Source: Dehalococcoidia bacterium (GTDB lineage: Bacteria > Chloroflexota > Dehalococcoidia > Plut-88900). Taken from it: a stretch of DNA of 64,000 bases. The position numbers and the translations under genes are program-made. Positions within the stretch are counted from its first letter, which is position 1, and each line of letters begins with the position of its first letter. Location of the stretch: the NCBI GenBank assembly GCA_965249275.1, contig CBDFLQ010000006.1:288001-352000 (forward strand), read 5' to 3'. The notes under the pieces are model-generated. The model made no database searches, was not told the DNA's origin, and was given only the letters and a program-made list of their open reading frames with translations. Shown here piece by piece: positions 1-64,000 of this stretch.

Positions 1-453
1 GTCGAGCATGAGGGCGAACTGGTTATAGTCATTGGCAAGAGGGCCAAGTCCGTGTCCAAGGAGGATGCCCCGGACTACATACTGGGGTACACCGCTGGCA
101 ACGACGTAAGTTGCAGGCCCTGGCAGCGGGGTGACCTCCAGTGGTGGCGAGCCAAGGGCTCCGACACCTTCGGCCCCCTCGGCCCCTTCATCGACACCGA
201 AGTCGACCCCTTCAACACCAACCTCGCCGTACGCATCAACGGTGAGACCGCCCAGGAAGGCAGCACCTCCGACCTCATCTTCGACGTCCCGACTATCATT
301 AGCTTCATAACAGCGTCTATGACCCTGGAACCGGGTGACGTGATCTACACCGGCACCCCCGGCATCCCGGGCTCCACTAAAGACGGGGACACCGTCGAGG
401 TTGAAGTCCAAGGCGTGGGAGTTTTGCGAAACTACGTAGCCGACGAGGCTTAA
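1..453 (+). CDS. Fumarylacetoacetate (FAA) hydrolase family protein, 5'-truncated by window edge
   Basis: Frame open from base 1 (VEHEGELVIVIGK...); motifs GYTAGNDVS, AKGSDTFGPLGP, TLEPGDVIYTGTP. Confidence 0.92.
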   Translation, partial: VEHEGELVIVIGKRAKSVSKEDAPDYILGYTAGNDVSCRPWQRGDLQWWRAKGSDTFGPLGPFIDTEVDPFNTNLAVRINGETAQEGSTSDLIFDVPTIISFITASMTLEPGDVIYTGTPGIPGSTKDGDTVEVEVQGVGVLRNYVADEA

Positions 454-482
454 GCGAAGGTGCCGAGCGACCAGCCCAAACC

Positions 483-1622
483 ATGATCATCGATTGCTAT
501 CCCAGCTCATTCGCCCAGTGGGACTCCGCCGCAGGCTATAAGTCCCGCGCCGAGAAGATGGAGGTAATCCATCGGGAGTTGGCTACCCATCACCAGCCCG
601 CATGGCGCGCCCGAGATCGCACAGGTGTCGACAACAGTTCGCTCATCAACCCCGACACCGGCGAACTCACCAACGCCGAGTGGACCCGCCACATGGGCCA
701 GCTTGCTTGGACATACGAGGGCGAGACCTACGTCAAGCAATACTTCCCACCCATGCTCCACAACATGGAATGCCCTCCCGAACTCATGATCGCCGAGATG
801 GACTACGCAGGCATAGACGCCGGTATCCTCCATACCCACCCCCACAAGGGCAGGTACACCTTCCAGAACGAGTTTCAGCGTAACGTCGTCAACCGCTACC
901 CTGACCGACTGATGCGCCTGGTAATGGTAGAGGCCCACTCCATTCCTGCCGACCCCGAGAAGGCAGCTGAGGAAGTAGCGTGGGAGGTCTCAAACTCCAA
1001 GAGCCGCTCCGGGTTGCAGTTCATGCCTCGCTACTACTACAGCCCGCCCCTGACAGGCCAGCAGGGCCATCGAGACCCGTGGGACGGCGGCGCTATGCGG
1101 CCCTTCTGGGACCGGGTGGCCAGGCTCGGAGTCCCCGTCTTCTTCACTATGATCGGTAAGGGACTATCAGGTCCGAGCCCCTACGGCCAGGCTCTCCTCG
1201 AAGAGTACATGGACGAGCTCCGAGTGCTGACCCGCTGGATGGAGCGCTACCCGGAGGTCAAAGTGGTCATTACCCACGGCCTCCCGTGGCGCGCTTTCCA
1301 GGACGGTGACCGCATCCGCTTCCCCGACGAGATTTGGTCGATCTTCGAAAACCCCCAGTGCAACATGGAGCTTATGCTCACAATACAAATGGGCGCCATC
1401 TGGGAGTACCCGTGGAAAGAGGCCGAGCCAACCATCGAGGAATGCGTCAAGAGAATCGGCGCACACAGGCTAATGTGGGGCTCAGACTGGCCTATGGTCG
1501 GCCGTTACTGCACCTACAAACAGTCCCTCAACCAGTACCGCAAATACTGCAACTTCCTCTCAACCTCCGAAAGAGCCGACATCCTAGGCGGCACCGCCGC
1601 CCGTGTCATGGGACTGGAATAA
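483..1622 (+). CDS. Amidohydrolase_2 family protein
   Basis: 379 aa; EMDYAGIDAG, VVITHG, LMWGSDWP, ILGGTAARV typical of Amidohydro_2; N-terminal HxH absent. Confidence 0.8.
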   Translation: MIIDCYPSSFAQWDSAAGYKSRAEKMEVIHRELATHHQPAWRARDRTGVDNSSLINPDTGELTNAEWTRHMGQLAWTYEGETYVKQYFPPMLHNMECPPELMIAEMDYAGIDAGILHTHPHKGRYTFQNEFQRNVVNRYPDRLMRLVMVEAHSIPADPEKAAEEVAWEVSNSKSRSGLQFMPRYYYSPPLTGQQGHRDPWDGGAMRPFWDRVARLGVPVFFTMIGKGLSGPSPYGQALLEEYMDELRVLTRWMERYPEVKVVITHGLPWRAFQDGDRIRFPDEIWSIFENPQCNMELMLTIQMGAIWEYPWKEAEPTIEECVKRIGAHRLMWGSDWPMVGRYCTYKQSLNQYRKYCNFLSTSERADILGGTAARVMGLE

Positions 1623-1651
1623 GGGTTATTCCAGTCGGCGAAGGGGCGGGG

Positions 1652-1698
1652 CATTCCGCTCGCCCTGAGCTAAGTCGAAGGGTCTCAAGAGCGGAATG
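1652..1698 (+). repeat. REP-like palindrome family B (CATTCCGYTC-GCCCTGAGC-NNN-GTCGAAGGG-TCTCAA-GARCGGAATG)
   Basis: Near-identical copies at 41863-41909 and 43037-43081; related copies at 24309-24389, 43141-43195, 43278-43331. Confidence 0.9.
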
Positions 1699-1714
1699 GG
1701 TGGGGCGGTCCAGT

Positions 1715-1935
1715 CCCCTCTCCTTCAATAAGACCTTTGCGTGACCGATGTTGGCAGGGCCGGGGCCGCTCGTGCTGAGGCTCTCGAAGTATGAGCGGGG
1801 AGGTGGAGGTCACATCATCTGGACAATACAACAGAGGCAATCTGTAGTTGCACACAGGCCTCTCGATGGGCCGTAGATGCGCCTCTGGCGTGATAGGGCT
1901 AGCGTCGAAGACTCGCCGAGGAGAGTGAGGGTGAA
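1715..1935 (+). repeat. Composite family A repeat carrying a MITE-like insert and two micro-hairpin inserts
   Basis: Aligns to uninterrupted copy 4341-4380 after removing 1730-1867, 1871-1892 and 1905-1925. Confidence 0.8.
1730..1862. mobile_element. Degenerate MITE-like element
   Basis: Imperfect terminal inverted repeats AAGACCTTTGCGTGAC / GTTGCACACAGGCCTC (10/16, mostly transitions), flanked by TCAAT/TCGAT; second, right-deleted copy begins at 20858 (GGGACCCTTGCATAAC) with the same internal hairpin. Confidence 0.55.
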
Positions 1936-1982
1936 TTGAGTCTATAAGAATTAGACACCTAAAGTGTCGACTCACTGAAAGC

Positions 1983-2786
1983 TCAGGGGAGCGACAGTAC
2001 CCCACCCATCCACCCCACCAGGTCCCCTTCTTCCAACACCCTAATCCCCAACCCCCGAGCCCTCTCCACCTGCTTCTCCGTCGTATACCCATACGCGGCG
2101 AGATAGCAATTCACCCCTAGCCCCTTCGCCGACTCCAAATGTGCCACCTGGTCGTCCACGAAGTGGATATCGGAATAGGAGACCTTGGACGCCTCAGTGA
2201 CCAGCCGCATATGCACGTTCTTGTCTGGGGAAGCCCCGACCATGTCCTTCCCAAGAACATGCCCGTCCGGCAGGGTGAAACCGTTATGCTCCAGGATTCC
2301 CTTGGAAACGACGCTGGGCTTGGAGGTCGTAACGAAGACATTCCCCAAATCGCCCTGACGCTCACTAAGAGCTTGGATCATGCCCGGATACAGGGGGTTG
2401 CGGTCCATCCAACCGGCCTCATCCCGTTCCCGAAAGCCCGCCCGATACCGCTGAAACGCAGCCTCCAGTTCTGGCCCCGACTCCACGCCGAACAAGCCCA
2501 GCAGGTCCGGCAGCCGAGCCTCCAGCGCATCATCGAAGTCCTTCTGGTCGGACATGGGCACCCCTAGATCGAGCAAGTACAGGATCATTAGGTAATCTCG
2601 ACCGTCCCTGATTAAGGGCCTCATCCGGTAGAATCCGTCCTTGAAGTAGTCGGGAACAGGAGAGGCTAGAGGATCGAATTCTTCACCCTTCGCCTGGCAG
2701 AAAGCGCCGTAAGCGGACACAACGCACTCGGCGGCGCTGTCGCATATCACACCGTCAAAATCTAAAGCTATGACGTTGGAGTTCAT
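1983..2786 (-). CDS. HAD-superfamily hydrolase
   Basis: Motif I DFDGVICDS, TTSK, FVDD motif IV, AAYGY. Confidence 0.85.
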   Translation of the reverse strand: MNSNVIALDFDGVICDSAAECVVSAYGAFCQAKGEEFDPLASPVPDYFKDGFYRMRPLIRDGRDYLMILYLLDLGVPMSDQKDFDDALEARLPDLLGLFGVESGPELEAAFQRYRAGFRERDEAGWMDRNPLYPGMIQALSERQGDLGNVFVTTSKPSVVSKGILEHNGFTLPDGHVLGKDMVGASPDKNVHMRLVTEASKVSYSDIHFVDDQVAHLESAKGLGVNCYLAAYGYTTEKQVERARGLGIRVLEEGDLVGWMGGVLSLP

Positions 2787-2849
2787 TATTTACACCTGCA
2801 TGGGAAAGCCTTCTTGCCCTTGAAATGAATTGGGGCAAGAAGGCTTCGG

Positions 2850-2878
2850 TTGACTGAGATGGCATCGACTATTATCAT
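2850..2878 (+). promoter_or_regulatory. sigma70-type promoter for tatA
   Basis: TTGACT-N17-TATCAT, 36 nt upstream of tatA start. Confidence 0.65.
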
Positions 2879-2914
2879 TGAGTCTACACTACTCACCTTG
2901 AGGGGGACAAAAAC

Positions 2915-3157
2915 ATGCCCTTAGGCGGCTTCATTGGGGGCCCGGGTATAGGCCTGCCCGAGATACTGGTAGTCCTGTTAATAATCGTCATCATCTTCGG
3001 CGTGGGTAAACTGCCCGAGATCGGCGGAGCCTTGGGCAAGGGCATTCGGGAGTTCAAGAAGTCCTCCACCGAGGTAGACAAGGTGATCCAGGACGTCAAG
3101 GAACCCCTCAAGGCCGAGGTTCCTAAGGCCGAGCGGAAGCCCCACATCCCCGAGTAG
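2915..3157 (+). CDS. tatA: Twin-arginine translocase TatA/TatE subunit
   Basis: GLPEILVVLLIIVIIFGVGKLPEIGGALGKGIREFKK signature; GAGGGG RBS. Confidence 0.93.
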   Translation: MPLGGFIGGPGIGLPEILVVLLIIVIIFGVGKLPEIGGALGKGIREFKKSSTEVDKVIQDVKEPLKAEVPKAERKPHIPE

Positions 3158-3190
3158 CCTCATTCCCGTACCCGTCCGTACCAGGCATCC

Positions 3191-4282
3191 TCAGATTGCC
3201 TGAGAACGCGCCCGAATCCCCTCCACGTCCACCCCCACCTCCAAGGCTATCGCCAGCACCTGATCCCAGTGCTCCTCTCGCACCGGCACCCCCTCCCGAG
3301 ACCTGCGTTCGTATTCCTCTTGTGCCCGCTCGCCGGGCAATACGATCTTCTCGAACCCCGATGCCAATTCGGAGCCTTTCACGTTTCTGATCATCTCGTC
3401 GACTTTTGCCTTGAAGTCATCAAGCGGTTGCAGGTTTCCAACGTTCAAGGCCATTAAGAAGAAGCCGCCGGTCCACGGTTCGTCGGGAGTGGGGAGGAAG
3501 GGAATGGTTTTGGCAGTCGTCCCACCAGATGCAATCCCGGCTAACACGTCAACGAATATAAGCCACCCCATCCCTTTTGGCCCGAGTGGCAGTATCGCAC
3601 CCAGTTGCTCCGAGCCCCGCTTTGATGGATCGACAATTAGTGGCACAGGATCGCCCGTGCGTACTCCGTCAGGCCCGACAAGAGGATCGTCCGGTATCGA
3701 CTCCTTATCCCTTGCCGAAAGCACCACGTGCCCGTGCGAAACCGAGCTCATCGCCCCGTCGAATATGATGGGCCTCTCTGTCCCTGCTGGTACTACAAAG
3801 GCTAAAGGGTTGGTATTGAACACCGGCTCCCGACCTCCCCACCCGGCCACCAAAGGCACCCCGTTGCTCATCGCCAACCCTATGAAATCGTGATCCAGCG
3901 CTCTCATCGCATACGCCGACGCCATCGTGAAGTCGTTGGTGTTGCGCACCCACACGATTCCGACTGTGGACTCCCGAGCCTTTTGAATAGCCAGGTCCAT
4001 ACCCCTGGTAGCGACTATCTGACCCGGACCGCCATTCCCATCTAACAGTGCGTAAGATGGTCCCTCGCTGACCGTCTCCGTCGGTGTTCCAAATCGCACG
4101 GCCCCGCTGCGAATCCACGGGTAAACAAGGTCGATACACGCAATCCCTTGTGTGTCCTTCCCGTGCAGGTCGCCCTGAACAAAGGGCTCGGCAAAGAGAC
4201 CGGCTTCTTCTTCAGACGCGCCTAAAGCCCGCGCCAAGGCTCGATACACCTCACGAAGAAATCCCGCTCTCTCAATCCTCAA
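3191..4282 (-). CDS. Ldh_2 (malate/L-lactate/sulfolactate dehydrogenase-like) oxidoreductase
   Basis: DLHG..TQG, LDGNGGPGQ, NTNPLAF, GPKGMG, LPGER motifs of the Ldh_2 family. Confidence 0.85.
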   Translation of the reverse strand: MRIERAGFLREVYRALARALGASEEEAGLFAEPFVQGDLHGKDTQGIACIDLVYPWIRSGAVRFGTPTETVSEGPSYALLDGNGGPGQIVATRGMDLAIQKARESTVGIVWVRNTNDFTMASAYAMRALDHDFIGLAMSNGVPLVAGWGGREPVFNTNPLAFVVPAGTERPIIFDGAMSSVSHGHVVLSARDKESIPDDPLVGPDGVRTGDPVPLIVDPSKRGSEQLGAILPLGPKGMGWLIFVDVLAGIASGGTTAKTIPFLPTPDEPWTGGFFLMALNVGNLQPLDDFKAKVDEMIRNVKGSELASGFEKIVLPGERAQEEYERRSREGVPVREEHWDQVLAIALEVGVDVEGIRARSQAI

Positions 4283-4340
4283 ACTATCTCCGGATTATTG
4301 TCCAACCTCAGCCCGAGGGCACAAGAAACGGGAGGCTTAT

Positions 4341-4380
4341 CCCCTCTCCCTCGATGGGAGAGGGCTAGGGTGAGGGTGAT
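4341..4380 (+). repeat. REP-like family A, minimal uninterrupted copy
   Basis: CCCCTCTCCC-TCGAT-GGGAGAGGG-CTAGGGTGAGGGTGAT; other copies at 1715, 20843, 28001, 29743, 33861, 46750 and degenerate ~43552. Confidence 0.9.
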
Positions 4381-4431
4381 CCTAGTTTTGCCCGAACAGT
4401 TGCGCTAAGGGCACTACATCGCGGACCCACG

Positions 4432-5181
4432 TCACTGCTCCAACTCGAGCATCCGCTTCTCAGCAGCCTTAATCCTGCGCCGATTGGCGAGCTTTGAAAG
4501 CCATATCCCTATCTCGTAAAGCACGATGATTGGGCTGGCGAGAAGCGTCTGGTTAAAAGGGTCGAACGTGGGTGTAAAGATGGCTGCCGCTATAAACGCA
4601 CCGACAATCGCCAGCTTCCTCCTCTTGGCAAAACTGCCTGGCTTCACAACCCCCAGCCTGGACAACAGGGTCATGACCAGAGGCGTCTGGAACGAAAGCC
4701 CGACCCACAGAGTGAGCGCGAGAATCAAGTTAATGTAGCGGCCGATTCTGATATTGGCCTCGGCAACGTCCCCCCCGAAGGTTAGGAGAAAGTTGAGGGC
4801 AGGGGGAATTAGGATGAACCAGGCAAACACTACGCCCGCAGCAAAGGAGAGGATGATTCCGGGCACGGATACGAGAACATAGCGCTTCTCTCTGGGCGTG
4901 AGGCCCGGGGCTGCGAACATGATCATCTGAAAGAGGACTACGGGCATGGCCAGGATGAATCCACCGAGGAGCGCCACCTTGAAGTAGGTGGTTATAAATT
5001 CAGTGGGGTCGATATAGACCAGCGGGGTATCGCCCGCGGGACCCTTCAGGAATTCCAAAACGCGGAACGTAAACACGGCGGAAATGCCCGTGCCAACTAA
5101 AAGAGCCAGCAGGGACTTGATAAACCGGCTCCGCAGCTCGTTCAGATGCCCCAGTATGGAGATCTTGTCGGGCGCGCTCAT
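4432..5181 (-). CDS. tatC: Twin-arginine translocase subunit TatC
   Basis: HLNELRSR, PGLTPREKR, FQTPL, TPTFDP, LYEIG; six hydrophobic segments. Confidence 0.95.
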   Translation of the reverse strand: MSAPDKISILGHLNELRSRFIKSLLALLVGTGISAVFTFRVLEFLKGPAGDTPLVYIDPTEFITTYFKVALLGGFILAMPVVLFQMIMFAAPGLTPREKRYVLVSVPGIILSFAAGVVFAWFILIPPALNFLLTFGGDVAEANIRIGRYINLILALTLWVGLSFQTPLVMTLLSRLGVVKPGSFAKRRKLAIVGAFIAAAIFTPTFDPFNQTLLASPIIVLYEIGIWLSKLANRRRIKAAEKRMLELEQ

Positions 5182-5471
5182 AGCTGGTGGGGGCCAGTGC
5201 GGTTTGGAGGAGGATCAGCCTTGGGAGAAGGTGTCACGTCCTCTTCCCTATCCTCTGAATGGAAGCCGACCGGCTGGTCGGTCGTAACGGTAGTCTCGGC
5301 CTTTGACTCTTCCACAGCAGCCGAGGCAAGGCCTTGCGCAGCGCGTTGAAACTCCTGGACCGCCCCGCGGAGGGACGTGACAAGTGAGATGAGTTTAGAA
5401 GGCCCGAAAAGCACCAAGGCTAGCGCCAGGATGACTAGGATTTCCAGGATTCCGACGTTTAGCGGGTTCAA
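5178..5471 (-). CDS. TatA/TatB family subunit (probable TatB)
   Basis: GILEILVILALALVLFGPSKL N-terminus; overlaps tatC start by 4 nt. Confidence 0.8.
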   Translation of the reverse strand: MNPLNVGILEILVILALALVLFGPSKLISLVTSLRGAVQEFQRAAQGLASAAVEESKAETTVTTDQPVGFHSEDREEDVTPSPKADPPPNRTGPHQL

Positions 5472-5582
5472 AACTGAGTATCGCCTGGTTTATCGGCCCA
5501 TTTGACTGGTACCCTTGGGAGTATAGCATGGTGATAGATGTTCCCCCTGATCCCGTTCACATAGAGGAGTGACATATCCCTC

Positions 5583-5611
5583 TTGACTTTATAATACATG
5601 TGTTCTATTAT
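5583..5611 (+). promoter_or_regulatory. Near-consensus sigma70 promoter with LexA-like box in the spacer
   Basis: TTGACT(5583-5588)-N17-TATTAT(5606-5611); AATAC-ATGT-GTTCT at 5593-5606. Confidence 0.7.
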
Positions 5612-5616
5612 TGGGC

Positions 5617-6310
5617 CAGTCTAGACCCGACACCCACCTTAAGGAGGTACCGCACAACCTAGGGAAGCCCACCCGACCCACCCGAGGACTCAACGTCTAA
5701 GCCCATCCCAAAGGGCGGCCCACAAGCCGTCCCACGGCTCAAGCGAACGCCGCCATCTCCTCTACCAAGGGCCCCGGCTATCCCTTCCCTGACCATCAGG
5801 CGATGGAAGACGCCCTGGTTCGCTAACGTTCCATGTGAGGCTCCTAACGGAGATGCCGCTCCTTCAAGCGGAATAGCGGTCGGATAGGCCCGGCGCCGAG
5901 GCCCTCTCGGTACACCGACTGCTCAATAAAGCCGGGAGCCGGTGGTCTACGCGCTCCGGGTCGCACCGGCAAACTTGGACACATTACGCCTGCAAGAGGC
6001 CCGGCATCGGACGCTGGACGGGCCTCCTTGCCGCCCTATAGCGGTGCAGCCAACCCCCGGAGTCGGACTCGGACCTGCTGGCCCTGAAGGTCCCTGCCCA
6101 TGTCCAGCGTATACAGGGCCACAGGCCGCAGCAGCGGCAAAAGCGGGCCGGGCGCCCTTGCCTCAGGGCGTCGGAGCACCCGAGGCACAGGAACAGGGGC
6201 AGCGTCCAGCAAGCGTCTTTCATCGCCTTCCCAAAACCCAACAGACAGAACTGAAACCGAAACCCCACAATCGAAGATGGAACATCCGCCTCTGGAGGAC
6301 TGAAGAAAAC
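5617..6310 (+). ncRNA. Candidate large structured non-coding RNA (family unknown; ends approximate)
   Basis: No credible CDS; 16-bp helix 5798-5813/6213-6228; stems 5875-5883/5915-5923, 5938-5944/5964-5970, 5992-6003/6019-6031, 6079-6086/6114-6121; promoter directly upstream. Confidence 0.55.
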
Positions 6311-6387
6311 GCCGGTGTGTCACTAATCTATTGAACGAATACACCCCCTTTCCCCTCCTCCCCTAACCCTGTTAACATTCTCGGCGC

Positions 6388-6681
6388 ATGGAACGGGAAC
6401 AGCTTCAGCAATTGATCTTCGAATCCGTCGAGGATTCTGCCATCGAACGATTTAAGGGCCGAGTCCCAGTCGGCCTCGGCAGGTCCACCGCCCGTGCCCT
6501 CATGTTCAAGATCACCTGCGATTGCGGCGTTACCGCCATGCTGTCGGTTGATACACCGGAAGAGGCCTCGGAAGAGAAGATCCACGACATGGTCCCCCAT
6601 CTAGCCAAAACCCTCGACAATCAGGCCTCCCAGTTCAAGCGCATCCCCTGTGATGCCCACTCCCGCATGTCTATGGGGTAG
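6388..6681 (+). CDS. Small hypothetical protein with CxC and CxxH motifs
   Basis: 97 aa, host-like codon usage, 24 nt upstream of the next gene; possible extended -10 TGtTAACAT at 6370-6378, no SD. Confidence 0.7.
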   Translation: MEREQLQQLIFESVEDSAIERFKGRVPVGLGRSTARALMFKITCDCGVTAMLSVDTPEEASEEKIHDMVPHLAKTLDNQASQFKRIPCDAHSRMSMG

Positions 6682-6705
6682 CCTTTCCCACGCCAGGAGA
6701 AAATC

Positions 6706-7821
6706 ATGCAATCATCGGACGTTGTCATACTGGGCGGAGGAATCGCCGGTTGCCTCACCGCCTACTACTTGGCGCAGCGCGGGGTCAAAGCCACTGTCGT
6801 AGAGCGAGAGGCTATCGGAAGCCACGCCTCCGGATACGCTTTCGGGGGCCTGAGCTACCATAGCGGCTCCGGAATCCCCGGCCCGGTCTTCCCCATTGCC
6901 AAGGCCGGCTACTTCCTCCACGAAGATCTTTACGATGACCTCCTCGAAGTCACGGGCGTCGATACCCATTACCGCAAGGGCGCCAACGTCAAGATTGCCT
7001 TCACTTCTGAGGAGGCGCGAGACCTCGAAGAGGAAGTCGCCTGGCAGACCGAACTCGGCATCGATTCCAAGATCATCGACCTTGCCCAGGTCCAGCAGAT
7101 CGAACCTCGCGTAAATCCCGAGGCCATCAGTTTCCGATACATCGAGGAGTCAGCTGCGGTGGAAGCTTACCGATTGTCTGTCGCTGTTATGCAGGCTGCA
7201 GAGAAGCTAGGTGCAGTCCTAAGGCACGGCAACGCCGTTGGCATAAAACGTAACGGCTCCCGCCCAGAGGCCATATTGACTGAGAGTGGTGAGGAAATAC
7301 CCTGTGACACCGTAGTCGTGGCCATGGGCCCATGGAGCACCGATGCCGCTTCCTGGCTCGATTTTCCCGTGCCAATTTGGCCCCTCAAAGGACAGATAGT
7401 CCGACTCGAGATGCCCGGGGAGCCCTTAGCCTGCTGGTTCGGATACCACGACAGTTACTGTGGCACCAAGGCTGACGGCCTAACCTGGTGCGGCACCACC
7501 GAGGAGAATGCAGGATTCGACGTGAGTACTCACGTCCAGGCCATGAATAGCGTCATTTCCGACGCCGTTAAGATGATCCCCTCCCTCGCCGACGCCCGTC
7601 TCGCCCTGCAGACCGCCTGCCTCCGCCCCATGGCCTCCGACCTCTTTCCCATCGTCGGCCCCGTACCCGGATGGGAGGGCGTCTACATGTGCACCGGAGG
7701 CGGCCGTAAAGGCATACTCCTGGGCCCTGGTATGGCCAAAATAGTCGCCGACCTCATTACAACCGGCCAGTCAGACATAGAGCACTCCGGAATCCTCCCC
7801 TCCCGATTCTCCAAAGACTAA
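6706..7821 (+). CDS. FAD-dependent oxidoreductase, DAO/glycine oxidase (ThiO-like) family
   Basis: GGGIAG dinucleotide motif, VVAMGPWS, PLKGQI, ACLRP, PIVGP; AGGAG RBS. Confidence 0.88.
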   Translation: MQSSDVVILGGGIAGCLTAYYLAQRGVKATVVEREAIGSHASGYAFGGLSYHSGSGIPGPVFPIAKAGYFLHEDLYDDLLEVTGVDTHYRKGANVKIAFTSEEARDLEEEVAWQTELGIDSKIIDLAQVQQIEPRVNPEAISFRYIEESAAVEAYRLSVAVMQAAEKLGAVLRHGNAVGIKRNGSRPEAILTESGEEIPCDTVVVAMGPWSTDAASWLDFPVPIWPLKGQIVRLEMPGEPLACWFGYHDSYCGTKADGLTWCGTTEENAGFDVSTHVQAMNSVISDAVKMIPSLADARLALQTACLRPMASDLFPIVGPVPGWEGVYMCTGGGRKGILLGPGMAKIVADLITTGQSDIEHSGILPSRFSKD

Positions 7822-7884
7822 CCTCGCTTCTACAACCAACTTGTCCCCTCCGTCATTCCGGCCCCCAGTCCACGTCCATTTGCA

Positions 7885-7914
7885 TGTCATCCCGAGGCTC
7901 CGCGAGGGACCTAA
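7885..7914 (+). repeat. YGTCATYCC-tagged REP-like palindrome (family C), target of the IS5
   Basis: TGTCATCCCGAGGCTCCGCGAGGGACCTAA; copies at 27776, 27904, 32850, 35449, 41827, 42998, 43236, 43396. Confidence 0.88.
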
Positions 7915-9110
7915 GAAACCTCTGAACAAGTCTAAGGGCATAGGTAATAGGTAAGATAGGGAGAGTAAGGCCAAAGCTGAGGTGAGATTTGATGGAGCAG
8001 CCGACATTTGCAGACTTGGAATACGAGGGCAAGAAGCGAAAGACCCGCCGGGAGATATTTCTGGAGCGGATGGAGGACCTGGTTCCATGGGGAAAGTTAG
8101 AGGAGCGAATCCGGCCCTACTATTCCAGGGCGGGCCGTGGACGGAGGCCCTACGAGTTGTCGGTGATGCTGCGGATACACTGCGTGCAGCTGTTCTACAA
8201 CCTGAGCGATCCGGGCATGGAGGACATGCTCTACGAGGTGGAGTCGGTGAGGCGGTTCGCAGGTCTGAGGCTGTCCGGCCCCTTGCCTGACGAGACTACG
8301 ATACTGAACTTCCGCCATCTGCTGGAAGAGCAGGAGTTGGGTCGGGGGCTGTTCGAGGAGATCAACCGTCATCTGGAGTCTCGGGGACTGAGGCTCAGGG
8401 AGGGTACGATTGTGGATGCGAGCATCATCGAGGCGCCGGCGTCTACGAAGAACCGTGCTGGAGAGCGAGACCCCGATATGCACCAGGTGAAGAAGGGGAA
8501 GGAGTGGCACTTCGGTATGAAAGTGCACATTGGTGCAGACGCTGACACGGGGGTGGTGCACAGTATGAGTACGACAGCTGCGAACGTGCATGACGTGACG
8601 GAGGCGCACCGGCTGCTGCATGGAGGGGAGAGGCGAGTGTGGGGAGATGCGGGATATCAGGGAGTGGAGAAGCGGGCGGAGAATCGGGATATGGATGTGG
8701 AGTGGCGGGTGGCGATGAGACCTGGACGGCGTCGGAAACTGAGGGCGGGGAGCTGCGAGGCCTTAGCGGAGAAGAGCAAATCATCCATCAGGGCTAAGGT
8801 GGAGCATCCGTTCCTGTACGTGAAACGGCACTTCGGCTACGCCAAGGTCCGCTACAGGGGCTTGTACAAGAACACGCAACGGGTGGCGATGCTGCTGGGG
8901 CTGGCCAACTTGGTAAGGGCCGAGCGCCACTTAGCGGTGTGACGGAGGAGCAGTGTGGTCAAATCCGGGTCGATGGTGACTGGATGCCCTGACAGGCCAG
9001 AACATAGGATGCAAATAAGCCACCGAGACGCAACATTACGACCCAACCTCTCCCCAAAACTCCATGCAAGACAACCTAAGCTGGTTTACAGTGAGTTGTT
9101 CAGAGCTTCC
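7915..9110 (+). mobile_element. Complete IS5-family (IS5 subgroup) insertion sequence, 1196 bp
   Basis: TIRs GAAACCTCTGAACAAGTC (7915-7932) and GAGTTGTTCAGAGCTTCC (9093-9110), 15/18 match; 4-bp CTAA duplication at 7911-7914 and 9111-9114. Confidence 0.95.
7992..8942 (+). CDS. IS5 family DDE transposase
   Basis: YNLSDPGMED, PDETTILNFRHLLE, IVDASII, WHFGMKVHIG, GDAGYQG, RAKVEHPF. Confidence 0.96.
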   Translation: MEQPTFADLEYEGKKRKTRREIFLERMEDLVPWGKLEERIRPYYSRAGRGRRPYELSVMLRIHCVQLFYNLSDPGMEDMLYEVESVRRFAGLRLSGPLPDETTILNFRHLLEEQELGRGLFEEINRHLESRGLRLREGTIVDASIIEAPASTKNRAGERDPDMHQVKKGKEWHFGMKVHIGADADTGVVHSMSTTAANVHDVTEAHRLLHGGERRVWGDAGYQGVEKRAENRDMDVEWRVAMRPGRRRKLRAGSCEALAEKSKSSIRAKVEHPFLYVKRHFGYAKVRYRGLYKNTQRVAMLLGLANLVRAERHLAV

Positions 9111-9204
9111 CTAAGGCATAAGTCCGGTAATCTCACTCCTCTTAGACTACCACCCGAGCCTAAGAGAATTCCCTCTCCCCCTGTCATTTGTCCACCCCCC
9201 AGAC

Positions 9205-9250
9205 AAAAAGAACCTCCGGACTGCTCGTTTAACCGACAGTCCGGAGGTCT
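9205..9250 (-). terminator. Intrinsic terminator after rpsT
   Basis: 12-bp stem ACCTCCGGACTG/CAGTCCGGAGGT followed by T-tract on minus strand. Confidence 0.75.
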
Positions 9251-9292
9251 CTAATCTCAATTGGGCCGGGAGGAGTAAGATGAAGCGCTTAG

Positions 9293-9622
9293 CTACTTCT
9301 TCTTAGCGCTCCCACGACGCCCCGATCCCGCCTTGGCCTTGGCCGACGGTGTCGGGTCGCTCATCATCTTGTTAAGGCTCTTCATAAGCCTCGACGCGGT
9401 CCTGGATGCCTTGTTCGGGTGTATGTAACCCCGGGACCCGGCCTTGTCCAAAGAAGACACCGCCGCCCGCGCCGATCTCTGCGCCGCGGCCACGTCTCCC
9501 TGTTCCGCCGAAGTCCTCGCGATCTTAACTGTTGTTTTCAGGGCGCTTGTCACGCGGCGGTTTATTACCGTCTTTCGTGCTGTCACCCTTGCCGATTTCT
9601 CTGCGGACTTTGAATTGGCCAA
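9293..9622 (-). CDS. rpsT: 30S ribosomal protein S20 with basic C-terminal extension
   Basis: MANSKSAEK...N...S.LKT.VK...LDKA..RGYIHPNKASR; TTG start after GGAGG. Confidence 0.93.
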   Translation of the reverse strand: MANSKSAEKSARVTARKTVINRRVTSALKTTVKIARTSAEQGDVAAAQRSARAAVSSLDKAGSRGYIHPNKASRTASRLMKSLNKMMSDPTPSAKAKAGSGRRGSAKKK

Positions 9623-9649
9623 TCTGCTAAGTTCCTCCCGACGCTGGGA

Positions 9650-11833
9650 CTATCCGACCGTCTTTACGGACTGCGAAAGGTGATCGCTTCTCCTGACACG
9701 TAGCACTCCCGGCACCGTTTCCAGCCGGTTGAATATCCGGCTAAGCTGGCTGATGCCGTTCGTACCCAGACTCAAGTATTCCGTAACCGTTCCGTCCTCG
9801 TGCGCCTCAGATAATACTCCCGATATGTTTACTTTTTCTGCCGAAACTACTGTCGTTATGTCCCTCAGCAACCCCACCCTGTCCTTGCCTTCGATTTCGA
9901 TTCTAACAGGGTACAGCCGTGCAGTCGAACCCCATCCTACCTCGATTAGCCTCTCCGGTTCCGTCACGTTAGTTATATTGTAACAAGACTTCCGGTGAAC
10001 GCTTACCCCCTGGGCCCGAGTGATGAACCCCATAATTTCGTTGCCTGGCAAGGGCTGGCAACACTTCGCCAGGCGGGTCAGCACGTCTCCCACTCCCAGT
10101 ACCGTGACTCCCCCGGTAAAGCCCGGATCCGTATCCGGCATCGGACCATAGTCGTGCGCTTGCTTCTCCGTACCCGCCAGCCGGGTTGTAATCTGGTGGA
10201 TGCTGATCGCCCCCGACCCGATAGCCGCGTACAGGTCCTCCCTCGTAGTGAAGCTCAGCTTGTCGGCAATCTCATCAACCGTGAATTCTAGCGCTAGCCG
10301 TTTACGCTCTTTCTCGATAAGGTCTTGGCCGCGCTGCATGTTCTCGACCCGTTCCTGTTTCCTGAACCATACGCGGATGGCCTGCCTTGCCCCGGCCGTG
10401 TTCACATACCCCAGGTCCGGGTTCAGCCAGTCGAGCCTCGGCCCCTGGATTCTCTTGCTGGTCAGTATCTGTACCGTGTCCCCGTTCTCCAGCTGATAGT
10501 CCAGCGACGTGAGCTTGCCGTTTACCTTGGCCCCGCTGCACTGATGCCCGATGTCCGTGTGGATCCGGTATGCGAAGTCTATCGGAGTGGCGCCCGCCGG
10601 AAGCTCCTTCACCTCCCCCTTTGGCGTGTACACGAACACCTGGTTCGGTAGCAGGTCCGTCTTGACCGACTCAAGGAACTCCTCCGCCCCCGAAACGTCC
10701 CTTTGCCATTCCAGCAGCTGCCGCACCCACGTCATTCGTTCTTCAAAGTGGCTCGTGCCCTTCGCCCCCTCCTTGTATCGCCAGTGCGCCGCTATCCCAA
10801 ACTCCGACACCTGGTGCATCTCGAATGTGCGGATCTGGATTTCCATCGGCACTCCGCCCTCGGCCATAACACTTGTGTGCAGCGACTGATAGCTGTTCTC
10901 CCGAGGGTTGGCTATGTAGTCGTCAAACTGACCGGGTATCGGATGCCAAAGCGCATGCGCTACTCCCAACGCGCCGTAACAGTCAGCTACTTGCTTCACC
11001 AGGACCCGTAAGGCGAACAGATCGTGAATCTGGTCGAACTCCTTGCCCTGTGCCGTATACCTAGCCATCTTCCGGTGGATGCTGTATATGTGCTTCGGCC
11101 TGCCCGTCACCTCCGCCTCTATCCCGGCATCATCCAACGCCGACTTCAGCAGATACGTCACCTGGGAGACGTAGCGTTCTCGCTTTGCCCTCTTCTGCGT
11201 CAACAAGCGGGATATCTCCCTATACCTATCGGGCTGTAGCACGCGGAAAGCCAGGTCTTCCAGTTTCCACTTCAGATCGGCCATCCCGAGCCGGTGAGCC
11301 AAAGGAGCATAGATGTCCAATGTCTCCCGAGCAACGTTTAGCTGACGCTGTCGGGGCAGTGCCCTGAGCGTGCTCATATTGTGCAGGCGGTCGGCCAGCT
11401 TGATCAGCACCACCCGGATGTCCTGCGCCATAGCGACCAGCATCTTGCGCAGGTTCTCGGCCTGAGTCGCCGAGTCGTCCATGTTGTGCCCGTTTGTCCT
11501 CCGAATCGCCATCAGTTCCAGCCTGGTCAGCTTGGACACCCCATCGACCAGCCGCGACACCTCCGGCCCGAACCGCTCGTCCAGCTGTTCCGGCGTGACA
11601 TCGCAGTCCTCTATCACGTCGTGAAGTAAAGCGGCAGCGATGCAGTTGGCGTCCAGCTTCAGGTCCGCCAGGTGAAGTGCCGTTGAAAGAGGGTGCTGAA
11701 TATACGGCTCCCCCGACATCCGTGCCTGTCCCCTATGACTCAGCTCCGCAAAATCGTACGCGTCTGACACAAACCCGACTCTGTCCTCGGGCAAATACCG
11801 CTCTAAGCTGGATAGAAGCTTATCTTTATTCAT
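9650..11833 (-). CDS. rel: Bifunctional (p)ppGpp synthase/hydrolase (long RSH)
   Basis: HD domain (LLHDVIED, KLADRLHN), synthetase (GRPKHIYS, YQSLHT, EIQIRT), TGS (FAYRIHT), CC and ACT domains. Confidence 0.97.
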   Translation of the reverse strand: MNKDKLLSSLERYLPEDRVGFVSDAYDFAELSHRGQARMSGEPYIQHPLSTALHLADLKLDANCIAAALLHDVIEDCDVTPEQLDERFGPEVSRLVDGVSKLTRLELMAIRRTNGHNMDDSATQAENLRKMLVAMAQDIRVVLIKLADRLHNMSTLRALPRQRQLNVARETLDIYAPLAHRLGMADLKWKLEDLAFRVLQPDRYREISRLLTQKRAKRERYVSQVTYLLKSALDDAGIEAEVTGRPKHIYSIHRKMARYTAQGKEFDQIHDLFALRVLVKQVADCYGALGVAHALWHPIPGQFDDYIANPRENSYQSLHTSVMAEGGVPMEIQIRTFEMHQVSEFGIAAHWRYKEGAKGTSHFEERMTWVRQLLEWQRDVSGAEEFLESVKTDLLPNQVFVYTPKGEVKELPAGATPIDFAYRIHTDIGHQCSGAKVNGKLTSLDYQLENGDTVQILTSKRIQGPRLDWLNPDLGYVNTAGARQAIRVWFRKQERVENMQRGQDLIEKERKRLALEFTVDEIADKLSFTTREDLYAAIGSGAISIHQITTRLAGTEKQAHDYGPMPDTDPGFTGGVTVLGVGDVLTRLAKCCQPLPGNEIMGFITRAQGVSVHRKSCYNITNVTEPERLIEVGWGSTARLYPVRIEIEGKDRVGLLRDITTVVSAEKVNISGVLSEAHEDGTVTEYLSLGTNGISQLSRIFNRLETVPGVLRVRRSDHLSQSVKTVG

Positions 11834-11947
11834 CGCTTACACTTGCCGGAAATCAGCATAAGTCAGTATAGCCCACGCCAACTCACCCTTTCAATTTCAC
11901 CCAGCGTCCCAGTCCCTCACAATCGACGCACTGTTCTTGTGGAGTCT

Positions 11948-12817
11948 TCACGCTTTTGGGCCTCTTCTGGAGGTCCGACGTCGGGACAATCTGCGGTTAA
12001 GGTTTGCGCGCGCGGCAACAATATCTACCTGCGCTTTGACAACTCTATCTAGATCAGCATCCTCCTGGTAATCGGCAGGGACAACACAGTTGACACGGTT
12101 ATCTTTGAGAAACTGGCTAGCTTCCATAAGCGCATTTTTGCCACGGGGTTCATAAACCGCTATGGAGAGTCCACCAGAGTCTTTGACAAGTCTGAAGCAC
12201 GGAATATCATTCGCGCTGTCCCCAACATAGATCATATTTTCAAATGGTACCGGGCGGTCTTTCATCTCTACGAATTCGTTAATCCTCTTGTCATCTGTCA
12301 ATTCGTGCGCGTCTTTGTTGATTCTGAAAAGAAACTGGGTTTTTGTAGTGTAATTAACTACCTGTGCAGGCCACGTGGCGACTTCATGTTGGTCGAACAG
12401 GAACCTGGATGCGTAGATTTCCTTGAAATGCCGCTCTATCTTAGTTCCCTCAATAATTTCTGCATTGCCTGATGACACAATATAATGCTCGTTAGTGACA
12501 TTCTTGCATTCGCTGTAGGCATTAATCCGGTCGAACCATTCTTCGACCCCCTCATAAAACGCAACTCTACTACCTTGCTCACGAAAGCCTTTCCGATCTA
12601 CCTTTACACCTTTCTCATTCGCCTTCTTTAGCATGAGGTGCATATACATCAGGATTTTGTCTGCTTTATTAATTTCACAGAGGTGATTGACCTCCGCCCA
12701 AAAATCTTTAGGGCTCATTCCGATATCAGGAATGAACTGGGGTTCCTGCATATTGCCGGGAGCCAATGTCCCATCAAAGTCATAGATGATTGCTAATCGT
12801 GTGTTCTGCCTGGGCAT
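11948..12817 (-). CDS. HAD-like hydrolase (DFDGTL..GNMQE type)
   Basis: IYDFDGTLAPGNMQE, VSSG, KTQFLFRINK, YVGDSANDIP; ATG at 12817 with AGGA upstream preferred over GTG 12883; AT-richer than neighbours. Confidence 0.85.
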   Translation of the reverse strand: MPRQNTRLAIIYDFDGTLAPGNMQEPQFIPDIGMSPKDFWAEVNHLCEINKADKILMYMHLMLKKANEKGVKVDRKGFREQGSRVAFYEGVEEWFDRINAYSECKNVTNEHYIVSSGNAEIIEGTKIERHFKEIYASRFLFDQHEVATWPAQVVNYTTKTQFLFRINKDAHELTDDKRINEFVEMKDRPVPFENMIYVGDSANDIPCFRLVKDSGGLSIAVYEPRGKNALMEASQFLKDNRVNCVVPADYQEDADLDRVVKAQVDIVAARANLNRRLSRRRTSRRGPKA

Positions 12818-12928
12818 TTCGTGTCCTAACTCATTAAGCCGACGATTCTTGTCTTCACCCGACCCCTCAAACTGCCGACGCACTTCTCCTGACCCAACAA
12901 ACTGGCTCAGAATCGGTAATTTCCCATC

Positions 12929-13148
12929 TCAAGCCGTCAATCCCGCTTGCTCCATACGGAACTCGATTGCGGCGATAGGACTTGGACCCAATCGGATAGT
13001 GCATGTCCTCATAAACCGCCACCAAGTCTACTAGAATGTTAAGTTCCTCTTCCTCCGAAGTGCTTTCTTCCGCGTCGAAGAGCCCCTCGATCCGCGCCAA
13101 CGCGGCTTCGTAGTCTTCTTCTGTTCGGATCGCCCTCATGTTGTTCAT
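12929..13148 (-). pseudogene. higA: HigA antitoxin pseudogene (frameshifted, HTH missing)
   Basis: IRTEEDYEAALARIEGLFDA...YEDMHYPIG, then a frame change near 12986 continues PSPIAAIEFRMEQAGLTA to TGA at 12929. Confidence 0.85.
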
Positions 13149-13444
13149 CTGCTCACCTTCTCGGCATTGACACGGTCGTACTCGGCATGAGTCCCGAGCC
13201 ATTTAATGTAGACCATGTTCTGCTGGTAACGGATCCAAACTATCCATCGATATTTGTTACTTCCAACGTCGAATACAACACGATTATTGACCGGGATACT
13301 GGCATTGGTATAGCGATCTTTGAGCTGCGCCGGTGTAGCCCGCTCTGCTTCTCTAACTTCTAGATTCCATGCTTCAAGAGACTGCTCAGAGTCCGGGTGG
13401 CGCTCCCAAAAGTCTCGGAGCGTTTTCTTAGCAATTATCCGCAC
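13145..13444 (-). CDS. higB: HigB family toxin
   Basis: MRIIAKKTLRDFWE.HPD, RVVFDVGSNKYR, WLGTHAEYD; ATGA overlap with higA. Confidence 0.88.
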   Translation of the reverse strand: MRIIAKKTLRDFWERHPDSEQSLEAWNLEVREAERATPAQLKDRYTNASIPVNNRVVFDVGSNKYRWIVWIRYQQNMVYIKWLGTHAEYDRVNAEKVSR

Positions 13445-13621
13445 TGCAAATCATACATGCTCCTCTTACACGACGTAATACATTGGTCCCATTTGTTGAA
13501 CAAGTAGAGCATAGCAACATAGAGCCATCTAAACCCAGGTCCCCAAATCGATGGGCTCGAAGACACGGCCCGGCCTCCGATCATCCAAGAACGGAATCTC
13601 CCAATCCGCTAAAATCCACCC

Positions 13622-14704
13622 ATGCAACCCTACCCCTGGCACTACATCCTCCACTCCGACCTCGACGCCTTCTACGCATCCGTCGAGCAGCTCGATAACC
13701 CGCACTACAGGGGTCTCCCCTTAGTGGTAGGCGGTTCACCAACGGTCCGCGGGGTTGTGGCCGCCGCCTCCTACGAGGCCCGCAAATTCGGTATCCGTTC
13801 CGCCATGCCCATGCGCACCGCACTCCGACTCCACCCTCCCGTCATCCGAGTCCCGCCCCGCTTTGACCGCTACCGGGAGCTCTCCGAACAGGTCATGGCC
13901 GTCTACCGGGCCCTCACCCCCCTCGTCGAACCCCTCTCCCTCGACGAAGCCTATATGGACATCAGTGAGCAGGTGCCCCGCGGCTCCGTCCAGCGGACTG
14001 CGGCAGAGTTGAAGTCGGATGTACGAAAGGCCACTGGCCTGCCTGTCACCGTCGGCGGCGGAATCTCCAAGACTGTGGCCAAGATCGCTTCCCAGCTCGG
14101 CAAGCCCGACGGCCTCCTTCTCGTGAGACCCGGCGAGGAAGTGGAGTTCCTTCGACCCTTGGACGTGGGCCTGCTCTGGGGTGTCGGGGAAAAATCCGCC
14201 GAGCTTCTCCGCCGCTATGGCATCGACACCATAGGCGACTTGGCAGACCGTAAGGACGCTTGGTTAAGCCATACCTTCGGGAAGCGCGGCCCTGAGCTTA
14301 AGGAACGAGCCCTTGGCCTCGACCGCGAGCCCGTCGTCCCCTCCCGAGAGACCAAATCCGTCAGTTCGGAGACCACATTCCCCACGGACGTCGGCAGCCG
14401 AGACCGCATGGAGGCCTTCCTCAAAGATCTATCCGACGAGGTGAGCTCCCGACTCAAGAAAGAGGGTCTCCGAGGCAAGACCGTCTCCATTAAGCTCCGA
14501 CTCTCCGATTTCACCACCTTCACCCGCCAGCAGACGTCTCTTACCCCCATCGACGACGCATCCGATATCTTCCGCTCAGCCCGTACTCTCCTGCGTCGGG
14601 AAATGAACCCCGGCCTGGAGTTCCGTCTCTTGGGTGTCGGCGTCTCTGGTTTCCAGGACTTCGGACAGTTGCCCCTCTTCTCCCTCGACGAAGAAGAGTC
14701 TTAA
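13622..14704 (+). CDS. dinB: DNA polymerase IV
   Basis: DLDAFYASVE, AASYEARKFG, SLDEAY, little-finger KSVSSETTF. Confidence 0.95.
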   Translation: MQPYPWHYILHSDLDAFYASVEQLDNPHYRGLPLVVGGSPTVRGVVAAASYEARKFGIRSAMPMRTALRLHPPVIRVPPRFDRYRELSEQVMAVYRALTPLVEPLSLDEAYMDISEQVPRGSVQRTAAELKSDVRKATGLPVTVGGGISKTVAKIASQLGKPDGLLLVRPGEEVEFLRPLDVGLLWGVGEKSAELLRRYGIDTIGDLADRKDAWLSHTFGKRGPELKERALGLDREPVVPSRETKSVSSETTFPTDVGSRDRMEAFLKDLSDEVSSRLKKEGLRGKTVSIKLRLSDFTTFTRQQTSLTPIDDASDIFRSARTLLRREMNPGLEFRLLGVGVSGFQDFGQLPLFSLDEEES

Positions 14705-14783
14705 CCCGCTATCCTAATCTCGTTACACCCCCTGCGATATAATCTCATCGTCCCCAACCGCCACCGCAACGGAGGAAACCGCC

Positions 14784-15728
14784 ATGCAGTTTGGATGTAC
14801 CCTTCCCAACAGAGGAGACCTTACCTCAGCCGAGAACCTTAAAGTCATGGCCCAGACCGCCGAGAAAAACGGCTTCGATTCCGTCTGGGTCAGCGACCAC
14901 ATCGTCATCCCAACCGACATCGCACCCCTCTACCCCTACAGCGACTCCGGTGAACTCCCCTTTAACCCAGATTCTCCCTATTGCGAACCGCTAACCACCC
15001 TCGCCTTCCTCTCCGGCGTCACAGGTTCCGTCCGGCTCGGCACCCACGTCCTAGTCCTGCCCTACAGGAACCCGGTGCTAGCCGCCAAGATGATATCCAC
15101 CCTGGACTTCCTTTCCGGCGGAAGGGTAATCCTGGGCATCGGAGCAGGATGGATGGAGGAGGAATTCCAAGCCCTTGACTCCCCTCCCTTCCCAGACCGT
15201 GGCCGAGTCACCGACGAATACTTAGAAATATACCGAGAGCTCTGGACCAACCCCAACCCCGAGTTCAAAGGCGAGTTCGCCCACGCCTCTGGTTACAAAT
15301 TCTCACCCAAGCCTGTCCAGCAGCCAGGGCCACCCATCTGGGTCGGCGGTCACAGCGGTCCCGCCATCCGACGCGCCGCTCGATTCGGAGACGCTTGGCT
15401 CCCAATCGGTCTCCGTGGCACCGCCGGCCTCGAACCCGATGAGCTCAAAAGCAAAATACAGCACCTGGCCTCCCTCACCGAAAAAGCAGGCCGAGACCCG
15501 ACCTCCGTCAAGACCTGCTTCAGCACCGACCTCGGCTTCGATTACGGCCCTGATAGCTCCGAGCGCAGGACTCTCTCTGGCAGCCCAGAGCAGATCGCCC
15601 AGGATATCCGCCGCTACGCAGAGGTGGGGGTAGAGTACTTCCTCTTCTCCTACAGATCAGGTTCTGTGACCGAGGTCCTCGAGTCCATGGAGCAGTTCGC
15701 CACCGAAGTCAGACCCCTCGTAGCTTAA
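14784..15728 (+). CDS. LLM class (probably F420-dependent) oxidoreductase
   Basis: GFDSVWVSDH, LDFLSGGRVILGIGAGW, PKPVQQPGPPIWVGG. Confidence 0.9.
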   Translation: MQFGCTLPNRGDLTSAENLKVMAQTAEKNGFDSVWVSDHIVIPTDIAPLYPYSDSGELPFNPDSPYCEPLTTLAFLSGVTGSVRLGTHVLVLPYRNPVLAAKMISTLDFLSGGRVILGIGAGWMEEEFQALDSPPFPDRGRVTDEYLEIYRELWTNPNPEFKGEFAHASGYKFSPKPVQQPGPPIWVGGHSGPAIRRAARFGDAWLPIGLRGTAGLEPDELKSKIQHLASLTEKAGRDPTSVKTCFSTDLGFDYGPDSSERRTLSGSPEQIAQDIRRYAEVGVEYFLFSYRSGSVTEVLESMEQFATEVRPLVA

Positions 15729-15761
15729 CTCCTTCAAATCGACTATCGAGCCTCCAGTAAA

Positions 15762-16394
15762 ATGAATCCCACCCGCTTCGACCTCCAGCGCATCCACACC
15801 GCCAGTAATGTCAAGGAACTCGCCGAGCGATATGACCGCATGGCCGACAACTACGACGATTCCCTGGAAGGGGAGTGGGGCTGGACTTCGCCCGAATACA
15901 CCGCAGAAGTCCTCTCTCGATACGCGTCCCCCACCGCCCGAGTCCTCGACGCTGGCGCCGGTACCGGCCTCGTTGCCCAGGCCCTCTTCAGACGTGGCTA
16001 CCGGAACTTATTCGGTATCGACATGGCCCACGAGATGATGAGGAAAGCCTTGCCAAAGAACGTTTACCAAGGCCTCTACCGCGTGGAGTTGGGCCAACCT
16101 CTGCCCTTCCAATCAGACCAATTCGACGCCGTCATCTCCGTTGGCACTATGGCAATGGGGCATGCCCCGCCCCACTGCCTTGAAGAACTGGTGCGCGTGA
16201 CCCGACCCGGAGGCCACATCGCCTACACCCTCCGACCTGTCGTCTACAAGCACATGGGCTTTGAGAAAGTCCAGGACTTCTTGGAGTCCCGAGGCCAATG
16301 GAAGTTTCTGGAAAAGACCCTCCCCTTCGCCCCGATGCCTAAGAAAGAACCCGACTTCTATTACGAGGTCTGGGTCTACCAGGTCACTCGATAG
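15762..16394 (+). CDS. Class I SAM-dependent methyltransferase
   Basis: VLDAGAGTGL, GIDMA, FDAVISVG, VTRPGG. Confidence 0.9.
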   Translation: MNPTRFDLQRIHTASNVKELAERYDRMADNYDDSLEGEWGWTSPEYTAEVLSRYASPTARVLDAGAGTGLVAQALFRRGYRNLFGIDMAHEMMRKALPKNVYQGLYRVELGQPLPFQSDQFDAVISVGTMAMGHAPPHCLEELVRVTRPGGHIAYTLRPVVYKHMGFEKVQDFLESRGQWKFLEKTLPFAPMPKKEPDFYYEVWVYQVTR

Positions 16395-16409
16395 TCCGCC
16401 AGATAGTCC

Positions 16410-18089
16410 TTATCCCGTGACCTTCAGCGTCCTCAACCTGTTAATCGCCGCCGCCAGTTCCTGAGGCCGGAAATACGCCAAATTGCCGGGGAGGGGCCGA
16501 GGCGTCAACGCATCTAACCCCGAATCCTCAATCACCCTCTGCACTTCATCGATGATACCCCTCACATCCGTCCCGCTGGTCCTTACCATTTCTGCCATGG
16601 CCTGACCTATAGCCTCTACCTGCCCGTGCTCCACTAGCTGTTCCACCGCCGTTAGATCGATGTCGCTCTCCCCGTAGGTCAGCATCTTCAACCCCCGAGG
16701 CCGCGTATATGACGACCTCCGGCCCTTCACCGGATTCAAAGATCCCGGTATAGGTCTCCTAGTCAATGATGGCTCGAACGCGCCCGCCTGCGCCCCTTTT
16801 CTCCCTGTCGGGTAGACCCGAGCCACCTCCCGAGCCTCCTGCGTCGAGTCCACCGGCACGTATTCCACCATCGATATCACCGTGTCAGCCGCCTCGAAAT
16901 AGTCCCCCGAGCCCCCCATCACCAGCACTGTCGACACCCCGTGCTCTGTGTACATCTGCCTCACCCGGTCCAGAAATGGCGTTATCGGCTCGTGCCGCCT
17001 CTCTATCAGTGCCTCCATCCTCCGGTCCCGGATCATGAAGTTTGTCGCCGAAGAGTCCTCGTCCAACAGCAATACCCTGCACCCCGACTCCAGCGCCTCG
17101 ATGATGTTAGCCGCTTGGGACGTAGCCCCGCTCGCGTTCAGCGTGCTGAACTTCCTGGTATCAAGGCCGCCCGGTAGCCCCGATATAAACGGCGATATGT
17201 CCACACCCGCCACACTCCGACCATCCTCCGCCCTGATCTTTACCGCCGTAGGGTCCGTCACTACCAGCTCCCGACCGTCCCCCGGCACGTGGTTGTACAC
17301 GCCCCTCTCGAGTGCCCTCAAGAGTGTCGACTTCCCGTGAAACCCACCCCCGACTATCAACGTGACTCCCTTAGGAACCCCCATCCCCACCACCCGACCC
17401 CTATTAGGCAGCGTGAACTCCCGACGTAACGTCTCCGGCGAACGGAACGGAATTCCTCCGTCCAAAGGCCCGGCCTCCGCCCCGCTCTTTCTGGGAAGTA
17501 TGCTGCCATCCGCCACAAACGTCACTAACCCCGCCACGTCCAGCATGCCTCTCAGACTGTCCGCGTCCTCTGCTGCCATCACGTGCCTCGCCACCGCATC
17601 TCCGTCCACATTCACGTACAGTAGTGAAGCGTGCACCGCTGCAGGCAATTGCCTAACCAGAATGTCCTCCGCCTCCCGACCCAGTACCCTCCGCCCCGCC
17701 GCTGGTAGTCCGACCAGGAATCGCACCTCCACCGACTCCTCATCGACCAACACCGCGCTCCGTTCCAACACCTCTTGCCCCGGCAAGGTCGCCGGCCTCA
17801 TCCCCCCATCCCTCGTCGCCACCTTCCTAAGAGCCCCGACCCACGACCTCAATATCCAGTCGCGCAGCGCTATCTCCCGAGACCGAGACTCAAACAGATG
17901 CGCCGGGAACAGAGCCACTCTCTGCGGCACCCTAACATGAACTCTGCTCGGCGAGGCGAACGGGTCCCTTTGCACGTGGTCGATGTTCAGCGTGAACACG
18001 TCGAAAGCGAACCGTTGACCGCTCAGCTCTTTATACGCCCCGTATCCCCGACCATCGATTCCCCTTAATATCTCCCTGAGTCTCTCCAC
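16410..18089 (-). CDS. Predicted ATPase of the ABC class (stand-alone)
   Basis: DHVQRDPFASPS N-domain, Walker A GGGFHGKST, RAEDGR, ASGATSQAA, Walker B LLLDED. Confidence 0.9.
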   Translation of the reverse strand: MERLREILRGIDGRGYGAYKELSGQRFAFDVFTLNIDHVQRDPFASPSRVHVRVPQRVALFPAHLFESRSREIALRDWILRSWVGALRKVATRDGGMRPATLPGQEVLERSAVLVDEESVEVRFLVGLPAAGRRVLGREAEDILVRQLPAAVHASLLYVNVDGDAVARHVMAAEDADSLRGMLDVAGLVTFVADGSILPRKSGAEAGPLDGGIPFRSPETLRREFTLPNRGRVVGMGVPKGVTLIVGGGFHGKSTLLRALERGVYNHVPGDGRELVVTDPTAVKIRAEDGRSVAGVDISPFISGLPGGLDTRKFSTLNASGATSQAANIIEALESGCRVLLLDEDSSATNFMIRDRRMEALIERRHEPITPFLDRVRQMYTEHGVSTVLVMGGSGDYFEAADTVISMVEYVPVDSTQEAREVARVYPTGRKGAQAGAFEPSLTRRPIPGSLNPVKGRRSSYTRPRGLKMLTYGESDIDLTAVEQLVEHGQVEAIGQAMAEMVRTSGTDVRGIIDEVQRVIEDSGLDALTPRPLPGNLAYFRPQELAAAINRLRTLKVTG

Positions 18090-18209
18090 GTATCTCTCCG
18101 GTCCCGTCTTTTATTTCCTGCGATAATGTGAGAAAACTATATCAGCCCCTTCAACACACAGGGGTGATCCCCACTACCCTATTTCTATTGACACCCATAA
18201 GGAGCAAAC

Positions 18210-20804
18210 ATGGCGACCGGCCCCGCCCGACAACTACCCAACTCCGTCCTTCCCGAGAAATACCGCCTTTCCCTCACCCCCGACCTCCAGAACTTCACTT
18301 TCGAGGGCCATGTAGACATCGATGTAAACATAGAAACCCCAGTAACCGACATCGTCCTCAATGCCGCGGAACTTGCACTCCACGAGGCAACTCTTACACA
18401 GGGAGAAACCGTCATACAAGCCCGTTCTATTGCCGTCGATGAAGAAGCCGAAACGGCCACCATTACCCTTGAGTCGGAGGCCGCCCCCGGCCCCGCCACT
18501 CTCTCTATCTCCTACCGCGGCACCCTTAACGACCAGCTAAAGGGTTTCTACCGCAGCCGCTATCAGGACACCAAAGGCAACGAGCAATACCTTGCCACCA
18601 CCCAATTTGAGGCCACCGACGCCCGCCGCGCACTGCCCTGCTGGGACGAACCCGCTCTCAAGGCAACCTTCCAGGTTTCCATGACTGTCCCGTCTAATCT
18701 CACCGCCGTCTCCAATACCCCGGCGACAAGCGAGTCCGACGCGGGCGATGGCCTCAAGACCGTCTCTTTCGCAGAGACTCCTCGCATGTCTACCTATCTC
18801 CTCGCCTTCATCGTCGGCGACCTCGCCAGCGTAGAAGCCACCGCGCCTAACGGCACCCTCATGCGGGTATTCGCTACCCGCGGCAACGAGCATCTCGGCC
18901 AATTCGCCCTCGATACCGCCATTCGTCTCCTGGAGTATTACAACGACTATTTCGGCATTCCCTACCCATTGGAGAAACTCGACCACTTCGCCATCCCCGA
19001 CTTCGCTGCCGGCGCTATGGAAAACTGGGGAGCAATCACCTACCGTGAGGTAGCCCTTCTCTTCGACCCCGAGAACTCCGCCGCCCCCACCCGCCAGCGC
19101 ATCGTCGAGATCATCGCCCACGAAATGGCCCACATGTGGTTCGGTGACCTCGTTACCATGGACTGGTGGGACGACCTCTGGCTCAACGAAAGCTTCGCCT
19201 CCTGGATGGGCAACAAAGCCACCGACGCCCTCTACCCCGAGTGGTCAATGTGGACACAGTTCTTGTATCAGGATATCGGTGAGGGCCTCCGCATTGACGC
19301 TCTTCGCAATTCGCACCCCATTGAGGCCAATGTCAAGGATCCCGGAGAAATCCGGGAAATATTCGACGCCATTTCTTACAGCAAGGGTGCTTCCATTCTC
19401 TGGATGCTTGAGCAGTACCTCGGTGAAGACGCCTTCCGACAAGGGCTCCGCACCTACCTCTCTCGACACATGTACGGCAACGCCCGTGGCGCCGATCTGT
19501 GGCAAGCTATGGAAGACGAGTCTGGTCAGCCCGTCATCTCCCTAATGGATTCCTGGATAAAGCAGACCGGCTTCCCCGTCCTTACCATCGAGACCTCCAC
19601 TGACGGCAAAACCTTGTCCCTTACCCAAGAACGCTTCCTCTACGACCGCCTCGCCGGTCAAGACCCCGGCCCCACCACCTGGAAGGTTCCCGTCAGTGTC
19701 ATCACCTCCAATAGTCCTCCCACCCCACCCGTCCTTATGGAAAGTTCCAGTATTACAATCCCTGGAGGGCCGGAATCCGGTAAGAGTCGTTGGACTAAAG
19801 TTAACCCTGGCCAAACGGGCTTCTACCGAGTCCGCTACTCCCCCGACGCCCTCTCCCCCCTACTCGATGCTGCCTCCTCATTCGAGCTCCCTCCCACCGA
19901 CCGCCTCGGCCTCCAGTCTGACCTCTTTGCCCTCGTACGGGCCGGTATGGAGCCCGCAACCCGATACCTGGACCTCGTCGGCGCCTACAAGGCCGAGACC
20001 GACGCCACCGTTTGGACAGACCTGTCCACCAACCTCCGAGAGCTTGAAGTCCTCCTCGCCGACCACCCATCCCTTGATCAGCTGCGCGCCTTCAATAAGA
20101 CCGTATATGAAGACATCGCGTCGCGGCTTGGCTGGGAAGAGTCCCCCGGCGAAGGCCACCTCGACGCCCTGCTCCGCACGACTGTTTTAGCCCGCGCAGG
20201 CGGCCTCGGCAACGAGTCCGTCTTGGAAGAGGCACGAGACCGCTTTCAGGAATCCTTGCGGGACCCCGCCTCCCTCCGCGCCGACATTAGGGGCGTCGTC
20301 TACTCTCTCGTCGCCTTGGACGCCGACCGCGACCTCTATGACACTCTCTGGGACATGGAAAAGAGGGCTACCCTCCAGGAAGAGAAGCGACGCCTCCTCG
20401 GCGCCGTCTCCCGCCCCAGGGACCCGATTCTCCTGCAAGAGACCCTTGAACGTTCCCTCTCCGACGATGTCCGTTCCCAGGACACCCCACTCGTAATCAT
20501 CAGCGTCGCCGCCAACCGATTCGGTCGGGACCTGACCTGGGACTTCGTCAAGGAGAACTGGTCCGAGTTCGACCGCCGCTACGGCAAGGGCGGCTTCATG
20601 ATCATGCGCCTCGTCTCCATCACTGAAGACTTCAACACAATCGAGAGAGCTGACGAAGTCGAGGCCTTCTTCGAAGCCAACCCAGTTGCCGGCGCCCAGC
20701 GCACCGTTCAACAGTCCCTGGAGAGCATCCGCCTCAACGCCCGATGGCTGGACCTAAACGCCAACCAAATCGCCAACTGGCTAAACACCCACCCCTCCAT
20801 TTAG
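18210..20804 (+). CDS. pepN: M1 family aminopeptidase (PepN/puromycin-sensitive type)
   Basis: GAMENWG, HEMAH-x18-E (WLNES), YSKG; ERAP1-like C-terminus. Confidence 0.93.
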   Translation: MATGPARQLPNSVLPEKYRLSLTPDLQNFTFEGHVDIDVNIETPVTDIVLNAAELALHEATLTQGETVIQARSIAVDEEAETATITLESEAAPGPATLSISYRGTLNDQLKGFYRSRYQDTKGNEQYLATTQFEATDARRALPCWDEPALKATFQVSMTVPSNLTAVSNTPATSESDAGDGLKTVSFAETPRMSTYLLAFIVGDLASVEATAPNGTLMRVFATRGNEHLGQFALDTAIRLLEYYNDYFGIPYPLEKLDHFAIPDFAAGAMENWGAITYREVALLFDPENSAAPTRQRIVEIIAHEMAHMWFGDLVTMDWWDDLWLNESFASWMGNKATDALYPEWSMWTQFLYQDIGEGLRIDALRNSHPIEANVKDPGEIREIFDAISYSKGASILWMLEQYLGEDAFRQGLRTYLSRHMYGNARGADLWQAMEDESGQPVISLMDSWIKQTGFPVLTIETSTDGKTLSLTQERFLYDRLAGQDPGPTTWKVPVSVITSNSPPTPPVLMESSSITIPGGPESGKSRWTKVNPGQTGFYRVRYSPDALSPLLDAASSFELPPTDRLGLQSDLFALVRAGMEPATRYLDLVGAYKAETDATVWTDLSTNLRELEVLLADHPSLDQLRAFNKTVYEDIASRLGWEESPGEGHLDALLRTTVLARAGGLGNESVLEEARDRFQESLRDPASLRADIRGVVYSLVALDADRDLYDTLWDMEKRATLQEEKRRLLGAVSRPRDPILLQETLERSLSDDVRSQDTPLVIISVAANRFGRDLTWDFVKENWSEFDRRYGKGGFMIMRLVSITEDFNTIERADEVEAFFEANPVAGAQRTVQQSLESIRLNARWLDLNANQIANWLNTHPSI

Positions 20805-20842
20805 AGCAGTGGTCGTCCTCCGTTCCGTGTGATGACTCTTAT

Positions 20843-21007
20843 CCCCTCTCCCTCGATGGGACCCTTGCATAACCCATTTGGGAGGAACTGGGGCCGCTCA
20901 TGCTGAGACTCTCGAAGTATGAGAGGGGGAGGGAGGAAAGGTGATCTGGATGGCGCCACTGGCGTGAGAGGCTAGGGCAGAATACTCGCCAAGGAGAGTG
21001 AGGGTGG
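20843..21007 (+). repeat. Composite family A repeat with truncated MITE and micro-hairpin inserts
   Basis: Same architecture as 1715-1935 with an internal deletion. Confidence 0.75.
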
Positions 21008-21027
21008 AATCCCTACTCTCTTTGACA

Positions 21028-21062
21028 AAACATGGGAACCTGTTTAGCAGGTTCCCATGTTT
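21028..21062. terminator. Probable bidirectional terminator between convergent genes
   Basis: 15-bp stem AAACATGGGAACCTG/CAGGTTCCCATGTTT. Confidence 0.7.
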
Positions 21063-21104
21063 CCAAATACAAGTTAGGGCGGACGGATCAACCTTATCCT
21101 TGGA

Positions 21105-22121
21105 TCACAAAACTTCCTTCAACCCTTCCTCCAGCTCGTCCAAAGATGCGTAACCCTCGTACTTGGCCTTTATCACTCCATCGCCGTCGATGATGAACAC
21201 CCAGGACTCGTTAAGGTAGTCCTCGGGCTCAGTTAAACCCCAGTCCACCGCCACGGGTGAGTATATCCCCATGTCGAGGCTCGACTGGATTTCTACCGGG
21301 TTGTCGTAGATTTCTACGTGAATAAAGTTGGCCTGCTCTGCATACAGGTTTTTCAATTCAGTAACCGTGTCGACCTGCGGCCCGCACGTCGGTGATGTAC
21401 AGAACCCGGGGCTCGACATCACCACTACAGACGGCATCCCCGATTCTAGTGCCTCCGCTATGGTTAGTTGGTACAGGTCGATATCTGCCCGAGGCCAGGT
21501 CGTTATCTCCGTCAATCCCGCCTCGTCCGTCGCCGTTTTGTTAACCGTGAGAGGCGGCGTAGAGCCAATATTCGGCGTGAAGGTTGCCTCTTTGACCTCT
21601 ATATCCATCACCGCAGAAGCCAAGGTTTCCTCACCCCGAGCCACAACCGCTTCGATTTGCCAGTCGCCCGTCTTGTCGAAAGTCAGCTCCGAGACGTAGT
21701 TCCCCCGGGTCCCGAACGGCCACAAGTGGAACCTCCCCGTCACTTTTTCCACTTCATCCCCGTCGTACAGGCTCCTCACCTGAATCTGGGGCAGCGTCAC
21801 CAGCCCCTCAGAAGTCTGAAGCACGAAGGAAATTCTGTTGGCCCCGACACCCAGGTCTTTGGTTCCCAGCAGCCCTTCCAGGTCCGGGAAAGTAAGCGCG
21901 GCCATTGCCGCTGGGGTTTCCGTGGGGGCCTCCGAAGGGGTCTCGGTGGGGATTGTAATTGGCGTCGCAGTAGCGGGTGTTGTTCCTCCACCACAGGCCT
22001 GCAATGCTAGCAGGCCGGCGGCTAAGGCGAGTACAAGAATGGCCAGTCTCCTGGCCCTTCGAGTCTTCTGACCCAATTTAGAAGCCCGTGGCGTAGGATC
22101 CGAACGTGAATGCAAAGACAT
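21105..22121 (-). CDS. Lipoprotein with C-terminal thioredoxin-like domain (start may be TTG 22076)
   Basis: Lipobox-like LQAC, Pro/Thr linker, FCTSPTCG, FIHVEIY, WVFIIDGDG. Confidence 0.78.
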   Translation of the reverse strand: MSLHSRSDPTPRASKLGQKTRRARRLAILVLALAAGLLALQACGGGTTPATATPITIPTETPSEAPTETPAAMAALTFPDLEGLLGTKDLGVGANRISFVLQTSEGLVTLPQIQVRSLYDGDEVEKVTGRFHLWPFGTRGNYVSELTFDKTGDWQIEAVVARGEETLASAVMDIEVKEATFTPNIGSTPPLTVNKTATDEAGLTEITTWPRADIDLYQLTIAEALESGMPSVVVMSSPGFCTSPTCGPQVDTVTELKNLYAEQANFIHVEIYDNPVEIQSSLDMGIYSPVAVDWGLTEPEDYLNESWVFIIDGDGVIKAKYEGYASLDELEEGLKEVL

Positions 22122-23346
22122 TGAAGTCCTCCGAATTGGAGCTAAGTTTCAGTTCGTGGCTCCCGTACGCCGGTAACAGTATCAGACTATACAACCTCGG
22201 CTCGTCCACCGTGATCACCGTCATCTCTTCCCCGTTCAGACGCAAGTCTTCGCCCCAAGCTTCCTGTGCTACAGGCTTATCGTCGATGGTTATAACCACG
22301 TCGTATGGGTCTGCACCCTCGGTGTTGATTACGACATTTACAGACGTACCGAAGAACCTGAGGGCTATGTAGTCCTCCAGGTTCTCGGTTGCCCTTCCGT
22401 GCTCAATGCTCTCCGGGCCGTTAATCCAGTGACCCTTCAGGTATAGGTAGTGGTTCCTGTGCTGGCCCGGGTCTTCGTATTCATTTGAGGTGTTAAAGTC
22501 CGTGAAGAAGTACTCGTTGTTGCCGTAATACGGTATCTGCGCTCCCATGTTCCGGTCCGTGCCGGCATACAGCTCCCGAGTCTGGAGAACCCTGCCATCC
22601 TCGTCGAAGGCCCCTTCGTCCAGCTCTGGCCCTGCGTCCCTGTTCGCCTGGATGTCGGACACGTCAGCCCCGATCTCTTCAAGCAGGTCCCGGATCCATT
22701 CTTCAGTCTCGTCATACCGCCCTTCTCCGAAGTGCCTGTAACGGATCACGCCTTCGTGGTCTATCAGGTATTTGGCCGGCCAGTACCGGTTGTTGTACGA
22801 CCGCCACGTCCTGAAGTCGTTGTCCTGGGCCATTCGCCAGCCCAGGTCGTGCTGCTCGACTGCCGCCAAAACGTTGTCGAAGTCCTTCTCGAACTCGAAC
22901 TCCGGCGTGTGAACCCCGACTATGTTTAGGCCCAGGTCGGCATATTTCTCATGCCATTCTCTAAGGTACGGCAGCGTCCTGAGGCAGTTGACGCACGTGT
23001 ACGTCCAAAAGTCGACTAGAACAACCTCTCCCCGAAGGCTGGCCAGCGTGAACTCATCGGTGTTGACCCAGCCGGATATGCCACTCAGGTCAGGCGCGAG
23101 GCTTCCCACCTCACCCGCCACTTCCGAATACACTTTCGGCGTCGGCATCTCCACCGGCTCCGAGGGCGTTGCAGTAGGATCAGTCGTGGCTGTGGTGTCA
23201 GACGTATCCTCTTCGGTTGCTGTAGCGGTATTGTCCTCACCCGCAGGGGCGCGCTCATTTCCGCACGCAACCGCTGTTACTGCCAGAATCAGCAGTACGG
23301 CAACTAGTCCCAGCCCCATCCTCATCAATCGGCGATATTTCCTCAT
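22078..23346 (-). CDS. Redoxin-domain lipoprotein (DipZ C-terminal-like)
   Basis: AVAC lipobox, DFWTYTCVNC, GVHTPEFEFEK, YWPAKYLID, AFTFG end. Confidence 0.88.
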   Translation of the reverse strand: MRKYRRLMRMGLGLVAVLLILAVTAVACGNERAPAGEDNTATATEEDTSDTTATTDPTATPSEPVEMPTPKVYSEVAGEVGSLAPDLSGISGWVNTDEFTLASLRGEVVLVDFWTYTCVNCLRTLPYLREWHEKYADLGLNIVGVHTPEFEFEKDFDNVLAAVEQHDLGWRMAQDNDFRTWRSYNNRYWPAKYLIDHEGVIRYRHFGEGRYDETEEWIRDLLEEIGADVSDIQANRDAGPELDEGAFDEDGRVLQTRELYAGTDRNMGAQIPYYGNNEYFFTDFNTSNEYEDPGQHRNHYLYLKGHWINGPESIEHGRATENLEDYIALRFFGTSVNVVINTEGADPYDVVITIDDKPVAQEAWGEDLRLNGEEMTVITVDEPRLYSLILLPAYGSHELKLSSNSEDFNVFAFTFGSYATGF

Positions 23347-23485
23347 ACTTGTCCTTTCAATGGTCTACTCGGACGCCCCGTCTTCGGCACGTGCCCTGGT
23401 CTTCAAGTTCTCCACCATACATCATCTTGTCCAGGTTAGATAACGTTCAGGATCGGCAAAGGTAATGTGTCCAATCGCATCTAAC

Positions 23486-24856
23486 CTAATTTTGCCATAT
23501 TGCGCCGGCCACTGAGACCAAAGACCCGCCCATAGGGTCCGCCGGACACTGATCATAAGCTGTAACTTCCCCCGACACCCCCTCTCCCATCACCCGAAGT
23601 GCCAGGTATATAGGCGTCAATCCGCAAATGCGCCTCTGGTCCTGCTCTCTCCGTATCCCTTCCAGGAAACCCTCGGCATCTCCATTACAGGCAGCCTCAA
23701 GAGACAGGTAGTCGGCTCTCAAGAGAGCCGCTCGCTCGTTCCGGCCCCACGGCGCGTGGTCCCCGAAAACCGGGCCTACGTGCGCCAGGTCCCCCGCAGC
23801 TATTACCAAGGTCTTTCGACTCTCCATCACCCCCCGCAACTCCGACACCACAAAATCGAACGCCGCTTCCCCCTCCGCCACCCCACCCCCATTAACATAC
23901 CTACCCATATGACCGCACAGAACGGGCAAAACGTGAGGCAAACGCCCCTTGGGATTTGCCTTCCTAACCAGGTAGTGTAACCAGACCAGTGCCAACTCTA
24001 TCGAGTGCTCCTTGATGTGGTGCTCCTCTTCCTCAAACGCCGACTCCCCACCCAGCCCCGCCGCCAGAGACTTCGCCAACTCTTTGTCCGTGGGAAGCGG
24101 ACCCCACGGTGTCGCGTAGCTCTGTAGAGTCGGAGTTATCTTGCAGTCCCCCCCTGCATGGTCCGTCCCGAGAATTATTGCCAATTCACACTCTGCCGCC
24201 GCATCGGAAACATGCCGCCATGTCTTCGCATAGCTCCGGTGCCCTCGATGATAATCAATATGCGGACTCAGCACCCCCATCACGCGCCCCTCCGCCCCCG
24301 GTGAGGGGACGTCCTCATTCCGTTCGCCCTGATCTGCCGTAAGTCCGCCTGTGGAGGATCGAAGGGTTGATCGAACGGGATGAGGGCGTTGGGTTGGAGT
24401 TCTCTCAGTATGAAGAGGCTCCTCCCCCACCTCCTCCATATACCTATCAAACGTCTTCTCCAAAACAACCGGGTCCGCCGGATAGCTGGGCCCGGCCAAA
24501 GCGGGAGTCCTGTATGGCAAACCGCGGTACGACTCCAGCATCCGCGCCCGAGCCTCCTCGAATCGGGTCCCTTCCAACAGGAGCGCCTCGTCCAGGCGGC
24601 CAAAGAACGCGTCCACCTGTTCCTGCGTAATCGAAATCCCGTGAAGCAGCATAGCCGCCGTCCTGATGCTCGGCAGGTCCCTCTGCCCGTCGCTGAGAGC
24701 CAAGAGAGGAATCAACTGCACCGGTGCAAGAAGCTCCTCTCCCGAAAGCGACATCGGGTCCCGCAAATGCAGATACTCCCGACCCCCCTGCTGCACCCTC
24801 TTTATGTCCAAGGCTCTAAGCTTGGGCCGCAAATTCAAATCCCTCATCGCGCCCAA
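23486..24856 (-). CDS. AmmeMemoRadiSam system protein B (MEMO1 family) with internal repeat-derived insert
   Basis: AGPSYP, PHIDY, GTDH, EHSIE, GDLAHVG, ICG motifs. Confidence 0.9.
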   Translation of the reverse strand: MGAMRDLNLRPKLRALDIKRVQQGGREYLHLRDPMSLSGEELLAPVQLIPLLALSDGQRDLPSIRTAAMLLHGISITQEQVDAFFGRLDEALLLEGTRFEEARARMLESYRGLPYRTPALAGPSYPADPVVLEKTFDRYMEEVGEEPLHTERTPTQRPHPVRSTLRSSTGGLTADQGERNEDVPSPGAEGRVMGVLSPHIDYHRGHRSYAKTWRHVSDAAAECELAIILGTDHAGGDCKITPTLQSYATPWGPLPTDKELAKSLAAGLGGESAFEEEEHHIKEHSIELALVWLHYLVRKANPKGRLPHVLPVLCGHMGRYVNGGGVAEGEAAFDFVVSELRGVMESRKTLVIAAGDLAHVGPVFGDHAPWGRNERAALLRADYLSLEAACNGDAEGFLEGIRREQDQRRICGLTPIYLALRVMGEGVSGEVTAYDQCPADPMGGSLVSVAGAIWQN

Positions 24857-24921
24857 GATATCACAACCTACCCGAATCTCACCTATCGTTGAAGATCGTT
24901 GGTCACGCTCTAGGTGCAGAA

Positions 24922-25311
24922 TTAGCTATCCGCCTTAACAGGTTCATCCCCCTCCCACTCCCCCTCACAAATCGTCTCCAGCCACAACACTATCCCAGAC
25001 AACTTCTCATACGCCACAAGCCTCGCACTATCCTCCCTCGACTCCTCCGCCTCCGACACCACCGCCGCCATCTGCCGCACCACCCGAGGCCCCACCTCCA
25101 TCGCACCCTCGCTCCCCGATGTCGCCCATTTAACCAACACGTACCGGGCTATCACACCGACAGGCAAGCCCAGGCTTCGGCTCATCCCTTCCAGTGTAGG
25201 CATCGGGTCTATCCTGCTGTACAACGCCACATCCCGCTTGAAATTGGCGTCGGGATCTGCCTCGTCTATCGATTCTTCGAAAATCTCAAGCCTGACCGTC
25301 GGGCGTTCCAT
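24922..25311 (-). CDS. Conserved hypothetical protein (DUF6027-like, from recollection)
   Basis: DPDANFKRDVALYSRIDPMPTLE...RYVLVKWATSGSE; ATG 25311 avoids overlap with the ROK gene. Confidence 0.6.
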   Translation of the reverse strand: MERPTVRLEIFEESIDEADPDANFKRDVALYSRIDPMPTLEGMSRSLGLPVGVIARYVLVKWATSGSEGAMEVGPRVVRQMAAVVSEAEESREDSARLVAYEKLSGIVLWLETICEGEWEGDEPVKADS

Positions 25312-25387
25312 GTTGCATTGCCTTTCTGTCTTGTCTCGCACCCAATGATATAATGCGCCAACTTTGCCCGTCCCCACCCCACCCCTC

Positions 25388-26386
25388 ATGACACCCGGCG
25401 ACTACAACTCTACGCAATTCATACTTGGCATCGACATAGGTGGCACATCCCTGCGCGCCGCTCTCGCCGACTCCCCATCTTCCATCCTCGCCAAGGCCCG
25501 TCGCCCCGCCCCCGCCGACCAACCCCCCGAGGCCATGGTCGAAGCTATCAGTTCTATGTACCGTAGCCTCCTTGAACAGGTCGGTTCCAGTGGTGCCGTC
25601 GCCGTCGGAGTCTCCTCTCCTGGCCCCGTCGACACCGTTGCCGGAGCCCTTGTCGATCCCCCCAACCTCCCCCAATTCACCACCGTACCCCTCCGGGATA
25701 TGCTCCAACGAGCGTTGGATCTCCCCATTTCACTCGAAAACGACGCCAATGCCGCCGCCATCGCCGAGCATCGAGTCGGCGTGGGCAAAGGGACTCGACA
25801 CATGGCCTACGTGACCCTCAGCACCGGCATCGGAGCAGGTATCATTTCCGATGACCGATTGGTCCGAGGCGCAAGGGGCGCCGCAGGAGAGGTTGGTCAC
25901 ATCAAGCTGATGGTCGATGGCCCCCAATGCGGTTGCGGACAAAACGGCTGCTGGGAAGCCCTCGCCTCCGGCTCCGCAATCCGCAGGGAGGTTCTCCGTC
26001 AAATCAAGGAAGGCCGGGAATCCACCTTGAGCCGCTACGACACCTCCGCCATCGACGCCCAAGCCGTATTCCAGGCAGCTCAATCCGGCGACTCCCTTGC
26101 CACCGAGGTCATCGATAGAGCTGCCTATTTCACCGGCATAGGGCTCTCCGCCGTAGTAGATGTCCTCAACCCAGAAATGGTCATCGTCGGTGGGGGTCTG
26201 ACAAACATGGGCGACCGGATACTCGGTCCCGCATTCAAGACCTGCCGGGATCACATCTTCCCCCTCCACGAAAGATCCCTCCGATTAGAGGTCAGCACCC
26301 TCGGTGACGATGTATCATTGATCGGGGCCCTCGTCCTCGCCGATGAATTGGCCCGTTCAAACGAAGTCCCGACAGGGAACACGTAG
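25388..26386 (+). CDS. ROK family sugar kinase (glucokinase-like)
   Basis: GIDIGGT, LENDANAAA, STGIGAG, GEVGH, CGCGQNGCWE; extended -10 TGATATAAT at 25346-25354. Confidence 0.92.
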   Translation: MTPGDYNSTQFILGIDIGGTSLRAALADSPSSILAKARRPAPADQPPEAMVEAISSMYRSLLEQVGSSGAVAVGVSSPGPVDTVAGALVDPPNLPQFTTVPLRDMLQRALDLPISLENDANAAAIAEHRVGVGKGTRHMAYVTLSTGIGAGIISDDRLVRGARGAAGEVGHIKLMVDGPQCGCGQNGCWEALASGSAIRREVLRQIKEGRESTLSRYDTSAIDAQAVFQAAQSGDSLATEVIDRAAYFTGIGLSAVVDVLNPEMVIVGGGLTNMGDRILGPAFKTCRDHIFPLHERSLRLEVSTLGDDVSLIGALVLADELARSNEVPTGNT

Positions 26387-26402
26387 GTAGGAGTGCCGAC
26401 AT

Positions 26403-27704
26403 ATGAACTTCGAAAAGTCCATTGAACTCCACAAAAGGTCCAGCCGATCACTGGCTGGCGGGGTCAGCAGCCATCACCGCCGCGGCGAGCTCCCCGTGCC
26501 TCTCTTCTTCGAAAGGGCCAAGGGGTCCCGACTCTTCGACGTGGACGGAAATGAGTTCATCGACTACATCATGGGCAACGGTGCAGCCATCTTCGGCCAC
26601 TCCCCCGACTTCCTCCTTGACTCCGTCCGCCGGATGCTCGATCGCGGCCAAATCATCGCCGGTCAGCACGACCTGGAGATAACAGTCGCCGAGCTAATCA
26701 ACGACTCTGTCCCTTCCTCCGAGATGGTCAGGTTCGGCAGCTCAGGCACCGAGGCCGTCCTCGCCGCCGTCAGGATCGCTCGTGCCTACACCAACCGCTC
26801 CCTTATCATCAAGTTCGAGGGCCATTACCACGGCTGGGCAGACCCCGTCCTCTATAGCGTCGCCCCTAACACCCAGGACGCCGGCCCCCATGACTCCCCC
26901 CTCCCCGTCCCCGAGTCCGAGGGCCAATCTCCCGGGTCCGCAGAAGAAGTCATTGTCCTCCCCTGGAACGACCTCGACGTTCTCTCCAATGCTGTCCGCA
27001 AACACTCCGGAGAGATCGCAGCCATCATCATGGAACCTGTACCCGTCAACACCAACAGTGCATTCCCCAGGCCCGGTTACCTGGAGGGCGTCCGCAAGCT
27101 CTGCGACGAAAATGGCATAGTCCTCATCTTCGACGAGGTCATCACCGGCTTCCGACTCGCCGTCGGTGGTGCTCAGGAGCTTCTTGGCGTAACTCCCGAC
27201 CTGACTACCTTGGCCAAGGCCGCAGCCGGTGGCTTCCCCTTCTCCGTTATTACCGGTAAGCGAGAGGTCATGCAGCCCGTATCTGAAGGCCGAGTCATGC
27301 ACGCAGGCACCGCCAGCGGCAACCTCGTATCTCTCGCCGCCTCCGAGACCACAATCAACAAGCTTAAAGAAAACGACGGTGAGGCCATCCGACGCATGCA
27401 CCACGTCGGCGAGCTTCTAATGGACGGCCTCCGTCAGCTAGCCCATAAGCACGAGGAGGACGTACTGGTCACGGGGCCGGCCTCAATATTCAACATGGCC
27501 TTCACCCCAGAGGCCTCCCTCCCCGACTACCGCGCCTTCTACGAAAAGGTGGACCACGAACGTTACGTCACCTTCCGCCAGAAGCTCCTGGAGGGCGGCA
27601 TAAGGGCCAACATGCACGGCAAATGGTTCCTTTCTTGCGCCCACACCGAGCAGGACGTGGAACAAACCCTCGCCGCCGCCGACCAAGCCTTCCGCGCCCT
27701 CTAA
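26403..27704 (+). CDS. Class III aminotransferase, glutamate-1-semialdehyde aminomutase-like
   Basis: SGTEA, FEGHYHG, LIFDEVITGFR, PDLTTLAK..GG. Confidence 0.88.
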   Translation: MNFEKSIELHKRSSRSLAGGVSSHHRRGELPVPLFFERAKGSRLFDVDGNEFIDYIMGNGAAIFGHSPDFLLDSVRRMLDRGQIIAGQHDLEITVAELINDSVPSSEMVRFGSSGTEAVLAAVRIARAYTNRSLIIKFEGHYHGWADPVLYSVAPNTQDAGPHDSPLPVPESEGQSPGSAEEVIVLPWNDLDVLSNAVRKHSGEIAAIIMEPVPVNTNSAFPRPGYLEGVRKLCDENGIVLIFDEVITGFRLAVGGAQELLGVTPDLTTLAKAAAGGFPFSVITGKREVMQPVSEGRVMHAGTASGNLVSLAASETTINKLKENDGEAIRRMHHVGELLMDGLRQLAHKHEEDVLVTGPASIFNMAFTPEASLPDYRAFYEKVDHERYVTFRQKLLEGGIRANMHGKWFLSCAHTEQDVEQTLAAADQAFRAL

Positions 27705-27775
27705 CCCAGACCCCCAAATCCTTGACCCCCGTCACTCCCAGGCCCTCGGCCGTGTTCTACCGAGGCCCTTAACGC

Positions 27776-28091
27776 CGTCATTCCGGCCCTCGAGCCGGAA
27801 TCCATCCCCGCCCCTTCCCGTATGGGCAGGTCTCGTGCCTGCTCCATCTTTACCTCCCACCCTCCAAGCAGATTTAACCTCGCCATTCCGAGCCCTTACC
27901 CCCTGTCATTCCGAGGCTCCGCGAGGAATCTAAGGCATATTTCTCTCCCAACTAGACAATTGATTACCCCATCCACACCAAGCAGGCGTCTTGATCGTAT
28001 CCCCGTTTCCTCGACGAGAGAGGGCTAGGGTGAGGGTGATCCCATTCATGCAAACCGCCCACCTGTCTGCCAAGCAGACAGGTGGGCGGTT
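27776..28091 (+). repeat. Intergenic repeat cluster (family C x2, GTAG-like, family A, 18-bp perfect hairpin)
   Basis: 27776-27804, 27819-27844, 27904-27939, 28001-28040, 28053-28091. Confidence 0.82.
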
Positions 28092-28133
28092 GAACATCTT
28101 CCTTGGTGCTAGAACTTTTCGAAGCGAGTCCCT

Positions 28134-29711
28134 CTACAACCGAGTCCCGTACCTCGCCTTCTTCCCCAAGTTGCTCCTTATAGCCCCCTGGGCCGCCGCT
28201 ATAAAACGATATACGTAGTACCGCGTCTCCACAGGATCGATCATCTCCTCCAGGCCGAATGCCTCCGCTGTCTTCCACGGCGATGAGTCTGCCAGCAGCC
28301 TGGCCTCAATCTGGCTCCGTCTGGCATTTGGGTCATCCGCCGCCTCTATCTCCCGTCGGAAAGCCGCGAATACGCCGCCTTCCACCGGCATGTCGCCAAA
28401 CTCTCCCGTCGCCCAGCCAATCCGCAGGTGCAGCCGGTCCGGGTTGGCCGTCGAGTTGCACGCCATCCCGAACGCCTTTCGCATGTGTACCGTAACCATC
28501 GGCACCGTAGACTCCATCATCGCCTGCAAGGCCCGCATCCCTTTCCTTAGCGTCCCCTCTCTCTCCGCCACCTCACCGATCATGAATCCAGGGACGTCCA
28601 CCAGGTAGACAATGGGCAGGTTGAACGTGTCGCATAGCTCAATGAATCGGGCCTGCTTCTGCGATGCCTGCGCGTCCAGCGCCCCGCCGATGTACATCGG
28701 GTTGCTCGCCAGAACTCCCACCGAGTATCCCCCGATCCTGGCCATGCCCACCACCAGGGAGCGGCCCCAATCGGGTCCGATCTCGAAGAAAGAGTCCCGG
28801 TCGAAGATCACATCTATTACCCCGTGGGAATCGTAGGCCTGCCTCCGGTCCTCGGGCACCAGGCTCAGGAGTATTTCGTCCTGCCTGTCTGGCGGGTCCC
28901 CTGTCTCTACGAAGGGCGGCATCTCCCAAACGTTCTGCGGCATATAGCTCAGGAACCGTCTCATTTGGTATATAGCGTCCGCCTCATCCTCGGCAACGTT
29001 GTCGATTGTGCCGGAGAGTTGTGTGTGAACGTGAGCGCCCCCCAGATCGAACTTGTTGACTCTGCGCCCCAGGGCTCTTTCCACCACCGGCGGCCCACCT
29101 GCAAAAACGCACCCCGTATCCCGAGTCATTATCGAAAAGTGTGAAATCACCAGCCGTCCCGCCGAGCCCCCCGCACATGCCCCCATCCCCGCAGCGATTA
29201 CCGGCACCTCACCCAACAGCTGGTAGCTGCGCCCAAAGCTGGATGAGCTCACTATTGGGGCGTGGCCCGTGGTCTGTTGCATGCTGACACCGCCCCCCAC
29301 CCCTTCCACGAAAATCATCAACGGGATCCTGTATTCGTGGGCCAGGTCCTCCAGGAAGCCGCCCATTCCACCCTTCTTCCGGTCCAGCCCGATGGTGTGG
29401 CCCGCGCTCACCGTGAAGTCCTCTCCCCCGAGCGCCACTGGCCGGCCATCGACTTCCGCCAGACCCATGATGTAGCTCGCCGGCGTCGGCTCCAGCTCCT
29501 TGCCCTCGGAATCGAACCGGTGGTCGATAGCCATCGTCCCGACCTCTAGGAAGCTTCCCGGATCGGCCAGCGTGCCTATCCTGTCCCTCACCAGCCCCCC
29601 TCCCCGTGACCGCTGTTTCTCCACGGCACGATCGCCGCCGTGGGTCATCGCCCGGTTCCTTCGGTATAAGAGCTCTTCTCTGGCCTTTTCCCATGTGAAC
29701 GACTGGGTCAT
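28134..29711 (-). CDS. Acyl-CoA carboxylase carboxyltransferase (beta) subunit
   Basis: DPGSFLEVG, DFTV..G, GGPPVV, LGGA.VH, LVDVPGFMIG, IDPVETR. Confidence 0.9.
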   Translation of the reverse strand: MTQSFTWEKAREELLYRRNRAMTHGGDRAVEKQRSRGGGLVRDRIGTLADPGSFLEVGTMAIDHRFDSEGKELEPTPASYIMGLAEVDGRPVALGGEDFTVSAGHTIGLDRKKGGMGGFLEDLAHEYRIPLMIFVEGVGGGVSMQQTTGHAPIVSSSSFGRSYQLLGEVPVIAAGMGACAGGSAGRLVISHFSIMTRDTGCVFAGGPPVVERALGRRVNKFDLGGAHVHTQLSGTIDNVAEDEADAIYQMRRFLSYMPQNVWEMPPFVETGDPPDRQDEILLSLVPEDRRQAYDSHGVIDVIFDRDSFFEIGPDWGRSLVVGMARIGGYSVGVLASNPMYIGGALDAQASQKQARFIELCDTFNLPIVYLVDVPGFMIGEVAEREGTLRKGMRALQAMMESTVPMVTVHMRKAFGMACNSTANPDRLHLRIGWATGEFGDMPVEGGVFAAFRREIEAADDPNARRSQIEARLLADSSPWKTAEAFGLEEMIDPVETRYYVYRFIAAAQGAIRSNLGKKARYGTRL

Positions 29712-29834
29712 TGCCTCTCCTCCTGCGAGTTTTATTTTCTGTCACCTCTCCCTTGATGGGTCGCAGATGCGCCCCTGGCGTGAGAGGGCTAGGGTGAGGA
29801 TGCGCTTACATCTCCACCTGGCCGTGTGTTGGGT

Positions 29835-30992
29835 CTACTTCACCACCAAGTCTAACGGCATCCGGGACAATCTTTCGCATCCTGTCTCCGTCACCAGCAC
29901 CGTCTCTCCCGGGGACATCGTAATGCCCCTGGTGCTGTCCAGCAAGATCATGTGCATGAATATAACCATATTCGGCTGAATAACCACCGGGTTACCGGTG
30001 AACAACATCGGGTAGTCCATCCATGTCGGCGGGTACAGGGCCCCGAGACTGTAGCCGCAGGCATTCAGCCTGTGCTCCTTGAACCCCGATTCATCAAAAA
30101 CCTTGGCGTGCGCATCGAATACGTCCCCGAAGGTTGCGCCCGGCTTGCAAGCGCCCTGTGCCGCTTGGAGTGCATTCACCCCGGCCTCGTGCATCTTGTA
30201 ATATTGCGGGTCCGGGGTCCCGGTCAACGCCGTCCTCATCAGGCACGAGTGATAGTGCCGGTAAGCCGCCCCAAACTCCAGTTGCACCTGGTCGTTCTCC
30301 CCAATGTCCCCGTGGCCCGTGATGTGTCTTACCATCAAGGCCCTCTCCCCAGACCCGATGATCCACCGCCCCGCCGGATAGTCACCACCCCCGCGGAATA
30401 TCGCCGAGTGCATCCCTGCAAAGAGTTCCAGCTCCGGCACCCCCGGTGCGAACAGGTCGTATGCCACTTCCAGGGCATCATCCGCCAGGGAGGCCGCCTT
30501 CTTCACATACTCGACTTCCTGGGGACTCTTGACTAGCCGAAGCTCGCTCACCAGGTGCGACGAGTCCTCCCAGCTGCAGAAACCATCCAATGCGCTCTTC
30601 ATCATCTCCCACCGACGCCCCGTCAACGTCCAAGCCTCCAGCTCAACCCCCAGTTTCTTGCCCCGGCACCCCTTCTCTACAAGCACCTTCTTCACGTCCA
30701 GCCCTGGGTTCGCGTCCCCGCTGTCCATCCAGATCCGCACGTCTTCGATTATCGACGTGAACCCCGACTGCCGCAGGTCCGCCGACCTCGTCACCAGGGT
30801 CATGTCCCCGTCCGCTCCCATGTAGAGACACTGGAACTGGGTGTAGCCCATGGTGTCGTAGCCCGTAAGGTAATACATCGTCTCCTGGCGGAAGATCAGC
30901 AGCCCGTCCAACCCCTTCTCCGCCATCGACTCACACGCCCTCCGCCTCCGGTCCGCGAGTTCTTCCTCGCTAAAGTGCAGGTGCTTGGCCAT
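29835..30992 (-). CDS. M24-fold Xaa-Pro peptidase family protein (creatinase/ectoine-hydrolase-like)
   Basis: YYLTGY, RLVKSPQE, pita-bread C-domain lacking canonical metal ligands. Confidence 0.82.
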   Translation of the reverse strand: MAKHLHFSEEELADRRRRACESMAEKGLDGLLIFRQETMYYLTGYDTMGYTQFQCLYMGADGDMTLVTRSADLRQSGFTSIIEDVRIWMDSGDANPGLDVKKVLVEKGCRGKKLGVELEAWTLTGRRWEMMKSALDGFCSWEDSSHLVSELRLVKSPQEVEYVKKAASLADDALEVAYDLFAPGVPELELFAGMHSAIFRGGGDYPAGRWIIGSGERALMVRHITGHGDIGENDQVQLEFGAAYRHYHSCLMRTALTGTPDPQYYKMHEAGVNALQAAQGACKPGATFGDVFDAHAKVFDESGFKEHRLNACGYSLGALYPPTWMDYPMLFTGNPVVIQPNMVIFMHMILLDSTRGITMSPGETVLVTETGCERLSRMPLDLVVK

Positions 30993-31057
30993 CAAGTCTT
31001 ATCCTTTCTTCATTCCTATCCGACTCTTTATTTTCAATCGATCCCCTTCCCCCTCGG

Positions 31058-32806
31058 TCACGCTGGAATCACCGGCAGCGTCACCCGAGACGCGTAACTG
31101 CCATTGTGAAGAACAGTCTGCGATGCAGGCTTGGCTTCCGTACCCTTACCCAGCGCACCCCCCGTATTCGGGTTTCTGTCGAACCTCGGGAAGTTGCTAC
31201 TCGAAATCTCAAGCCGGATCCTGTGTCCCGCCTTGAACAGGTTGCTCGTCGCCCACAAGTCGATCTTGTACTCATACACCTCGCCGGGTGTTATCAACTT
31301 CGCCTCGCTCGTCGACTCCCGGTACCGTGCCCTCACTATCCCGTCCGCAAGGTTAACCGCTCCCCCACACGGGCACGCATCCACCAGCTTCGCCGTGAAG
31401 TCCGTATCCACCGCCGACGACGCTGCGTAAAGCGTCACCGTCACCGGCCCCGTAACTTCGACGGGTTGCTCCAACACCGCCGTCGAGTAAACCAGCACGT
31501 CCTCCCTCGCCTCGATCGCACTCTGATCGAACGATCCCGGTGGCGAAGCAGCCTCGTTGCAGCACAGGCCCCCGCCCCGAGTTGGCACAGGATTGTTCGG
31601 GTTGTAAAGATAGGCGTCATAGGGCTCGTCACCCGGGGCCTCGATACTGAGCATCCCATCTCCCCGAGCGCTGTTCGCCCGACCCCCGCTGTGCAGGTAG
31701 TAGTCCGTGTATTGTGTCCGGGCCAGCGGCCATTCCTTCTCGCTTCGCCACTCATTGGCCCCCATCACGAATATCCGTACCGGGTCCTCCTCCCCGACCC
31801 CGTTGTCCTCTCCCTTCAACCAGTAGTCGTACCAGCGCAGCTTCGTCCCCTGGAAATCGAACGAGACTGCGCTCGCACTCGGCCCGAAATTCACTTCGCC
31901 CCCAACACTGCCCGGCGTATCGTCGTGGAACCAGGGCCCGATTATCAGCCGTTGCCCGTTCCTTGCCGCGTCCGTTGCCCCGTTCTCCCTCATCCCCACG
32001 AAGTTGCGAATCGCCCCACCCAGGAAAATGTCGTACCAGCCCGACATGCTGTAGGCCGGGACCTCAACCGTCGAGTGCCGCTCCCTGATGTTCACCGACT
32101 TCCAGTATGAGTCGTCGTCCGAATGCTGCACCCAGTCGTTGAAATACTGGGCAAGCGCCGGGTTCCTGAACAACGGGTGCTCTGCAAAGTTCAGTGTTTC
32201 GAATGACCCGTCCAGGTCCTTCAGTGCCTCCATCATCCGCGCAGAGTCCGCCGAAACATCCCCATGGTCCCGTTCGATATGTTCTATGTTGGCCATCGCC
32301 AGTGACACTGCCCAGCTAAGCGTGAAGAACAGCTGGAATGCCCCGCCTTGATAAGTCCATCCCTCGTAGTAGTCATCGCTGGTTATGGAAGGAATGATGC
32401 ACTTCAAATGCGGAGGCCTGGATATCGCCGCCAGCCACTGCGTAGCCCCGACATACGAGCCCCCGTGCATCCCCACCGCCTCCGAGGACCAAGCCTGCGA
32501 TGCCGCCCACTCCACAGTGTCGTACCCGTCGTTTATCTCGTTCTTGAAAGTGTAGAACGTCCCCTCGGAGTTGTATCGCCCCCGAACGTTCTGCATCACG
32601 AAAGCGTATCCCTGTTTCGCGGCCCGGATCGGGTCCACGCTGTCCACCCGAGTCGAGAACGCATCCTTGTCATACGGAGTCCGGCACAAAATAACCGGAT
32701 ACCGACCAGGCGTGTCCGGCCGATAAACGTCACTATAAAGAACTGTCCCGTCCCGCATCCGGGCCGGAACATCCTGCTCTACCCTTACCGTAACCGGCTT
32801 ACTCAT
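31058..32806 (-). CDS. CocE/NonD family hydrolase
   Basis: MRDGTVL..DVYRP, RTPY, GGSYVG, GWYD, GPWFH, SSSNFPRFDRN. Confidence 0.93.
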   Translation of the reverse strand: MSKPVTVRVEQDVPARMRDGTVLYSDVYRPDTPGRYPVILCRTPYDKDAFSTRVDSVDPIRAAKQGYAFVMQNVRGRYNSEGTFYTFKNEINDGYDTVEWAASQAWSSEAVGMHGGSYVGATQWLAAISRPPHLKCIIPSITSDDYYEGWTYQGGAFQLFFTLSWAVSLAMANIEHIERDHGDVSADSARMMEALKDLDGSFETLNFAEHPLFRNPALAQYFNDWVQHSDDDSYWKSVNIRERHSTVEVPAYSMSGWYDIFLGGAIRNFVGMRENGATDAARNGQRLIIGPWFHDDTPGSVGGEVNFGPSASAVSFDFQGTKLRWYDYWLKGEDNGVGEEDPVRIFVMGANEWRSEKEWPLARTQYTDYYLHSGGRANSARGDGMLSIEAPGDEPYDAYLYNPNNPVPTRGGGLCCNEAASPPGSFDQSAIEAREDVLVYSTAVLEQPVEVTGPVTVTLYAASSAVDTDFTAKLVDACPCGGAVNLADGIVRARYRESTSEAKLITPGEVYEYKIDLWATSNLFKAGHRIRLEISSSNFPRFDRNPNTGGALGKGTEAKPASQTVLHNGSYASRVTLPVIPA

Positions 32807-32989
32807 CCTTCACCTCTCGACTTCTCTCCATCATCCCGACCAATTTATATGTCATTCCGAGGCTCCGCGAGGAATCTAAGGCGTACGCCCTCACCCATCC
32901 ACTAACGAGCCAAACACGTTCGAATACGTTGTAGGGTGAATTCATTCCTACATCCTGCAAAGCACACCCATTACAATGGAGTTCCCACC

Positions 32990-33787
32990 TCACGAACGCA
33001 GAAACTCCTTCACAATAGCCGAAACCTTCTCACGCTGCTCCAACTGTGGAATGTGACCCGCGCCATCCAGTATCTGCGTCCGCACAGTCGTGTTTACCAT
33101 CCTGTCGGAAAACTCCTTGGCGTACTCCGGAGGCACCAGTGCATCCTGTTTTCCCCACAATATCAACGCCGGCGCCAACACCCGATAGATCCGGTTCTTC
33201 AACCCCTTGTCCGGTATCGGCCAAGTGAATTTGGATGTACAGGCGATAGCCCATGTCCTTGCAATAGTGAAGTTTTGGAACTCCTCCTCATCCTCCGGAA
33301 CCTCGAGGAAACCTTTGGCGAATTGACCCTCGGGGTCCGAGAACAGCGCTTTAACCATCGCATCCGGGCTCATCGCCGTCCAATCGAGCACCGGGTGATC
33401 GTCCAGCCAGAACCCGATGGGGTTCATCAGCGTCAACTTGCTAACCCTGTCTGGACTGCTCGCCGCAATCTCGGCCGCCAGCATGCCGCCGTAAGAATGC
33501 CCAATCACCGCCGGCGACTCCAACCCCAGGGCGTCAAACAGGTCGTAATGGTACAGCACGAGGTCCCACAGGGAGTCGATCTTCCGAATGTCGTCCGGGT
33601 CATGGAGCCCGGGGTGAAGTGGTGCGTACACCGTGAATTCGGAAGAGAGGTCATCCAGGAAACCGTCCCATCGCAGGCCTCCTGCCCCGTGCAGGAACAC
33701 GACGGGCGGGCCTTCCCCTGCAGTCATCACCTTCGGGTTGAGCAGCCCGTCCCTGATCTTTGGGAACCGGTCTTCCACAGTGACCAT
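32990..33787 (-). CDS. Alpha/beta hydrolase
   Basis: FLHGAGG, GHSYGG, WGKQD, AGHIP. Confidence 0.9.
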   Translation of the reverse strand: MVTVEDRFPKIRDGLLNPKVMTAGEGPPVVFLHGAGGLRWDGFLDDLSSEFTVYAPLHPGLHDPDDIRKIDSLWDLVLYHYDLFDALGLESPAVIGHSYGGMLAAEIAASSPDRVSKLTLMNPIGFWLDDHPVLDWTAMSPDAMVKALFSDPEGQFAKGFLEVPEDEEEFQNFTIARTWAIACTSKFTWPIPDKGLKNRIYRVLAPALILWGKQDALVPPEYAKEFSDRMVNTTVRTQILDGAGHIPQLEQREKVSAIVKEFLRS

Positions 33788-33979
33788 TTACTTCTCCTAT
33801 TAAGGTTGATCGAAAGACATCTGCGCACCTATGAATAAACCCCCGTCGGTTTCACAGCTTCCCCCTCCCTCGACGGGAGAGGGTCAGGGTCGAAGACTCG
33901 CCGAGGAGAGTGAGGGTGAATCTCGGTTCCTCAGGTTTCTCTTCTGTCACGCGCCTTTCGAGTCTTTACGAAATCCCCG

Positions 33980-35215
33980 CTAACCCACCACCGCGGCGGG
34001 TGCCTTCGTCTTCAGGGTCTCGGGCCACCAATGGTTCTCCCAATTGTCGTCCCAGATGTTCCGGATGTGCGGGAGCACCTCTTTGGCAAATATCTCGATG
34101 TTCTTCAGCGTCAGTTCGTGCGGCATGGACCCGATCTGCAGCAGCACCATCAGGTTGCCGACCCGCAGCCGCTTCACCGCATCCTTCAGCTGGTCCACCA
34201 CCGACTCTGGCCCACCGCTGATCACGTACTGATTATCTACGAAGTCCTTGAACTTCCATTCTTTCCACTGTCCCATCTGGTCGGCCCTGCCACCGCCGAG
34301 CTGCTTGATCCGGTTGACCAAGCTCTTGTAGTCCTGATATCCCGGCGCGGCCAAGAACTCGGGGGCCGTGGCCATGCACTTGTTGAAGAAGTACTGGATG
34401 TGTTTTTCGTAGTCCTTTTCCGCCTGTGCATCCGTCTCCGACACCGCCACAAGCTGTAGGAACCCCGCTCGGTACGGGTTGGCATCTAGCCCGTTGTAGT
34501 CAACTCTTTCCCAGAACTTCTCCATGATCTTCGTAGCGAACAGGTTCCCGTAGTAGCTTAGGTAGCAATAGCAGTAGTTCTTTTCGCACACGAAGTCCCA
34601 TGTGCTGCTGCTTCCCCCGCCCGGCACCCATATCGGGGGGTGAGGCTTCTGTATCGGCTTCGGCCAGACGTTCACGTAGCGCAACTGTGTGTACTTGCCG
34701 TTAAACGCGAACATCTCATCCCGAGTCCACGCATCCACGATCAGGTCGTGCGCCTCCCTGTACCTCTCCCGTTGTACTATCGGCGGTATTCCGTAGCAGA
34801 AGTTGGCGTCCGCCGACGTGCCCAGCGGCATCCCGGCAACCAGCCGACCCCCGCTTATGCAGTCCAGCATTGCGTACTCCTCAGCGATGCGGACGGGAGG
34901 GTGGGTGGTGGGCAGCGTGGCCCCCATCTGCACCAGGGCCGCGTTCTTCGTGCTCCGCGCCAGCACCGACCCCATGAGGTTCGGGTTCGGCATGAAACCG
35001 TACGCGTTCTGGTGGTGCTCGTTAACGCATATCCCGTCCATCCCCATCTTGTCGGCGTAGATCAGTTCGTCCAGCGTCCAGTTGTAGTACTGACCTACCC
35101 GTTCCGGGTCCGCGAGCTCCGACCAAGGCGGGTCCACCCACACCGAGTGATACCTATCCTCGAAATCATCGGGAAGCTCTCTGTGGGGCATCAGGTGGAA
35201 CATGGATACCTTCAA
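33980..35215 (-). CDS. LLM class flavin-dependent oxidoreductase
   Basis: NEHHQ, RIAEEYAMLD..SGGRL, PKPIQKPHPPIW. Confidence 0.9.
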   Translation of the reverse strand: MKVSMFHLMPHRELPDDFEDRYHSVWVDPPWSELADPERVGQYYNWTLDELIYADKMGMDGICVNEHHQNAYGFMPNPNLMGSVLARSTKNAALVQMGATLPTTHPPVRIAEEYAMLDCISGGRLVAGMPLGTSADANFCYGIPPIVQRERYREAHDLIVDAWTRDEMFAFNGKYTQLRYVNVWPKPIQKPHPPIWVPGGGSSSTWDFVCEKNYCYCYLSYYGNLFATKIMEKFWERVDYNGLDANPYRAGFLQLVAVSETDAQAEKDYEKHIQYFFNKCMATAPEFLAAPGYQDYKSLVNRIKQLGGGRADQMGQWKEWKFKDFVDNQYVISGGPESVVDQLKDAVKRLRVGNLMVLLQIGSMPHELTLKNIEIFAKEVLPHIRNIWDDNWENHWWPETLKTKAPAAVVG

Positions 35216-35591
35216 GATTGCACCTCCGGGGTATGAAAACCCACCATTTCTTCAGGCCTAGTCCTCGCTATATGAGGAGCCTCAACGTCTGCGCATATTA
35301 GCACAATGTTTCCCTTCTTTGTCCTTTCCCCAGCCCATTACCCCCTACGGCCACTTCCATATCACTCCGGGCTTTTCCCCAGTTATTCCGATACTTTTTC
35401 GTTGTCATGCTGCGGCTCTTTTCATTGTCATAGCAAGCCCCCTTTAATTGTCATTCCGAGGCTCTGCGAGGAATCTAACGCGCCACTCCCTAAAGCAACA
35501 TCCTCAAACTATTCTCCACGTACAAAAACAACATGGCGCAAGTGCAAGACACTTACGCCATATCTTCCCTAAAGTCTAGGAAACCCTGAAA

Positions 35592-36365
35592 CTAATCCAA
35601 CTTCTCCAAAAACCTCAGCATCAGATCATTCAAGATATCCGGGTGCTCAATCATTATCGGATGCCCACACGCCGAGATAAGGTCGTATTGCGCCCCTTCC
35701 ACTTTCTCCGCCACCAGCTCCGACCCCGGTATCGACATCACATCCTCATCCCCCACTACCACCATTAACGGTACTGTCACCTTGCTGAAGTCCGGGTTGG
35801 GATCGAAGGTTCCACAGGCCGCAAGGTCCGAGTAACACACCTCTCCCGGAGTCCCCGACATCTCCCTCGTCGCCCATTCCTTTATCTCACTCGAGGTCTG
35901 CCGGGAGTACATCTCGTCTGAGTCCCGCCTCATCTTGTCCGGGTCTGTTTTCCACGGCTCAATTTCTTCGTCGCCTATCTCCCAACTGGGGCTCGACCCC
36001 ACCATGATCGCACCTTTTAGCATCTCCCCGTGATGCACGGCGAAGTCCAGTGCCATGGAGCCGCCCATCGAGTGACCCGCGAACACAAACGGGGCCAAAT
36101 TTAACGCCTCGGCCAACCCTTTAACGAAATCTCGATACCCTTCCGCGTTGTCGATCCCCTCCCCACCGGAGTCCAGGTGGCCGGGCAGGTCTACCGACAC
36201 GGGACTATGGTCTTTGGACAACGCCTCCATCTGGTGGTGCCAGATTTTGTGGTTGTCCGTGGCTCCGTGGATCAATAGTACCGTGTTACCCTTCCAGTTG
36301 CCCTCCGCGAATCCTTCCGCCGCATCGAAGTTAACTTTGCTGCCATTGACAGTTACGCTGCCCAT
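35592..36365 (-). CDS. Alpha/beta hydrolase
   Basis: IHGA, DLPGH, GHSMGG, GDED, CGH. Confidence 0.9.
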   Translation of the reverse strand: MGSVTVNGSKVNFDAAEGFAEGNWKGNTVLLIHGATDNHKIWHHQMEALSKDHSPVSVDLPGHLDSGGEGIDNAEGYRDFVKGLAEALNLAPFVFAGHSMGGSMALDFAVHHGEMLKGAIMVGSSPSWEIGDEEIEPWKTDPDKMRRDSDEMYSRQTSSEIKEWATREMSGTPGEVCYSDLAACGTFDPNPDFSKVTVPLMVVVGDEDVMSIPGSELVAEKVEGAQYDLISACGHPIMIEHPDILNDLMLRFLEKLD

Positions 36366-36412
36366 TACCCCTCCCTACTTGTCGAAACCTGAGGCCCCGA
36401 TATCGGGGCCGG

Positions 36413-36850
36413 TTACTCGGACGGTGCTACTACCAGGGCCTGTCCCGTGACCGCCCTCCGCCCCTCCGGGTTCTCGATATACACGTCTACGTCTAAGCAG
36501 TTCTCCCCGTCCCGCACCTCTTTGTCCGTCACCACACCCACGCATTGGATCGGCTCTTCGTGCTTCACCGGCGCCCGGAAGATGATGTCCAGTTTCTTCA
36601 GTGTTATGTTGGGCGCCCAGTCGGTTATCAGCTGGGACAGGTAGGCCATGCTCATGATCCCGGGAATAATCATCTCGTCGACGCCCTCGCTCCGGGCCGT
36701 CTCAAGGTCCGTGAACCGGGTCTTCTCCTCCAACCCGTAGGCCCTGCAAAACGCTTTCACCTGCTCCAGCGTAGGCTTTTTGTCCAGGGGCCCTATCTCA
36801 TCCCCTACGTCCACCTGGTCGAAATAGACCGCATTGCTCTGTTCACTCAT
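36413..36850 (-). CDS. MaoC-like (hotdog) dehydratase subunit
   Basis: VDVGDEI, IIPG.MS, FRAPV, GVVTDK. Confidence 0.8.
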   Translation of the reverse strand: MSEQSNAVYFDQVDVGDEIGPLDKKPTLEQVKAFCRAYGLEEKTRFTDLETARSEGVDEMIIPGIMSMAYLSQLITDWAPNITLKKLDIIFRAPVKHEEPIQCVGVVTDKEVRDGENCLDVDVYIENPEGRRAVTGQALVVAPSE

Positions 36851-36858
36851 TGGTCTTC

Positions 36859-37275
36859 TTACTTCCTCCTTACGGTGGACATTCCCACTCTGGCGACAGT
36901 CTCGCCCCGTTGGTTGGTAAAAGTGTGCTCCCTCACCACGAAGGCCATCGGCCCCGAGCGACCCGTCTTTTTGTAGACCGACTTCACCCGAGCAACGCAG
37001 GTAAGCACATCTCCCGCCCTCACCGAGGCCTCGGGCTCAATGTACTGACCAGCCATATAGTCAAACCCCTCGAAAGTGAGGTTCAGGTCGTCCGGGCCCT
37101 CGAACTTGGCAAAGATGGTGGCTATCAAGGCAGAGGCCTCATCCCCGCTGTCCGCTCCCTCTCCCGTACCATCGTTGAAGTCCCGGATCATCTTCGCCGT
37201 CACTTCGAAAGATCCCAGGTTGTACTCCTCGTCGAGTACGCGCTTGTTAAAAGTCAACTCGTCCTGTTGTGTCAT
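36859..37275 (-). CDS. MaoC dehydratase N-terminal-type hotdog protein
   Basis: VRAGDVLT, KTGRSGPMAFV, FTNQRGETV. Confidence 0.8.
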   Translation of the reverse strand: MTQQDELTFNKRVLDEEYNLGSFEVTAKMIRDFNDGTGEGADSGDEASALIATIFAKFEGPDDLNLTFEGFDYMAGQYIEPEASVRAGDVLTCVARVKSVYKKTGRSGPMAFVVREHTFTNQRGETVARVGMSTVRRK

Positions 37276-37412
37276 CTAGATCCCTGTCTCGCGTTTATGT
37301 CGATTTGCCGTGTGCCAGGGCCATTTGAAGCCTTCGTTTCGGGGTTGGATGATAAGCCACTCACTCTCCCCTGTCCAGACGTTCATCCCCCCGGCGTCTG
37401 GGAAGAAGCCCC

Positions 37413-39290
37413 CTAGGAATCGGACTCCTTGTCCTCCTGCTCTCGGCCTTCTATGTCCGGCAAAAAGGTCCGGATTAGCCCCCGGGCAATTACTCTGTAT
37501 ATCTTGCTGGATACGTACAGCCCGGCTACCGAGATAATTCCCAGGACCGCTAGAGTGATTGGCGTAGCTATGCTCCCCAAGAATAGCAGTTGTGATAGCA
37601 GGGGAATGCTCCAGATGAATAGCACGATCATCAGCATTAGCAGGAGGCCGTCCCGCATGATCATCGCGAGGCCTCTTCTGTAGACACTGCTGGCAGGCAA
37701 CCCTGCCCCCGGGACCCGACGGGCAAGACTGCTGTTTATGTAGTTGCCCACTTCATTAGTTAGTCTCCTCAATGACCACCACATCCCGATCGATGCAGGT
37801 AGAGCTAGTGCCAGTACGCCGCCGCCTATGATGAGCCCTACGGTTTCCTGGCTTATGCGCATTAGTTCGGCAATGTCTCCGCTGAACCGTATCACCACAT
37901 TCCCGACAGCCAGCAGGAGAATTATGACGCCCACGTTAACCAGTGTGAGCCGCGTGTGATGCCGTACCCGCAACGCTTCCTCACTCTTCAGCTGTAATAG
38001 GCTTCTCGTTGCCCTTATCCATTCAGTGATGTAGCTCATGTACTGACGCGCCACTTTCGGAGACCACCTTTGCAACACATTGGCCAGCAGGTCTCCGCTG
38101 CGGAAGATGAAGGGGTACAGTAGGGATGTGATGCCCGTGGCCACTGCAACCACCGGGTATAGAAACGGCCCCACCGCCCCGTGAAGCGCCCCCGCACTCA
38201 CTATTGCCAGGGAGAACTCACCTATCTGCGTCATCCCAGTCCCGACCTTGATCGCAGTCCGACCGTCTTCTCCCGTCGCGAACGTCGCGACGGTGTCCGC
38301 TATGAATTTCCCTCCTATGAACACCCCGGAAACTATCAGCGCCGGCCAGATGTGGTCTGTCATGTCCGATAGGTTCACCAGCATGCCTATCGAAATGAAG
38401 AACAGCGCCGCAAAGAAGTCCTTCACCGGAGATACTAACCGGACTAGCCTTTCCGACTCTCTCGTATCTCCCAGTACCGCCCCCACCAGGAATGCTCCCG
38501 CCGCCGGTGAAACACCAAGCTCTTGGGCAATCAACGCCAGCCCGAAGCACATCGCCAGGCTGGCCAGCAGCATGATCTCGTCCGACTTGTACCTCGATAT
38601 GAATCGTACCGTTCCGGGTGCCACAATCGCACCTATCCCTAACGCCGCAAATCCGAAGATGCCCAGCTTCAGTACTAGCGACCCCACGGCCCCGGCTTCC
38701 ACTGTTCCGGTGGTTGCTACCCCGGAAAGAACCGTTAGCAGAATTACCGCCGCCACGTCTTCTATCACCAATATCCCGACGATTATCCGCCCATGAGCTT
38801 GATGCAGTTGCCCCGTGTCCCTCAGCATCTTGTAGAGGATCGCTGTGCTGGAAATCGCAATCGCCGCCCCGAGAAAGATCGACTCCGTCCCCGTCCACCC
38901 CAGCAGTGTCCCAATCTCATATCCCAGGGACATCATCAAAGTGATCTCCAGTGCCCCGATAACCAACACCCGGAGCCCTACGCTGCTTAACCTCTTCCAC
39001 CCCATGTCCAGCCCCAGCGAAAACAGCAGGATGATCAGCCCAAGGTCCGCCAGCGCACTTATCAGTTCGACGTTTTCCACTGGCGGATTGGGAAGCGTAT
39101 ATGGCCCGATAAGCAGCCCCCCAAGCAGATATCCTAGAATTGGGGGTTGCTTCAGGACACGAAACAGCACCACCGCCCCACCCCCCACCGCCATCACTAT
39201 TGCAAAGTCGCGCAGCAGCGCAAAATGCTCCGCCGAAGACTCTTCAGTCTCCGCCAGAAACGGCAACAATGTACCCAGTAAATATTCCAC
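37413..39290 (-). CDS. Cation:proton antiporter (CPA2/Kef-like) with extra C-terminal helices
   Basis: KQPPILGYL, ISSTAI, ILVIED, GAFLVG, FFISIG, QIGEFS. Confidence 0.9.
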   Translation of the reverse strand: MEYLLGTLLPFLAETEESSAEHFALLRDFAIVMAVGGGAVVLFRVLKQPPILGYLLGGLLIGPYTLPNPPVENVELISALADLGLIILLFSLGLDMGWKRLSSVGLRVLVIGALEITLMMSLGYEIGTLLGWTGTESIFLGAAIAISSTAILYKMLRDTGQLHQAHGRIIVGILVIEDVAAVILLTVLSGVATTGTVEAGAVGSLVLKLGIFGFAALGIGAIVAPGTVRFISRYKSDEIMLLASLAMCFGLALIAQELGVSPAAGAFLVGAVLGDTRESERLVRLVSPVKDFFAALFFISIGMLVNLSDMTDHIWPALIVSGVFIGGKFIADTVATFATGEDGRTAIKVGTGMTQIGEFSLAIVSAGALHGAVGPFLYPVVAVATGITSLLYPFIFRSGDLLANVLQRWSPKVARQYMSYITEWIRATRSLLQLKSEEALRVRHHTRLTLVNVGVIILLLAVGNVVIRFSGDIAELMRISQETVGLIIGGGVLALALPASIGMWWSLRRLTNEVGNYINSSLARRVPGAGLPASSVYRRGLAMIMRDGLLLMLMIVLFIWSIPLLSQLLFLGSIATPITLAVLGIISVAGLYVSSKIYRVIARGLIRTFLPDIEGREQEDKESDS

Positions 39291-39410
39291 AGTTCTAAAT
39301 CATGTTCTCCGACTCTTCATTATATGACCTGGCCCCCTCAATAAACCTACCCTGTCTCTCTCCTCTTTCCGCATAATTCCCGCGCTCCGATTCGCAAACC
39401 CATCCCCTCC

Positions 39411-39434
39411 CGTAGGGGCGACCGGCGGTCGCGC
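39411..39434 (+). repeat. GTAG-tagged REP-like palindrome
   Basis: CGTAGGGGCGACC-GGC-GGTCGCGC; related copy at 27819. Confidence 0.55.
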
Positions 39435-39510
39435 TCCCCCCTCCCTCCCCCGAATCCTATATAATCCTCCCCGCCACCCCTACCACCTATTCCTCTACCG
39501 GAGGCTCGAC

Positions 39511-40644
39511 ATGGCAGACTACAAAATCGTCTCCGCCGACTCCCACGCTGAGGAGCCGGGCAGCATCTACGAAAAGCTCCCTGAGCAGTATCGCCACCGC
39601 AAGCCCCACGTCGAAGTCGTAGACGGACGCAAGTACCAGGTTCTCGACGGTCAGCAGCCCATCCTCCTCGACACCCCCAACCCGCTAACCGAAAAAGACC
39701 TGCGCAAGGAGTTCCGGGGCGGCGAGGACGTGGGGCTAGGCGTCAACCGTGAATGGGGCACCGACGTTGAGATCCGCCTCAAGGACCAGGTCGAGGACGG
39801 AGTCTCCGCCGAGGTCATCTACCCAAACGGCATATTCGAAGCCTTCTCCTCCCCCGAGCCCAGCTACCAGATGGCCGTCTGCTCCCTTTACAACGACTAC
39901 TACTGGGACGTTTTCTCTACCCACTCAGATGTCTGCATCCCTTCCGCCACCATACCCACCATCAACGTTGACGCCGCCGTCACCGAAGCCCGACGCATCG
40001 GCGCATTGGGCTACCGTTCCGTATCCGTGCCCGTCAACGTCGCTTCTACCCCCTACAACCTCCCCGTCTACGAGCCTTTATGGTCCACCCTCGCCGACCT
40101 GGGCCTACCCCTCAGCTTCCACGTCTTCACTAAGACCGAACCCGTCTCCGACGACGAGCCACGCAAGTACCGCACCAAAGAAGAAACCCACGGCCAAGAC
40201 CTCACCGGCATGGTCCTCGGCATGGCCGAGGCTATGGCCCCCCTAACCGCACTCACCGCCGCCGGAGTCTTCGACCGCAACCCTGATCTCCGTATAGTCC
40301 TGGTCGAATGCGGTATCGGCTGGCTCGCCTGGGCCCTTTACGCCATGGACGACGTCTACCACGCCCGGCACATGTGGCAGTACCCCAATCTAGATAGGCT
40401 TCCCAGCGAGTATTTCAAGACCAACGGCTTTATCACCTTTGGTGACGACCCCATCGGCCTAAACAATATCGAGTTCACCGGCGTCGACGGCCTCATGTGG
40501 GGCAGCGACTATCCCCACGACGAAGGCACCTTCCCCCACTCCCGAGAAGTCATTGAGCGCACCTTCGCCCACATTTCGGAAGAGAACAAGATCATGATTG
40601 TGGGCGAAAACGCCGCCCGACTCTACGGCATAAACCTTAATTAG
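39511..40644 (+). CDS. Amidohydrolase_2 family protein
   Basis: SADSH, SFH, VECGIGW, WGSDYPH.EGTFP. Confidence 0.9.
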   Translation: MADYKIVSADSHAEEPGSIYEKLPEQYRHRKPHVEVVDGRKYQVLDGQQPILLDTPNPLTEKDLRKEFRGGEDVGLGVNREWGTDVEIRLKDQVEDGVSAEVIYPNGIFEAFSSPEPSYQMAVCSLYNDYYWDVFSTHSDVCIPSATIPTINVDAAVTEARRIGALGYRSVSVPVNVASTPYNLPVYEPLWSTLADLGLPLSFHVFTKTEPVSDDEPRKYRTKEETHGQDLTGMVLGMAEAMAPLTALTAAGVFDRNPDLRIVLVECGIGWLAWALYAMDDVYHARHMWQYPNLDRLPSEYFKTNGFITFGDDPIGLNNIEFTGVDGLMWGSDYPHDEGTFPHSREVIERTFAHISEENKIMIVGENAARLYGINLN

Positions 40645-40673
40645 TAACCCGTTCCCCACTGGAGCCTTACCGA

Positions 40674-41813
40674 ATGTCAGACAAAGAAAACGCCGACATT
40701 TATCAGGAACTCGGCATCCGAAAGGTCGTCAACGCCGTCGGCACCGCCACCGTAATGGGTGGAGCGGTCCTTAGCCCCCGGGTCCAGACCGCAATGGACC
40801 AGGCCGGCCAGGCCTTTGCAAGCATGGAGGAGGTCGTGACCCGTGCCGGCGAAGCCATCGCCTCCGACCTCGGCGCAGAAGCTGCCTTTGTCACCTCCGG
40901 CTGCTTCGCCGCCCTAGCCATCAGCTGCGCCGCCGTCATGACCGGCCCCGACACCGATCTCATAGCCCAGCTCCCCGATACCACAGGCCTCCGAGACGAG
41001 TTCCTGATCCAGAACCGCCACCGCTACCATTACGACCGATCCGTTTCCGTCCCAGGTGGCAAGCTAATGGAGATTGGTGACGAAAACGGCGTTACGAAAA
41101 CCCAGTTTGAAGAGGCCATAGGCCCCGACACCGCCGGAGTCCTGTATCCGGCCCACATGGACGGCATGGAGGGCACGCTATCCCTGGCCGAGGTGATCTC
41201 CATCTCCGAAGCCCGAGGCATTGCCGTAGTCGTAGACGCCGCCTTCCAGGTCTATCCCGTCCAGCGTATGAAGGACATCGCCTCCTGCGGCGCCGACTCC
41301 GTCTGCTTCAGCGCCAAGTACATGGGTGGCCCCAACTCCGTCGGCTTCATGGTCGGCAAGAAACACTTTGTAGAATCTGCTCGGCTCCACGGCTTCACCG
41401 CATTCGAATTGGAGGACAACCGGGCCTTCGGGCGAGGCTTCAAGGTCGATAGGGGAGAGGCAGTCGCTTTGGTCGCCGCCATGCGTGAGTGGTTCACTTT
41501 GGATCATGATGAGCGAGCCAGAGACCAGGAGCGCCGCTTCCAGGTCCTCGTCGAGCTACTTGGAGACATCCCCCACGTCACACTCCAGCAAGGCTGGTTC
41601 GGCCAGATCCCCTGGATGCAGCTTCGAGTCGTCCTCGACGAAAAAGCCCTTGGCATGACGGTCACCCAAGCCGCCGACGCCCTCAAAGACCTCAACCCGT
41701 CCATCTGGACCCGCCCCGACGGCGACGCCCTATCCATCGCAGTAATCACCCTCCAACCCGGCGAAGAACAGCTCGTAGCCCAAGGCGTCCGCCAAGTTTT
41801 ATCCGGTAAGTAA
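40674..41813 (+). CDS. SelA-like PLP-dependent enzyme (DgaE-like)
   Basis: VVNAVGTATVMGG, VVVDAA, FSAKYMGGP, GRGFKV; lacks SelA N-terminal domain. Confidence 0.8.
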   Translation: MSDKENADIYQELGIRKVVNAVGTATVMGGAVLSPRVQTAMDQAGQAFASMEEVVTRAGEAIASDLGAEAAFVTSGCFAALAISCAAVMTGPDTDLIAQLPDTTGLRDEFLIQNRHRYHYDRSVSVPGGKLMEIGDENGVTKTQFEEAIGPDTAGVLYPAHMDGMEGTLSLAEVISISEARGIAVVVDAAFQVYPVQRMKDIASCGADSVCFSAKYMGGPNSVGFMVGKKHFVESARLHGFTAFELEDNRAFGRGFKVDRGEAVALVAAMREWFTLDHDERARDQERRFQVLVELLGDIPHVTLQQGWFGQIPWMQLRVVLDEKALGMTVTQAADALKDLNPSIWTRPDGDALSIAVITLQPGEEQLVAQGVRQVLSGK

Positions 41814-42005
41814 GCTTTGGTTTAACCGTCATTCCTGCGGAGGCAGGAATCCAGGGGTGGGGCATTCCGTTCGCCCTGAGCAGAGTCGAAGGGTCTCAAG
41901 AACGGAATGGGGGAGGAATTTCCCAGCCACGAATGTAATGTGTCCTCGAAAGAAACCAGCATTAGGCATCATCGGAGATTAAGCGAAGGGGATTAATACA
42001 CGACC

Positions 42006-42965
42006 ATGCCAAAAATCAACTCAGTCCTCGGCCCCCTAGACACCGCCGACATGGGCTTCACCCTCTCCCACGAGCACGTCCTCGTATCCTCCGCCGGCAT
42101 CCAGCAAATCTACCCCGAGTTCATACCCCGTGATGCGATAATCGAACGAGGCATCAACGACCTGAAAGTCGCCCACGCCGAGGGCGTCCAAACCATCATC
42201 GACGTCACCACTATCGACCTCGGCCGCGACATCCGTATGCTCGAAGACGTCTCCCGAGGCTCCGGCGTCAACATCATCGCCGCCACCGGTACTTGGCGAG
42301 ACATTCCTCGCGTCTTCTGGGAAGCCTCCCCCGACGCTATCGCTGCCCTCTACATCCGCGAGATCGAGCAGGGAATCGAGGGCACCGACATCAAGGCCGG
42401 CGTGATCAAGGTCGCCAACGACAAGGGAGGCGTAACACCTCAGGGCGAGATCATCCTCCGCGCCGCCGCCCGAGCCCACAAGGCCACCGGAGTCCCCATC
42501 TCAACTCACACCTGGGCCCCCGAGAGGGTCGGCCTCCAGCAGGCCCGCATCTTCGAAGAGGAGTGTGTCGATCTAAACCGCGTCTACGTCGGCCACAGCA
42601 ACGACACCACCAACGTCTCCTATCTCATCGAGCTCCTCGAAAAAGGCGCCTGGATCGGCCTCGACCGCTATCCCGGCTTCGCCTCCGAAGGCTCTGACAC
42701 CCCCGACTGGCAAGACCGCACCCGCACCGCCGTCCGGCTCATCGAGGCTGGTTACGGCCACAAGATAATGCTCAGCCACGACTGGTCCATCCCCATCTCC
42801 CGCCCCAGCGAGAAAGAAGTCGCCCGACGTGAAGCTCGCAACGCAGACGGCTACCTATTCATCCACCGCCACGTCATCCCTCTCCTCCGAGACCTCGGCA
42901 TCTCCCAGGACGCCATAGACCAAATGATGGTCCACAACCCCCGCAATTTCTTCTCCGCCTCCTAG
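42006..42965 (+). CDS. Phosphotriesterase-family protein
   Basis: TLSHEH, DLGRD, GVIKVA, ISTHT, VGH, LSHD. Confidence 0.92.
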   Translation: MPKINSVLGPLDTADMGFTLSHEHVLVSSAGIQQIYPEFIPRDAIIERGINDLKVAHAEGVQTIIDVTTIDLGRDIRMLEDVSRGSGVNIIAATGTWRDIPRVFWEASPDAIAALYIREIEQGIEGTDIKAGVIKVANDKGGVTPQGEIILRAAARAHKATGVPISTHTWAPERVGLQQARIFEEECVDLNRVYVGHSNDTTNVSYLIELLEKGAWIGLDRYPGFASEGSDTPDWQDRTRTAVRLIEAGYGHKIMLSHDWSIPISRPSEKEVARREARNADGYLFIHRHVIPLLRDLGISQDAIDQMMVHNPRNFFSAS

Positions 42966-42969
42966 CCCC

Positions 42970-43625
42970 TCGTCCATCATTCCCGTGCCTCCTCATTTGT
43001 CATCCCGATACGCCGAGAGGATTCTGGGGATGGGGAATTCCGTTCGCCCTGAGCTGAGTCGAAGGGTCTCAAGAACGGAATGGGGTGGTGCTCCCTTCCT
43101 TTAGCCACAATCCCTCGTGGTTGCCCTGGGGGGAGGTGTCGCCCACCCTGAGCTTGCTGAAAGTCCGCCGAGGCGGATCGAAGGGTCGAGCGGGCAGCTG
43201 CCCACGTACTGCCAAACCGTCGCGTCCGCCCCTCCCGTCATTCCCGACCCGGATCGGGAATCCATCCCCGGAAAGGGCCGCCCACCCTGTCACAGATCCG
43301 CTGAGGCGGAAGGCACTCGAAGGGTCGAGCGAGGGAAGACCCACACACTGCCCATCCGTCACGCCTGCCCGACTCCAACCCACCCCCCTCTCCCTCGTCA
43401 TCCCGAGGCTCCGCGAGGGATCTGGGGTGGGGCCTCCCCCTCCCAACTCTCCTAGCCTGCCTTCTCTTTGGTACAGATCTGTCGGTCATGTTGCGGCGCA
43501 ACATGACCGACAGATCAATTAAAACTGGGCGGGTGGGCGGGACTCCACTTATCCCTCGGCGTGGATGGGACATCCCCTCCGGCACAAAAGGGGATGGGGT
43601 CGAAGACTCGCCGAGGCGAGTGACA
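42970..43625 (+). repeat. Dense cluster of REP-like elements (families A, B, C, micro-hairpins, perfect palindrome)
   Basis: Units at 42998, 43037, 43141, 43236, 43278, 43396, 43476, ~43552, 43600. Confidence 0.85.
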
Positions 43626-43852
43626 TCACCTCCTCGACTCAATGAAAACACATGTGCTATCTTTACCTGAATGATCCAACACCCGGAAAAGACCCCCCGA
43701 CAAGCTATGAAGCAAAAGAGCTCACATTTGACTCGCCTCAGGCACAAAGACCCACCGGCCCAATACAAATTTCTTAGCAAACAATCAAAAATCATGCCTG
43801 AGCCCGCGCAACAATCAAAAGTCGTTCTCCGGCCATATCTCACACCTCCCCT

Positions 43853-43901
43853 TTGACACCCGACACACCTATCGCTACCATTAGTAACCGCAACTACTTG
43901 C
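43853..43901 (+). promoter_or_regulatory. Promoter and candidate metalloregulator operator for the metal ABC transporter
   Basis: TTGACA(43853)-N17-TACCAT(43876-43881) followed by GCAA-CTAC-TTGC (43890-43901). Confidence 0.6.
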
Positions 43902-43935
43902 AACAACACTTCATCGCATTAAGCGGTTCTATGCC

Positions 43936-44925
43936 ATGCCCAAGCTCTTTACTCTTTTCCTCATCACCCTCATCGCCCTCGCCTGCGGCTCTACCTCCAA
44001 CCCCTCCTCCGGCAAACTCAGCGTAGTGACCACCGTCGCACCCATCACCAGCATCGTCGAGAACATCGGCGGCAACCGCATCCACCTCGAGGGCATAGTC
44101 CCCGAGGGGACCAACTCCCACACCTACGAACCCTCTCCCTCAATAGCCAAAACCCTCACCCAGGCAGACCTCATCATCGCCAATGGCCTTTTCCTCGAAG
44201 AACCCACCCTCAACCTCGCCGACAGCGTCAAACAGGACGACACCCCCATCCTCCTCCTCGGTGACAACACCATCTCCCAAGACCAATGGGCCTTCGACTT
44301 CACCTTCCCAGAGTCCGGCGACCACCCCAACCCCCACCTCTGGCCCGACCCCAACCTCGCCTTACTTTACGCCCAACTTGTCCACGACTCCCTCGTCTCC
44401 CTAGACCCCTCCAATAAGGAGTACTACGATGACAACCTTGCCGCCTTTACCGTTAGAATAGACCGCCTCGACAACGCCATCCGCGAAGGTATATCCACTA
44501 TTTCTCCCGACAACCGCAGACTCCTCACCTATCATGACTCCTGGGCCTATTTCGCCCGCACCTACGACGTCGAGATCATCGGCGCAATCCAGCCATCCGA
44601 TTTCAGCGAGCCCTCCCCCCAGGAAATGGCCCGCCTCATCCTCCAGGTCCGAGGCCTCGGCGTCCCCGCCGTATTCGGCTCCGAGGTCTTCCCCAGCAAG
44701 GCCCTCGAGCAGATCGCCCGAGAGTCCGGCGCCCTATACAGCGATGAGCTCTCCGACGATGACCTTCCCGGCCTGCCCGGTGACCCTGACCATTCCTACC
44801 TTGGCCTCATGACCCGGAACATGATCACCATGATCGGAGCTCTTGGCGGCGAGGTTGGCCCCTTCCATAACCTCGACTCATCCCTCGTGTTCGAAGGCCC
44901 CTCTACCGCCATCTACCCGCAGTAG
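43936..44925 (+). CDS. Zn/Mn ABC transporter substrate-binding lipoprotein (ZnuA/TroA family)
   Basis: ALAC lipobox, SHTYEP, NGLFLE, NPHLW, YHDSWAYF, SEPSP. Confidence 0.92.
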   Translation: MPKLFTLFLITLIALACGSTSNPSSGKLSVVTTVAPITSIVENIGGNRIHLEGIVPEGTNSHTYEPSPSIAKTLTQADLIIANGLFLEEPTLNLADSVKQDDTPILLLGDNTISQDQWAFDFTFPESGDHPNPHLWPDPNLALLYAQLVHDSLVSLDPSNKEYYDDNLAAFTVRIDRLDNAIREGISTISPDNRRLLTYHDSWAYFARTYDVEIIGAIQPSDFSEPSPQEMARLILQVRGLGVPAVFGSEVFPSKALEQIARESGALYSDELSDDDLPGLPGDPDHSYLGLMTRNMITMIGALGGEVGPFHNLDSSLVFEGPSTAIYPQ

Positions 44926-44933
44926 GTAACTCT

Positions 44934-45797
44934 TTGCTTCATCCTGGCTCTCATCCCCGAACCACCGGCACCCCCATCGTGGCCCTGGACAACGTCTCCT
45001 GCGGATACGACGGGCAGTCCGTCCTATCCGGCTTGGACCTAAGAATCATGCCCGGCGATTTCGTCGGACTGCTCGGACCCAGCGGTTCCGGTAAGACCAC
45101 TCTGCTCCGTGTCATTCTTGGCGCGGTCCGACTCTTCTCCGGCAGAGTCCTGCTCGATGGAGTCCCCGTCGGCCCCAGACGGCCTCCCATTGGCTACGTT
45201 CCCCAGCTCGATACCATTGACTGGAACTTCCCCGTCACTGTGCAGGAAGTTGTACTCATGGGTGCCGCCATGCGCAAGCCCTTCTTCCCTTGGCACTCTT
45301 CCCAGCAGGGCCGTAACGCCAGGGTGATCATGGAGCGCCTCGGCATTGCCCATCTCGCCCACAGGCACATAAGGCAGCTCTCCGGCGGACAGCAGCAACG
45401 CGTCTTCCTCGCCCGAGCCCTCATCAGCAACCCCAGGCTCCTCCTTCTTGACGAACCTACTGCCGGAGTCGACATCAAGACCCGGGACGACATCATGCAC
45501 CTGCTTCACGAGCTTAACCACCAGGGCGTGACCATCGTGATGACCACCCACGAGATTAACTCCGTCGCCGCCCACCTGCCGCAAGTCGTCTGCATCAATG
45601 GTGGCATTATTGCCCAGGGCCCTCCCACCGACGTCTTCACCCCCGACATCCTGAGTCGCACCTACGGCGCCGACATGCCAGTCATCCGCTACCAGGGCCT
45701 CGCCCTCGTGGCGGAACGCCCTCACGTCTACGGCCCCACCGCCGACCAGCACACCGGAAAGGAACCTCACCTCCACACCCATGCCCCCGATTCTTGA
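44934..45797 (+). CDS. Metal ABC transporter ATP-binding protein
   Basis: GPSGSGKT, GYVPQ, LSGGQQQR, LLLDEP. Confidence 0.93.
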   Translation: MLHPGSHPRTTGTPIVALDNVSCGYDGQSVLSGLDLRIMPGDFVGLLGPSGSGKTTLLRVILGAVRLFSGRVLLDGVPVGPRRPPIGYVPQLDTIDWNFPVTVQEVVLMGAAMRKPFFPWHSSQQGRNARVIMERLGIAHLAHRHIRQLSGGQQQRVFLARALISNPRLLLLDEPTAGVDIKTRDDIMHLLHELNHQGVTIVMTTHEINSVAAHLPQVVCINGGIIAQGPPTDVFTPDILSRTYGADMPVIRYQGLALVAERPHVYGPTADQHTGKEPHLHTHAPDS

Positions 45798-46644
45798 ACC
45801 CTTCCAGTTCGAGTTCTTCGTCAAGGGTCTGGTCGCCGCCACCCTCGCCGGTGGCCTCTGCGGCCTGATCGGCGTCTACATCGTCCTCCGCGGCATGGCC
45901 TATATAGGTCACGGCCTCTCTCATGCCGTCTTCGGAGGTGCCGTAGTTAGCTATGTTATGTCTATCAATTTCTTCGTGGGTGCCAGCATCTGGGGCTTCC
46001 TCTCCGCCCTTCTCATCACCCTGACCACTCGCAAAAGGGTCATAGGCGCTGACGCCGCCATCGGCATCGTAACAACCGCCAGCTTCGCCCTCGGCGTCGC
46101 CATTATCAGCACCCAGCGCACCTTCACCCGCAGCTTCGAGGCCGCACTAATCGGCGACATCCTCGGCGTCGAGAGGGGCGACCTCGTGGCCCTTGTAGCC
46201 GTATCAATTGGCACGGTCCTCTTGGTACTTCTCGGCTACAAGCTCATCCTTTTCACCACCTTCGACCCCGAGGTAGCCCGCTTCTACGGCGTCCCGACCG
46301 CCTGGGTAGACACCGCCTTCTCCCTGGTCCTTGCCGGCGTCATCGTCGTCTCGATGCAGATTCTCGGCGTCACTATGATCGCCGCCGCCATTGTCATACC
46401 TCCCATCGTCGCCCGACTCATCACCAACAAGTTCTCCCATATGCTGCTCCTCTCCACCGCCATCGGCGCCTTCTGCGGTTTCTTCGGCATCTACATCAGC
46501 TATTGGGCCGACGTTTCGTCGGGAGCCACCATCGTGCTTTTCGCCGCCGCGCTCTTCCTCTTGGCAATGGCCTGGAGCACCTTCTGGCGAAGGTTGCCCT
46601 TCTCTCGACGCCCTCGCCCACCCACCGCCACTCCCGGCCTCTAA
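45781..46644 (+). CDS. Metal ABC transporter permease (ZnuB/ABC-3)
   Basis: GHGLSHA, DAAIG, TFDPEVA, SSGATIV. Confidence 0.93.
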   Translation: MPPILEPFQFEFFVKGLVAATLAGGLCGLIGVYIVLRGMAYIGHGLSHAVFGGAVVSYVMSINFFVGASIWGFLSALLITLTTRKRVIGADAAIGIVTTASFALGVAIISTQRTFTRSFEAALIGDILGVERGDLVALVAVSIGTVLLVLLGYKLILFTTFDPEVARFYGVPTAWVDTAFSLVLAGVIVVSMQILGVTMIAAAIVIPPIVARLITNKFSHMLLLSTAIGAFCGFFGIYISYWADVSSGATIVLFAAALFLLAMAWSTFWRRLPFSRRPRPPTATPGL

Positions 46645-46948
46645 GCAACCTATTAACTCTACGCAACCCCGTTCGCAATTTCTCATATGCGGTCCCTCTC
46701 TCAATGAGACCGCACCACTCTAATCCCGGATGCTGAGGGGGTGTCCAATCCCCTCTCTGTCGATGGGAGAGGGCTAGGGCCGTAGGCTCGCCGAGGAGAG
46801 TGAGGGTGTTCCGAGTGAGCAAAAGGACAAAGCGTATAGTTATGCGAAATGCTCAACCCCCCAGGCACTGGTCATCCGACTCCTCATGGTGTAACTTGAA
46901 CTTCACCCGCATAGATTGCCCAATGGGGCTCAATAACAGGAGACAACG

Positions 46949-47695
46949 GTGAAGCTCAAAGACAAGGTTGTTATAGTCACTGGAAGCAGCAGGGGCATAG
47001 GCAAGGGCCTTGCAATCGGTTTCGCCAAAGAGGGCGCGAAGGTCATCGTCATGGCCCGCACCGACGCCCCCGGCCAGAGCAGGCTCCCCGGCACCATCCA
47101 CGAAACCGCAGAACAGATCAGAGCCGCAGGCGGCGAGTGCCTCCCGATACGCTGTGACCTTACCAGCCCGGAAGACCGTACTGCCCTCATCCAGCAGGTC
47201 ATCGACGCCTATGGCAGGATCGACGTCCTGATCAACAACGCCGCCATCATTCTCCACACCAGCGTCGCCGACACCAGCGTCAAGCGCTGGGGCCTAATGG
47301 CCGAGATCAACGTCCGAGCCCCCATCGAACTCTGCATGTTGGTCTTGCCCCATATGATGAAGCAGAAGTCAGGCTCCATTATCAACGTCACCTCCGGCGC
47401 TGCTCATGATCTTGAAGGCCTTACACTCTACGGTGCTTCCGACGCCGCCCTTGACCGCTTCACCCAGGGCCTCGCCCTCGAAATGAAAGACCACAACATC
47501 GCCGTCAACGGCCTCGATCCCGGCAGGGTGAAAACCGAGGGCGCCCTATTTACCTACCCCGAGGGCACCGACTGGTCCCAGTGGAAGGAGCCTGCCGCCG
47601 TCGTACCTTCCGCCGTCTACCTCGCCGCCCTCCCCGGCACCTCATTGACCGGCCGCATAGTAGAAACCGACTTCTTCGGCCAGTCCTGGCCCTAG
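46949..47695 (+). CDS. Short-chain dehydrogenase/reductase
   Basis: TGSSRGIG, NNAA, YGASD in place of YxxxK. Confidence 0.88.
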   Translation: MKLKDKVVIVTGSSRGIGKGLAIGFAKEGAKVIVMARTDAPGQSRLPGTIHETAEQIRAAGGECLPIRCDLTSPEDRTALIQQVIDAYGRIDVLINNAAIILHTSVADTSVKRWGLMAEINVRAPIELCMLVLPHMMKQKSGSIINVTSGAAHDLEGLTLYGASDAALDRFTQGLALEMKDHNIAVNGLDPGRVKTEGALFTYPEGTDWSQWKEPAAVVPSAVYLAALPGTSLTGRIVETDFFGQSWP

Positions 47696-47711
47696 CCCCG
47701 GCTCCAAGACC

Positions 47712-48596
47712 ATGCCGTCTCCAACCAGCGTCAGGACTGTCGTTGTTCCCGCTGCCGGGTGGGGGACTCGTTTCCTTCCCACCACCAAGGCCGTCCCCAA
47801 GGAACTCCTCCCACTAATCGATAAGCCGGTCATCCAATACGGCATGGAGGAGGCCGCCGACTCCGGTCTGACGCGCGCCGTACTCGTCACCTCTTCCGGC
47901 AAGAATGCCCTTGAGGACTACTTCCGTCCTCGCCCCGCGCTCAACGACTTCCTCGATTCGAAGGGAAAGTCCGACCTCATCTCCAGCGTTGCCCGCATCA
48001 CCTGCAATCTCGACATCACTTCAGTCATCCAGCACGAGCAACTGGGCCTCGGCCACGCCGTCCTCACCGCTAGCGAAGCCGTTGGCCCCGAGCCCTTCGC
48101 CGTCCTACTCCCCGACGACGTCATCCGCTCCCGCACCCCTGTCCTCCAACAACTTCTGGAAGTCTTCGACTCCCGGCAGGCCTCTGTCCTCGCCGTGCAG
48201 AGAATACCCCGAGACCGAATATCGGGTTACGGAGTCATCGAGGAAGAAGAGATAAGCCCCGGCCTCCACCGGGTCAAGGCCCTCGTTGAAAAGCCCCGCC
48301 CCGAAGACGCCCCCTCCGACTTGGGCATCGTCGGGCGCTACGTTCTTACTTCCACTATCTTCGAGGCCCTCACTGCGACCAAGCCCGGTGCCCTCGGCGA
48401 AATCCAACTCACTGACGCCATCGCCATTCTGCTGAAAAATGAGCCGGTATACGCCCTTGAATTTGAAGGTGACCGCTACGATGCCGGCAATCCCCTCGGC
48501 CTGATCCAAGCCTCGGTTTGCATGGGCCTCTCCCGCCCGGACATCGGCCCCAACTTGCGGGCCTTCCTCGCCCGCCTCGATCTCCCTAGCGGTTAG
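47712..48596 (+). CDS. galU: UTP--glucose-1-phosphate uridylyltransferase
   Basis: [40 protein letters not shown]. Confidence 0.95.
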
Positions 48597-50433
48597 ACCC
48601 GTCCTGCTTTCCCACCTTGAGCACCGCCATAAACGCTTCCTGCGGAATCTCCACGTTCCCCACCCGTTTCATCCGCTTCTTCCCCTCGGCCTGCTTCTGC
48701 AGCAACTTCCTCTTACGTGACACGTCGCCCCCGTAGCATTTCGCTAGAACGTTCTTCCGAAGGGCCTTGATCGTCTCTCGGGCGATCACCCGGTTCCCGA
48801 TCGCCGCCTGTATAGGCACGTCGAAAAGCTGACGCGGGATTATGCCCCTAAGCGAATGTACCAACCCCTTGCCCCTCCGATACGCCTGGTCCGCATGCAC
48901 TATCAGCGAAAGCGCATCCACCGGTTGCTCGTTCACCAGGAGGTCCAGTTTAACCAGCGGTGCAGCCACGTACCCAGTTAACGAATAGTCCATCGATGCG
49001 TAGCCCTTAGTCCTCGATTTCAACTGGTCGTAGAACTCCAGCAGCATCTCGGCCAACGGCATCTGAAACTCCAGCGACACCCGTCCGCTCCCCCTCGACG
49101 TCCCATTTCCCTGCCCAGAGTTCAAATACTCCATCTTGGAATATTTCCCCCTGTGTTCCTGTACTAGCTCCATCACCGTGCCTATGAAGTTGTCCGGCGT
49201 TATGATCGTCAGGTTCAGCAACGGCTCCTCTATCGACTCTATATCCCCTCCAGGAGGCAGGTCCGTCGGACTCTCCACCAGTTGCAGACCGCCGCTTCTC
49301 AAGTTAACCCTGTACCCCACACTCGGCGACGTAGTAATTAGGTCTAGCCCGTACTCCCGTTCCAGCCGTTCCTGCACTATGTCCATGTGTAGCAGACCCA
49401 GGAAACCACACCGGAACCCGGGGCCAAGAGCCAGGCTCTCTTCAGGTTCGTAGGACAGCGAGGCGTCGTTCAGTGTCAGCTTGTCCAGGGCGTCCCTTAA
49501 GGAAGTGTACTCCCGCGTGTCGACGGGATACAGCCCTGCGAAAACCATCGGCTTCAGGGGCCGATACCCGGGAAGCGCCTCCGAGGCGGGTGTTCCCGCG
49601 CTGGTCAGCGTGTCCCCGACTCGGCACCTCCTCACCTCCTTCAGCCCCGTGGCTATTCCCCCCACCTCCCCGCTGCTTAGGCCAAGCACAGCCTTAGGCC
49701 AAGGCGTGAACACCGTAAGTTCCTGCCCTTCGAATTCTACCCCGTTCGACATCAGCTTCAGATCTTCACCACTCGAAACCTCCCCATCGAACACCCTTAC
49801 GTACGCGATCACGCCCTTGTAAGAATCGTATTTCGAGTCAAAGATCAGCGCCCGCAGCTGCCCTGAGCCGTTCCGCCTTGGCGGTGGCACCCTTTCGACA
49901 ATCGCGTCCAGCACGCCCTTCGTCCCCAGCCCCTCCTTCGCCGAGACCTGCAGCACTTCGGAGGCCGAGAAGCCGAGCGCATCACACATCTCCTCAATGA
50001 TCCTCTCCGGCTCCGCGTTTGGCAGGTCTATCTTGTTCAGTACCGGGATAAGTTCCAGGTCCTGGTCCAACGCCATGTACACGTTCGCAAGCGTCTGCGC
50101 CTGTATCCCCTGCGAAGCATCCACCACCAGCACGGCCCCCTCGCAGGCGCTCAGACTCCGCGACACCTCGTAAGTGAAGTCCACGTGTCCCGGAGTGTCG
50201 ATCAGGTTCAGTTCGTAGGCATTACCGTCCTCGTAATCGTACTGGAGCCGCACCGCCTTCGCCTTTATAGTGATCCCCCGCTCCCGCTCCAGGTCCATGT
50301 CGTCCAGCAGCTGTTCCTTCATATCCCGCGGCGAGATCGTGCCCGTATACTCCAACATGCGGTCCGCCAACGTAGACTTTCCATGGTCTATGTGGGCGAT
50401 GATGCAGAAGTTACGAATATATTCCAAGTCCAT
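48586..50433 (-). CDS. lepA: Elongation factor 4
   Basis: [41 protein letters not shown]. Confidence 0.97.
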
Positions 50434-50442
50434 GTCTCTATC

Positions 50443-50826
50443 TCACCCCTGTGCAGACCCAGCCGCTTTTAGCCTTACCGCAGGCAGTCTCTTGAGACTC
50501 TGGTTGCGCGGGTCCACTTCGATGCCCACCGACTCTAGCGCCGTAACCCCAAGCAGCGGTTCGGCATCCGGGTCTCCGAATATAATAGTAGTCCCTGCGA
50601 AATCTCCCATGAACTCTATCTGACCAACCGTGACGTCCATGCGGCGTTCACTGCCATCGGCCAGTTCGTATATCCTCTGCCCCTTGGGTTCCAGACCTAT
50701 GGACTCCAGGCATTGCCGTGGTACAAGACAGTCGGTCGCGCCTGTATCCACCAGAAACAAACCCTCCCACGTCCTATCCGGCTCAGCCGGGTTACGAACT
50801 ACGGCTGTTACGTGCGTTACTCCCAT
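50443..50826 (-). CDS. Clan AA (retropepsin-like) aspartic protease
   Basis: LVDTGAT, LADG, EPLLGVTALE. Confidence 0.88.
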   Translation of the reverse strand: MGVTHVTAVVRNPAEPDRTWEGLFLVDTGATDCLVPRQCLESIGLEPKGQRIYELADGSERRMDVTVGQIEFMGDFAGTTIIFGDPDAEPLLGVTALESVGIEVDPRNQSLKRLPAVRLKAAGSAQG

Positions 50827-50966
50827 GTCAGATCAGTTCTCCTCAACCCTTGGATTTTCGATATCCTTGCTTCTACACTCAGAAATCAACTCAATATGGT
50901 GACGTGTAAACTCCCCCACGCCTCCGTTATAACACATACACATTCACTATGAATCCCTGAGTCTCT

Positions 50967-51764
50967 CTACGCCCCTCCCGTCACCTCTATCGTCGCCCCC
51001 GACACAAAGCTCGCCCCATCAGAACACAGAAACCCGATCACCGACGCTACTTCCTCCGCCCTCCCCACCCTTCCCACCGGTATCGAGCCCACCATTAGCT
51101 CCTTCTCCTCCTCCGAAAGAACCCTGAACCGCTCTGCTACCCGTGCCCCTGGCTCCGTCACTATTACGCCCGGCATCACTGCATTCACCGTTATCCCCCA
51201 GGGACCCAGGTCCTTCGCCAGCTGATTGGTCAGCCCTATTATCCCGGCCTTGGCCCCCGCATACGGCAGCCTGGCCGCCGACGGCCCCCTCGCCCCGAAT
51301 GCTCCCTTCGCAGATATCGAAGACAAGTTCACTACCCTCCCGTACCTACGTTCCTTCATCATTGGCGCCGCCGCCCTTGTACACAGGAACGCACTCTTCA
51401 GGTTGGTATCCACCACCCTTTCGAAGATCTCATCCGTCACGTCTTCTATATGATCGATCCCGACGTGTCCGCTCCCACCCGCGTTATTCACCAATATGTC
51501 GAGCCTCCCGAACCGCTTCAGTGTCCGGGCTGCCATCTCTTCCACTTGCTTCGTGGAGGTCACATCCACCTCCATAGTCATTACCCAATCCCCACGTGCG
51601 TCCAATTCCGCCATCGAATCCCGCACCTTGTCTCCTTGAAGATCTACCGCGCACACCCGACACCCACGTCCCAATAGCTCCGCCACCGTCGCCCTCCCGA
51701 TACCCTGCGCCCCACCCGTCACTATCGCAACTCTTCCTTCTAGGTCCCTTGGCTTGACTTCCAC
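50967..51764 (-). CDS. Short-chain dehydrogenase/reductase (FabG-like)
   Basis: TGGAQGIG, NNAG, YAGAK, PVGRVG. Confidence 0.9.
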   Translation of the reverse strand: MEVKPRDLEGRVAIVTGGAQGIGRATVAELLGRGCRVCAVDLQGDKVRDSMAELDARGDWVMTMEVDVTSTKQVEEMAARTLKRFGRLDILVNNAGGSGHVGIDHIEDVTDEIFERVVDTNLKSAFLCTRAAAPMMKERRYGRVVNLSSISAKGAFGARGPSAARLPYAGAKAGIIGLTNQLAKDLGPWGITVNAVMPGVIVTEPGARVAERFRVLSEEEKELMVGSIPVGRVGRAEEVASVIGFLCSDGASFVSGATIEVTGGA

Positions 51765-51836
51765 AGTTGCGTCCCCTCTCTATGCGTCCTGGTTAAGCGA
51801 GCCAACTATAATGTAACCCTAGCCAAGGGGGTAGCC

Positions 51837-52637
51837 TTGCGAGTAGATGTCCACACCCACGTCTGGCCCGAGACCATAGCCAAGACCGTAGAGCGCCATG
51901 CCACCGGCGTACTGCACTTGGACATGCCCTTCGATAACACTGTTCCCGGCCTTAAGTCCCACATGAATGATTCAGGCTGCGACAAGTCCATAGTCATGGG
52001 AATCGCTGAACGCCCCGACCAGGTCGCTCGGGTAAACGACTGGCTGATCGGCATCCAGGACCGGTCCATCGTATCCTTCGGTGCCATCCACCCCCGTCTC
52101 GAAGACAAGCCCGCCGAGATTCGGCGTATCCGCTCCCGCGGCCTGAAAGGGATCAAGCTCCACCCTATCCTCAACCGCTTCCACCCCGATGACCCCGCCA
52201 TGTTCCCCCTCTACGAGGAGATCGGCGACTCAATGGCCGTAGCCATTCACTGCGGCTCCATGCCTCACTTGAAAGATAAACACCCCGACTTTGCCGCCCC
52301 ACACCGGATCGCCAACCTCGCCCGCCAGTTCCCCAACCTCAAGATCATAGCTCTCCATCTTGGCGGCTTCTACATGCTTGATGAGGCCGAAGAGCAGCTG
52401 GTAGGCCTTCCTAATCTCCTCATTGACACCGCCTGGCCCCCGACCGTAAAGGAGCTCGCTCCTGACACCCTCATGAAGATCGTAAACAACCACGGTGCCG
52501 ACAAAATTTGCTTCGGCACCGACTTTCCATTCGCCTCTCAGACCTCAGACACCGAACACCTCTCCTCCCTTCCCCTCACACCCACCCAGCTCGATATGGT
52601 CCTCGGCAACAACGCCGCCGAATTTATCGACCTCTAA
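51837..52637 (+). CDS. Amidohydrolase_2 family protein
   Basis: DVHTH, GIKLHP, HCG, LHLGG, FGTDFP. Confidence 0.9.
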   Translation: MRVDVHTHVWPETIAKTVERHATGVLHLDMPFDNTVPGLKSHMNDSGCDKSIVMGIAERPDQVARVNDWLIGIQDRSIVSFGAIHPRLEDKPAEIRRIRSRGLKGIKLHPILNRFHPDDPAMFPLYEEIGDSMAVAIHCGSMPHLKDKHPDFAAPHRIANLARQFPNLKIIALHLGGFYMLDEAEEQLVGLPNLLIDTAWPPTVKELAPDTLMKIVNNHGADKICFGTDFPFASQTSDTEHLSSLPLTPTQLDMVLGNNAAEFIDL

Positions 52638-52661
52638 TCACAGCTTCTTCTCTGCGAAAGC

Positions 52662-52695
52662 AAGAGGGCCGGCGCCAATTGGCGCCGGCCCTCTT
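52662..52695. terminator. Terminator-like palindrome after solute-binding protein 1 (convergent junction)
   Basis: AAGAGGGCCGGCGCCA-AT-TGGCGCCGGCCCTCTT; homologous hairpin at 54559-54590. Confidence 0.75.
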
Positions 52696-52747
52696 AGAAT
52701 CTTCTGCTTATCTTTGTTCCGTCTAGCTTAACCGGTGTACCGGCTTT

Positions 52748-54130
52748 CTAGCTTCCTACGCCCTGCTGGTATTCCAGCCAGAGATCGGTCCAATCGCTGT
52801 TCTTCTCTCCGCTGTACTGCTCGCTCTCAATGATCGCGTACGGGGCATTAGAGGGCGATGTCGGCAGGGCCGGTCGTACCGCGTCGAAGCTCGCATCATC
52901 CTGGAAGCCGGCAGCCCTTAGGTTCGTGGCCCCATAGGTGATGAACTTGGAAATGTTGGCGTTAATTTCCGGATGTCCTGTCCAGGCTATGAACAGCTGT
53001 CCAAGCTCGAACGCCTCGGGGTTGGCCTCTTTCAGACCTTTCGCCATCACGAAGATGCCCGTGCCCACCAGGTGTCCGCACTCCCAGCAGATTGCTAGGG
53101 GAGCGCCTTCTACCTGGGCATTGTAGATCCTGCCATTCCACGCAGTGCACATGTCGTTGTCGCCGGAGATTAGCAGTTGCGGGCAGTCAGAACCCGTGTG
53201 CCAGAAGTGGTTGGGAGGATTCTCTTCCCAGAGCGCCAGCGCCTCTTGTACATCCTCATCGGTCGGTGCCCCGAGCCGCGTCCTCCACTCAGAGTTTTCC
53301 AGCCTGCTGGGGTCATTGGCTAGTAAGGCCGAGAACCAACTGCCTCTGTAGGCATCCCTTACACTTCTGTTGCCAGGGTAGGTCTCCCGGTCGAAGAAGG
53401 CGTCCCAGCTGGTGATGCTGCCTTCGGGGTAGACATCCGAGTTGTATGCCAGCACCGTTGACCAGGTGATTCCGCCGCCACCGGCGTACGGGGTGTTAAC
53501 CGTCTCTAGGTGGTTGCGGTTGTCCACTACGCTTTGGTCCATCGCTTCTAGTGCGCCGATCTTGATGTGGTTCCACAGTTCCCGTCCGCCCACGTCCATC
53601 ACGTGCCACTTGTAGTTGCCCGTGTCCACCATCACCCGAATTACTGCGTACTCCATCGGGCTCTCTTCAACGATATCAATCCCGAACTTCTCGCTGAAGG
53701 GGACTACGTAAGCCTGCCGTTGGGCCGCCTGGTAGGCGCCGCCCCAAGACGTGAACACGAAGCTTGCGCCTCGGTGTTTCTCGATCTCCGCCTCCAACTC
53801 TTCCAGGGTGGCGGGGTTCTCAGGAGTCCACTCAGACGGGCCCCTCATGCTCGTGTCATCCATGGCCTCTGGCGTCGCAGTGGCTTCCGGCATCGCATCA
53901 TCAGACTCGTCCGGCATTGCCGTGGGTTCCATCGCGTCATCCGGCTCTTCGTCATCCGCCATCGCCGTGGGTTCCGGCATCGCCGTCGGTTCTTCCATTG
54001 CTTCCGGCGTCGCGGTGGCGGCTTCGCCACATGCCGCTAGCACCAATAGTGCTACTAGAAGAATGCCGACAGCTGCGAGAATCCCCCGCTGCTTCGTCAG
54101 CCTCTTCCGCCTATACTTTCCGTCTATCAT
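52748..54130 (-). CDS. ABC transporter extracellular solute-binding lipoprotein (PotD-like)
   Basis: LAAC lipobox, EPTAM linker, SWGGAYQ, WNGRI; ATG 54130 follows AGGAG. Confidence 0.88.
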   Translation of the reverse strand: MIDGKYRRKRLTKQRGILAAVGILLVALLVLAACGEAATATPEAMEEPTAMPEPTAMADDEEPDDAMEPTAMPDESDDAMPEATATPEAMDDTSMRGPSEWTPENPATLEELEAEIEKHRGASFVFTSWGGAYQAAQRQAYVVPFSEKFGIDIVEESPMEYAVIRVMVDTGNYKWHVMDVGGRELWNHIKIGALEAMDQSVVDNRNHLETVNTPYAGGGGITWSTVLAYNSDVYPEGSITSWDAFFDRETYPGNRSVRDAYRGSWFSALLANDPSRLENSEWRTRLGAPTDEDVQEALALWEENPPNHFWHTGSDCPQLLISGDNDMCTAWNGRIYNAQVEGAPLAICWECGHLVGTGIFVMAKGLKEANPEAFELGQLFIAWTGHPEINANISKFITYGATNLRAAGFQDDASFDAVRPALPTSPSNAPYAIIESEQYSGEKNSDWTDLWLEYQQGVGS

Positions 54131-54400
54131 AGCTGCTCCTTGACTATTTCTTTGGGCCCAGTTTTTGCTCAAGCCTGATTTGTGGTTGCAGGCCTATCAC
54201 ATAGTTCCGATCCGATATACGAATAGACTCACCTCCAAATTTCAGGCAATGCTCTTGGATTTCTTGTGGAGAATTGCGGTCACCGTTAAAACGCCGACAG
54301 TGTTCCAAGTAAGGATGCAGTAAAAGTATAACGTCGCAGATGCTCAAAGACCAACTGCGGCGTTAATCAGGTTACCAAACTTATGTGATAATTGAGAGTC

Positions 54401-54428
54401 ATTATATATGAGCCAAACCCCTTGTCAA
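54401..54428 (-). promoter_or_regulatory. sigma70 promoter for solute-binding protein 1
   Basis: TTGACA-N16-TATAAT on minus strand; equivalent TTGACA-N18-TATCCT at 56241-56270. Confidence 0.65.
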
Positions 54429-54550
54429 GAGTCCCAAATTCCCCTTCCCTCCGAGCGCATACCGGGCAATCACTGGGATATCTGCCTATGGCCGTACGCA
54501 CTCCGTACCGAGCAATGGAGTTACTGCATGTGAGGTTGAATAAAGCACCG

Positions 54551-54590
54551 AAAAAGTCAGAGGCCCGGCGCCAAATGGCGCCGGGCCTCT
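54551..54590 (-). terminator. Intrinsic terminator after solute-binding protein 2
   Basis: 15-bp GC stem followed by a T-tract on minus strand. Confidence 0.78.
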
Positions 54591-54642
54591 TCGATTCTTC
54601 CGCTTGTCTTCGTTCCGTTTGGCCATCTGGTAGACCGGCCTC

Positions 54643-55959
54643 TTAGCTATCTACACTCTGCAGGAATCCCAGCCAGAGCTCGGCCCATTGGTCGTTGTAT
54701 TCGCCCGAATGCCTCTCGTTCTCTATCACGCCGTACGACACGTTGGCTTCAGACAACGGCAGGGCAGGGCGCACCTCGTCAAATTCCGGCTCACTGAGGT
54801 ACGGAATTGACCTCAGGTTGAGAGGTCCGTAGGAGATGTACTTCGACTGTTGTGCGTTGATCTGCGGCTGTCCCGTCCATGCAATGAACAGCTGCCCATT
54901 TTCGAACGCCAACGGGTCCGCTTCCTTCAGGCCCTTGGCCATTACGAAAGCGCCGGTCCCGATCAGGTGCCCACACTCCCAGCAGATGGCAAGGGGCGCG
55001 TCTTCCTGCTTCTGTGCATCGTAGATCCTGCCATTCCACGCCGTGCAGATGTCCACCTCGCCGCTGATCAGCAGCTGTGGGCAGTCCGATCCCGTGTGCC
55101 AGAAGTGGTCGGGAGGATTCGCTTCCCAATATGCCAGCGCTTCTTGCACGTCTTCCTCGTTCGGCGCTCCCAGACGCTTCTTGAGTTCGGTATCATCGTA
55201 CCAGTCTGGATGCAGTACTGAGAGGGCCACAAACCAGCTGGCTCTGTAGGCGTCTCTCACGCTCCGGCGGCCGGGGAAGCTCTCCCTGTCGAAATAGTCC
55301 GCCCAGGTCGTGATGCTGCCCTCGGGGTAGCTGTCGGTGTTGTAGGCCAGCACAGTGGACCAGGTTATTCCGCCGCCACCACCGTATGTCGGGTTCGGGT
55401 GGTTCCTTACCGAGTCCACGTGGTTTCTAGTGTCAACCACGCTCTTGTCCAACTCTTCCAGGCTGCCAATCTTGATCTCTGCCCACAGTGCCCGTCCGCC
55501 AACGTCCATGACGTTCCATTTGTAGTTGCCGGTCTCTACCATAGCGCGGATTACCGGGTACTCCATGGGGCTCTCTTCAACTACGTCGATTCCAAACTGC
55601 TGCTCGTAAGGTTCAATGTATGCCTGGCGCTGGGCAGACTGGTAGGCGCCGCCCCACGACGTGAACACAAAGCTCTCGCCTCGGTGCTTCTCAATCTCCG
55701 CCTCCAGTTCTTCGAACGTGACAGGCTCCTCCTCAGTCCACTCTGACCGCGGTCTCAGGCCCGTGTCCGGCATCGCCGTCGGTTCGTCAGCCATCGCCGT
55801 CGGTTCCGGCATCGCTGTGGGCTCTTCCGTTGCCTCCGGCGTCGCCGTAGCAGCTTCGCCGCACGCCGCGAGGACCATCAGCGCTACTAGAAGGATACTC
55901 AGTCCGGCAAGGACTCCCCTCCGTTTCTTAAACCTCTTAATCCCATATCTCGCATTCAT
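54643..55959 (-). CDS. ABC transporter extracellular solute-binding lipoprotein, tandem paralog
   Basis: Long identical blocks with 52748-54130 (FVFTSWGGAYQ, GGGITWSTVLAYN, FWHTGSDCPQLLISG, ICWECGH). Confidence 0.9.
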   Translation of the reverse strand: MNARYGIKRFKKRRGVLAGLSILLVALMVLAACGEAATATPEATEEPTAMPEPTAMADEPTAMPDTGLRPRSEWTEEEPVTFEELEAEIEKHRGESFVFTSWGGAYQSAQRQAYIEPYEQQFGIDVVEESPMEYPVIRAMVETGNYKWNVMDVGGRALWAEIKIGSLEELDKSVVDTRNHVDSVRNHPNPTYGGGGGITWSTVLAYNTDSYPEGSITTWADYFDRESFPGRRSVRDAYRASWFVALSVLHPDWYDDTELKKRLGAPNEEDVQEALAYWEANPPDHFWHTGSDCPQLLISGEVDICTAWNGRIYDAQKQEDAPLAICWECGHLIGTGAFVMAKGLKEADPLAFENGQLFIAWTGQPQINAQQSKYISYGPLNLRSIPYLSEPEFDEVRPALPLSEANVSYGVIENERHSGEYNDQWAELWLGFLQSVDS

Positions 55960-56371
55960 GGTTATTACTCCTTGCCTATTCCTTTGGGCTTATCAACTAG
56001 CGCACATTAAATTACGTCTAAGAAACGTTACACTATTTTGCGTTCGCCTCAAGAAAAGACTCACCTCCAAAAGTCTTGCGAAACATCTGAGTACTAACAA
56101 CCCATTGCAATTTCTGCCGGAAAAGCCGCTGCCCTTTAAGGGTAAATGGGGTTATATACAGATAACGTCGCAGAAGTAAAAAAGTTACCTGCGGCGCTGG
56201 GACAGATCGCACTGGGTTATCCAGGTAATAGCGGAATTTTAGGATATAGCCGTGTCGAGCCTCTTGTCAAGGAGCACTCCGCTATAGGCAAATATAGCCC
56301 TGTGTTTGGCCCCATTGCCAATCATCTTCTTGCCCGCTTACAAGGCCAGAGTTTATATTGGCGCCGAAGAG

Positions 56372-57643
56372 ATGCCGCCACCTTTCGAAAACGGTCGTCT
56401 ACCTCAGGCCCTGGCCCGGATGAAGGTCCTTGACCTTACCCAATACGTCGCTGGGCCTTTTTGCACCAAGCTCCTCGCCGACTACGGCGCCGAAGTTCTA
56501 AAGGTAGAGAGACCGGGCCAAGGAGACCCGGGGCGAAGGCTCGGGCCTTTCCCCAACGACTCCCCCCACCCCGACACCAGCGGCCTGTTCCAACACCTGA
56601 ACGGCAACAAGCTGGGTGTCACTTTGGACTTGAAGCACACTACGGGGGTCAAGATATTCGAGGAGCTAGTCCGGTGGGCAGACGTGGTCGTCGAGAGTTT
56701 CAGGCCCGGCGTGATGGCCGGTTTTGGCCTTTCCTATTCCCGCCTGTCGGAGGTCCGCCCGGGCGTGATACTGACTTCCATCTCCAATTTCGGACAGACT
56801 GGGCCCTACAGGCACAACAAGGCCACCGAGATAATAGAGTACGCTATCGGCGGCCCGATGCTATTCACTGGCACCTCATCCCGAGAACCTTTGAAGCTCG
56901 GGGGTCGAGTGGGGATGATCTTCGCTGGTCAAGAGGCTGCTATGGCAACCCTCATGGCCTTCTACAGAAGTATGGGGCGCGAATGTGCCGGTGAACACGT
57001 CGATGTCTCGATAATGGAGACCCAGGCCGGATCCATCGATAGGCAGACCGCGCTGTTGCTCAATTATCAATACACCGGAAACAGGTTCTCCCGACTTGAT
57101 GCCTCAGAGGCGTACCTGGGGGGCGTATACCCTGCACATGACGGTAACCTGGACGTTCAGGTCATAGAGAGATTTACCCAGCTCTTAGCTGGCATCGGCC
57201 AGCCCGACACCATCACCCCATCTGAAGCTGTCGTCTTGACCCAATTTCTCGACAAATGGGAAAACGCAGATGGCAACCCGCTGGAGAGTAAAGAGCTTAT
57301 CCGTGAGCTCGGTGATATTTTGGAGGAGTGGGTCCTGGCCCGCCCCGTGGGCCCGGCCTTGGCCCAACTCCAGAGGCATGGTACTTTGTCGGCCCCCTTC
57401 TACGATGCCGCAGGTGTGCATTCTGACCCTAGTTTCAGACTGCGAGGCCTGTGGACCGCGGTCGAGAGCGCCAACTCGAGCCAAAGCAGATTCCCCGGTC
57501 GCCATACCATAATGGAGCGTACACCGTGGCAACTACGGAGGCCCGCGCCCGGACTCGGTGAGCATAATGCCCATGTCTATGGCGAGATGCTCGGATACAA
57601 CCGACGAGACCTGGCGAGGCTACGGCAGATGGGGACAATCTAG
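56372..57643 (+). CDS. Family III CoA-transferase (CaiB/BaiF), start uncertain
   Basis: VLDLTQYVAGP, LADYGAEVLKVE, ESFRPG, FGQTGPY, APGLGEHN. Confidence 0.88.
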   Translation: MPPPFENGRLPQALARMKVLDLTQYVAGPFCTKLLADYGAEVLKVERPGQGDPGRRLGPFPNDSPHPDTSGLFQHLNGNKLGVTLDLKHTTGVKIFEELVRWADVVVESFRPGVMAGFGLSYSRLSEVRPGVILTSISNFGQTGPYRHNKATEIIEYAIGGPMLFTGTSSREPLKLGGRVGMIFAGQEAAMATLMAFYRSMGRECAGEHVDVSIMETQAGSIDRQTALLLNYQYTGNRFSRLDASEAYLGGVYPAHDGNLDVQVIERFTQLLAGIGQPDTITPSEAVVLTQFLDKWENADGNPLESKELIRELGDILEEWVLARPVGPALAQLQRHGTLSAPFYDAAGVHSDPSFRLRGLWTAVESANSSQSRFPGRHTIMERTPWQLRRPAPGLGEHNAHVYGEMLGYNRRDLARLRQMGTI

Positions 57644-57648
57644 CAGCC

Positions 57649-58971
57649 ATGACCTCTACCAAGCTTCCTCTTGATGGTGTGCGGATCGTGGACCAGACCC
57701 TTGCGTGGGCAGGGCCCTTCGGCACGCAGCTTCTGGCCGATTGGGGAGCCGAGGTGATTCGGGTCGAGCCTCTCCAATTCATGCAACGCGCAACCCGTGC
57801 CCCGAATATCAGGCCCTTCAAAAGGCCTACCTCCAACTGGGCAAACGACTATCCCGATGGGATACCGGGAGAGCGGCATTGGAACAGGCACTTGATGTTC
57901 CAGGTCCATGGCCGGAATAAGCTAAGTATTACTTCCGACCTACCCGACCCCGACTGCCTGGAGGCATACCTCAAACTCGTAGCAATCTCCGATGTAGTCA
58001 TGGAGAACAACGTCCCCCAGACCTATGCCAAGATCGGGGCCAGCTATGAGATGCTCCGTCAAGCCAGGCCCGACATCATCATGGTGAGGCTGCCCGCCTA
58101 CGGACTCCACGGGCCCTACGCCAAATTCCGAGCAGCTGGACGTCAAATGGAGTCCATGGCTGGCCACAACTGGATTCGAGGGTACAGGGACGAGTCCCTA
58201 TCCGATTCAAAGGACTTGATATCCATCAGAGGCACCACCTATCTCGCCGACGCCGTCGGAGGGGTTAGCGAGGCCTTTGCCACCCTGGCGGCCTTATGCC
58301 ACCGCAGGGAGACGGGGGAGGGTCAGTTGGTAGAGGTGGCAAGCACCGAGGCAGTGGTACATCATGTGCCTGAGTCGGTAATAGACTACGAACTAAATGG
58401 TCGTATCCAGGGTCCGCTGGGTAACTCCAACCCCTCGAGGGTGCCCCAAGGCTGCTACCGATGCCAAGGTGACGACAACTGGTTGGTCATTTCCATCGGA
58501 AGTGACGACGAGTGGTCGGGGCTAATTCGGGTAATGGGCGACCCACCCTGGGCCCGAGAACGCCGCTTCGCTACAATACTGGGCAGGTACCGCTGTCAGG
58601 AAGAGATTGATGAACACATCTCGGTCTGGACCCGGGACAAAGACCACGTCGAGCTGATGAATCTGTTGCAGGCGGAAGGTGTGCCTGCGGCCCCTGTCTA
58701 TGACCAAAGAGAATTATTCGACGATCCTCACATGAAGTCTCGAGAATTCTTCCAGGATCTCCACCAATTCTCAACAGGAAACCACCAGTATCCCGGCATG
58801 TCGTGGAAAATGACCCAGACCCCAAATGCCATCAGGAGGCCATCTCCTATGTTGGGGGAACAGAACGAGATGATCTACAAGGATCTCTTGGGCCTCACCG
58901 AGCAGGAATACAAGAAGCTTGAGGACGCCGGCCACATCGGCATGGATTACCCGCCCCGCCTCTACGACTAG
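57649..58971 (+). CDS. Family III CoA-transferase (CaiB/BaiF)
   Basis: WAGP, LADWGAEVIRVE, RNKLS, YLADAVGG, YRCQGDD.W, PMLGEQN. Confidence 0.9.
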   Translation: MTSTKLPLDGVRIVDQTLAWAGPFGTQLLADWGAEVIRVEPLQFMQRATRAPNIRPFKRPTSNWANDYPDGIPGERHWNRHLMFQVHGRNKLSITSDLPDPDCLEAYLKLVAISDVVMENNVPQTYAKIGASYEMLRQARPDIIMVRLPAYGLHGPYAKFRAAGRQMESMAGHNWIRGYRDESLSDSKDLISIRGTTYLADAVGGVSEAFATLAALCHRRETGEGQLVEVASTEAVVHHVPESVIDYELNGRIQGPLGNSNPSRVPQGCYRCQGDDNWLVISIGSDDEWSGLIRVMGDPPWARERRFATILGRYRCQEEIDEHISVWTRDKDHVELMNLLQAEGVPAAPVYDQRELFDDPHMKSREFFQDLHQFSTGNHQYPGMSWKMTQTPNAIRRPSPMLGEQNEMIYKDLLGLTEQEYKKLEDAGHIGMDYPPRLYD

Positions 58972-59042
58972 CCCCGACTCTCTGCCCTCGCCTAATCGAG
59001 TGTAATCCCATCTCGCTAATGTGGGCTAATGGAGGGAATGCC

Positions 59043-59975
59043 CTACCTAACCTGAGGCAGCACCTCTTTGGCAAAGGCCTCGTACATCTCCGGCACCTGC
59101 TCTGGTGGGCACTTAGCCGAAATCACAATGTGGTTCAGCCCGATATCTACGTAGCGCTGGATGCCTTCTATACAGTCATCAACGGTGCCGAAGGCGTAGC
59201 AACCTTCGTCCCGATCAGTTAGCTCACGACCTGCCGCAGTGCGGACGACGGAACTCAGGGTTTCCCAAGCTGCTTCCTTGGATGGACCCAGGCAAGCAAA
59301 CATCAAACATGACCATTCAATAGTCTCGGGGTCCCGACCGAAGGAGACCGCATAGTCGAATATCTTGTCCTTGCACTCCTTGTATAGCTCGGGAGGCGCC
59401 CTGTATATGAATCCATCCCCGAAGCGGCCCGCCCGCCTTAGCGGACCCTCGACCACCTTGCCATTCCAGTATGCAGAAGTCCAGATCGGGAGACTGTTTT
59501 CTCGCACGGGCCTGGGCAATATCGTCAAATTCTCGAAGCTGAAATGCTGACCCTCGTAGGTAACGACGGTCTCATGCACCAGCCTACGCAACACATCAAG
59601 GGATTCATCATTCAACGACACCCGGGATACATTCCCCACCTGTGCCACTTTCAAGTCGCCCGGATATCTCCCTAGCCCCGTCCCAAGTATCAGCCTCCCA
59701 TTGGACATGGCGTCCAGGGACAACGCCGTTTTCGCCAATTGGACAGGTGGCCTGGCCGGAAGAATGAGGACGCTGGTGCCGAGCCGAATGCTCTTTGTCC
59801 GGGTAGCCGCCCCCGAGAGAAGCACCAGGGGGTCCAGGTCTGACGTGGTCAGCAGATCGGGGACCCAGAATGAGTCGTAGCCCCAGGCCTCCGCCTTCTC
59901 GGCCAAGGCCGCCGGGTCAACAATTCCTAGCGGCGTACCCCTCGGGTTGGTTATTCCAAACTGAACACGAGCCAT
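59043..59975 (-). CDS. LLM class flavin-dependent oxidoreductase
   Basis: GYDSFWVPD, RLGTSVL, LDAMSNGRLILG. Confidence 0.87.
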   Translation of the reverse strand: MARVQFGITNPRGTPLGIVDPAALAEKAEAWGYDSFWVPDLLTTSDLDPLVLLSGAATRTKSIRLGTSVLILPARPPVQLAKTALSLDAMSNGRLILGTGLGRYPGDLKVAQVGNVSRVSLNDESLDVLRRLVHETVVTYEGQHFSFENLTILPRPVRENSLPIWTSAYWNGKVVEGPLRRAGRFGDGFIYRAPPELYKECKDKIFDYAVSFGRDPETIEWSCLMFACLGPSKEAAWETLSSVVRTAAGRELTDRDEGCYAFGTVDDCIEGIQRYVDIGLNHIVISAKCPPEQVPEMYEAFAKEVLPQVR

Positions 59976-59999
59976 CACCGAAAGCCGTGGCCCGCGTCC

Positions 60000-61694
60000 C
60001 TACCCGACCATGTCGCAGCTGCGCAGCAGCTTGCCGGGCAATGCCCCCGTGCAGTCGTTCCCTTCGAACGTGACGGTGCCGTTGACTATGGTGTAGCGCA
60101 GGCCCGTGGGCTTCTGGATTAGACGGCGCTCGTCTCCCGGGAAATCATTTGCGAAGATTGCCTTGTCGTATAGGAACCCCAACTCGTCCAGGTTGTAGAT
60201 CATTATGTCGGCCCAGGACCCCACTTTCAGGGTGCCCCGGTCCTTGAAATCGGCGAACCAGGCGGGTAGGGCGCTCATCTTGTAGTGGGCCTGTTCCAGG
60301 CTCATGATCTCCCTGTCCCTGATCCAGAACTGGAGCCAGTACACGGGCCACGTGCTTCCTGTAGCGAACTTGGTGTGGGCGCCGCCGTCTGAGACGGAGA
60401 TGTGGCCGTAGGGGTCATTGAATCGCCTTGCCGCTTTCTGGATTACGTCTTCACCTCGCAGGGTGGGCAGAGCGAAGGTGGTCTCCAGGTCCTCATCCAG
60501 CGCTAGGTCAATAAAAGCGTCTACGGGGTGCTTGCCCGTCATTTCGGCCACCTCGCTGATGGGCCTTCCTTCAAATTGGACATTCCGTTCGTGAGCGGTT
60601 TCCAACACCTTGAGAATGGTCCAGGTGGTCCGGAAGTGCGGTACTCTCTCCACGTCTTCCTTCATGGCCTGTCGAGTCTCGGGCACCCTCAGCTTGGCGG
60701 CTCTCTCCTCGGCGCTGCCCACCAGGGGCTGCACCCAGTTGGGCATGTAGTCGTATAGGTTGTACTCGGATAGTTTGAATTCGCTATCGAAAGGCGTACA
60801 CACTAGCTGCGTCACCAACGGGAGCCCTTCGGCACGGCACGCCTTCAACCAGTCCCGACCCTCGCCCAATTGGGCATCCAGAATATGAAGTGGACGTCCG
60901 CTCTTCCTCATCAACTGCGTGGTCATGTTCCGCACGGCCATACGCTCATCCAATTCCAGGCCCGACCCAATGGTCACCCCTATATGGCCAACTCCGAACT
61001 CGCGCATGACATCCGCCATCGCCAGGAACTCTTCGTCAGAAGCAACCACGGTGGGCAGAACGCTCCCATCCTCGGCCCTGTCTTCCAGGTTCTTGTCCAG
61101 GGCAAATCCGAAAGCCCCCGCCTCCATGCTCTCATGAAACATCCGTTTCATCTCGTTCAGCTCTACATCCGTTACGGAAGTCCTCTCCCGAGCGGCGTAC
61201 ATTCCAAGCACATAGCCCCGCATAGGCGAAAAGGGGAACAGAGCCCCCACGTTTAGCCCGAGCCCCTGCCTGTCTAAACTATCCAGGTACTCTGGGAAAG
61301 TCTCCCAGTCCCAGCGCATTCCTAGTCTCATGGACTTCAGTGGTATGGCCTCGATTCGGTCCATCATCCGCATGTTCAGGTCCTGGTCCTCGGGCCTCGT
61401 GGGTGCGAAACCGAAACCGCATTGCCCGATTGTGAGGGATGTCACTCCGAACCAGCCTGAAAGAGAGGCGTACGGGTCCCAGTTAAGCTGGGCATCATAG
61501 TGAGTGTGAAGATCGATGGCCCCAGGCGCTACGAAGCATCCGGAAGCATCGATCTCTTTCGCGGCGCCCGCAGGAATGTTGCCGCTGATCATTGCCACCC
61601 GACCATCCTTCACCGCCACGTCGGCCTGACGACGTGGGACACCAGTGCCATCAATAACCGTTCCGCCCCTAATTACTAGATCGTACTCTCTCAT
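60000..61694 (-). CDS. N-acyl-D-amino-acid deacylase-like amidohydrolase
   Basis: GGTVIDGTG, PGAIDLHTHYD, SDGGAH, DRGTL..G.WAD. Confidence 0.9.
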   Translation of the reverse strand: MREYDLVIRGGTVIDGTGVPRRQADVAVKDGRVAMISGNIPAGAAKEIDASGCFVAPGAIDLHTHYDAQLNWDPYASLSGWFGVTSLTIGQCGFGFAPTRPEDQDLNMRMMDRIEAIPLKSMRLGMRWDWETFPEYLDSLDRQGLGLNVGALFPFSPMRGYVLGMYAARERTSVTDVELNEMKRMFHESMEAGAFGFALDKNLEDRAEDGSVLPTVVASDEEFLAMADVMREFGVGHIGVTIGSGLELDERMAVRNMTTQLMRKSGRPLHILDAQLGEGRDWLKACRAEGLPLVTQLVCTPFDSEFKLSEYNLYDYMPNWVQPLVGSAEERAAKLRVPETRQAMKEDVERVPHFRTTWTILKVLETAHERNVQFEGRPISEVAEMTGKHPVDAFIDLALDEDLETTFALPTLRGEDVIQKAARRFNDPYGHISVSDGGAHTKFATGSTWPVYWLQFWIRDREIMSLEQAHYKMSALPAWFADFKDRGTLKVGSWADIMIYNLDELGFLYDKAIFANDFPGDERRLIQKPTGLRYTIVNGTVTFEGNDCTGALPGKLLRSCDMVG

Positions 61695-61843
61695 TGCATA
61701 ACCCTTCTTTTACAGATTTGATCACGTGTTCTTTTTTGTATGCTATCGACTGGTCATCTCCACACAGATCGACCTTGTACAATTCGCCGAGGCACTAGAA
61801 CTATGACTCCGGTTTGATATTACACCATATGCAGTTGCAGGCT

Positions 61844-62908
61844 CTACCAGGACTTCAAGACCGGCAGCACTTCTTTGGCAAAGAGCCTCAAGCCTCGCTC
61901 CGCGACAGGCAGAGGTGTACCACCGAAGCGGAAGGCGATGTTCAACTCGAAATCGCCTAGCAGGGCTCTGCGTTCCTCAAGCCCGCGTAGAATCTTGTCC
62001 GGTGTGCCCCAGCTCGCCGCCTTCATAAAACCTTTTACCGCTCCTTCGAGACCCGCCGAACGCGCTATTTCAGCTTTCTGTTGATAGGCGTTGTACCCCT
62101 TCACCGACTTAAAGTGATCGCTAAGAAATTCGTAGTGGTAAAAGTTGCTCTCGACAAATTTGCCCTGGTATTGGAGCGCTTCTTCTTCGGCCTCTGCCAG
62201 GTCAGGGCCGCATATGGCAAATTCGGTGAGCAGCAAGGTTGGTGGCTCCGTGCCGTGAAATTCACGGTGCAATGCTCGGCCCCGCTCAATTCCCTCCATC
62301 CGCATTTCCCAAGGACGATCAGCGAACATGATTATGTGCGCTCCAAGTTTGGCCGCCGAGAGAATAGAATCGTCGCTGGCGGCAACGGCGTAGATACGCC
62401 CGTCGAAAGAATGCTGCGGTCGAGGCCTGAGTTCCGTCCGAGGTTGTTTGAAGTAGGTCCCGTTTCCCTCAATGAAGCCAGTCTTTAGAGCCTCTACAAT
62501 CATTGGCGCTGCCTCGTCAAAACGGCCCCGAGACTCATCCATACTGATCCCAAAGGCCTGGAACTCTCGGCGCGCCAGACCTCGCCCAAGCCCCAGCCGG
62601 AGTCTCCCATTGCTCAACATGTCGAGAACGGCAGCGTTTTCCGCCACCCGCACCGGATCATGCCAGGGGAGTATCACGGCGGCCGTTCCCACGTCGATGT
62701 TGGGGTGCTTGGCCGCCAGATGAGTCATAAGCTGGAGATTGTCCGGCACGAAGGAATAATCGTTGAAATGGTGCTCCGTGGACCAGAGGCAGTCGAATCC
62801 CAAGTCCGCAGCTATGTCAGCAAGGTACAGGTCCTCTTTCCACATCTGACCGTCCGGGCCATCGTCCCAGCCGTAGCTGGAAAAGATCATCATCATTCCG
62901 ACATCCAT
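61844..62908 (-). CDS. LLM class flavin-dependent oxidoreductase
   Basis: EHHFNDY, LPWHDPVRVAE, LDMLSNGRL.LG.GRG. Confidence 0.9.
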   Translation of the reverse strand: MDVGMMMIFSSYGWDDGPDGQMWKEDLYLADIAADLGFDCLWSTEHHFNDYSFVPDNLQLMTHLAAKHPNIDVGTAAVILPWHDPVRVAENAAVLDMLSNGRLRLGLGRGLARREFQAFGISMDESRGRFDEAAPMIVEALKTGFIEGNGTYFKQPRTELRPRPQHSFDGRIYAVAASDDSILSAAKLGAHIIMFADRPWEMRMEGIERGRALHREFHGTEPPTLLLTEFAICGPDLAEAEEEALQYQGKFVESNFYHYEFLSDHFKSVKGYNAYQQKAEIARSAGLEGAVKGFMKAASWGTPDKILRGLEERRALLGDFELNIAFRFGGTPLPVAERGLRLFAKEVLPVLKSW

Positions 62909-62961
62909 CTGAGTTCTCCTTCGGATTCATTCAATTTACTGGCCGGCCCGAGTGATACATG

Positions 62962-63804
62962 TCAAAAGCTCGGCTTGGTTGAAAATGGGGTCAATTGGAG
63001 TTCGTGGGTCCAGCAGGACTTGTCCTGAGTGTACAGATAATAGAAGGCCTCAGCTATCTTAACGGGATTCATCAGCAATTCAGGCTGTTGCTGCGCCCGC
63101 GGCAGGGCCCGGGTGCCGGGAGAATCAATGAGGCCGTCGATCACCACATTGGCAACATGCACTCCGTACTCGGAATATTCCTCCGTCAACGCCTGCGCCA
63201 GTGTCCGCATCAACACCCTCGGATAGTATAGCGATTGTCCCGTGTACCGCTTTTTGCCCCGCAACGACGACGGGTTATTGGAAATCAGGATAGAGCCTTC
63301 GCCTCGCTCCCGCATGGCAGGCAGCACTTCCTTCACGACCAGGAATGGGCCGCTGCTGGATATGTGCTGCGCGGTTTCGAACATTTCGAAGGGAATGTGT
63401 TCCAGCAATTCCTTTTCCGGCGGAAGATCACGCCCCTCCAGATACCCTGCGTTATAGACCAATACGTTCGGGTCGCCGACCTTATCTCGGATCTGTACGA
63501 ACGCTTCCGCTATGGACTCCCGAGACGCGAGGTCCAGTTCCACTATCATGCTTTCGCCGCCCTGCTCCCGAATCGCTTCCTCCAATGCAGCCGCGTTGGC
63601 AGCCTTTCGGGTAGTCAAAACGACAAAGAATCCCTCCCTTGCAAACTTTAGGGATATGGCTCCCCCAACCCCCCAGCGCACGCCAACCGGCAGCTCGCTG
63701 TCATCGATCGCCCTACCGTGCACCAACTGGGTATTGCGGCCATCAGATTGCCACTTCGATGTCGCCCCCACCACTACGGCGACCGGCTTTCTGGTTGAGT
63801 TCAT
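62962..63804 (-). CDS. Atypical short-chain dehydrogenase/reductase
   Basis: VYNAG, GVHVANVVIDGLID, WTHELQL; split Gly-rich motif, no YxxxK. Confidence 0.82.
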   Translation of the reverse strand: MNSTRKPVAVVVGATSKWQSDGRNTQLVHGRAIDDSELPVGVRWGVGGAISLKFAREGFFVVLTTRKAANAAALEEAIREQGGESMIVELDLASRESIAEAFVQIRDKVGDPNVLVYNAGYLEGRDLPPEKELLEHIPFEMFETAQHISSSGPFLVVKEVLPAMRERGEGSILISNNPSSLRGKKRYTGQSLYYPRVLMRTLAQALTEEYSEYGVHVANVVIDGLIDSPGTRALPRAQQQPELLMNPVKIAEAFYYLYTQDKSCWTHELQLTPFSTKPSF

Positions 63805-64000
63805 GTTGGATTCCTTTCGTGGAGATGTATCCTGCCGGTGATCATCGAAAGTCTATCCTGCTGACAGTGATCACTCCGGCTACCTGCGCTATAAGCAATG
63901 TCAAATACAGGCGGATTGCTCCAGTAGAGCCCAAGGAGGGTTTAGCTTGCTGAATATCCTTGGCGCGGGTCTAACCGGTCTTCAATCCCGTCAGCTTGCT

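What the first reader, a model, noticed from the sequence alone, without database searches (positions are those of the whole stretch)
1871..46800. 21-22-nt micro-element (7-nt leader + 6-bp hairpin) inserted into other repeats without target duplication
Seen: ten units of form leader-NNCGCC-N2/3-GGMGNN: 1871 CCGTAGA TGCGCC TCT GGCGTG; 1905 and 33890 TCGAAGA CTCGCC GA GGAGAG; 20978 CAGAATA CTCGCC AA GGAGAG; 24337 CCGTAAG TCCGCC TGT GGAGGA; 29761 TCGCAGA TGCGCC CCT GGCGTG; 43157 CTGAAAG TCCGCC GA GGCGGA; 43290 TCACAGA TCCGCT GA GGCGGA; 43600 TCGAAGA CTCGCC GA GGCGAG; 46780 CCGTAGG CTCGCC GA GGAGAG. The outer pairs covary (CT/AG, TC/GA, TG/TG wobble). They occupy four sites (two in family A, two in family B), always right after a G, and insert-free versions of the hosts are in the window (4341, 28001, 1652, 41863, 43037). 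Inference: a minimal non-autonomous mobile or templated insert that parasitises REPs; no candidate enzyme is encoded in this window.
Basis: partly seen in the sequence, partly recalled or inferred. Interest (0 to 1): 0.82.

Follow-up and report, generated by a model that had tools for sequence, protein, structure and literature searches.

The report
Tiny hairpin DNA inserts inside repeats
A 21-22-base tag-plus-hairpin DNA unit has been slotted precisely, again and again, into other repeats of this bacterium's genome (even into copies of itself), yet none of the enzymes known to move such pieces is encoded there.

Summary
All ten units are at the stated coordinates, and there is an eleventh at 6278.

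Evidence that the family is real:
- A strict motif finds 145 copies in the 2.9-Mb genome, against 9-23 in five simulated genomes. A covariance model finds at least 144.
- The outer stem pairs covary. They use G·T 88 and 61 times against A·C 3 and 3 times, so one strand folds.
- Every major insertion site also exists empty in the genome, for example 56 empty and 27 filled. Inserts are almost always 21-22 nt.
- Five orthologous sites are filled in one same-genus genome and precisely empty in another, with no target duplication.
- 14 of 195 units sit inside another unit.
- 156 of 176 lie on the C-rich (lagging) strand.
- The same 21-mer occurs in unrelated MAGs, inside a different palindrome.

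Best reading: a minimal REP-like or SDR-like mobile single-strand element. Its enzyme is unidentified. Y1 transposase is found in 0 of 9 genus genomes, TnpB in 1 of 9 and reverse transcriptase in 3 of 9. DUF559, GIY-YIG and IS110 do not track the units.

Verdict: a new variant of a known kind, with an open mechanism.

The parts
1871..1892 (+). Unit CCGTAGA|TGCGCC|TCT|GGCGTG, inserted 3 nt into the 3' arm of a family-A hairpin (ctcgatggg^agaggg).
   Evidence: The orthologous site is filled in G002 and precisely empty in G005, with flanks matching 31/45 and 41/45.
1905..1925 (+). Unit TCGAAGA|CTCGCC|GA|GGAGAG, in the tail of family A (gggctagSg^tgagggtga).
   Evidence: Filled in G002, and in G005 with leader CCGAAGA.
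6278..6299 (+). It follows a resident leader TCGAAGA (6271-6277) in the 3' part of the ~800-nt non-coding repeat.
   Evidence: Paralogous copies of this site show four states: empty, +22, +29 and +44 nt.
20978..20998 (+). Unit with a degenerate leader, CAGAATA|CTCGCC|AA|GGAGAG, in a family-A tail.
   Evidence: It lies in an array (20842-21006) that is a collinear paralogue of 1714-1933 (D3, D11), so this copy probably spread with its composite host.
24337..24358 (+). Unit CCGTAAG|TCCGCC|TGT|GGAGGA, in a family-B host (gccctgatctg^tcgaaggg).
   Evidence: The orthologous unit in G003 has the same stem and loop but leader CTGCAAG.
29761..29782 (+). Unit TCGCAGA|TGCGCC|CCT|GGCGTG, in a family-A hairpin.
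   Evidence: An identical unit sits at the orthologous site in G005.
33890..33910 (+). Unit TCGAAGA|CTCGCC|GA|GGAGAG, in a family-A tail.
   Evidence: The orthologous site in G002 is precisely empty, with the right unique flank matching 43/45.
43157..43177 (+). Unit CTGAAAG|TCCGCC|GA|GGCGGA, in a family-B-type host (ctgagcttg^tcgaagggtcgagcg).
43290..43310 (+). Unit TCACAGA|TCCGCT|GA|GGCGGA, in a family-B-type host (caccctg^aggcactcgaaggg).
   Evidence: It is precisely absent in G002. The boundaries are unambiguous and no base is duplicated.
43600..43620 (+). Unit TCGAAGA|CTCGCC|GA|GGCGAG, after ggggatgggg and before tgacatc.
   Evidence: An identical unit sits at the orthologous site in G005.
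46780..46800 (+). Unit CCGTAGG|CTCGCC|GA|GGAGAG, in a family-A tail.
4341..4381 (+). Insert-free family-A host: hairpin plus the tail ctagggtgagggtga. Both insertion sites are empty.
   Evidence: D17. Genome-wide, site A-loop is 66 empty / 17 filled and site A-tail is 56 empty / 27 filled.
28001..28041 (+). Insert-free family-A host.
   Evidence: D17.
1652..1698 (+). Insert-free family-B host (cattccgctcgccctgagc...gtcgaagggtctcaagagcggaatg).
   Evidence: D8. Site gccctg^agc is 43 empty / 14 filled genome-wide.
41863..41909 (+). Insert-free family-B host.
   Evidence: D8.
43037..43083 (+). Insert-free family-B host.
   Evidence: D8.
5543..6343 (+). ~800-nt non-coding dispersed repeat that also hosts units. 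In this copy, site caagcgaacg^ccgccatc near 5748 is empty and the site at 6270 is filled.
   Evidence: The element is absent from this locus in G003 and shows no target duplication.

Best explanation
The units are a family of minimal, non-autonomous, REP-like mobile elements. Each has a 7-nt single-stranded tag (consensus YCGNAGR, with variants CTGNAAG and YGGAACR) followed by a 6-bp G+C-rich stem with a 2-3-nt loop, 21-22 nt in all.

Shown:
- They have been inserted and/or removed precisely, with no target duplication. The insertion point follows a purine (G 82%, A 16%) and almost never precedes a G.
- They sit in at least about 20 recurrent site types in several unrelated repeat families, in a fixed orientation relative to the host.
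- Subfamilies choose different targets. YGGAACR-led units go exactly to the tag|stem junction of other units.

Inferred:
- The element acts as one strand, the strand written here. That strand tolerates G·T but not A·C in its stem, and it lies on the lagging (C-rich) strand.
- It is probably cut out and pasted or copied as single-stranded DNA in step with replication, in the manner of REP/RAYT or IS200/IS605 elements, by a trans-acting activity.
- In this genus that activity is not a recognisable Y1/HUH transposase, TnpB or reverse transcriptase, so the enzyme is unknown.
- Once in a host repeat, a unit also spreads passively when that host or a larger composite is copied.
For: - **Excess over chance and covariation.**
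- **Filled and empty paralogous sites.** For example 56/27, 66/17, 49/14 and 43/14 (empty/filled), with inserts almost only 21-22 nt.
- **Orthologous polymorphisms.** Five filled/empty differences among G000, G002, G003 and G005, which share about 90-93% identity, with matching unique flanks and no duplicated base. One nested polymorphism lies near 58997.
- **Unit diversity within one site type.** Site ccgg^aatcc carries at least 6 leader types and 6 loop types.
- **Nesting.** Removing any of 14 of 195 units restores an outer unit. The cut falls after nt 7 in 8 cases (all YGGAACR-led), after nt 9 in 5 and after nt 16 in 1. There is a three-deep nest at C6:919843.
- **Single-strand signature.** The outer pairs show G·T 88 and 61 against A·C 3 and 3, in 202 units chosen without any pairing requirement.
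- **Strand polarity.** 156 of 176 units are on the C-rich strand. dnaA lies at C5:162 kb beside a minus-to-plus skew switch, and unit orientation flips there.
- **Same unit in other lineages, in other hosts.** There are 5-18 copies in G031-G035, with 0 hits to the reversed control. In G031 and G032 the unit sits in the palindrome ggcccgccgcgg^cgggcc, which also occurs empty 9 and 4 times.
- **Patchy distribution.** All 8 same-genus relatives hold 3-91 copies, 3 sister genera hold 0, and 13 of the other 289 class genomes hold 1-2.
Against: - No enzyme was found: Y1_Tnp in 0/9 genus genomes (phmmer with six Y1 proteins also negative), TnpB in 1/9, RVT_1 in 3/9.
- DUF559, GIY-YIG and IS110 do not track the units.
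- The folded strand lies on the lagging strand, that is, on the leading-strand template. IS608-type elements use the opposite strand (recalled, and see passages of PMC6006769).
- Empty host repeats are even more strand-biased: 215 of 227 are on the C-rich strand. The units' bias may therefore be inherited from their hosts.
- As naked DNA the hairpins are weak (-3.9 to -5.5 kcal/mol). The GGAGAG type does not fold alone, and the two strands differ by at most 0.6 kcal/mol.
- The direction of each orthologous polymorphism is undetermined. The G001 matches were paralogous.
- Present-day movement is not shown.
- Some copies clearly spread with composites (D3/D11).
Confidence: 0.6

Rival explanations
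1. Fossil REPs of a lost RAYT. The units were mobilised by a REP-associated Y1 tyrosine transposase that the genus has since lost. Today's differences reflect old insertions plus later deletion, conversion and turnover of whole repeats.
For: - The tag contains GTAG in CCGTAGG and TCGTAGA (40 of 195 leaders). The overall design, an unpaired tag plus a short stem, is that of GTAG-tagged REPs (abstract and passages of PMC3733652).
- All 5 other carrier genomes (G031-G035) have Y1_Tnp genes.
Against: - Y1_Tnp is found in 0 of 9 genus genomes, although unit states differ even between the closest pair examined, G000 and G002. The gene would have to be lost in every lineage after that activity.
- None of the 6 fetched Y1 loci in G031-G035 has a unit within 1.5 kb, so no REPtron was seen anywhere.
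- Most leaders are not GTAG; TCGAAGA alone accounts for 52 of 195.
- Units are not arranged in inverted pairs. Only 7 opposite-strand pairs lie within 4 kb.
Confidence: 0.15
2. Few insertions, then passive spread. Only a handful of ancient insertion events happened. Filled and empty states are exchanged among dispersed host copies by homologous recombination or gene conversion, and composites are amplified as wholes. No unit-specific machinery is needed now.
For: - Host families are numerous and similar enough to recombine.
- The arrays 1714-1933 and 20842-21006 are collinear paralogues that carry their units with them.
- Unit subfamily correlates with site type, as descent would predict.
- No enzyme was found.
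Against: - There are about 49 site clusters in unrelated hosts.
- One site type holds several leaders, stems and loops.
- Units nest inside units at defined positions.
- The same 21-mer sits in a different palindrome in unrelated 50%-GC genomes.

Each of these needs a true insertion step.
Confidence: 0.17
3. Deletion products. The short, insert-free hosts derive from longer ancestral repeats by precise loss of a hairpin module, so nothing was ever inserted.
For: Hairpins are prone to deletion. The direction of the five orthologous differences is unknown.
Against: - The empty family-A host is an intact 9-bp hairpin that the unit interrupts.
- Units occur in many unrelated hosts and inside each other.
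- There are no flanking direct repeats that could drive slippage.
- Empty copies outnumber filled ones at most sites.
Confidence: 0.03
4. RNA-templated or RNA-level element. The units are copied in from an RNA by a reverse transcriptase, or they are selected as RNA hairpins in 3' untranslated regions.
For: G·U-type wobble is tolerated on one strand only. There is a modest excess of units downstream of a same-sense gene: 83 of 142 intergenic units, against 45% of background intergenic regions.
Against: - RVT_1 is present in only 3 of 9 genus genomes and absent from G004 (91 copies) and G001 (68 copies).
- 59 of 142 intergenic units have an opposite-sense gene upstream.
- Orientation follows GC skew rather than neighbouring genes.
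Confidence: 0.05

Closest known systems
Small dispersed repeats (SDR1-8) of Nostoc punctiforme and other heterocyst-forming cyanobacteria (Elhai et al. 2008, Genome Res 18:1484). The paper is not held in the library, so it is described from recall and from citing papers.
   Same: As recalled: 21-27-nt dispersed units, some sharing a stem-loop supported by compensatory changes. They are found embedded in other repeats and nested in each other, are precisely present or absent between relatives, and have no known transposase.
   Different: - Different phylum: records with the same repeats are titled Dehalococcoidia.
- The sequence is unrelated as far as I recall.
- Here the unit is strongly strand-polar with replication.
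- It has a REP-like tag.
- It recurs almost letter for letter in unrelated lineages.

I could not compare the structures, because the paper was unavailable.
GTAG-tagged REPs and their RAYT transposases (REPtrons). The paper includes Thermomicrobium roseum GTAG-23 elements that sit inside small palindromes (Di Nocera et al. 2013, PMC3733652; abstract, passages and section 16 read).
   Same: - A short palindromic unit with an unpaired tag at one end, in high copy and mostly intergenic.
- In T. roseum (Chloroflexi) the units are inserted within small palindromes CCGSSCC(n3,4)GGSSCGG, of which hundreds of empty copies exist. That is the same situation as here.
   Different: - No RAYT or Y1 gene in 9 of 9 genus genomes.
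- The tag is GTAG in only about a fifth of copies.
- The stem is 6 bp, at the lower size limit.
- Units lie head-to-tail on one strand rather than in inverted dimers.
- Self-nesting is not described in the passages I read.

The figures with the GTAG-23 sequence are not held, so identity with that family is untested.
IS200/IS605 single-strand 'peel and paste' transposition and its miniature derivatives (passages of PMC6006769; details recalled).
   Same: - Insertion without target duplication.
- The hairpin is recognised rather than the sequence ends.
- Orientation is tied to replication direction.
- Seamless excision is possible.
   Different: - These elements need two subterminal hairpins and a TnpA Y1 enzyme. 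Here there is one hairpin and no TnpA.
- The target here is no more than a purine, not a 4-5-nt word.
- The folded strand is on the lagging strand, not on its template.
CGTC-tagged REPs (Di Nocera et al. 2013, PMC3733652).
   Same: A tagged hairpin repeat family for which no dedicated transposase could be found (abstract and section 16).
   Different: According to the text read, these have a different tag and stems of 8-9 bp. Nesting and insertion polymorphism are not reported in the passages I read.

Membership tests
REP / GTAG-tagged REP (REPtron system) | Short (20-40 nt) palindromic unit in high copy, mostly extragenic. | tested here: met
   Units are 21 nt (117) or 22 nt (78). At least 144-195 copies. 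142 of 195 lie outside crude ORF calls.
REP / GTAG-tagged REP (REPtron system) | Unpaired GTAG (or GTGG) tetranucleotide beside the stem. | tested here: inconclusive
   GTAG is present in CCGTAGG (22) and TCGTAGA (18) of 195 leaders. The commonest leader is TCGAAGA (52), followed by TGGAACA (23), TCGCAGA (17) and CTGAAAG (17). One further base separates the tag from the stem.
REP / GTAG-tagged REP (REPtron system) | Cognate RAYT (Y1/HUH) gene in the genome, flanked by the REPs. | tested here: not met
   PF01797 is found in 0 of 9 genus genomes, while the control rings in 6 of 14 known genomes including E. coli. phmmer with six Y1 proteins finds nothing below E 0.04. In G031-G035, Y1 genes exist (5/5), but none of 6 loci has a unit within 1.5 kb.
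REP / GTAG-tagged REP (REPtron system) | Frequent inverted dimers (REPIN/BIME-like organisation). | tested here: not met
   156 of 176 units are on one strand relative to skew. Only 7 opposite-strand pairs lie within 4 kb. There are 5 abutting same-strand pairs.
SDR elements (Elhai 2008) | Dispersed units of 21-27 nt, nested in other repeats and in each other, and precisely present or absent between relatives (features recalled). | tested here: met
SDR elements (Elhai 2008) | Sequence or secondary-structure homology to SDR4/5/6; occurrence in heterocyst-forming cyanobacteria. | not testable with these tools
   The paper and its sequences are not held. The host here is not a cyanobacterium, judging from record titles.
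IS200/IS605-derived miniature elements | Two different subterminal hairpins, a tetra- or pentanucleotide target, and TnpA Y1 in trans. | tested here: not met
   There is one hairpin per unit. The target is only a preceding purine. There is no Y1 gene, and TnpB is over its cut-off in 1 of 9 genomes.
MITE of a DDE transposon | Terminal inverted repeats plus a target-site duplication. | tested here: not met
   No duplicated base at unambiguous junctions such as 43290. The unit is 21-22 nt, and 183 of 235 leader-plus-arm occurrences are closed by a 2-3-nt loop, with no long internal forms.

The most novel reading that the evidence does not exclude
The unit needs no transposase of its own. It is a self-sufficient single-strand hairpin that hijacks a universal replication or repair activity acting on the nascent lagging strand, for example flap processing and ligation, or a type IA topoisomerase.

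This would explain three things:
- Nine genomes with up to 91 copies encode no Y1, TnpB or (mostly) reverse transcriptase.
- The folded strand is the lagging strand.
- An almost identical 21-mer thrives in unrelated phyla, inside whatever local palindrome is available.

It would be the smallest autonomous-in-practice mobile DNA known.
Probability: 0.12. Interest if true: 0.92.

Novelty: new variant of a known kind. Interest (0 to 1): 0.68.

Why it matters
How the smallest bacterial repeats move is an old open question. This covers REPs without a RAYT, CGTC REPs and the cyanobacterial SDRs.

This genus makes the question testable for five reasons:
- The unit is only 21-22 nt.
- Its boundaries are defined to the base by filled and empty pairs.
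- Its active strand can be inferred.
- Subfamilies show different target rules.
- Copy number ranges from 3 to 91 among nine sequenced relatives that all lack Y1 transposases.

The same 21-mer also occurs in unrelated lineages, which allows a cross-phylum phylogenetic-profile search for the responsible gene. If no such gene exists, that would point to a transposase-free mode of DNA mobility.

Practically, these inserts reshape intergenic hairpins such as terminators and REP-like sites. They are also a source of fine-scale strain markers.

Tried and rejected
- **Large-transposon footprint idea.** I looked for leader plus 5' arm not closed by a 3' arm. Of 235 occurrences, 183 are closed by a 2-3-nt loop. 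The other 52 are point-mutated, nested or coding-region chance hits, and no long form was seen. Rejected.
- **Leader resembles the upstream flank (templating or microhomology).** At one of five offsets there were 217 matches against 198.5 +/- 8.7 (p about 0.015); the other offsets were null. Too weak to use.
- **Unit derived from rRNA.** No match in the 16S locus.
- **Rfam.** No family matched in the window at gathering thresholds or in 5450-6450 at E<=5.
- **REPtron search.** No gene is flanked by inverted units in G000, and no units lie beside Y1 genes of G031-G035.
- **Shared proteins next to units in other carriers.** Compared with G000, only scattered ordinary matches turned up and nothing recurrent.
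- **Phylum-wide loose pattern GTAGNNNCGCCN{2,3}GGCG.** Hits were about as frequent as for the reversed control in nearly all 401 genomes, so it was uninformative.
- **Strict covariance-model scan of the family.** Hits came only in G000, G001, G002, G003 and G005. The threshold was too strict to count other subtypes.
- **Polarity by outgroup.** The G001 matches were paralogous and G007 gave no match.
- **Public runs.** Four runs from four studies hold relatives at 90-99% likeness, but only as short contigs that break at the repeats, so they say nothing about present-day polymorphism. One contig of X1 spans 33760-34573 with 21 gap letters, which fits absence of the 33890 unit, but the place of the gap was not shown. 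This is a hint only.
- **Literature.** No paper holds the three unit or host strings I searched. Searches on small dispersed repeats and on Chloroflexi REP/RAYT found nothing on this genus.

Full report
**1. The observation**

An eleventh unit lies at 6278-6299.

The window is G000:C6:288001-352000, in a 2.90-Mb assembly of 7 contigs with 59% G+C.

The family is far more frequent than chance:
- The bare core occurs 44 times in the window, against 19.9 +/- 6.0 in shuffles.
- A strict form (leader, fully paired 6-bp stem, loop of 2-3) occurs 145 times in the genome, against 9-23 in five Markov-simulated genomes.
- A covariance model built from the 11 window units finds 144 matches at E<=1. Only 150 of about 3200 candidates were scored.
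- In the window with filters off, the model returns only its 11 seeds below E 0.02.

I worked with a curated set of 195 units: 117 of 21 nt and 78 of 22 nt.
- Leaders: TCGAAGA 52, TGGAACA 23, CCGTAGG 22, TCGTAGA 18, TCGCAGA 17, CTGAAAG 17, and others.
- Stem types: TG..C..TG 52, TC..A..GA 32, TC..C..GG 27, CT..A..AG 23, TC..C..GA 23.

**2. Structure and strand**

On the window units the two outer pairs covary (CG/UA/UG and CG/UA/GU). 0 of 500 shuffles reach the score, and slid controls collapse.

I then took 202 units defined only by leader and inner core, with no requirement on the outer pairs:
- Outermost pair: Watson-Crick 99, G·T 88, A·C 3, other 12.
- Second pair: Watson-Crick 133, G·T 61, A·C 3, other 5.

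G·T pairs only on the written strand. Its mirror, A·C, would pair only on the complement. So the written strand is the one that folds, as single-stranded DNA or as RNA.

Two caveats apply:
- As naked DNA the hairpins are weak (-3.9 to -5.5 kcal/mol), and the two strands differ little.
- The GGAG subtypes carry a conserved G·A at the fourth pair and barely fold alone.

If a structure matters, something probably holds it.

**3. Inserts, not modules**

For 22 site types I compared the joined flanks (empty) with flanks separated by 19-24 nt (filled) across the genome:

| Site | Empty | Filled |
|---|---|---|
| agagggctaggg^tgagggtgattc | 56 | 27 |
| tccctcgatggg^agagggctaggg | 66 | 17 |
| ccgctcgtgctg^aggctctcgaag | 49 | 14 |
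| ccgctcgccctg^agccgagtcgaa | 43 | 14 |
| cccccgagccgg^aatccatccctg | 17 | 6 (22 in the looser cluster) |

Inserts are almost always 21-22 nt. There are about 49 site clusters, and the 25 largest hold 171 units.

Within one site type, leaders, stems and loops differ. Site ccgg^aatcc, for example, has TCGAAGA 10, CTGAAAG 3, TCGCAGA 3 and CTGCAAG 2, with loops GA, AA, TCA, GG, TAA and TA. That does not fit a single ancestral composite.

Units also sit inside units. Removing any of 14 of the 195 restores an intact outer unit:
- The cut is after nt 7, exactly the tag|stem junction, in 8 cases. All 8 inner units are YGGAACR-led.
- It is after nt 9 in 5 cases and after nt 16 in 1.
- One locus is nested three deep.

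No long forms exist. Of 235 leader-plus-arm occurrences, 183 are closed by a 2-3-nt loop. The other 52 are mutated, nested or coding-region chance hits.

**4. Orthologous evidence**

Eight same-genus genomes are held, with 16S identity of 95-100%. I fetched and stitched the regions collinear with the whole window from G002, G005, G003 and G001 and aligned three of them with the window. Identity to G000 is 92.6%, 90.8% and 89.9%.

Five sites are filled in one genome and precisely empty in another, with unique flanks that match:

| Site | Filled | Empty |
|---|---|---|
| window 1871 | G000, G002 | G005 |
| window 33890 | G000 | G002 |
| window 43290 | G000 | G002 |
| G002 position 3172 | G002 | G003 |
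| G003 position 43569 | G003 | G005 |

- At 43290 the boundaries are unambiguous and nothing is duplicated.
- Near window 58997, G002 and G005 carry a YGGAGCA-led unit nested in a resident unit that G003 has without it.
- Other units are shared by orthologues: 1905, 29761 and 43600, plus 24337, which has a different leader in G003.
- At many sites the whole host repeat is missing in the other genomes, so these intergenic regions turn over fast.
- I could not polarise the events, because the G001 matches were paralogous.

**5. Strand polarity**

The genome has a very strong GC skew, up to +/-0.18 per 100 kb.
- Of 176 units in regions with |skew|>0.03, 156 lie with the written strand on the C-rich strand.
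- dnaA is at C5:162 kb, beside a minus-to-plus skew switch. Units are mostly + to its left and - to its right.
- On the usual rule (leading strand G-rich, established knowledge) the written strand is therefore the lagging strand.
- Empty hosts are even more polar: 215 of 227 are on the C-rich strand, 5 on the G-rich strand and 7 in low-skew regions. The units may simply inherit this bias through a fixed orientation within the host.
- Neighbouring-gene orientation explains little. Of the 142 units outside crude ORFs, 52 are sense co-directional, 35 antisense, 31 convergent and 24 divergent. The other 53 fall inside crude ORF calls.

**6. Distribution**

An exact scan of 185,579 species genomes with TCGNAGATGCGCCGAGGCGTG gave 41 stretches.
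- Several lie in records titled 'MAG: Dehalococcoidia bacterium' with 3.0-3.4-Mb chromosomes. These show the same host repeats as G000, so the window's organism is probably of that group.
- Others lie in two unclassified MAGs of 50% G+C and in two MAGs titled Desulfovibrionales and Thermodesulfobacteriota.
- Single hits in four further records look like coding-sequence chance.
- Whole-genome counts of AGATGCGCC-N2/3-GGCGTG are 18, 8, 5, 10 and 7 in G031-G035, with 0 for the reversed control.
- In G031 and G032 the unit sits in a different host, the palindrome ggcccgccgcgg^cgggcc. That palindrome also occurs empty 9 and 4 times exactly.
- Within the class (301 genomes including G000), the subtype is abundant only in the genus. 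All 8 relatives hold 3-91 copies, G000 holds 38, the three sister genera hold 0, and 13 other genomes hold 1-2.

A 21-mer kept almost letter for letter across unrelated lineages argues for recognition by something conserved, and for horizontal spread.

**7. The enzyme question**

| Family | Result |
|---|---|
| Y1_Tnp (PF01797) | 0 of 9 genus genomes; control rings in 6 of 14 known genomes |
| Six Y1 proteins of G031-G035, phmmer against all G000 ORFs | nothing below E 0.04 |
| TnpB (PF07282) | over its cut-off in 1 of 9 |
| RVT_1 (PF00078) | 3 of 9 (G003, G006, G008); absent from high-copy G004 and G001 |
| DUF559 (PF04480) | 8 of 12 family genomes, including 2 of 3 unit-free genera; absent from G001 and G004 |
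| GIY-YIG (PF01541) | 12 of 12 |
| IS110 (PF01548) | 6 of 12; absent from G000, G001, G006, G007 and G008; present in unit-free G011 and G009 |

G031-G035 all have Y1 genes, but none of six such loci has a unit within 1.5 kb. The only transposase in the window is an IS5/IS4-type DDE enzyme (7989-8942), a kind that makes target duplications. No known class tracks the units.

**8. Comparison with what is known**

- **GTAG-tagged REPs.** Di Nocera et al. 2013 (PMC3733652; abstract, passages and section 16 read) describe these hairpins across phyla, including Chloroflexi. They note that T. roseum GTAG-23 units sit inside small palindromes whose empty copies number in the hundreds, and that CGTC REPs have no transposase. 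This is the nearest described situation.
- **SDR elements.** Elhai et al. 2008, recalled because the paper is not held, described 21-27-nt nested units in Nostoc with an unknown mechanism.
- **What the present family shares and adds.** It shares the design and the parasitism of other repeats with both. It differs in lacking any RAYT in nine genomes, in a tag that is GTAG in only about a fifth of copies, in head-to-tail single-strand polarity, in defined self-nesting rules, and in cross-lineage conservation.

I file it as a new variant of a known kind (REP/SDR-like micro-elements), not as a member of the RAYT-REP system, because the defining RAYT feature was tested and not met.

**9. Verdict**

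The mechanism is inferred only in outline: single-strand, replication-linked, sequence-specific, acting in trans. Its catalyst is unknown.

Noticed in passing
window 5543-6343: A ~800-nt non-coding dispersed element.
- It is present in G000, G002 and G005 but absent from this locus in G003, with no target duplication.
- It has ~20-bp imperfect subterminal inverted repeats (agtgaca... / ...tgtcact).
- By eye, a sequence at about 5585-5613 reads like a sigma-70 promoter (TTGACT, 17 nt, TATTAT).
- G000 holds 10 full-length copies (87-96% identical) and 27-54 copies of the 5' part. The relatives hold hundreds of pieces.
- No Rfam match.
   Followed up: partly
window 7910-9113: An IS with an IS5/IS4-type DDE transposase (ORF 7989-8942: DDE_Tnp_1, DUF772). 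It is absent at the orthologous site in G002, but 97-99% identical copies lie elsewhere in G002 and G005.
   Followed up: partly
whole genome G000: All REP-like host families are almost completely strand-polar. Of 227 empty copies, 215 are on the C-rich strand. GC skew is unusually strong, up to +/-0.18 per 100 kb. The repeats are G-rich yet sit on the C-rich strand.
   Followed up: partly
window 1714-1933 and 20842-21006: Two collinear composite repeat arrays: a family-B-type hairpin, then family A with a loop unit, then a tail unit. They are about 79% alike, which shows that whole mosaics are copied together with their inserts (D3 and D11).
   Followed up: no
window 52650-56000: A tandem pair of diverged paralogous genes (ORFs 52748-54172 and 54643-55959, minus strand; 73-81% DNA identity) with internal 18-21-nt periodic repeats. 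G002 and G005 carry one more 21-nt period than G000 and G003 near 55790.
   Followed up: no
window 24337 versus its G003 orthologue: The orthologous unit keeps its stem and loop (TCCGCC TGT GGAGGA), but the leader differs at 2 of 7 letters (CCGTAAG against CTGCAAG). The tag either evolves faster than the hairpin or was exchanged.
   Followed up: no
G398 and G327 (same phylum, another family): A different recurrent GTAG-tagged hairpin word, GTAGAGACGCCCCGGCG, appears many times. This suggests other tagged-hairpin families elsewhere in the phylum.
   Followed up: no
window 33760-34573, run X1: One public contig about 95% like the window spans this stretch with 21 gap letters, the size of the unit at 33890. 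The place of the gap was not shown.
   Followed up: no

Follow-up and report, generated by a model that had tools for sequence, protein, structure and literature searches.

OLE, GOLLD, and ROOL RNAs are encoded by single or few-copy genes, which are spread over many lineages. HEARO, the omega-RNA of IscB, is a large structured RNA that is found in many dispersed copies and travels with a mobile element, and it sets the precedent that multicopy mobile structured RNAs can prove to be working parts of mobility machines. MITEs are usually well under 0.6 kb in length. Among the MITEs covered by a review (PMC10969869) are the 204-bp Correia elements of Neisseria, which carry sigma-70-like promoters, and QMITE1 and QMITE2 of Coxiella, which yield the small RNAs CbsR3, CbsR13, and CbsR16. 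Putative mobile promoters have been described as promoter regions that recur, nearly unchanged, ahead of genes with no relation to one another (PMC3575422), and the STAB-SD mechanism has been described for cry3A of Bacillus thuringiensis (PMC4113751).

The locus presented here lies within a stretch of 64,000 nucleotides from a Dehalococcoidia genome (contig CBDFLQ010000006.1, positions 288,001 to 352,000), which we call the window and to which all coordinates refer. An initial annotation of this stretch had proposed a single ornate RNA gene, comparable in size to OLE, GOLLD, or ROOL, in a gap between genes. Several parts of that proposal stood, as the sequence is non-coding, unknown to Rfam, preceded by a promoter, and folded into covarying helices. 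The picture of a single gene did not: window 5548-6343 (796 bp) is one of 54 dispersed copies of a repeat family. Terminal inverted repeats and a 5-bp duplication bound the element, its locus is empty in five congeners, and it was found in one genus only, and these features together therefore make it a mobile repeat first of all. We consider it probable that it is a genus-restricted, non-autonomous transposable element, whose payload is a small transcription unit that gives rise to a structured non-coding RNA approximately 0.65 to 0.7 kb in length.

A dispersed repeat family without coding content

The gene-free gap spans window 5472-6387; a minus-strand ORF extends up to 5471 on its left, and a plus-strand ORF of 97 aa begins at 6388 on its right. 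The initial claim that it holds no credible gene was borne out. It does contain ORFs of 130 aa on the plus strand and 94-102 aa on the minus strand, and the 130-aa ORF has matches among 5.8 billion proteins, which could speak for a decayed or unusual protein-coding gene. These matches, however, were just 3 singletons, each from a single contig, which covered 32-85% of the query and contained no Pfam domain, which is the pattern that erroneous gene calls on further copies of the repeat would leave. A Pfam scan of the 130-aa (+) and 102-aa (-) ORFs gave no match either, and the position and length of ORFs were erratic between copies, even within one cassette class (see below). Among copies of the family, substitutions were distributed as 214, 248, and 257 over codon positions 1, 2, and 3, and 163 of 167 indels were not a multiple of 3. 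The check for a decayed gene proposed at the outset thus returned no codon signal. The element has no coding content in the form of a conserved ORF, codon periodicity, or protein homologues, and a protein gene, decayed or not, is rejected, as far as these sequence analyses reach, on the erratic ORFs, the empty Pfam scan, and the codon-position and indel counts; we rate its probability as close to nil.

BLAST searches in the window's own genome (G000; 2.9 Mb, 87% complete) gave 61 matches, which correspond to 55 loci. The homolog search with nhmmer that the initial annotation had called for, carried out with the 5' module of the repeat, recovered 54 copies in G000 and found the family in all 8 genomes of the genus. 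All 54 5' modules were near full length, running from model positions 1-2 to 171-178 of 178. The family was absent from 147 other Dehalococcoidia sampled with the profile, and, as far as these profile searches indicate, its range comprises a single genus of uncultured Dehalococcoidia. Promoter hexamers aside, the copies differ by 10-30%, and other small repeats as well as a 21-nt mini-hairpin are nested inside them. A sister family adds at least 11 further copies. Plasmids, phages, and viral contigs were searched for the repeat without a match, and an origin from a phage or plasmid was discarded on this basis. For genome annotation, this means that one repeat family accounts for about 54 intergenic stretches, each 0.6-0.9 kb long, in a genome of this genus, and that these stretches, along with the at least 11 of the sister family, are not unknown genes. 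We found no published description of the repeat family in the literature, repeat catalogues in supplementary files being outside the search.

Ends, empty sites, and candidates for the transposase

The plus-strand terminal inverted repeats, TGATCCCGTTCACATAGAGGAGTGACA on the left (5548-5574) and GTGTCACTAATCTATTGAACGAATACA on the right (6317-6343), were delimited by the sharp boundaries of the family, as an alignment of 17 long copies showed sharp conserved ends on both sides. They are flanked by a 5-bp target-site duplication, CCCCC, at 5543-5547 and again at 6344-6348. The ends are of the TG...CA type, and the inverted repeats are imperfect, with 14 of 32 identities in an ungapped comparison; when the left and right ends of a representative copy were compared, 27 of 2000 shuffles attained the observed similarity. 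Of the 54 copies in G000, 17 have a left end at the expected distance and 24 a recognizable right end. Both ends were present in 29 copies, and the duplication is identical at 4 or more of its 5 bases in 24 of these.

The window copy is an insertion. Its flanks (5180-5548 and 6345-6798) are contiguous in 5 congeners (G003, G001, G008, G004, and G007), and the locus is occupied in G002 and G005. In G003, the 2 flanks overlap by 5 bp, and the empty site, with the sequence ...GTTACCCC/TTCCCCC..., contains a single copy of these 5 bp. A second locus (C7:948887) was not clean, as G003 and G005 retain a right-end remnant of approximately 22 nt, and at a third (C7:585488) most congeners carry variant elements, hence there is no empty site. 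Cassettes were also found to be swapped at one and the same locus. The element thus combines terminal inverted repeats, a fixed 5-bp duplication, a clean empty site, and many copies with the lack of a transposase, as a non-autonomous transposon does, but it is not of miniature size, since copies with both ends are 739-902 bp long. It is probably a MITE-like element with IS481-type ends, which carries a self-transcribed structured RNA as its payload.

The element contains no transposase, and candidates lie elsewhere in the genome. G000 contains 22 rve-type genes in 3 families, and the 2 families that were scanned both showed rve and rve_3 domains, the one with a 394-aa protein also LZ_Tnp_IS481. 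The resident ISs of the IS481 family measure approximately 1.06 kb, with a 320-aa transposase, and approximately 1.34 kb, with the 394-aa transposase. Read from the outside in, the right end of a representative copy is identical to the left end of the 1.06-kb IS at 19 of 32 positions, a value that none of 2000 shuffles reached; the left end was not significantly similar to the resident IS ends (802 and 521 of 2000 shuffles). Derivation of the interior from a resident IS was rejected, as blastn and tblastx against all 3 resident IS families gave no significant match. An autonomous partner, in which the end motifs flank a transposase gene, was not found in G000 at its 87% completeness. A solo left end occurs at C6:928812, among housekeeping-looking ORFs. 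A retroelement such as a group II intron or a retron was likewise discarded, given that G000 has no RVT_1 match and that, although all 9 genomes of the genus bear the repeat, just 3 of them show such matches.

Insertion in register with -35 hexamers

The sites of insertion follow a narrow rule. Among 33 independent sites, 22 have a -35-like TTG exactly 5 bp downstream of the right end, compared with 0-2 of the 33 sites for TTG at each of 24 other offsets, and a full -35/-10 pair is found in this register in 17 of the 33. The flank of the window copy itself is promoter-like but weak (TTTCCC...TTAACAT), and this copy sits downstream of another promoter-like site (5502-5529). Insertion in exact register with -35 hexamers provides transposon biology with a sharp, testable target rule, and we found no comparable rule in the literature on MITE and IS targeting, supplementary files being outside the search.

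In 39 of 54 copies, the gene downstream points the same way as the element, and the 15 copies that face no co-oriented gene are equally intact. There are 32 co-oriented downstream genes within 260 nt, of which 20 were scanned. Their functions are unrelated, and include 2 aminoacyl-tRNA synthetases, 4 Amidohydro_2 proteins, an amidase, an arginase, SulP, and an FAD synthetase, among others. As the scanned genes belong to no one functional class, a riboswitch, a gene-specific leader, and a regulon were rejected.

A conserved promoter and a Shine-Dalgarno-like motif without a start codon

A promoter scan identified a plus-strand sigma-70-type promoter at 5583-5611, with the -35 hexamer TTGACT (5583-5588) and the -10 hexamer TATTAT (5606-5611), which are separated by a 17-nt spacer and match the consensus at 10 of 12 positions. 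The near-consensus promoter noticed at the start of the gap is therefore real, and it belongs to the repeat unit: 120 of 127 copies of the family retain the promoter box, as do 50 of the 54 in G000. The -35 hexamers across the family copies are mainly TTGACC (58), TTGACT (31), and TTGACA (22). Transcription is predicted to start near 5618-5620.

Shortly downstream, at 5641-5647 on the plus strand, lies the invariant Shine-Dalgarno-like motif AAGGAGG, which is not followed by a start codon. The core AGGAGG was found in 118 of 127 copies, and 30-39 nt past the -10 hexamer in 115 of these 118; ATG, GTG, or TTG at 4-14 nt downstream was found in 0 of 118. The organism has an RNase J ortholog (571 bits, with a cut-off of 400) and the canonical 16S 3' tail motif. 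The sequence features of a STAB-SD stabilizer are thus all present, namely a Shine-Dalgarno-like motif near the 5' end, the absence of a start codon, complementarity to the 16S rRNA, and RNase J. This is an apparent 5' stabilizer outside the Firmicutes, where STAB-SD was described.

A constant scaffold around an exchangeable cassette

The 5' domain of the element is approximately 180 nt long and conserved, and its helices covary. Applied to 68 copies of the 5' domain, RNAalifold returned just 12 pairs, because MAFFT misaligns the variable hairpin, and all-against-all column covariation was swamped by the C/G composition. Helices P1, P2, and the clamp (P3) were assessed by register-anchored counts in place of RNAalifold, and all 3 covary.

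P1 joins AGGGAAG (5661-5667) to CTTCCCT (5784-5790) on the plus strand. In 103 copies, 8 consecutive offsets were 68-100% paired, with at most 10% at the flanking offsets. Within the helix, the pair at offset 4 was AT in 59, GC in 25, GT in 14, and AC in 5 of these copies, and offset 5 had CG in 29, TG in 22, and GC in 14. P1 encloses a near-invariant block, GAGGACTCAACG-N4-AGCCCATCCC (5684-5709, plus strand), that was evident from the family alignments; used as a pattern, it matched at least 80 stretches in genome contigs, all of them from Dehalococcoidia MAGs among the matches listed, which agrees with the lineage in which the initial annotation had suggested looking for homologs. Next to it is P2, a plus-strand hairpin at 5713-5732 with the stem GGGCGGC/GCCGTCC and the loop 5720-5725. 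In 126 copies (85 distinct sequences), at least 6 distinct stems fold at this position: GGGCGGC/GCCGCCC, GGCCC/GGGCC, GGTCGC/GCGACC, GGGCAGC/GCTGCCC, GAGCGGC/GCCGCTC, and GAGCGGT/ACCGCTC. The initial annotation had drawn the 5' hairpin as GGCGGC/GCCGCC around AGCCGT-CCC-ACGGCT; the covarying helix there is 5713-5719/5726-5732 instead.

The clamp, P3, pairs AGGCGATGGAAGACGC (5798-5813) with GCGTCTTTCATCGCCT (6213-6228), both on the plus strand. Its 16 pairs, one of them G-U, are part of the MFE fold, exactly as first proposed. The core GGCGATGG...CCATCGCC was found in 54 of 54 G000 copies, all of which keep both strands of the stem. The start of the clamp is sharp, with 94-100% pairing in the core and at most 39% just outside, and its inner pairs covary by cassette class (AT 32, GC 31, and GT 20; CG 42 and TA 30; CG 69 and GC 32).

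The clamp closes a variable multi-hairpin cassette (5814-6212 on the plus strand in the window's class). Of the domain of approximately 400 nt that had been delineated here, the closing stem thus holds, and the domain itself turns out to be the non-conserved part of the family. Comparison among copies shows cassettes of 300-600 nt that fall into unrelated classes, with 10 classes among the 54 G000 copies and 16 among 127 copies. None of the 9-mers was common to at least 4 of the 10 larger classes, and a core common to all cassettes was not found, with one motif confined to 3-4 classes. For the 29 sequences of the window's class, 104 pairs were predicted, with 98% of cells paired. Two-sided changes were found in 8 pairs, versus 2.4 ± 1.0 in shuffles (0 of 500 reached this number) and 1-5 in slid controls, and most helices in this class never vary. 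Of the inner stems in the original proposal, 5875-5883/5915-5923 (9 pairs, one G-U) and 5938-5944/5964-5970 (7 perfect pairs) are present, and the local hairpins 5841-5852, 5856-5871, 5895-5911, 6125-6138, and 6148-6174 all fold, at -3.6 to -15.1 kcal/mol. The stems 5992-6003/6019-6031 and 6074-6086/6114-6125 pair as well, but only with mismatches or bulges.

Past the clamp, a 3' tail that is rich in A and C and poor in G and U extends over 6229-6316 on the plus strand. The composition of its first 70 nt averages A 36, C 39, G 14, and T 11%, versus A 19, C 35, G 28, and T 17% in the cassette. The tail of the window copy contains the optional 21-nt mini-hairpin (6279-6299), a module that occupies other positions in other copies, including inside the 5' domain. 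No intrinsic terminator was found in 5300-6800, but the number of terminator-like sites in this genome region (16) is what chance alone would give (13.3 ± 4.3), so that a missing terminator says little. Rho-dependent termination in the tail was considered and dropped, as no Rho was detected above the cut-off in G000 (27.7 versus 509 bits; genome 87% complete).

The claim that the RNA belongs to no recognized family, and lacks the signatures of RNase P, tmRNA, and SRP RNA, agrees with the Rfam searches. Rfam 15 gave 0 matches on the whole window at the gathering threshold, and 0 matches on 5400-6500 at E ≤ 10. On 17 loci with other cassette classes, it gave sub-threshold noise, such as miRNA models at 23-33 bits with gathering thresholds of 34-95. 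OLE, GOLLD, ROOL, HEARO, RNase P, tmRNA, SRP RNA, group I and II introns, and ribozymes were discarded as identities on this basis.

Fold z-scores, each from 20 dinucleotide shuffles, were -2.17 in sense and +0.10 in antisense for the window copy, and -4.46/-3.87, -3.75/+0.59, -4.08/-1.94, and -0.83/+0.18 for 4 other members. The sense value was the lower one in 5 of 5 members, with a modest effect, and this shuffle test, suggested with the initial annotation, makes the plus strand the better candidate, as had been proposed. On 32 pairs common to the predicted folds of both strands, G-U pairs numbered 5 and A-C pairs 4. Metatranscriptome coverage, another of the suggested checks, was found for the interior: contigs from 4 runs of 2 studies cover 5656-6251 and include other cassette variants. 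These are assembled contigs, which may stem from DNA carried over into the libraries, and the many copies raise the summed depth. The assignment of these runs to sponges has shares of just 0.04-0.12 of the sampled words behind it and supports no statement on habitat. No contig joining the element to the ORF at 6388 (6251-6403) was seen among the assembled contigs, which is weak evidence at most, and stretches without cover carry no weight.

A proposed mechanism and its rivals

We propose that the element is moved in trans by a DDE transposase of the IS481 family, the gene for which lies elsewhere in the genome. The element would insert facing the neighboring gene, with a -35 hexamer 5 bp downstream of its right end. 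RNA polymerase would start near 5618-5620 and make the RNA, in which AAGGAGG, approximately 25-30 nt from the 5' end, may bind the 30S subunit and shield the RNA from RNase J, as in STAB-SD. The RNA would then fold as a constant 5' domain plus a long clamp around the exchangeable cassette. We think it likely that the RNA itself, rather than the promoter alone, is the selected payload, because the ends are decayed (17 of 54 left and 24 of 54 right ends remain) yet the promoter is kept in 50 of 54 copies and the clamp strands in 54 of 54, and because the 15 copies without a co-oriented gene are equally intact. The RNA is also likely to be stable, and to act independently of the neighboring gene, for the element or for the host.

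Much of this could also be produced by a plain selfish MITE, in which a lost transposase gene left behind its promoter and, as AAGGAGG, its ribosome-binding site, the stems arise incidentally from G+C-rich palindromic modules and nested small repeats, and the RNA is functionless. The terminal inverted repeats, the duplication at the target, the empty site, and the range of a single genus are all in line with such an element, and the layout of left end, promoter, Shine-Dalgarno-like motif, interior, and right end is that of an IS minus its gene. Nested small repeats and mini-hairpins, together with modest fold z-scores (-0.83 to -4.46), point in the same direction. In addition, the single-genus range and the cassette swapping at one locus fit a young selfish repeat homogenized by gene conversion, which could mimic purifying selection. 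Mere relics, however, are at odds with promoter hexamers that are kept in 120 of 127 copies otherwise 10-30% divergent, with the absence of a start codon after AGGAGG in all 118 copies, and with 54 full-length 5' modules out of 54 where more than half of the ends are unrecognizable. The compensatory changes in P1, P2, and the clamp, and an interior without blastn or tblastx similarity to resident transposase genes, argue against it as well, and we judge it unlikely.

Alternatively, the element may be a mobile promoter and leader cassette, selected for delivering a strong promoter and a stabilizing 5' leader to the downstream gene, the RNA being merely the 5' part of the mRNA of that gene. This would account for the 39 of 54 co-oriented downstream genes and for the fixed distance of 5 bp to a -35-like hexamer (22 of 33 sites), and no terminator-like site was found in 5300-6800. 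Precedents exist in the STAB-SD elements, which stabilize whole mRNAs (PMC4113751), in putative mobile promoters (PMC3575422), and in promoter-bearing MITEs such as Correia (PMC10969869). Yet the 15 of 54 copies that face no co-oriented gene are equally intact, a conserved, covarying RNA of 600 nt is not needed to deliver a promoter, and most sites keep the host gene's own promoter downstream (17 of 33 with a full -35/-10). The lack of RNA-library contigs bridging the element and the ORF at 6388 counts against it weakly, and terminators at chance level in the region (16 versus 13.3 ± 4.3) make the missing terminator less telling. We hold this reading to be improbable.

A further-reaching form of the RNA-centered reading, which we put forward with considerable doubt, is that the element represents a new class of mobile ornate RNA, a self-promoted scaffold of approximately 0.7 kb with exchangeable cassettes that is active in transposition or in host RNA or ribosome biology, on a transposon that homes on sigma-70 -35 boxes at their upstream edge. 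Such homing might conceivably rely on RNA polymerase or sigma bound at the promoter as a tether, or on recognition of TTGAC by the transposase. Promoter-targeted integration is known from the yeast Ty and Tf elements, and homing on -35 boxes, if true, would be its first bacterial analogue. For RNA biology, the element provides a large, covarying, self-promoted RNA that is absent from RNA databases and consists of a constant domain with a clamped, exchangeable cassette.

Comparison with known systems

With OLE, GOLLD, and ROOL, the element shares a length of approximately 600-800 nt, many helices, and the absence of coding capacity. It differs from them in its at least 54 copies, its transposon ends, its occurrence in one genus only among the genomes sampled, and its central domain, which is not conserved. 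HEARO and the omega-RNAs resemble it as large structured RNAs in many dispersed copies with a mobile element; in contrast to these, it has no Rfam match, no adjacent nuclease or transposase gene, and DDE-type ends with a duplication, and its variable part spans hundreds of nucleotides instead of a short guide.

The ISs of the IS481 family have the same TG...CA-type termini and 5-bp duplication, and the right end of the element is similar to an IS left end, whereas the element has neither a transposase gene nor internal similarity to them, and its left end is not significantly alike. The resident 1.06-kb IS, judged by eye from an alignment, sits in REP-like palindromes and not beside -35 boxes, which the element adjoins.

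The non-initiating Shine-Dalgarno-like motif near the 5' end, RNase J, and the 16S tail are shared with the STAB-SD of cry3A as described (PMC4113751); unlike there, the motif heads a non-coding RNA on a mobile element, which it would be predicted to stabilize. Putative mobile promoters, as described (PMC3575422), likewise recur in near-identical form ahead of unrelated genes, whereas the repeated unit is here delimited by transposon ends and gives a long structured transcript, and the host promoter is usually retained downstream.

Like the Correia elements and QMITE1/2, as the review presents them (PMC10969869), the element is non-autonomous, has terminal inverted repeats and a short duplication, occurs in many intergenic copies that often lie upstream of genes, and combines an internal promoter with element-derived transcripts. 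At approximately 800 bp, it is much longer than the 204 bp given for Correia. Relative to both, its interior is no simple foldback of the ends but a 180-nt domain, a clamp, and a 300-600-nt cassette, its promoter points inwards and transcribes the element itself, its RNA part is better conserved than its ends, and it stands in fixed register with -35 hexamers.

A repeat family with exchangeable cassettes

The 916-bp gap at 5472-6387 is bounded by a minus-strand ORF of 97 aa ending at 5471, which we take, from its sequence and that of the adjoining 249-aa ORF, to form with the latter a putative tatA, tatC pair, and by a plus-strand ORF of 97 aa starting at 6388. ORFs inside this gap are short and oddly composed. 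Comparison of the gap DNA with its own 2.9-Mb genome (G000) gave 61 matching places, corresponding to 55 loci, and an iterated nhmmer profile built on the most conserved part (window 5638-5818) recovered 54 copies, all near full length. Both strands of a clamp stem (core GGCGATGG ... CCATCGCC) were present in all 54, at a distance of 294-630 nt. The DNA between them fell into 10 sequence classes of 13, 12, 10, 6, 4, 3, 2, 2, 1, and 1 copies, the class of the window comprising 10. Among 127 copies from G000 and seven related MAGs, 16 such cassette classes were found, and no 9-mer was common to at least 4 of the ten larger ones. As the cassettes split into unrelated classes, the ~400-nt domain that the initial annotation had described is the variable part of the family. 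Promoter, 5' domain (180 nt), clamp stem, and a tail rich in A and C make up the constant part. Copies are not independent of one another, either within a genome or across related genomes; G000 is 87% complete, and several of the motif counts given here are regular-expression matches.

At least 11 further loci in G000 belong to a sister family that has the same promoter box and clamp (ATGGAAGGTCC...GGACCTTCCAT) and a comparable tail, but whose 5' domain differs. The three copies aligned (L200, G000 C5:477200-478400; L201, C6:141600-142750; L202, C6:128700-129900) all have an ATG ~5 nt after AAGGAG, and by eye the frame after this ATG differs in length between two of them. Separately, a mini-hairpin module of 21-22 nt (GGAACATCCGCC-N3-GG.GGA) lies at window 6279-6299 and, in other copies (for example G000 C6:42018 and C7:805226; loci L064 and L009), within the 5' domain. 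Its position differs between copies, it is sometimes present in tandem, and its behaviour is that of a very small insertion module.

Ends and empty site

An alignment of seventeen long copies showed sharp ends, TGATCCCGTTCACATAGAGG.GTGACA on the left and GTGTCACTAA.CTA.CGAACGAGTACA on the right, flanked by five-base direct repeats. A recognisable right end was found in 46 of the 127 copies and both ends in 29; the flanking 5-mers agree at no fewer than 4 of 5 positions in 24 of these 29. The window copy (5548-6343) lies between CCCCC at 5543-5547 and 6344-6348. Its locus is empty, with the flanks joined, in five congeners (G003, G001, G008, G004, and G007), and in G003 the flanks overlap by exactly 5 bp. 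Two others, G002 and G005, carry an element there, the latter with a different cassette. Directly downstream of the element, the plus-strand 97-aa ORF (6388-6681) has no Pfam match, and congeners conserve it beside the empty site, with 76-91% identity at the DNA level. Farther along, the 317-aa ORF at 7989-8942 (plus strand) is a putative DDE transposase, with a resemblance to the IS5 type.

At another locus, G000 C7:948887, the element is complete in both G000 and G002. The orthologous loci of G003 (L172:1476-1500) and G005 (L173) hold a right-end remnant of ~22 nt beside the same 5-mer and promoter-like flank; this remnant is the scar of a deletion or, alternatively, a target that resembled the end beforehand.

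Insertion sites and candidate transposases

Insertions stand in a fixed register to sigma-70-type promoter elements. In 22 of 33 independent right flanks, TTG immediately follows the duplicated 5-mer, exactly 5 nt past the end of the element. A match of at least 5/6 to TTGACA at that offset was found in 14/33, compared with 0-2 at each of 24 other offsets, and a full -35/-10 pair in that register in 17/33, compared with 0 at each of the 24. Examples are G000 C7:735399 (-), C6:177385 (-), and locus L002:1496-1460 (-); the window copy is a weak one, with a flank (6344-6380) reading TTTCCC...TTAACAT, and it sits just downstream of a promoter-like site at 5502-5529. The register may reflect a transposase that reads TTGAC, with survival only of insertions at real promoters; a transpososome tethered to promoter-bound polymerase may fit it as well. 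A crude gene call based on ORFs places a co-oriented gene downstream of 39 of the 54 copies; twenty such genes have unrelated functions.

Three IS families, with 12, 8, and 2 copies, account for the 22 rve-type transposase genes of G000 (for example at C7:520700-522400, L159, and C7:459000-461000, L160). Two of the families were scanned, one carrying rve and rve_3 and the other rve, rve_3, and LZ_Tnp_IS481, and this domain content places them in the IS481 family. The right end of the element, read from outside in, agrees with the left end of the 1.06-kb IS at 19 of 32 bases, which none of 2000 shuffles reached. Neither the left end of the element, compared with resident IS ends, nor its interior, compared with the ISs themselves, showed (significant, for the end) similarity, and no autonomous element with matching ends was found in G000, which is 87% complete. 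No reverse transcriptase was found in G000; 3 of the 9 genomes of the genus have one. The 1.06-kb IS family lies inside REP-like palindromes (GTCATTCC...GGAATGAC), the 1.34-kb family adjoins a G-rich hairpin repeat (CCCTCTCCC-TCGA-TGGGAGAGGG), and several IS copies directly adjoin RNA elements.

Transcription unit and coding potential

The promoter proposed earlier was recovered as TTGACT (5583-5588), a 17-nt spacer, and TATTAT (5606-5611), scoring 10/12. Its box (GTGACA-N4-CCCCTTGAC) is retained by 120 of the 127 copies, with TTGACC (58), TTGACT (31), and TTGACA (22) as -35 hexamers and TATATT (55) and TATTAT (29) as the commonest -10 hexamers. The SD-like motif AGGAGG occurs in 118 copies, 30-39 nt past the -10 in 115 of them, and in none of the 118 does ATG, GTG, or TTG follow 4-14 nt downstream. 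Outside the family loci in G000, GTGACA-N4-CCCCTTGA (at most 2 mismatches) occurs 58 times, 31 times with a -10 matching at least 4 of 6, and could represent either a promoter layout widespread in this organism or a binding site for a factor. No terminator-like site was found in 5300-6800; such hairpins are about as frequent as expected by chance in window 20000-39999, and no Rho homologue scored above the cut-off in G000 (27.7 bits versus 509; genome 87% complete).

The reading as non-coding held up, as ORFs differ between copies of one class. Among 29 aligned members of the window class, substitutions in the 130-aa ORF are spread as 214/248/257 over the three codon positions, and 163 of 167 indels have a length not divisible by three. 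This ORF has only three hits, all singletons, among 5.8 billion proteins, and neither it nor the 102-aa ORF matches Pfam. Contigs of four metatranscriptome runs from two studies cover 5656-6251, with the highest summed depth at 5691-5771, and carry loose ends of other cassette classes; being assembled contigs of a multi-copy family, they attest to presence in RNA libraries and nothing more.

RNA structure

The stems listed initially exist in the sequence, and the 16-bp clamp (5798-5813/6213-6228, one G-U) also appears in the minimum-energy fold. In the 5' domain, helix P1 (5661-5667 with 5784-5790), its register anchored on the invariant GGGAA/UUCCC of 103 copies, is paired in 68-100% of copies at eight consecutive offsets, against at most 10% at neighbouring ones. 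One position reads A-U 59, G-C 25, G-U 14, and A-C 5, and the next C-G 29, U-G 22, and G-C 14. At P2 (5713-5719 with 5726-5732), 126 copies present 85 distinct sequences forming at least six different stems in the same place; the 5' hairpin first described there is specific to a few copies. The clamp helix has a sharp start at the first G of GGCGATGG, and its inner part varies compensatorily with cassette class (for example GAAGACGC/GCGTCTTC versus GAAGGTCC/GGACCTTC).

For the 29 sequences of the window's cassette class, RNAalifold gave 104 pairs with 98% of cells paired. Most pairs are invariant; 8 changed on both sides, compared with 2.4 +/- 1.0 in shuffles (0/500) and 1-5 in slid controls. 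With 20 shuffles per strand, the window copy folds better than dinucleotide shuffles on the plus strand (z = -2.17; minus strand +0.10). The other four copies gave sense/antisense values of -4.46/-3.87, -3.75/+0.59, -4.08/-1.94, and -0.83/+0.18, the sense value being lower in 5/5. Counts of G-U against A-C pairs did not separate the two strands.

Distribution

BLAST detected the repeat in 8/8 genomes of the genus and 0/3 of other genera in the family; three weak matches in other families (E ~1e-4) did not recur in the profile search. A sequence-only 5'-domain profile found it in G000 and 4/4 genus genomes, in 0/2 genomes of other genera in the family, and in 0/144 from other families. A 26-position pattern matched at least 80 stretches in genome_contigs, all labelled 'MAG: Dehalococcoidia bacterium' among the matches listed; plasmids, phages, and viral contigs gave no match.

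Selection, proposed mechanism, and comparison with known systems

From this entirely computational evidence, we consider it very probable that the element is mobile, non-coding, self-promoted, and structured. Its parts decay unequally in G000: a canonical left end at the expected distance is kept in 17/54 copies and a recognisable right end in 24/54, against 50/54 for the promoter box (regular expression) and 54/54 for both the full-length 5' module and the two clamp strands. Because the ends decay while these parts persist, and because the 15 copies that face no co-oriented gene are no less intact than the others, the pattern speaks for the RNA, or its transcription, as the target of selection over mobility or the driving of an adjacent gene. 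Gene conversion between copies could account for the persistence in place of selection, and it is visible both at the window locus, where the cassette of G005 differs from that of G000, and in different cassettes between identical flanks at G000 C4:6576-7440 and C7:585488-586288. Such a swap points to recombinational exchange or to strain variation within the assembly. That the RNA is the selected product seems to us somewhat probable.

Under this reading of a selected RNA, an IS481-type transposase would move the element in trans, homing on the upstream edge of -35 boxes, and the strong internal promoter would transcribe the element itself. The start-codon-less SD at the RNA 5' end would bind 30S and protect the RNA, as in the STAB-SD model for 5'-end protection (PMC4113751); of its conditions, G000 has an RNase J ortholog (571 bits) and a canonical 16S tail. 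The RNA, predicted to fold into a constant 5' domain and a clamp around an exchangeable cassette, would be the payload.

The whole window gave no match in Rfam 15 at gathering thresholds, nor did 5400-6500 even at E<=10, and the element passed no test for membership of an Rfam family. The likeness to OLE, GOLLD, and ROOL suggested initially was not supported, as the family differs from them in copy number, mobility, and taxonomic range. Its nearest known counterparts are promoter-bearing MITEs and MITE-derived small RNAs (PMC10969869) and putative mobile promoters (PMC3575422). Five features set it apart from these: the size (796 bp here), an RNA that is both modular and conserved, a promoter directed at the element's own transcription, a slower decay of the cargo than of the ends, and insertion at a constant offset from -35 boxes.
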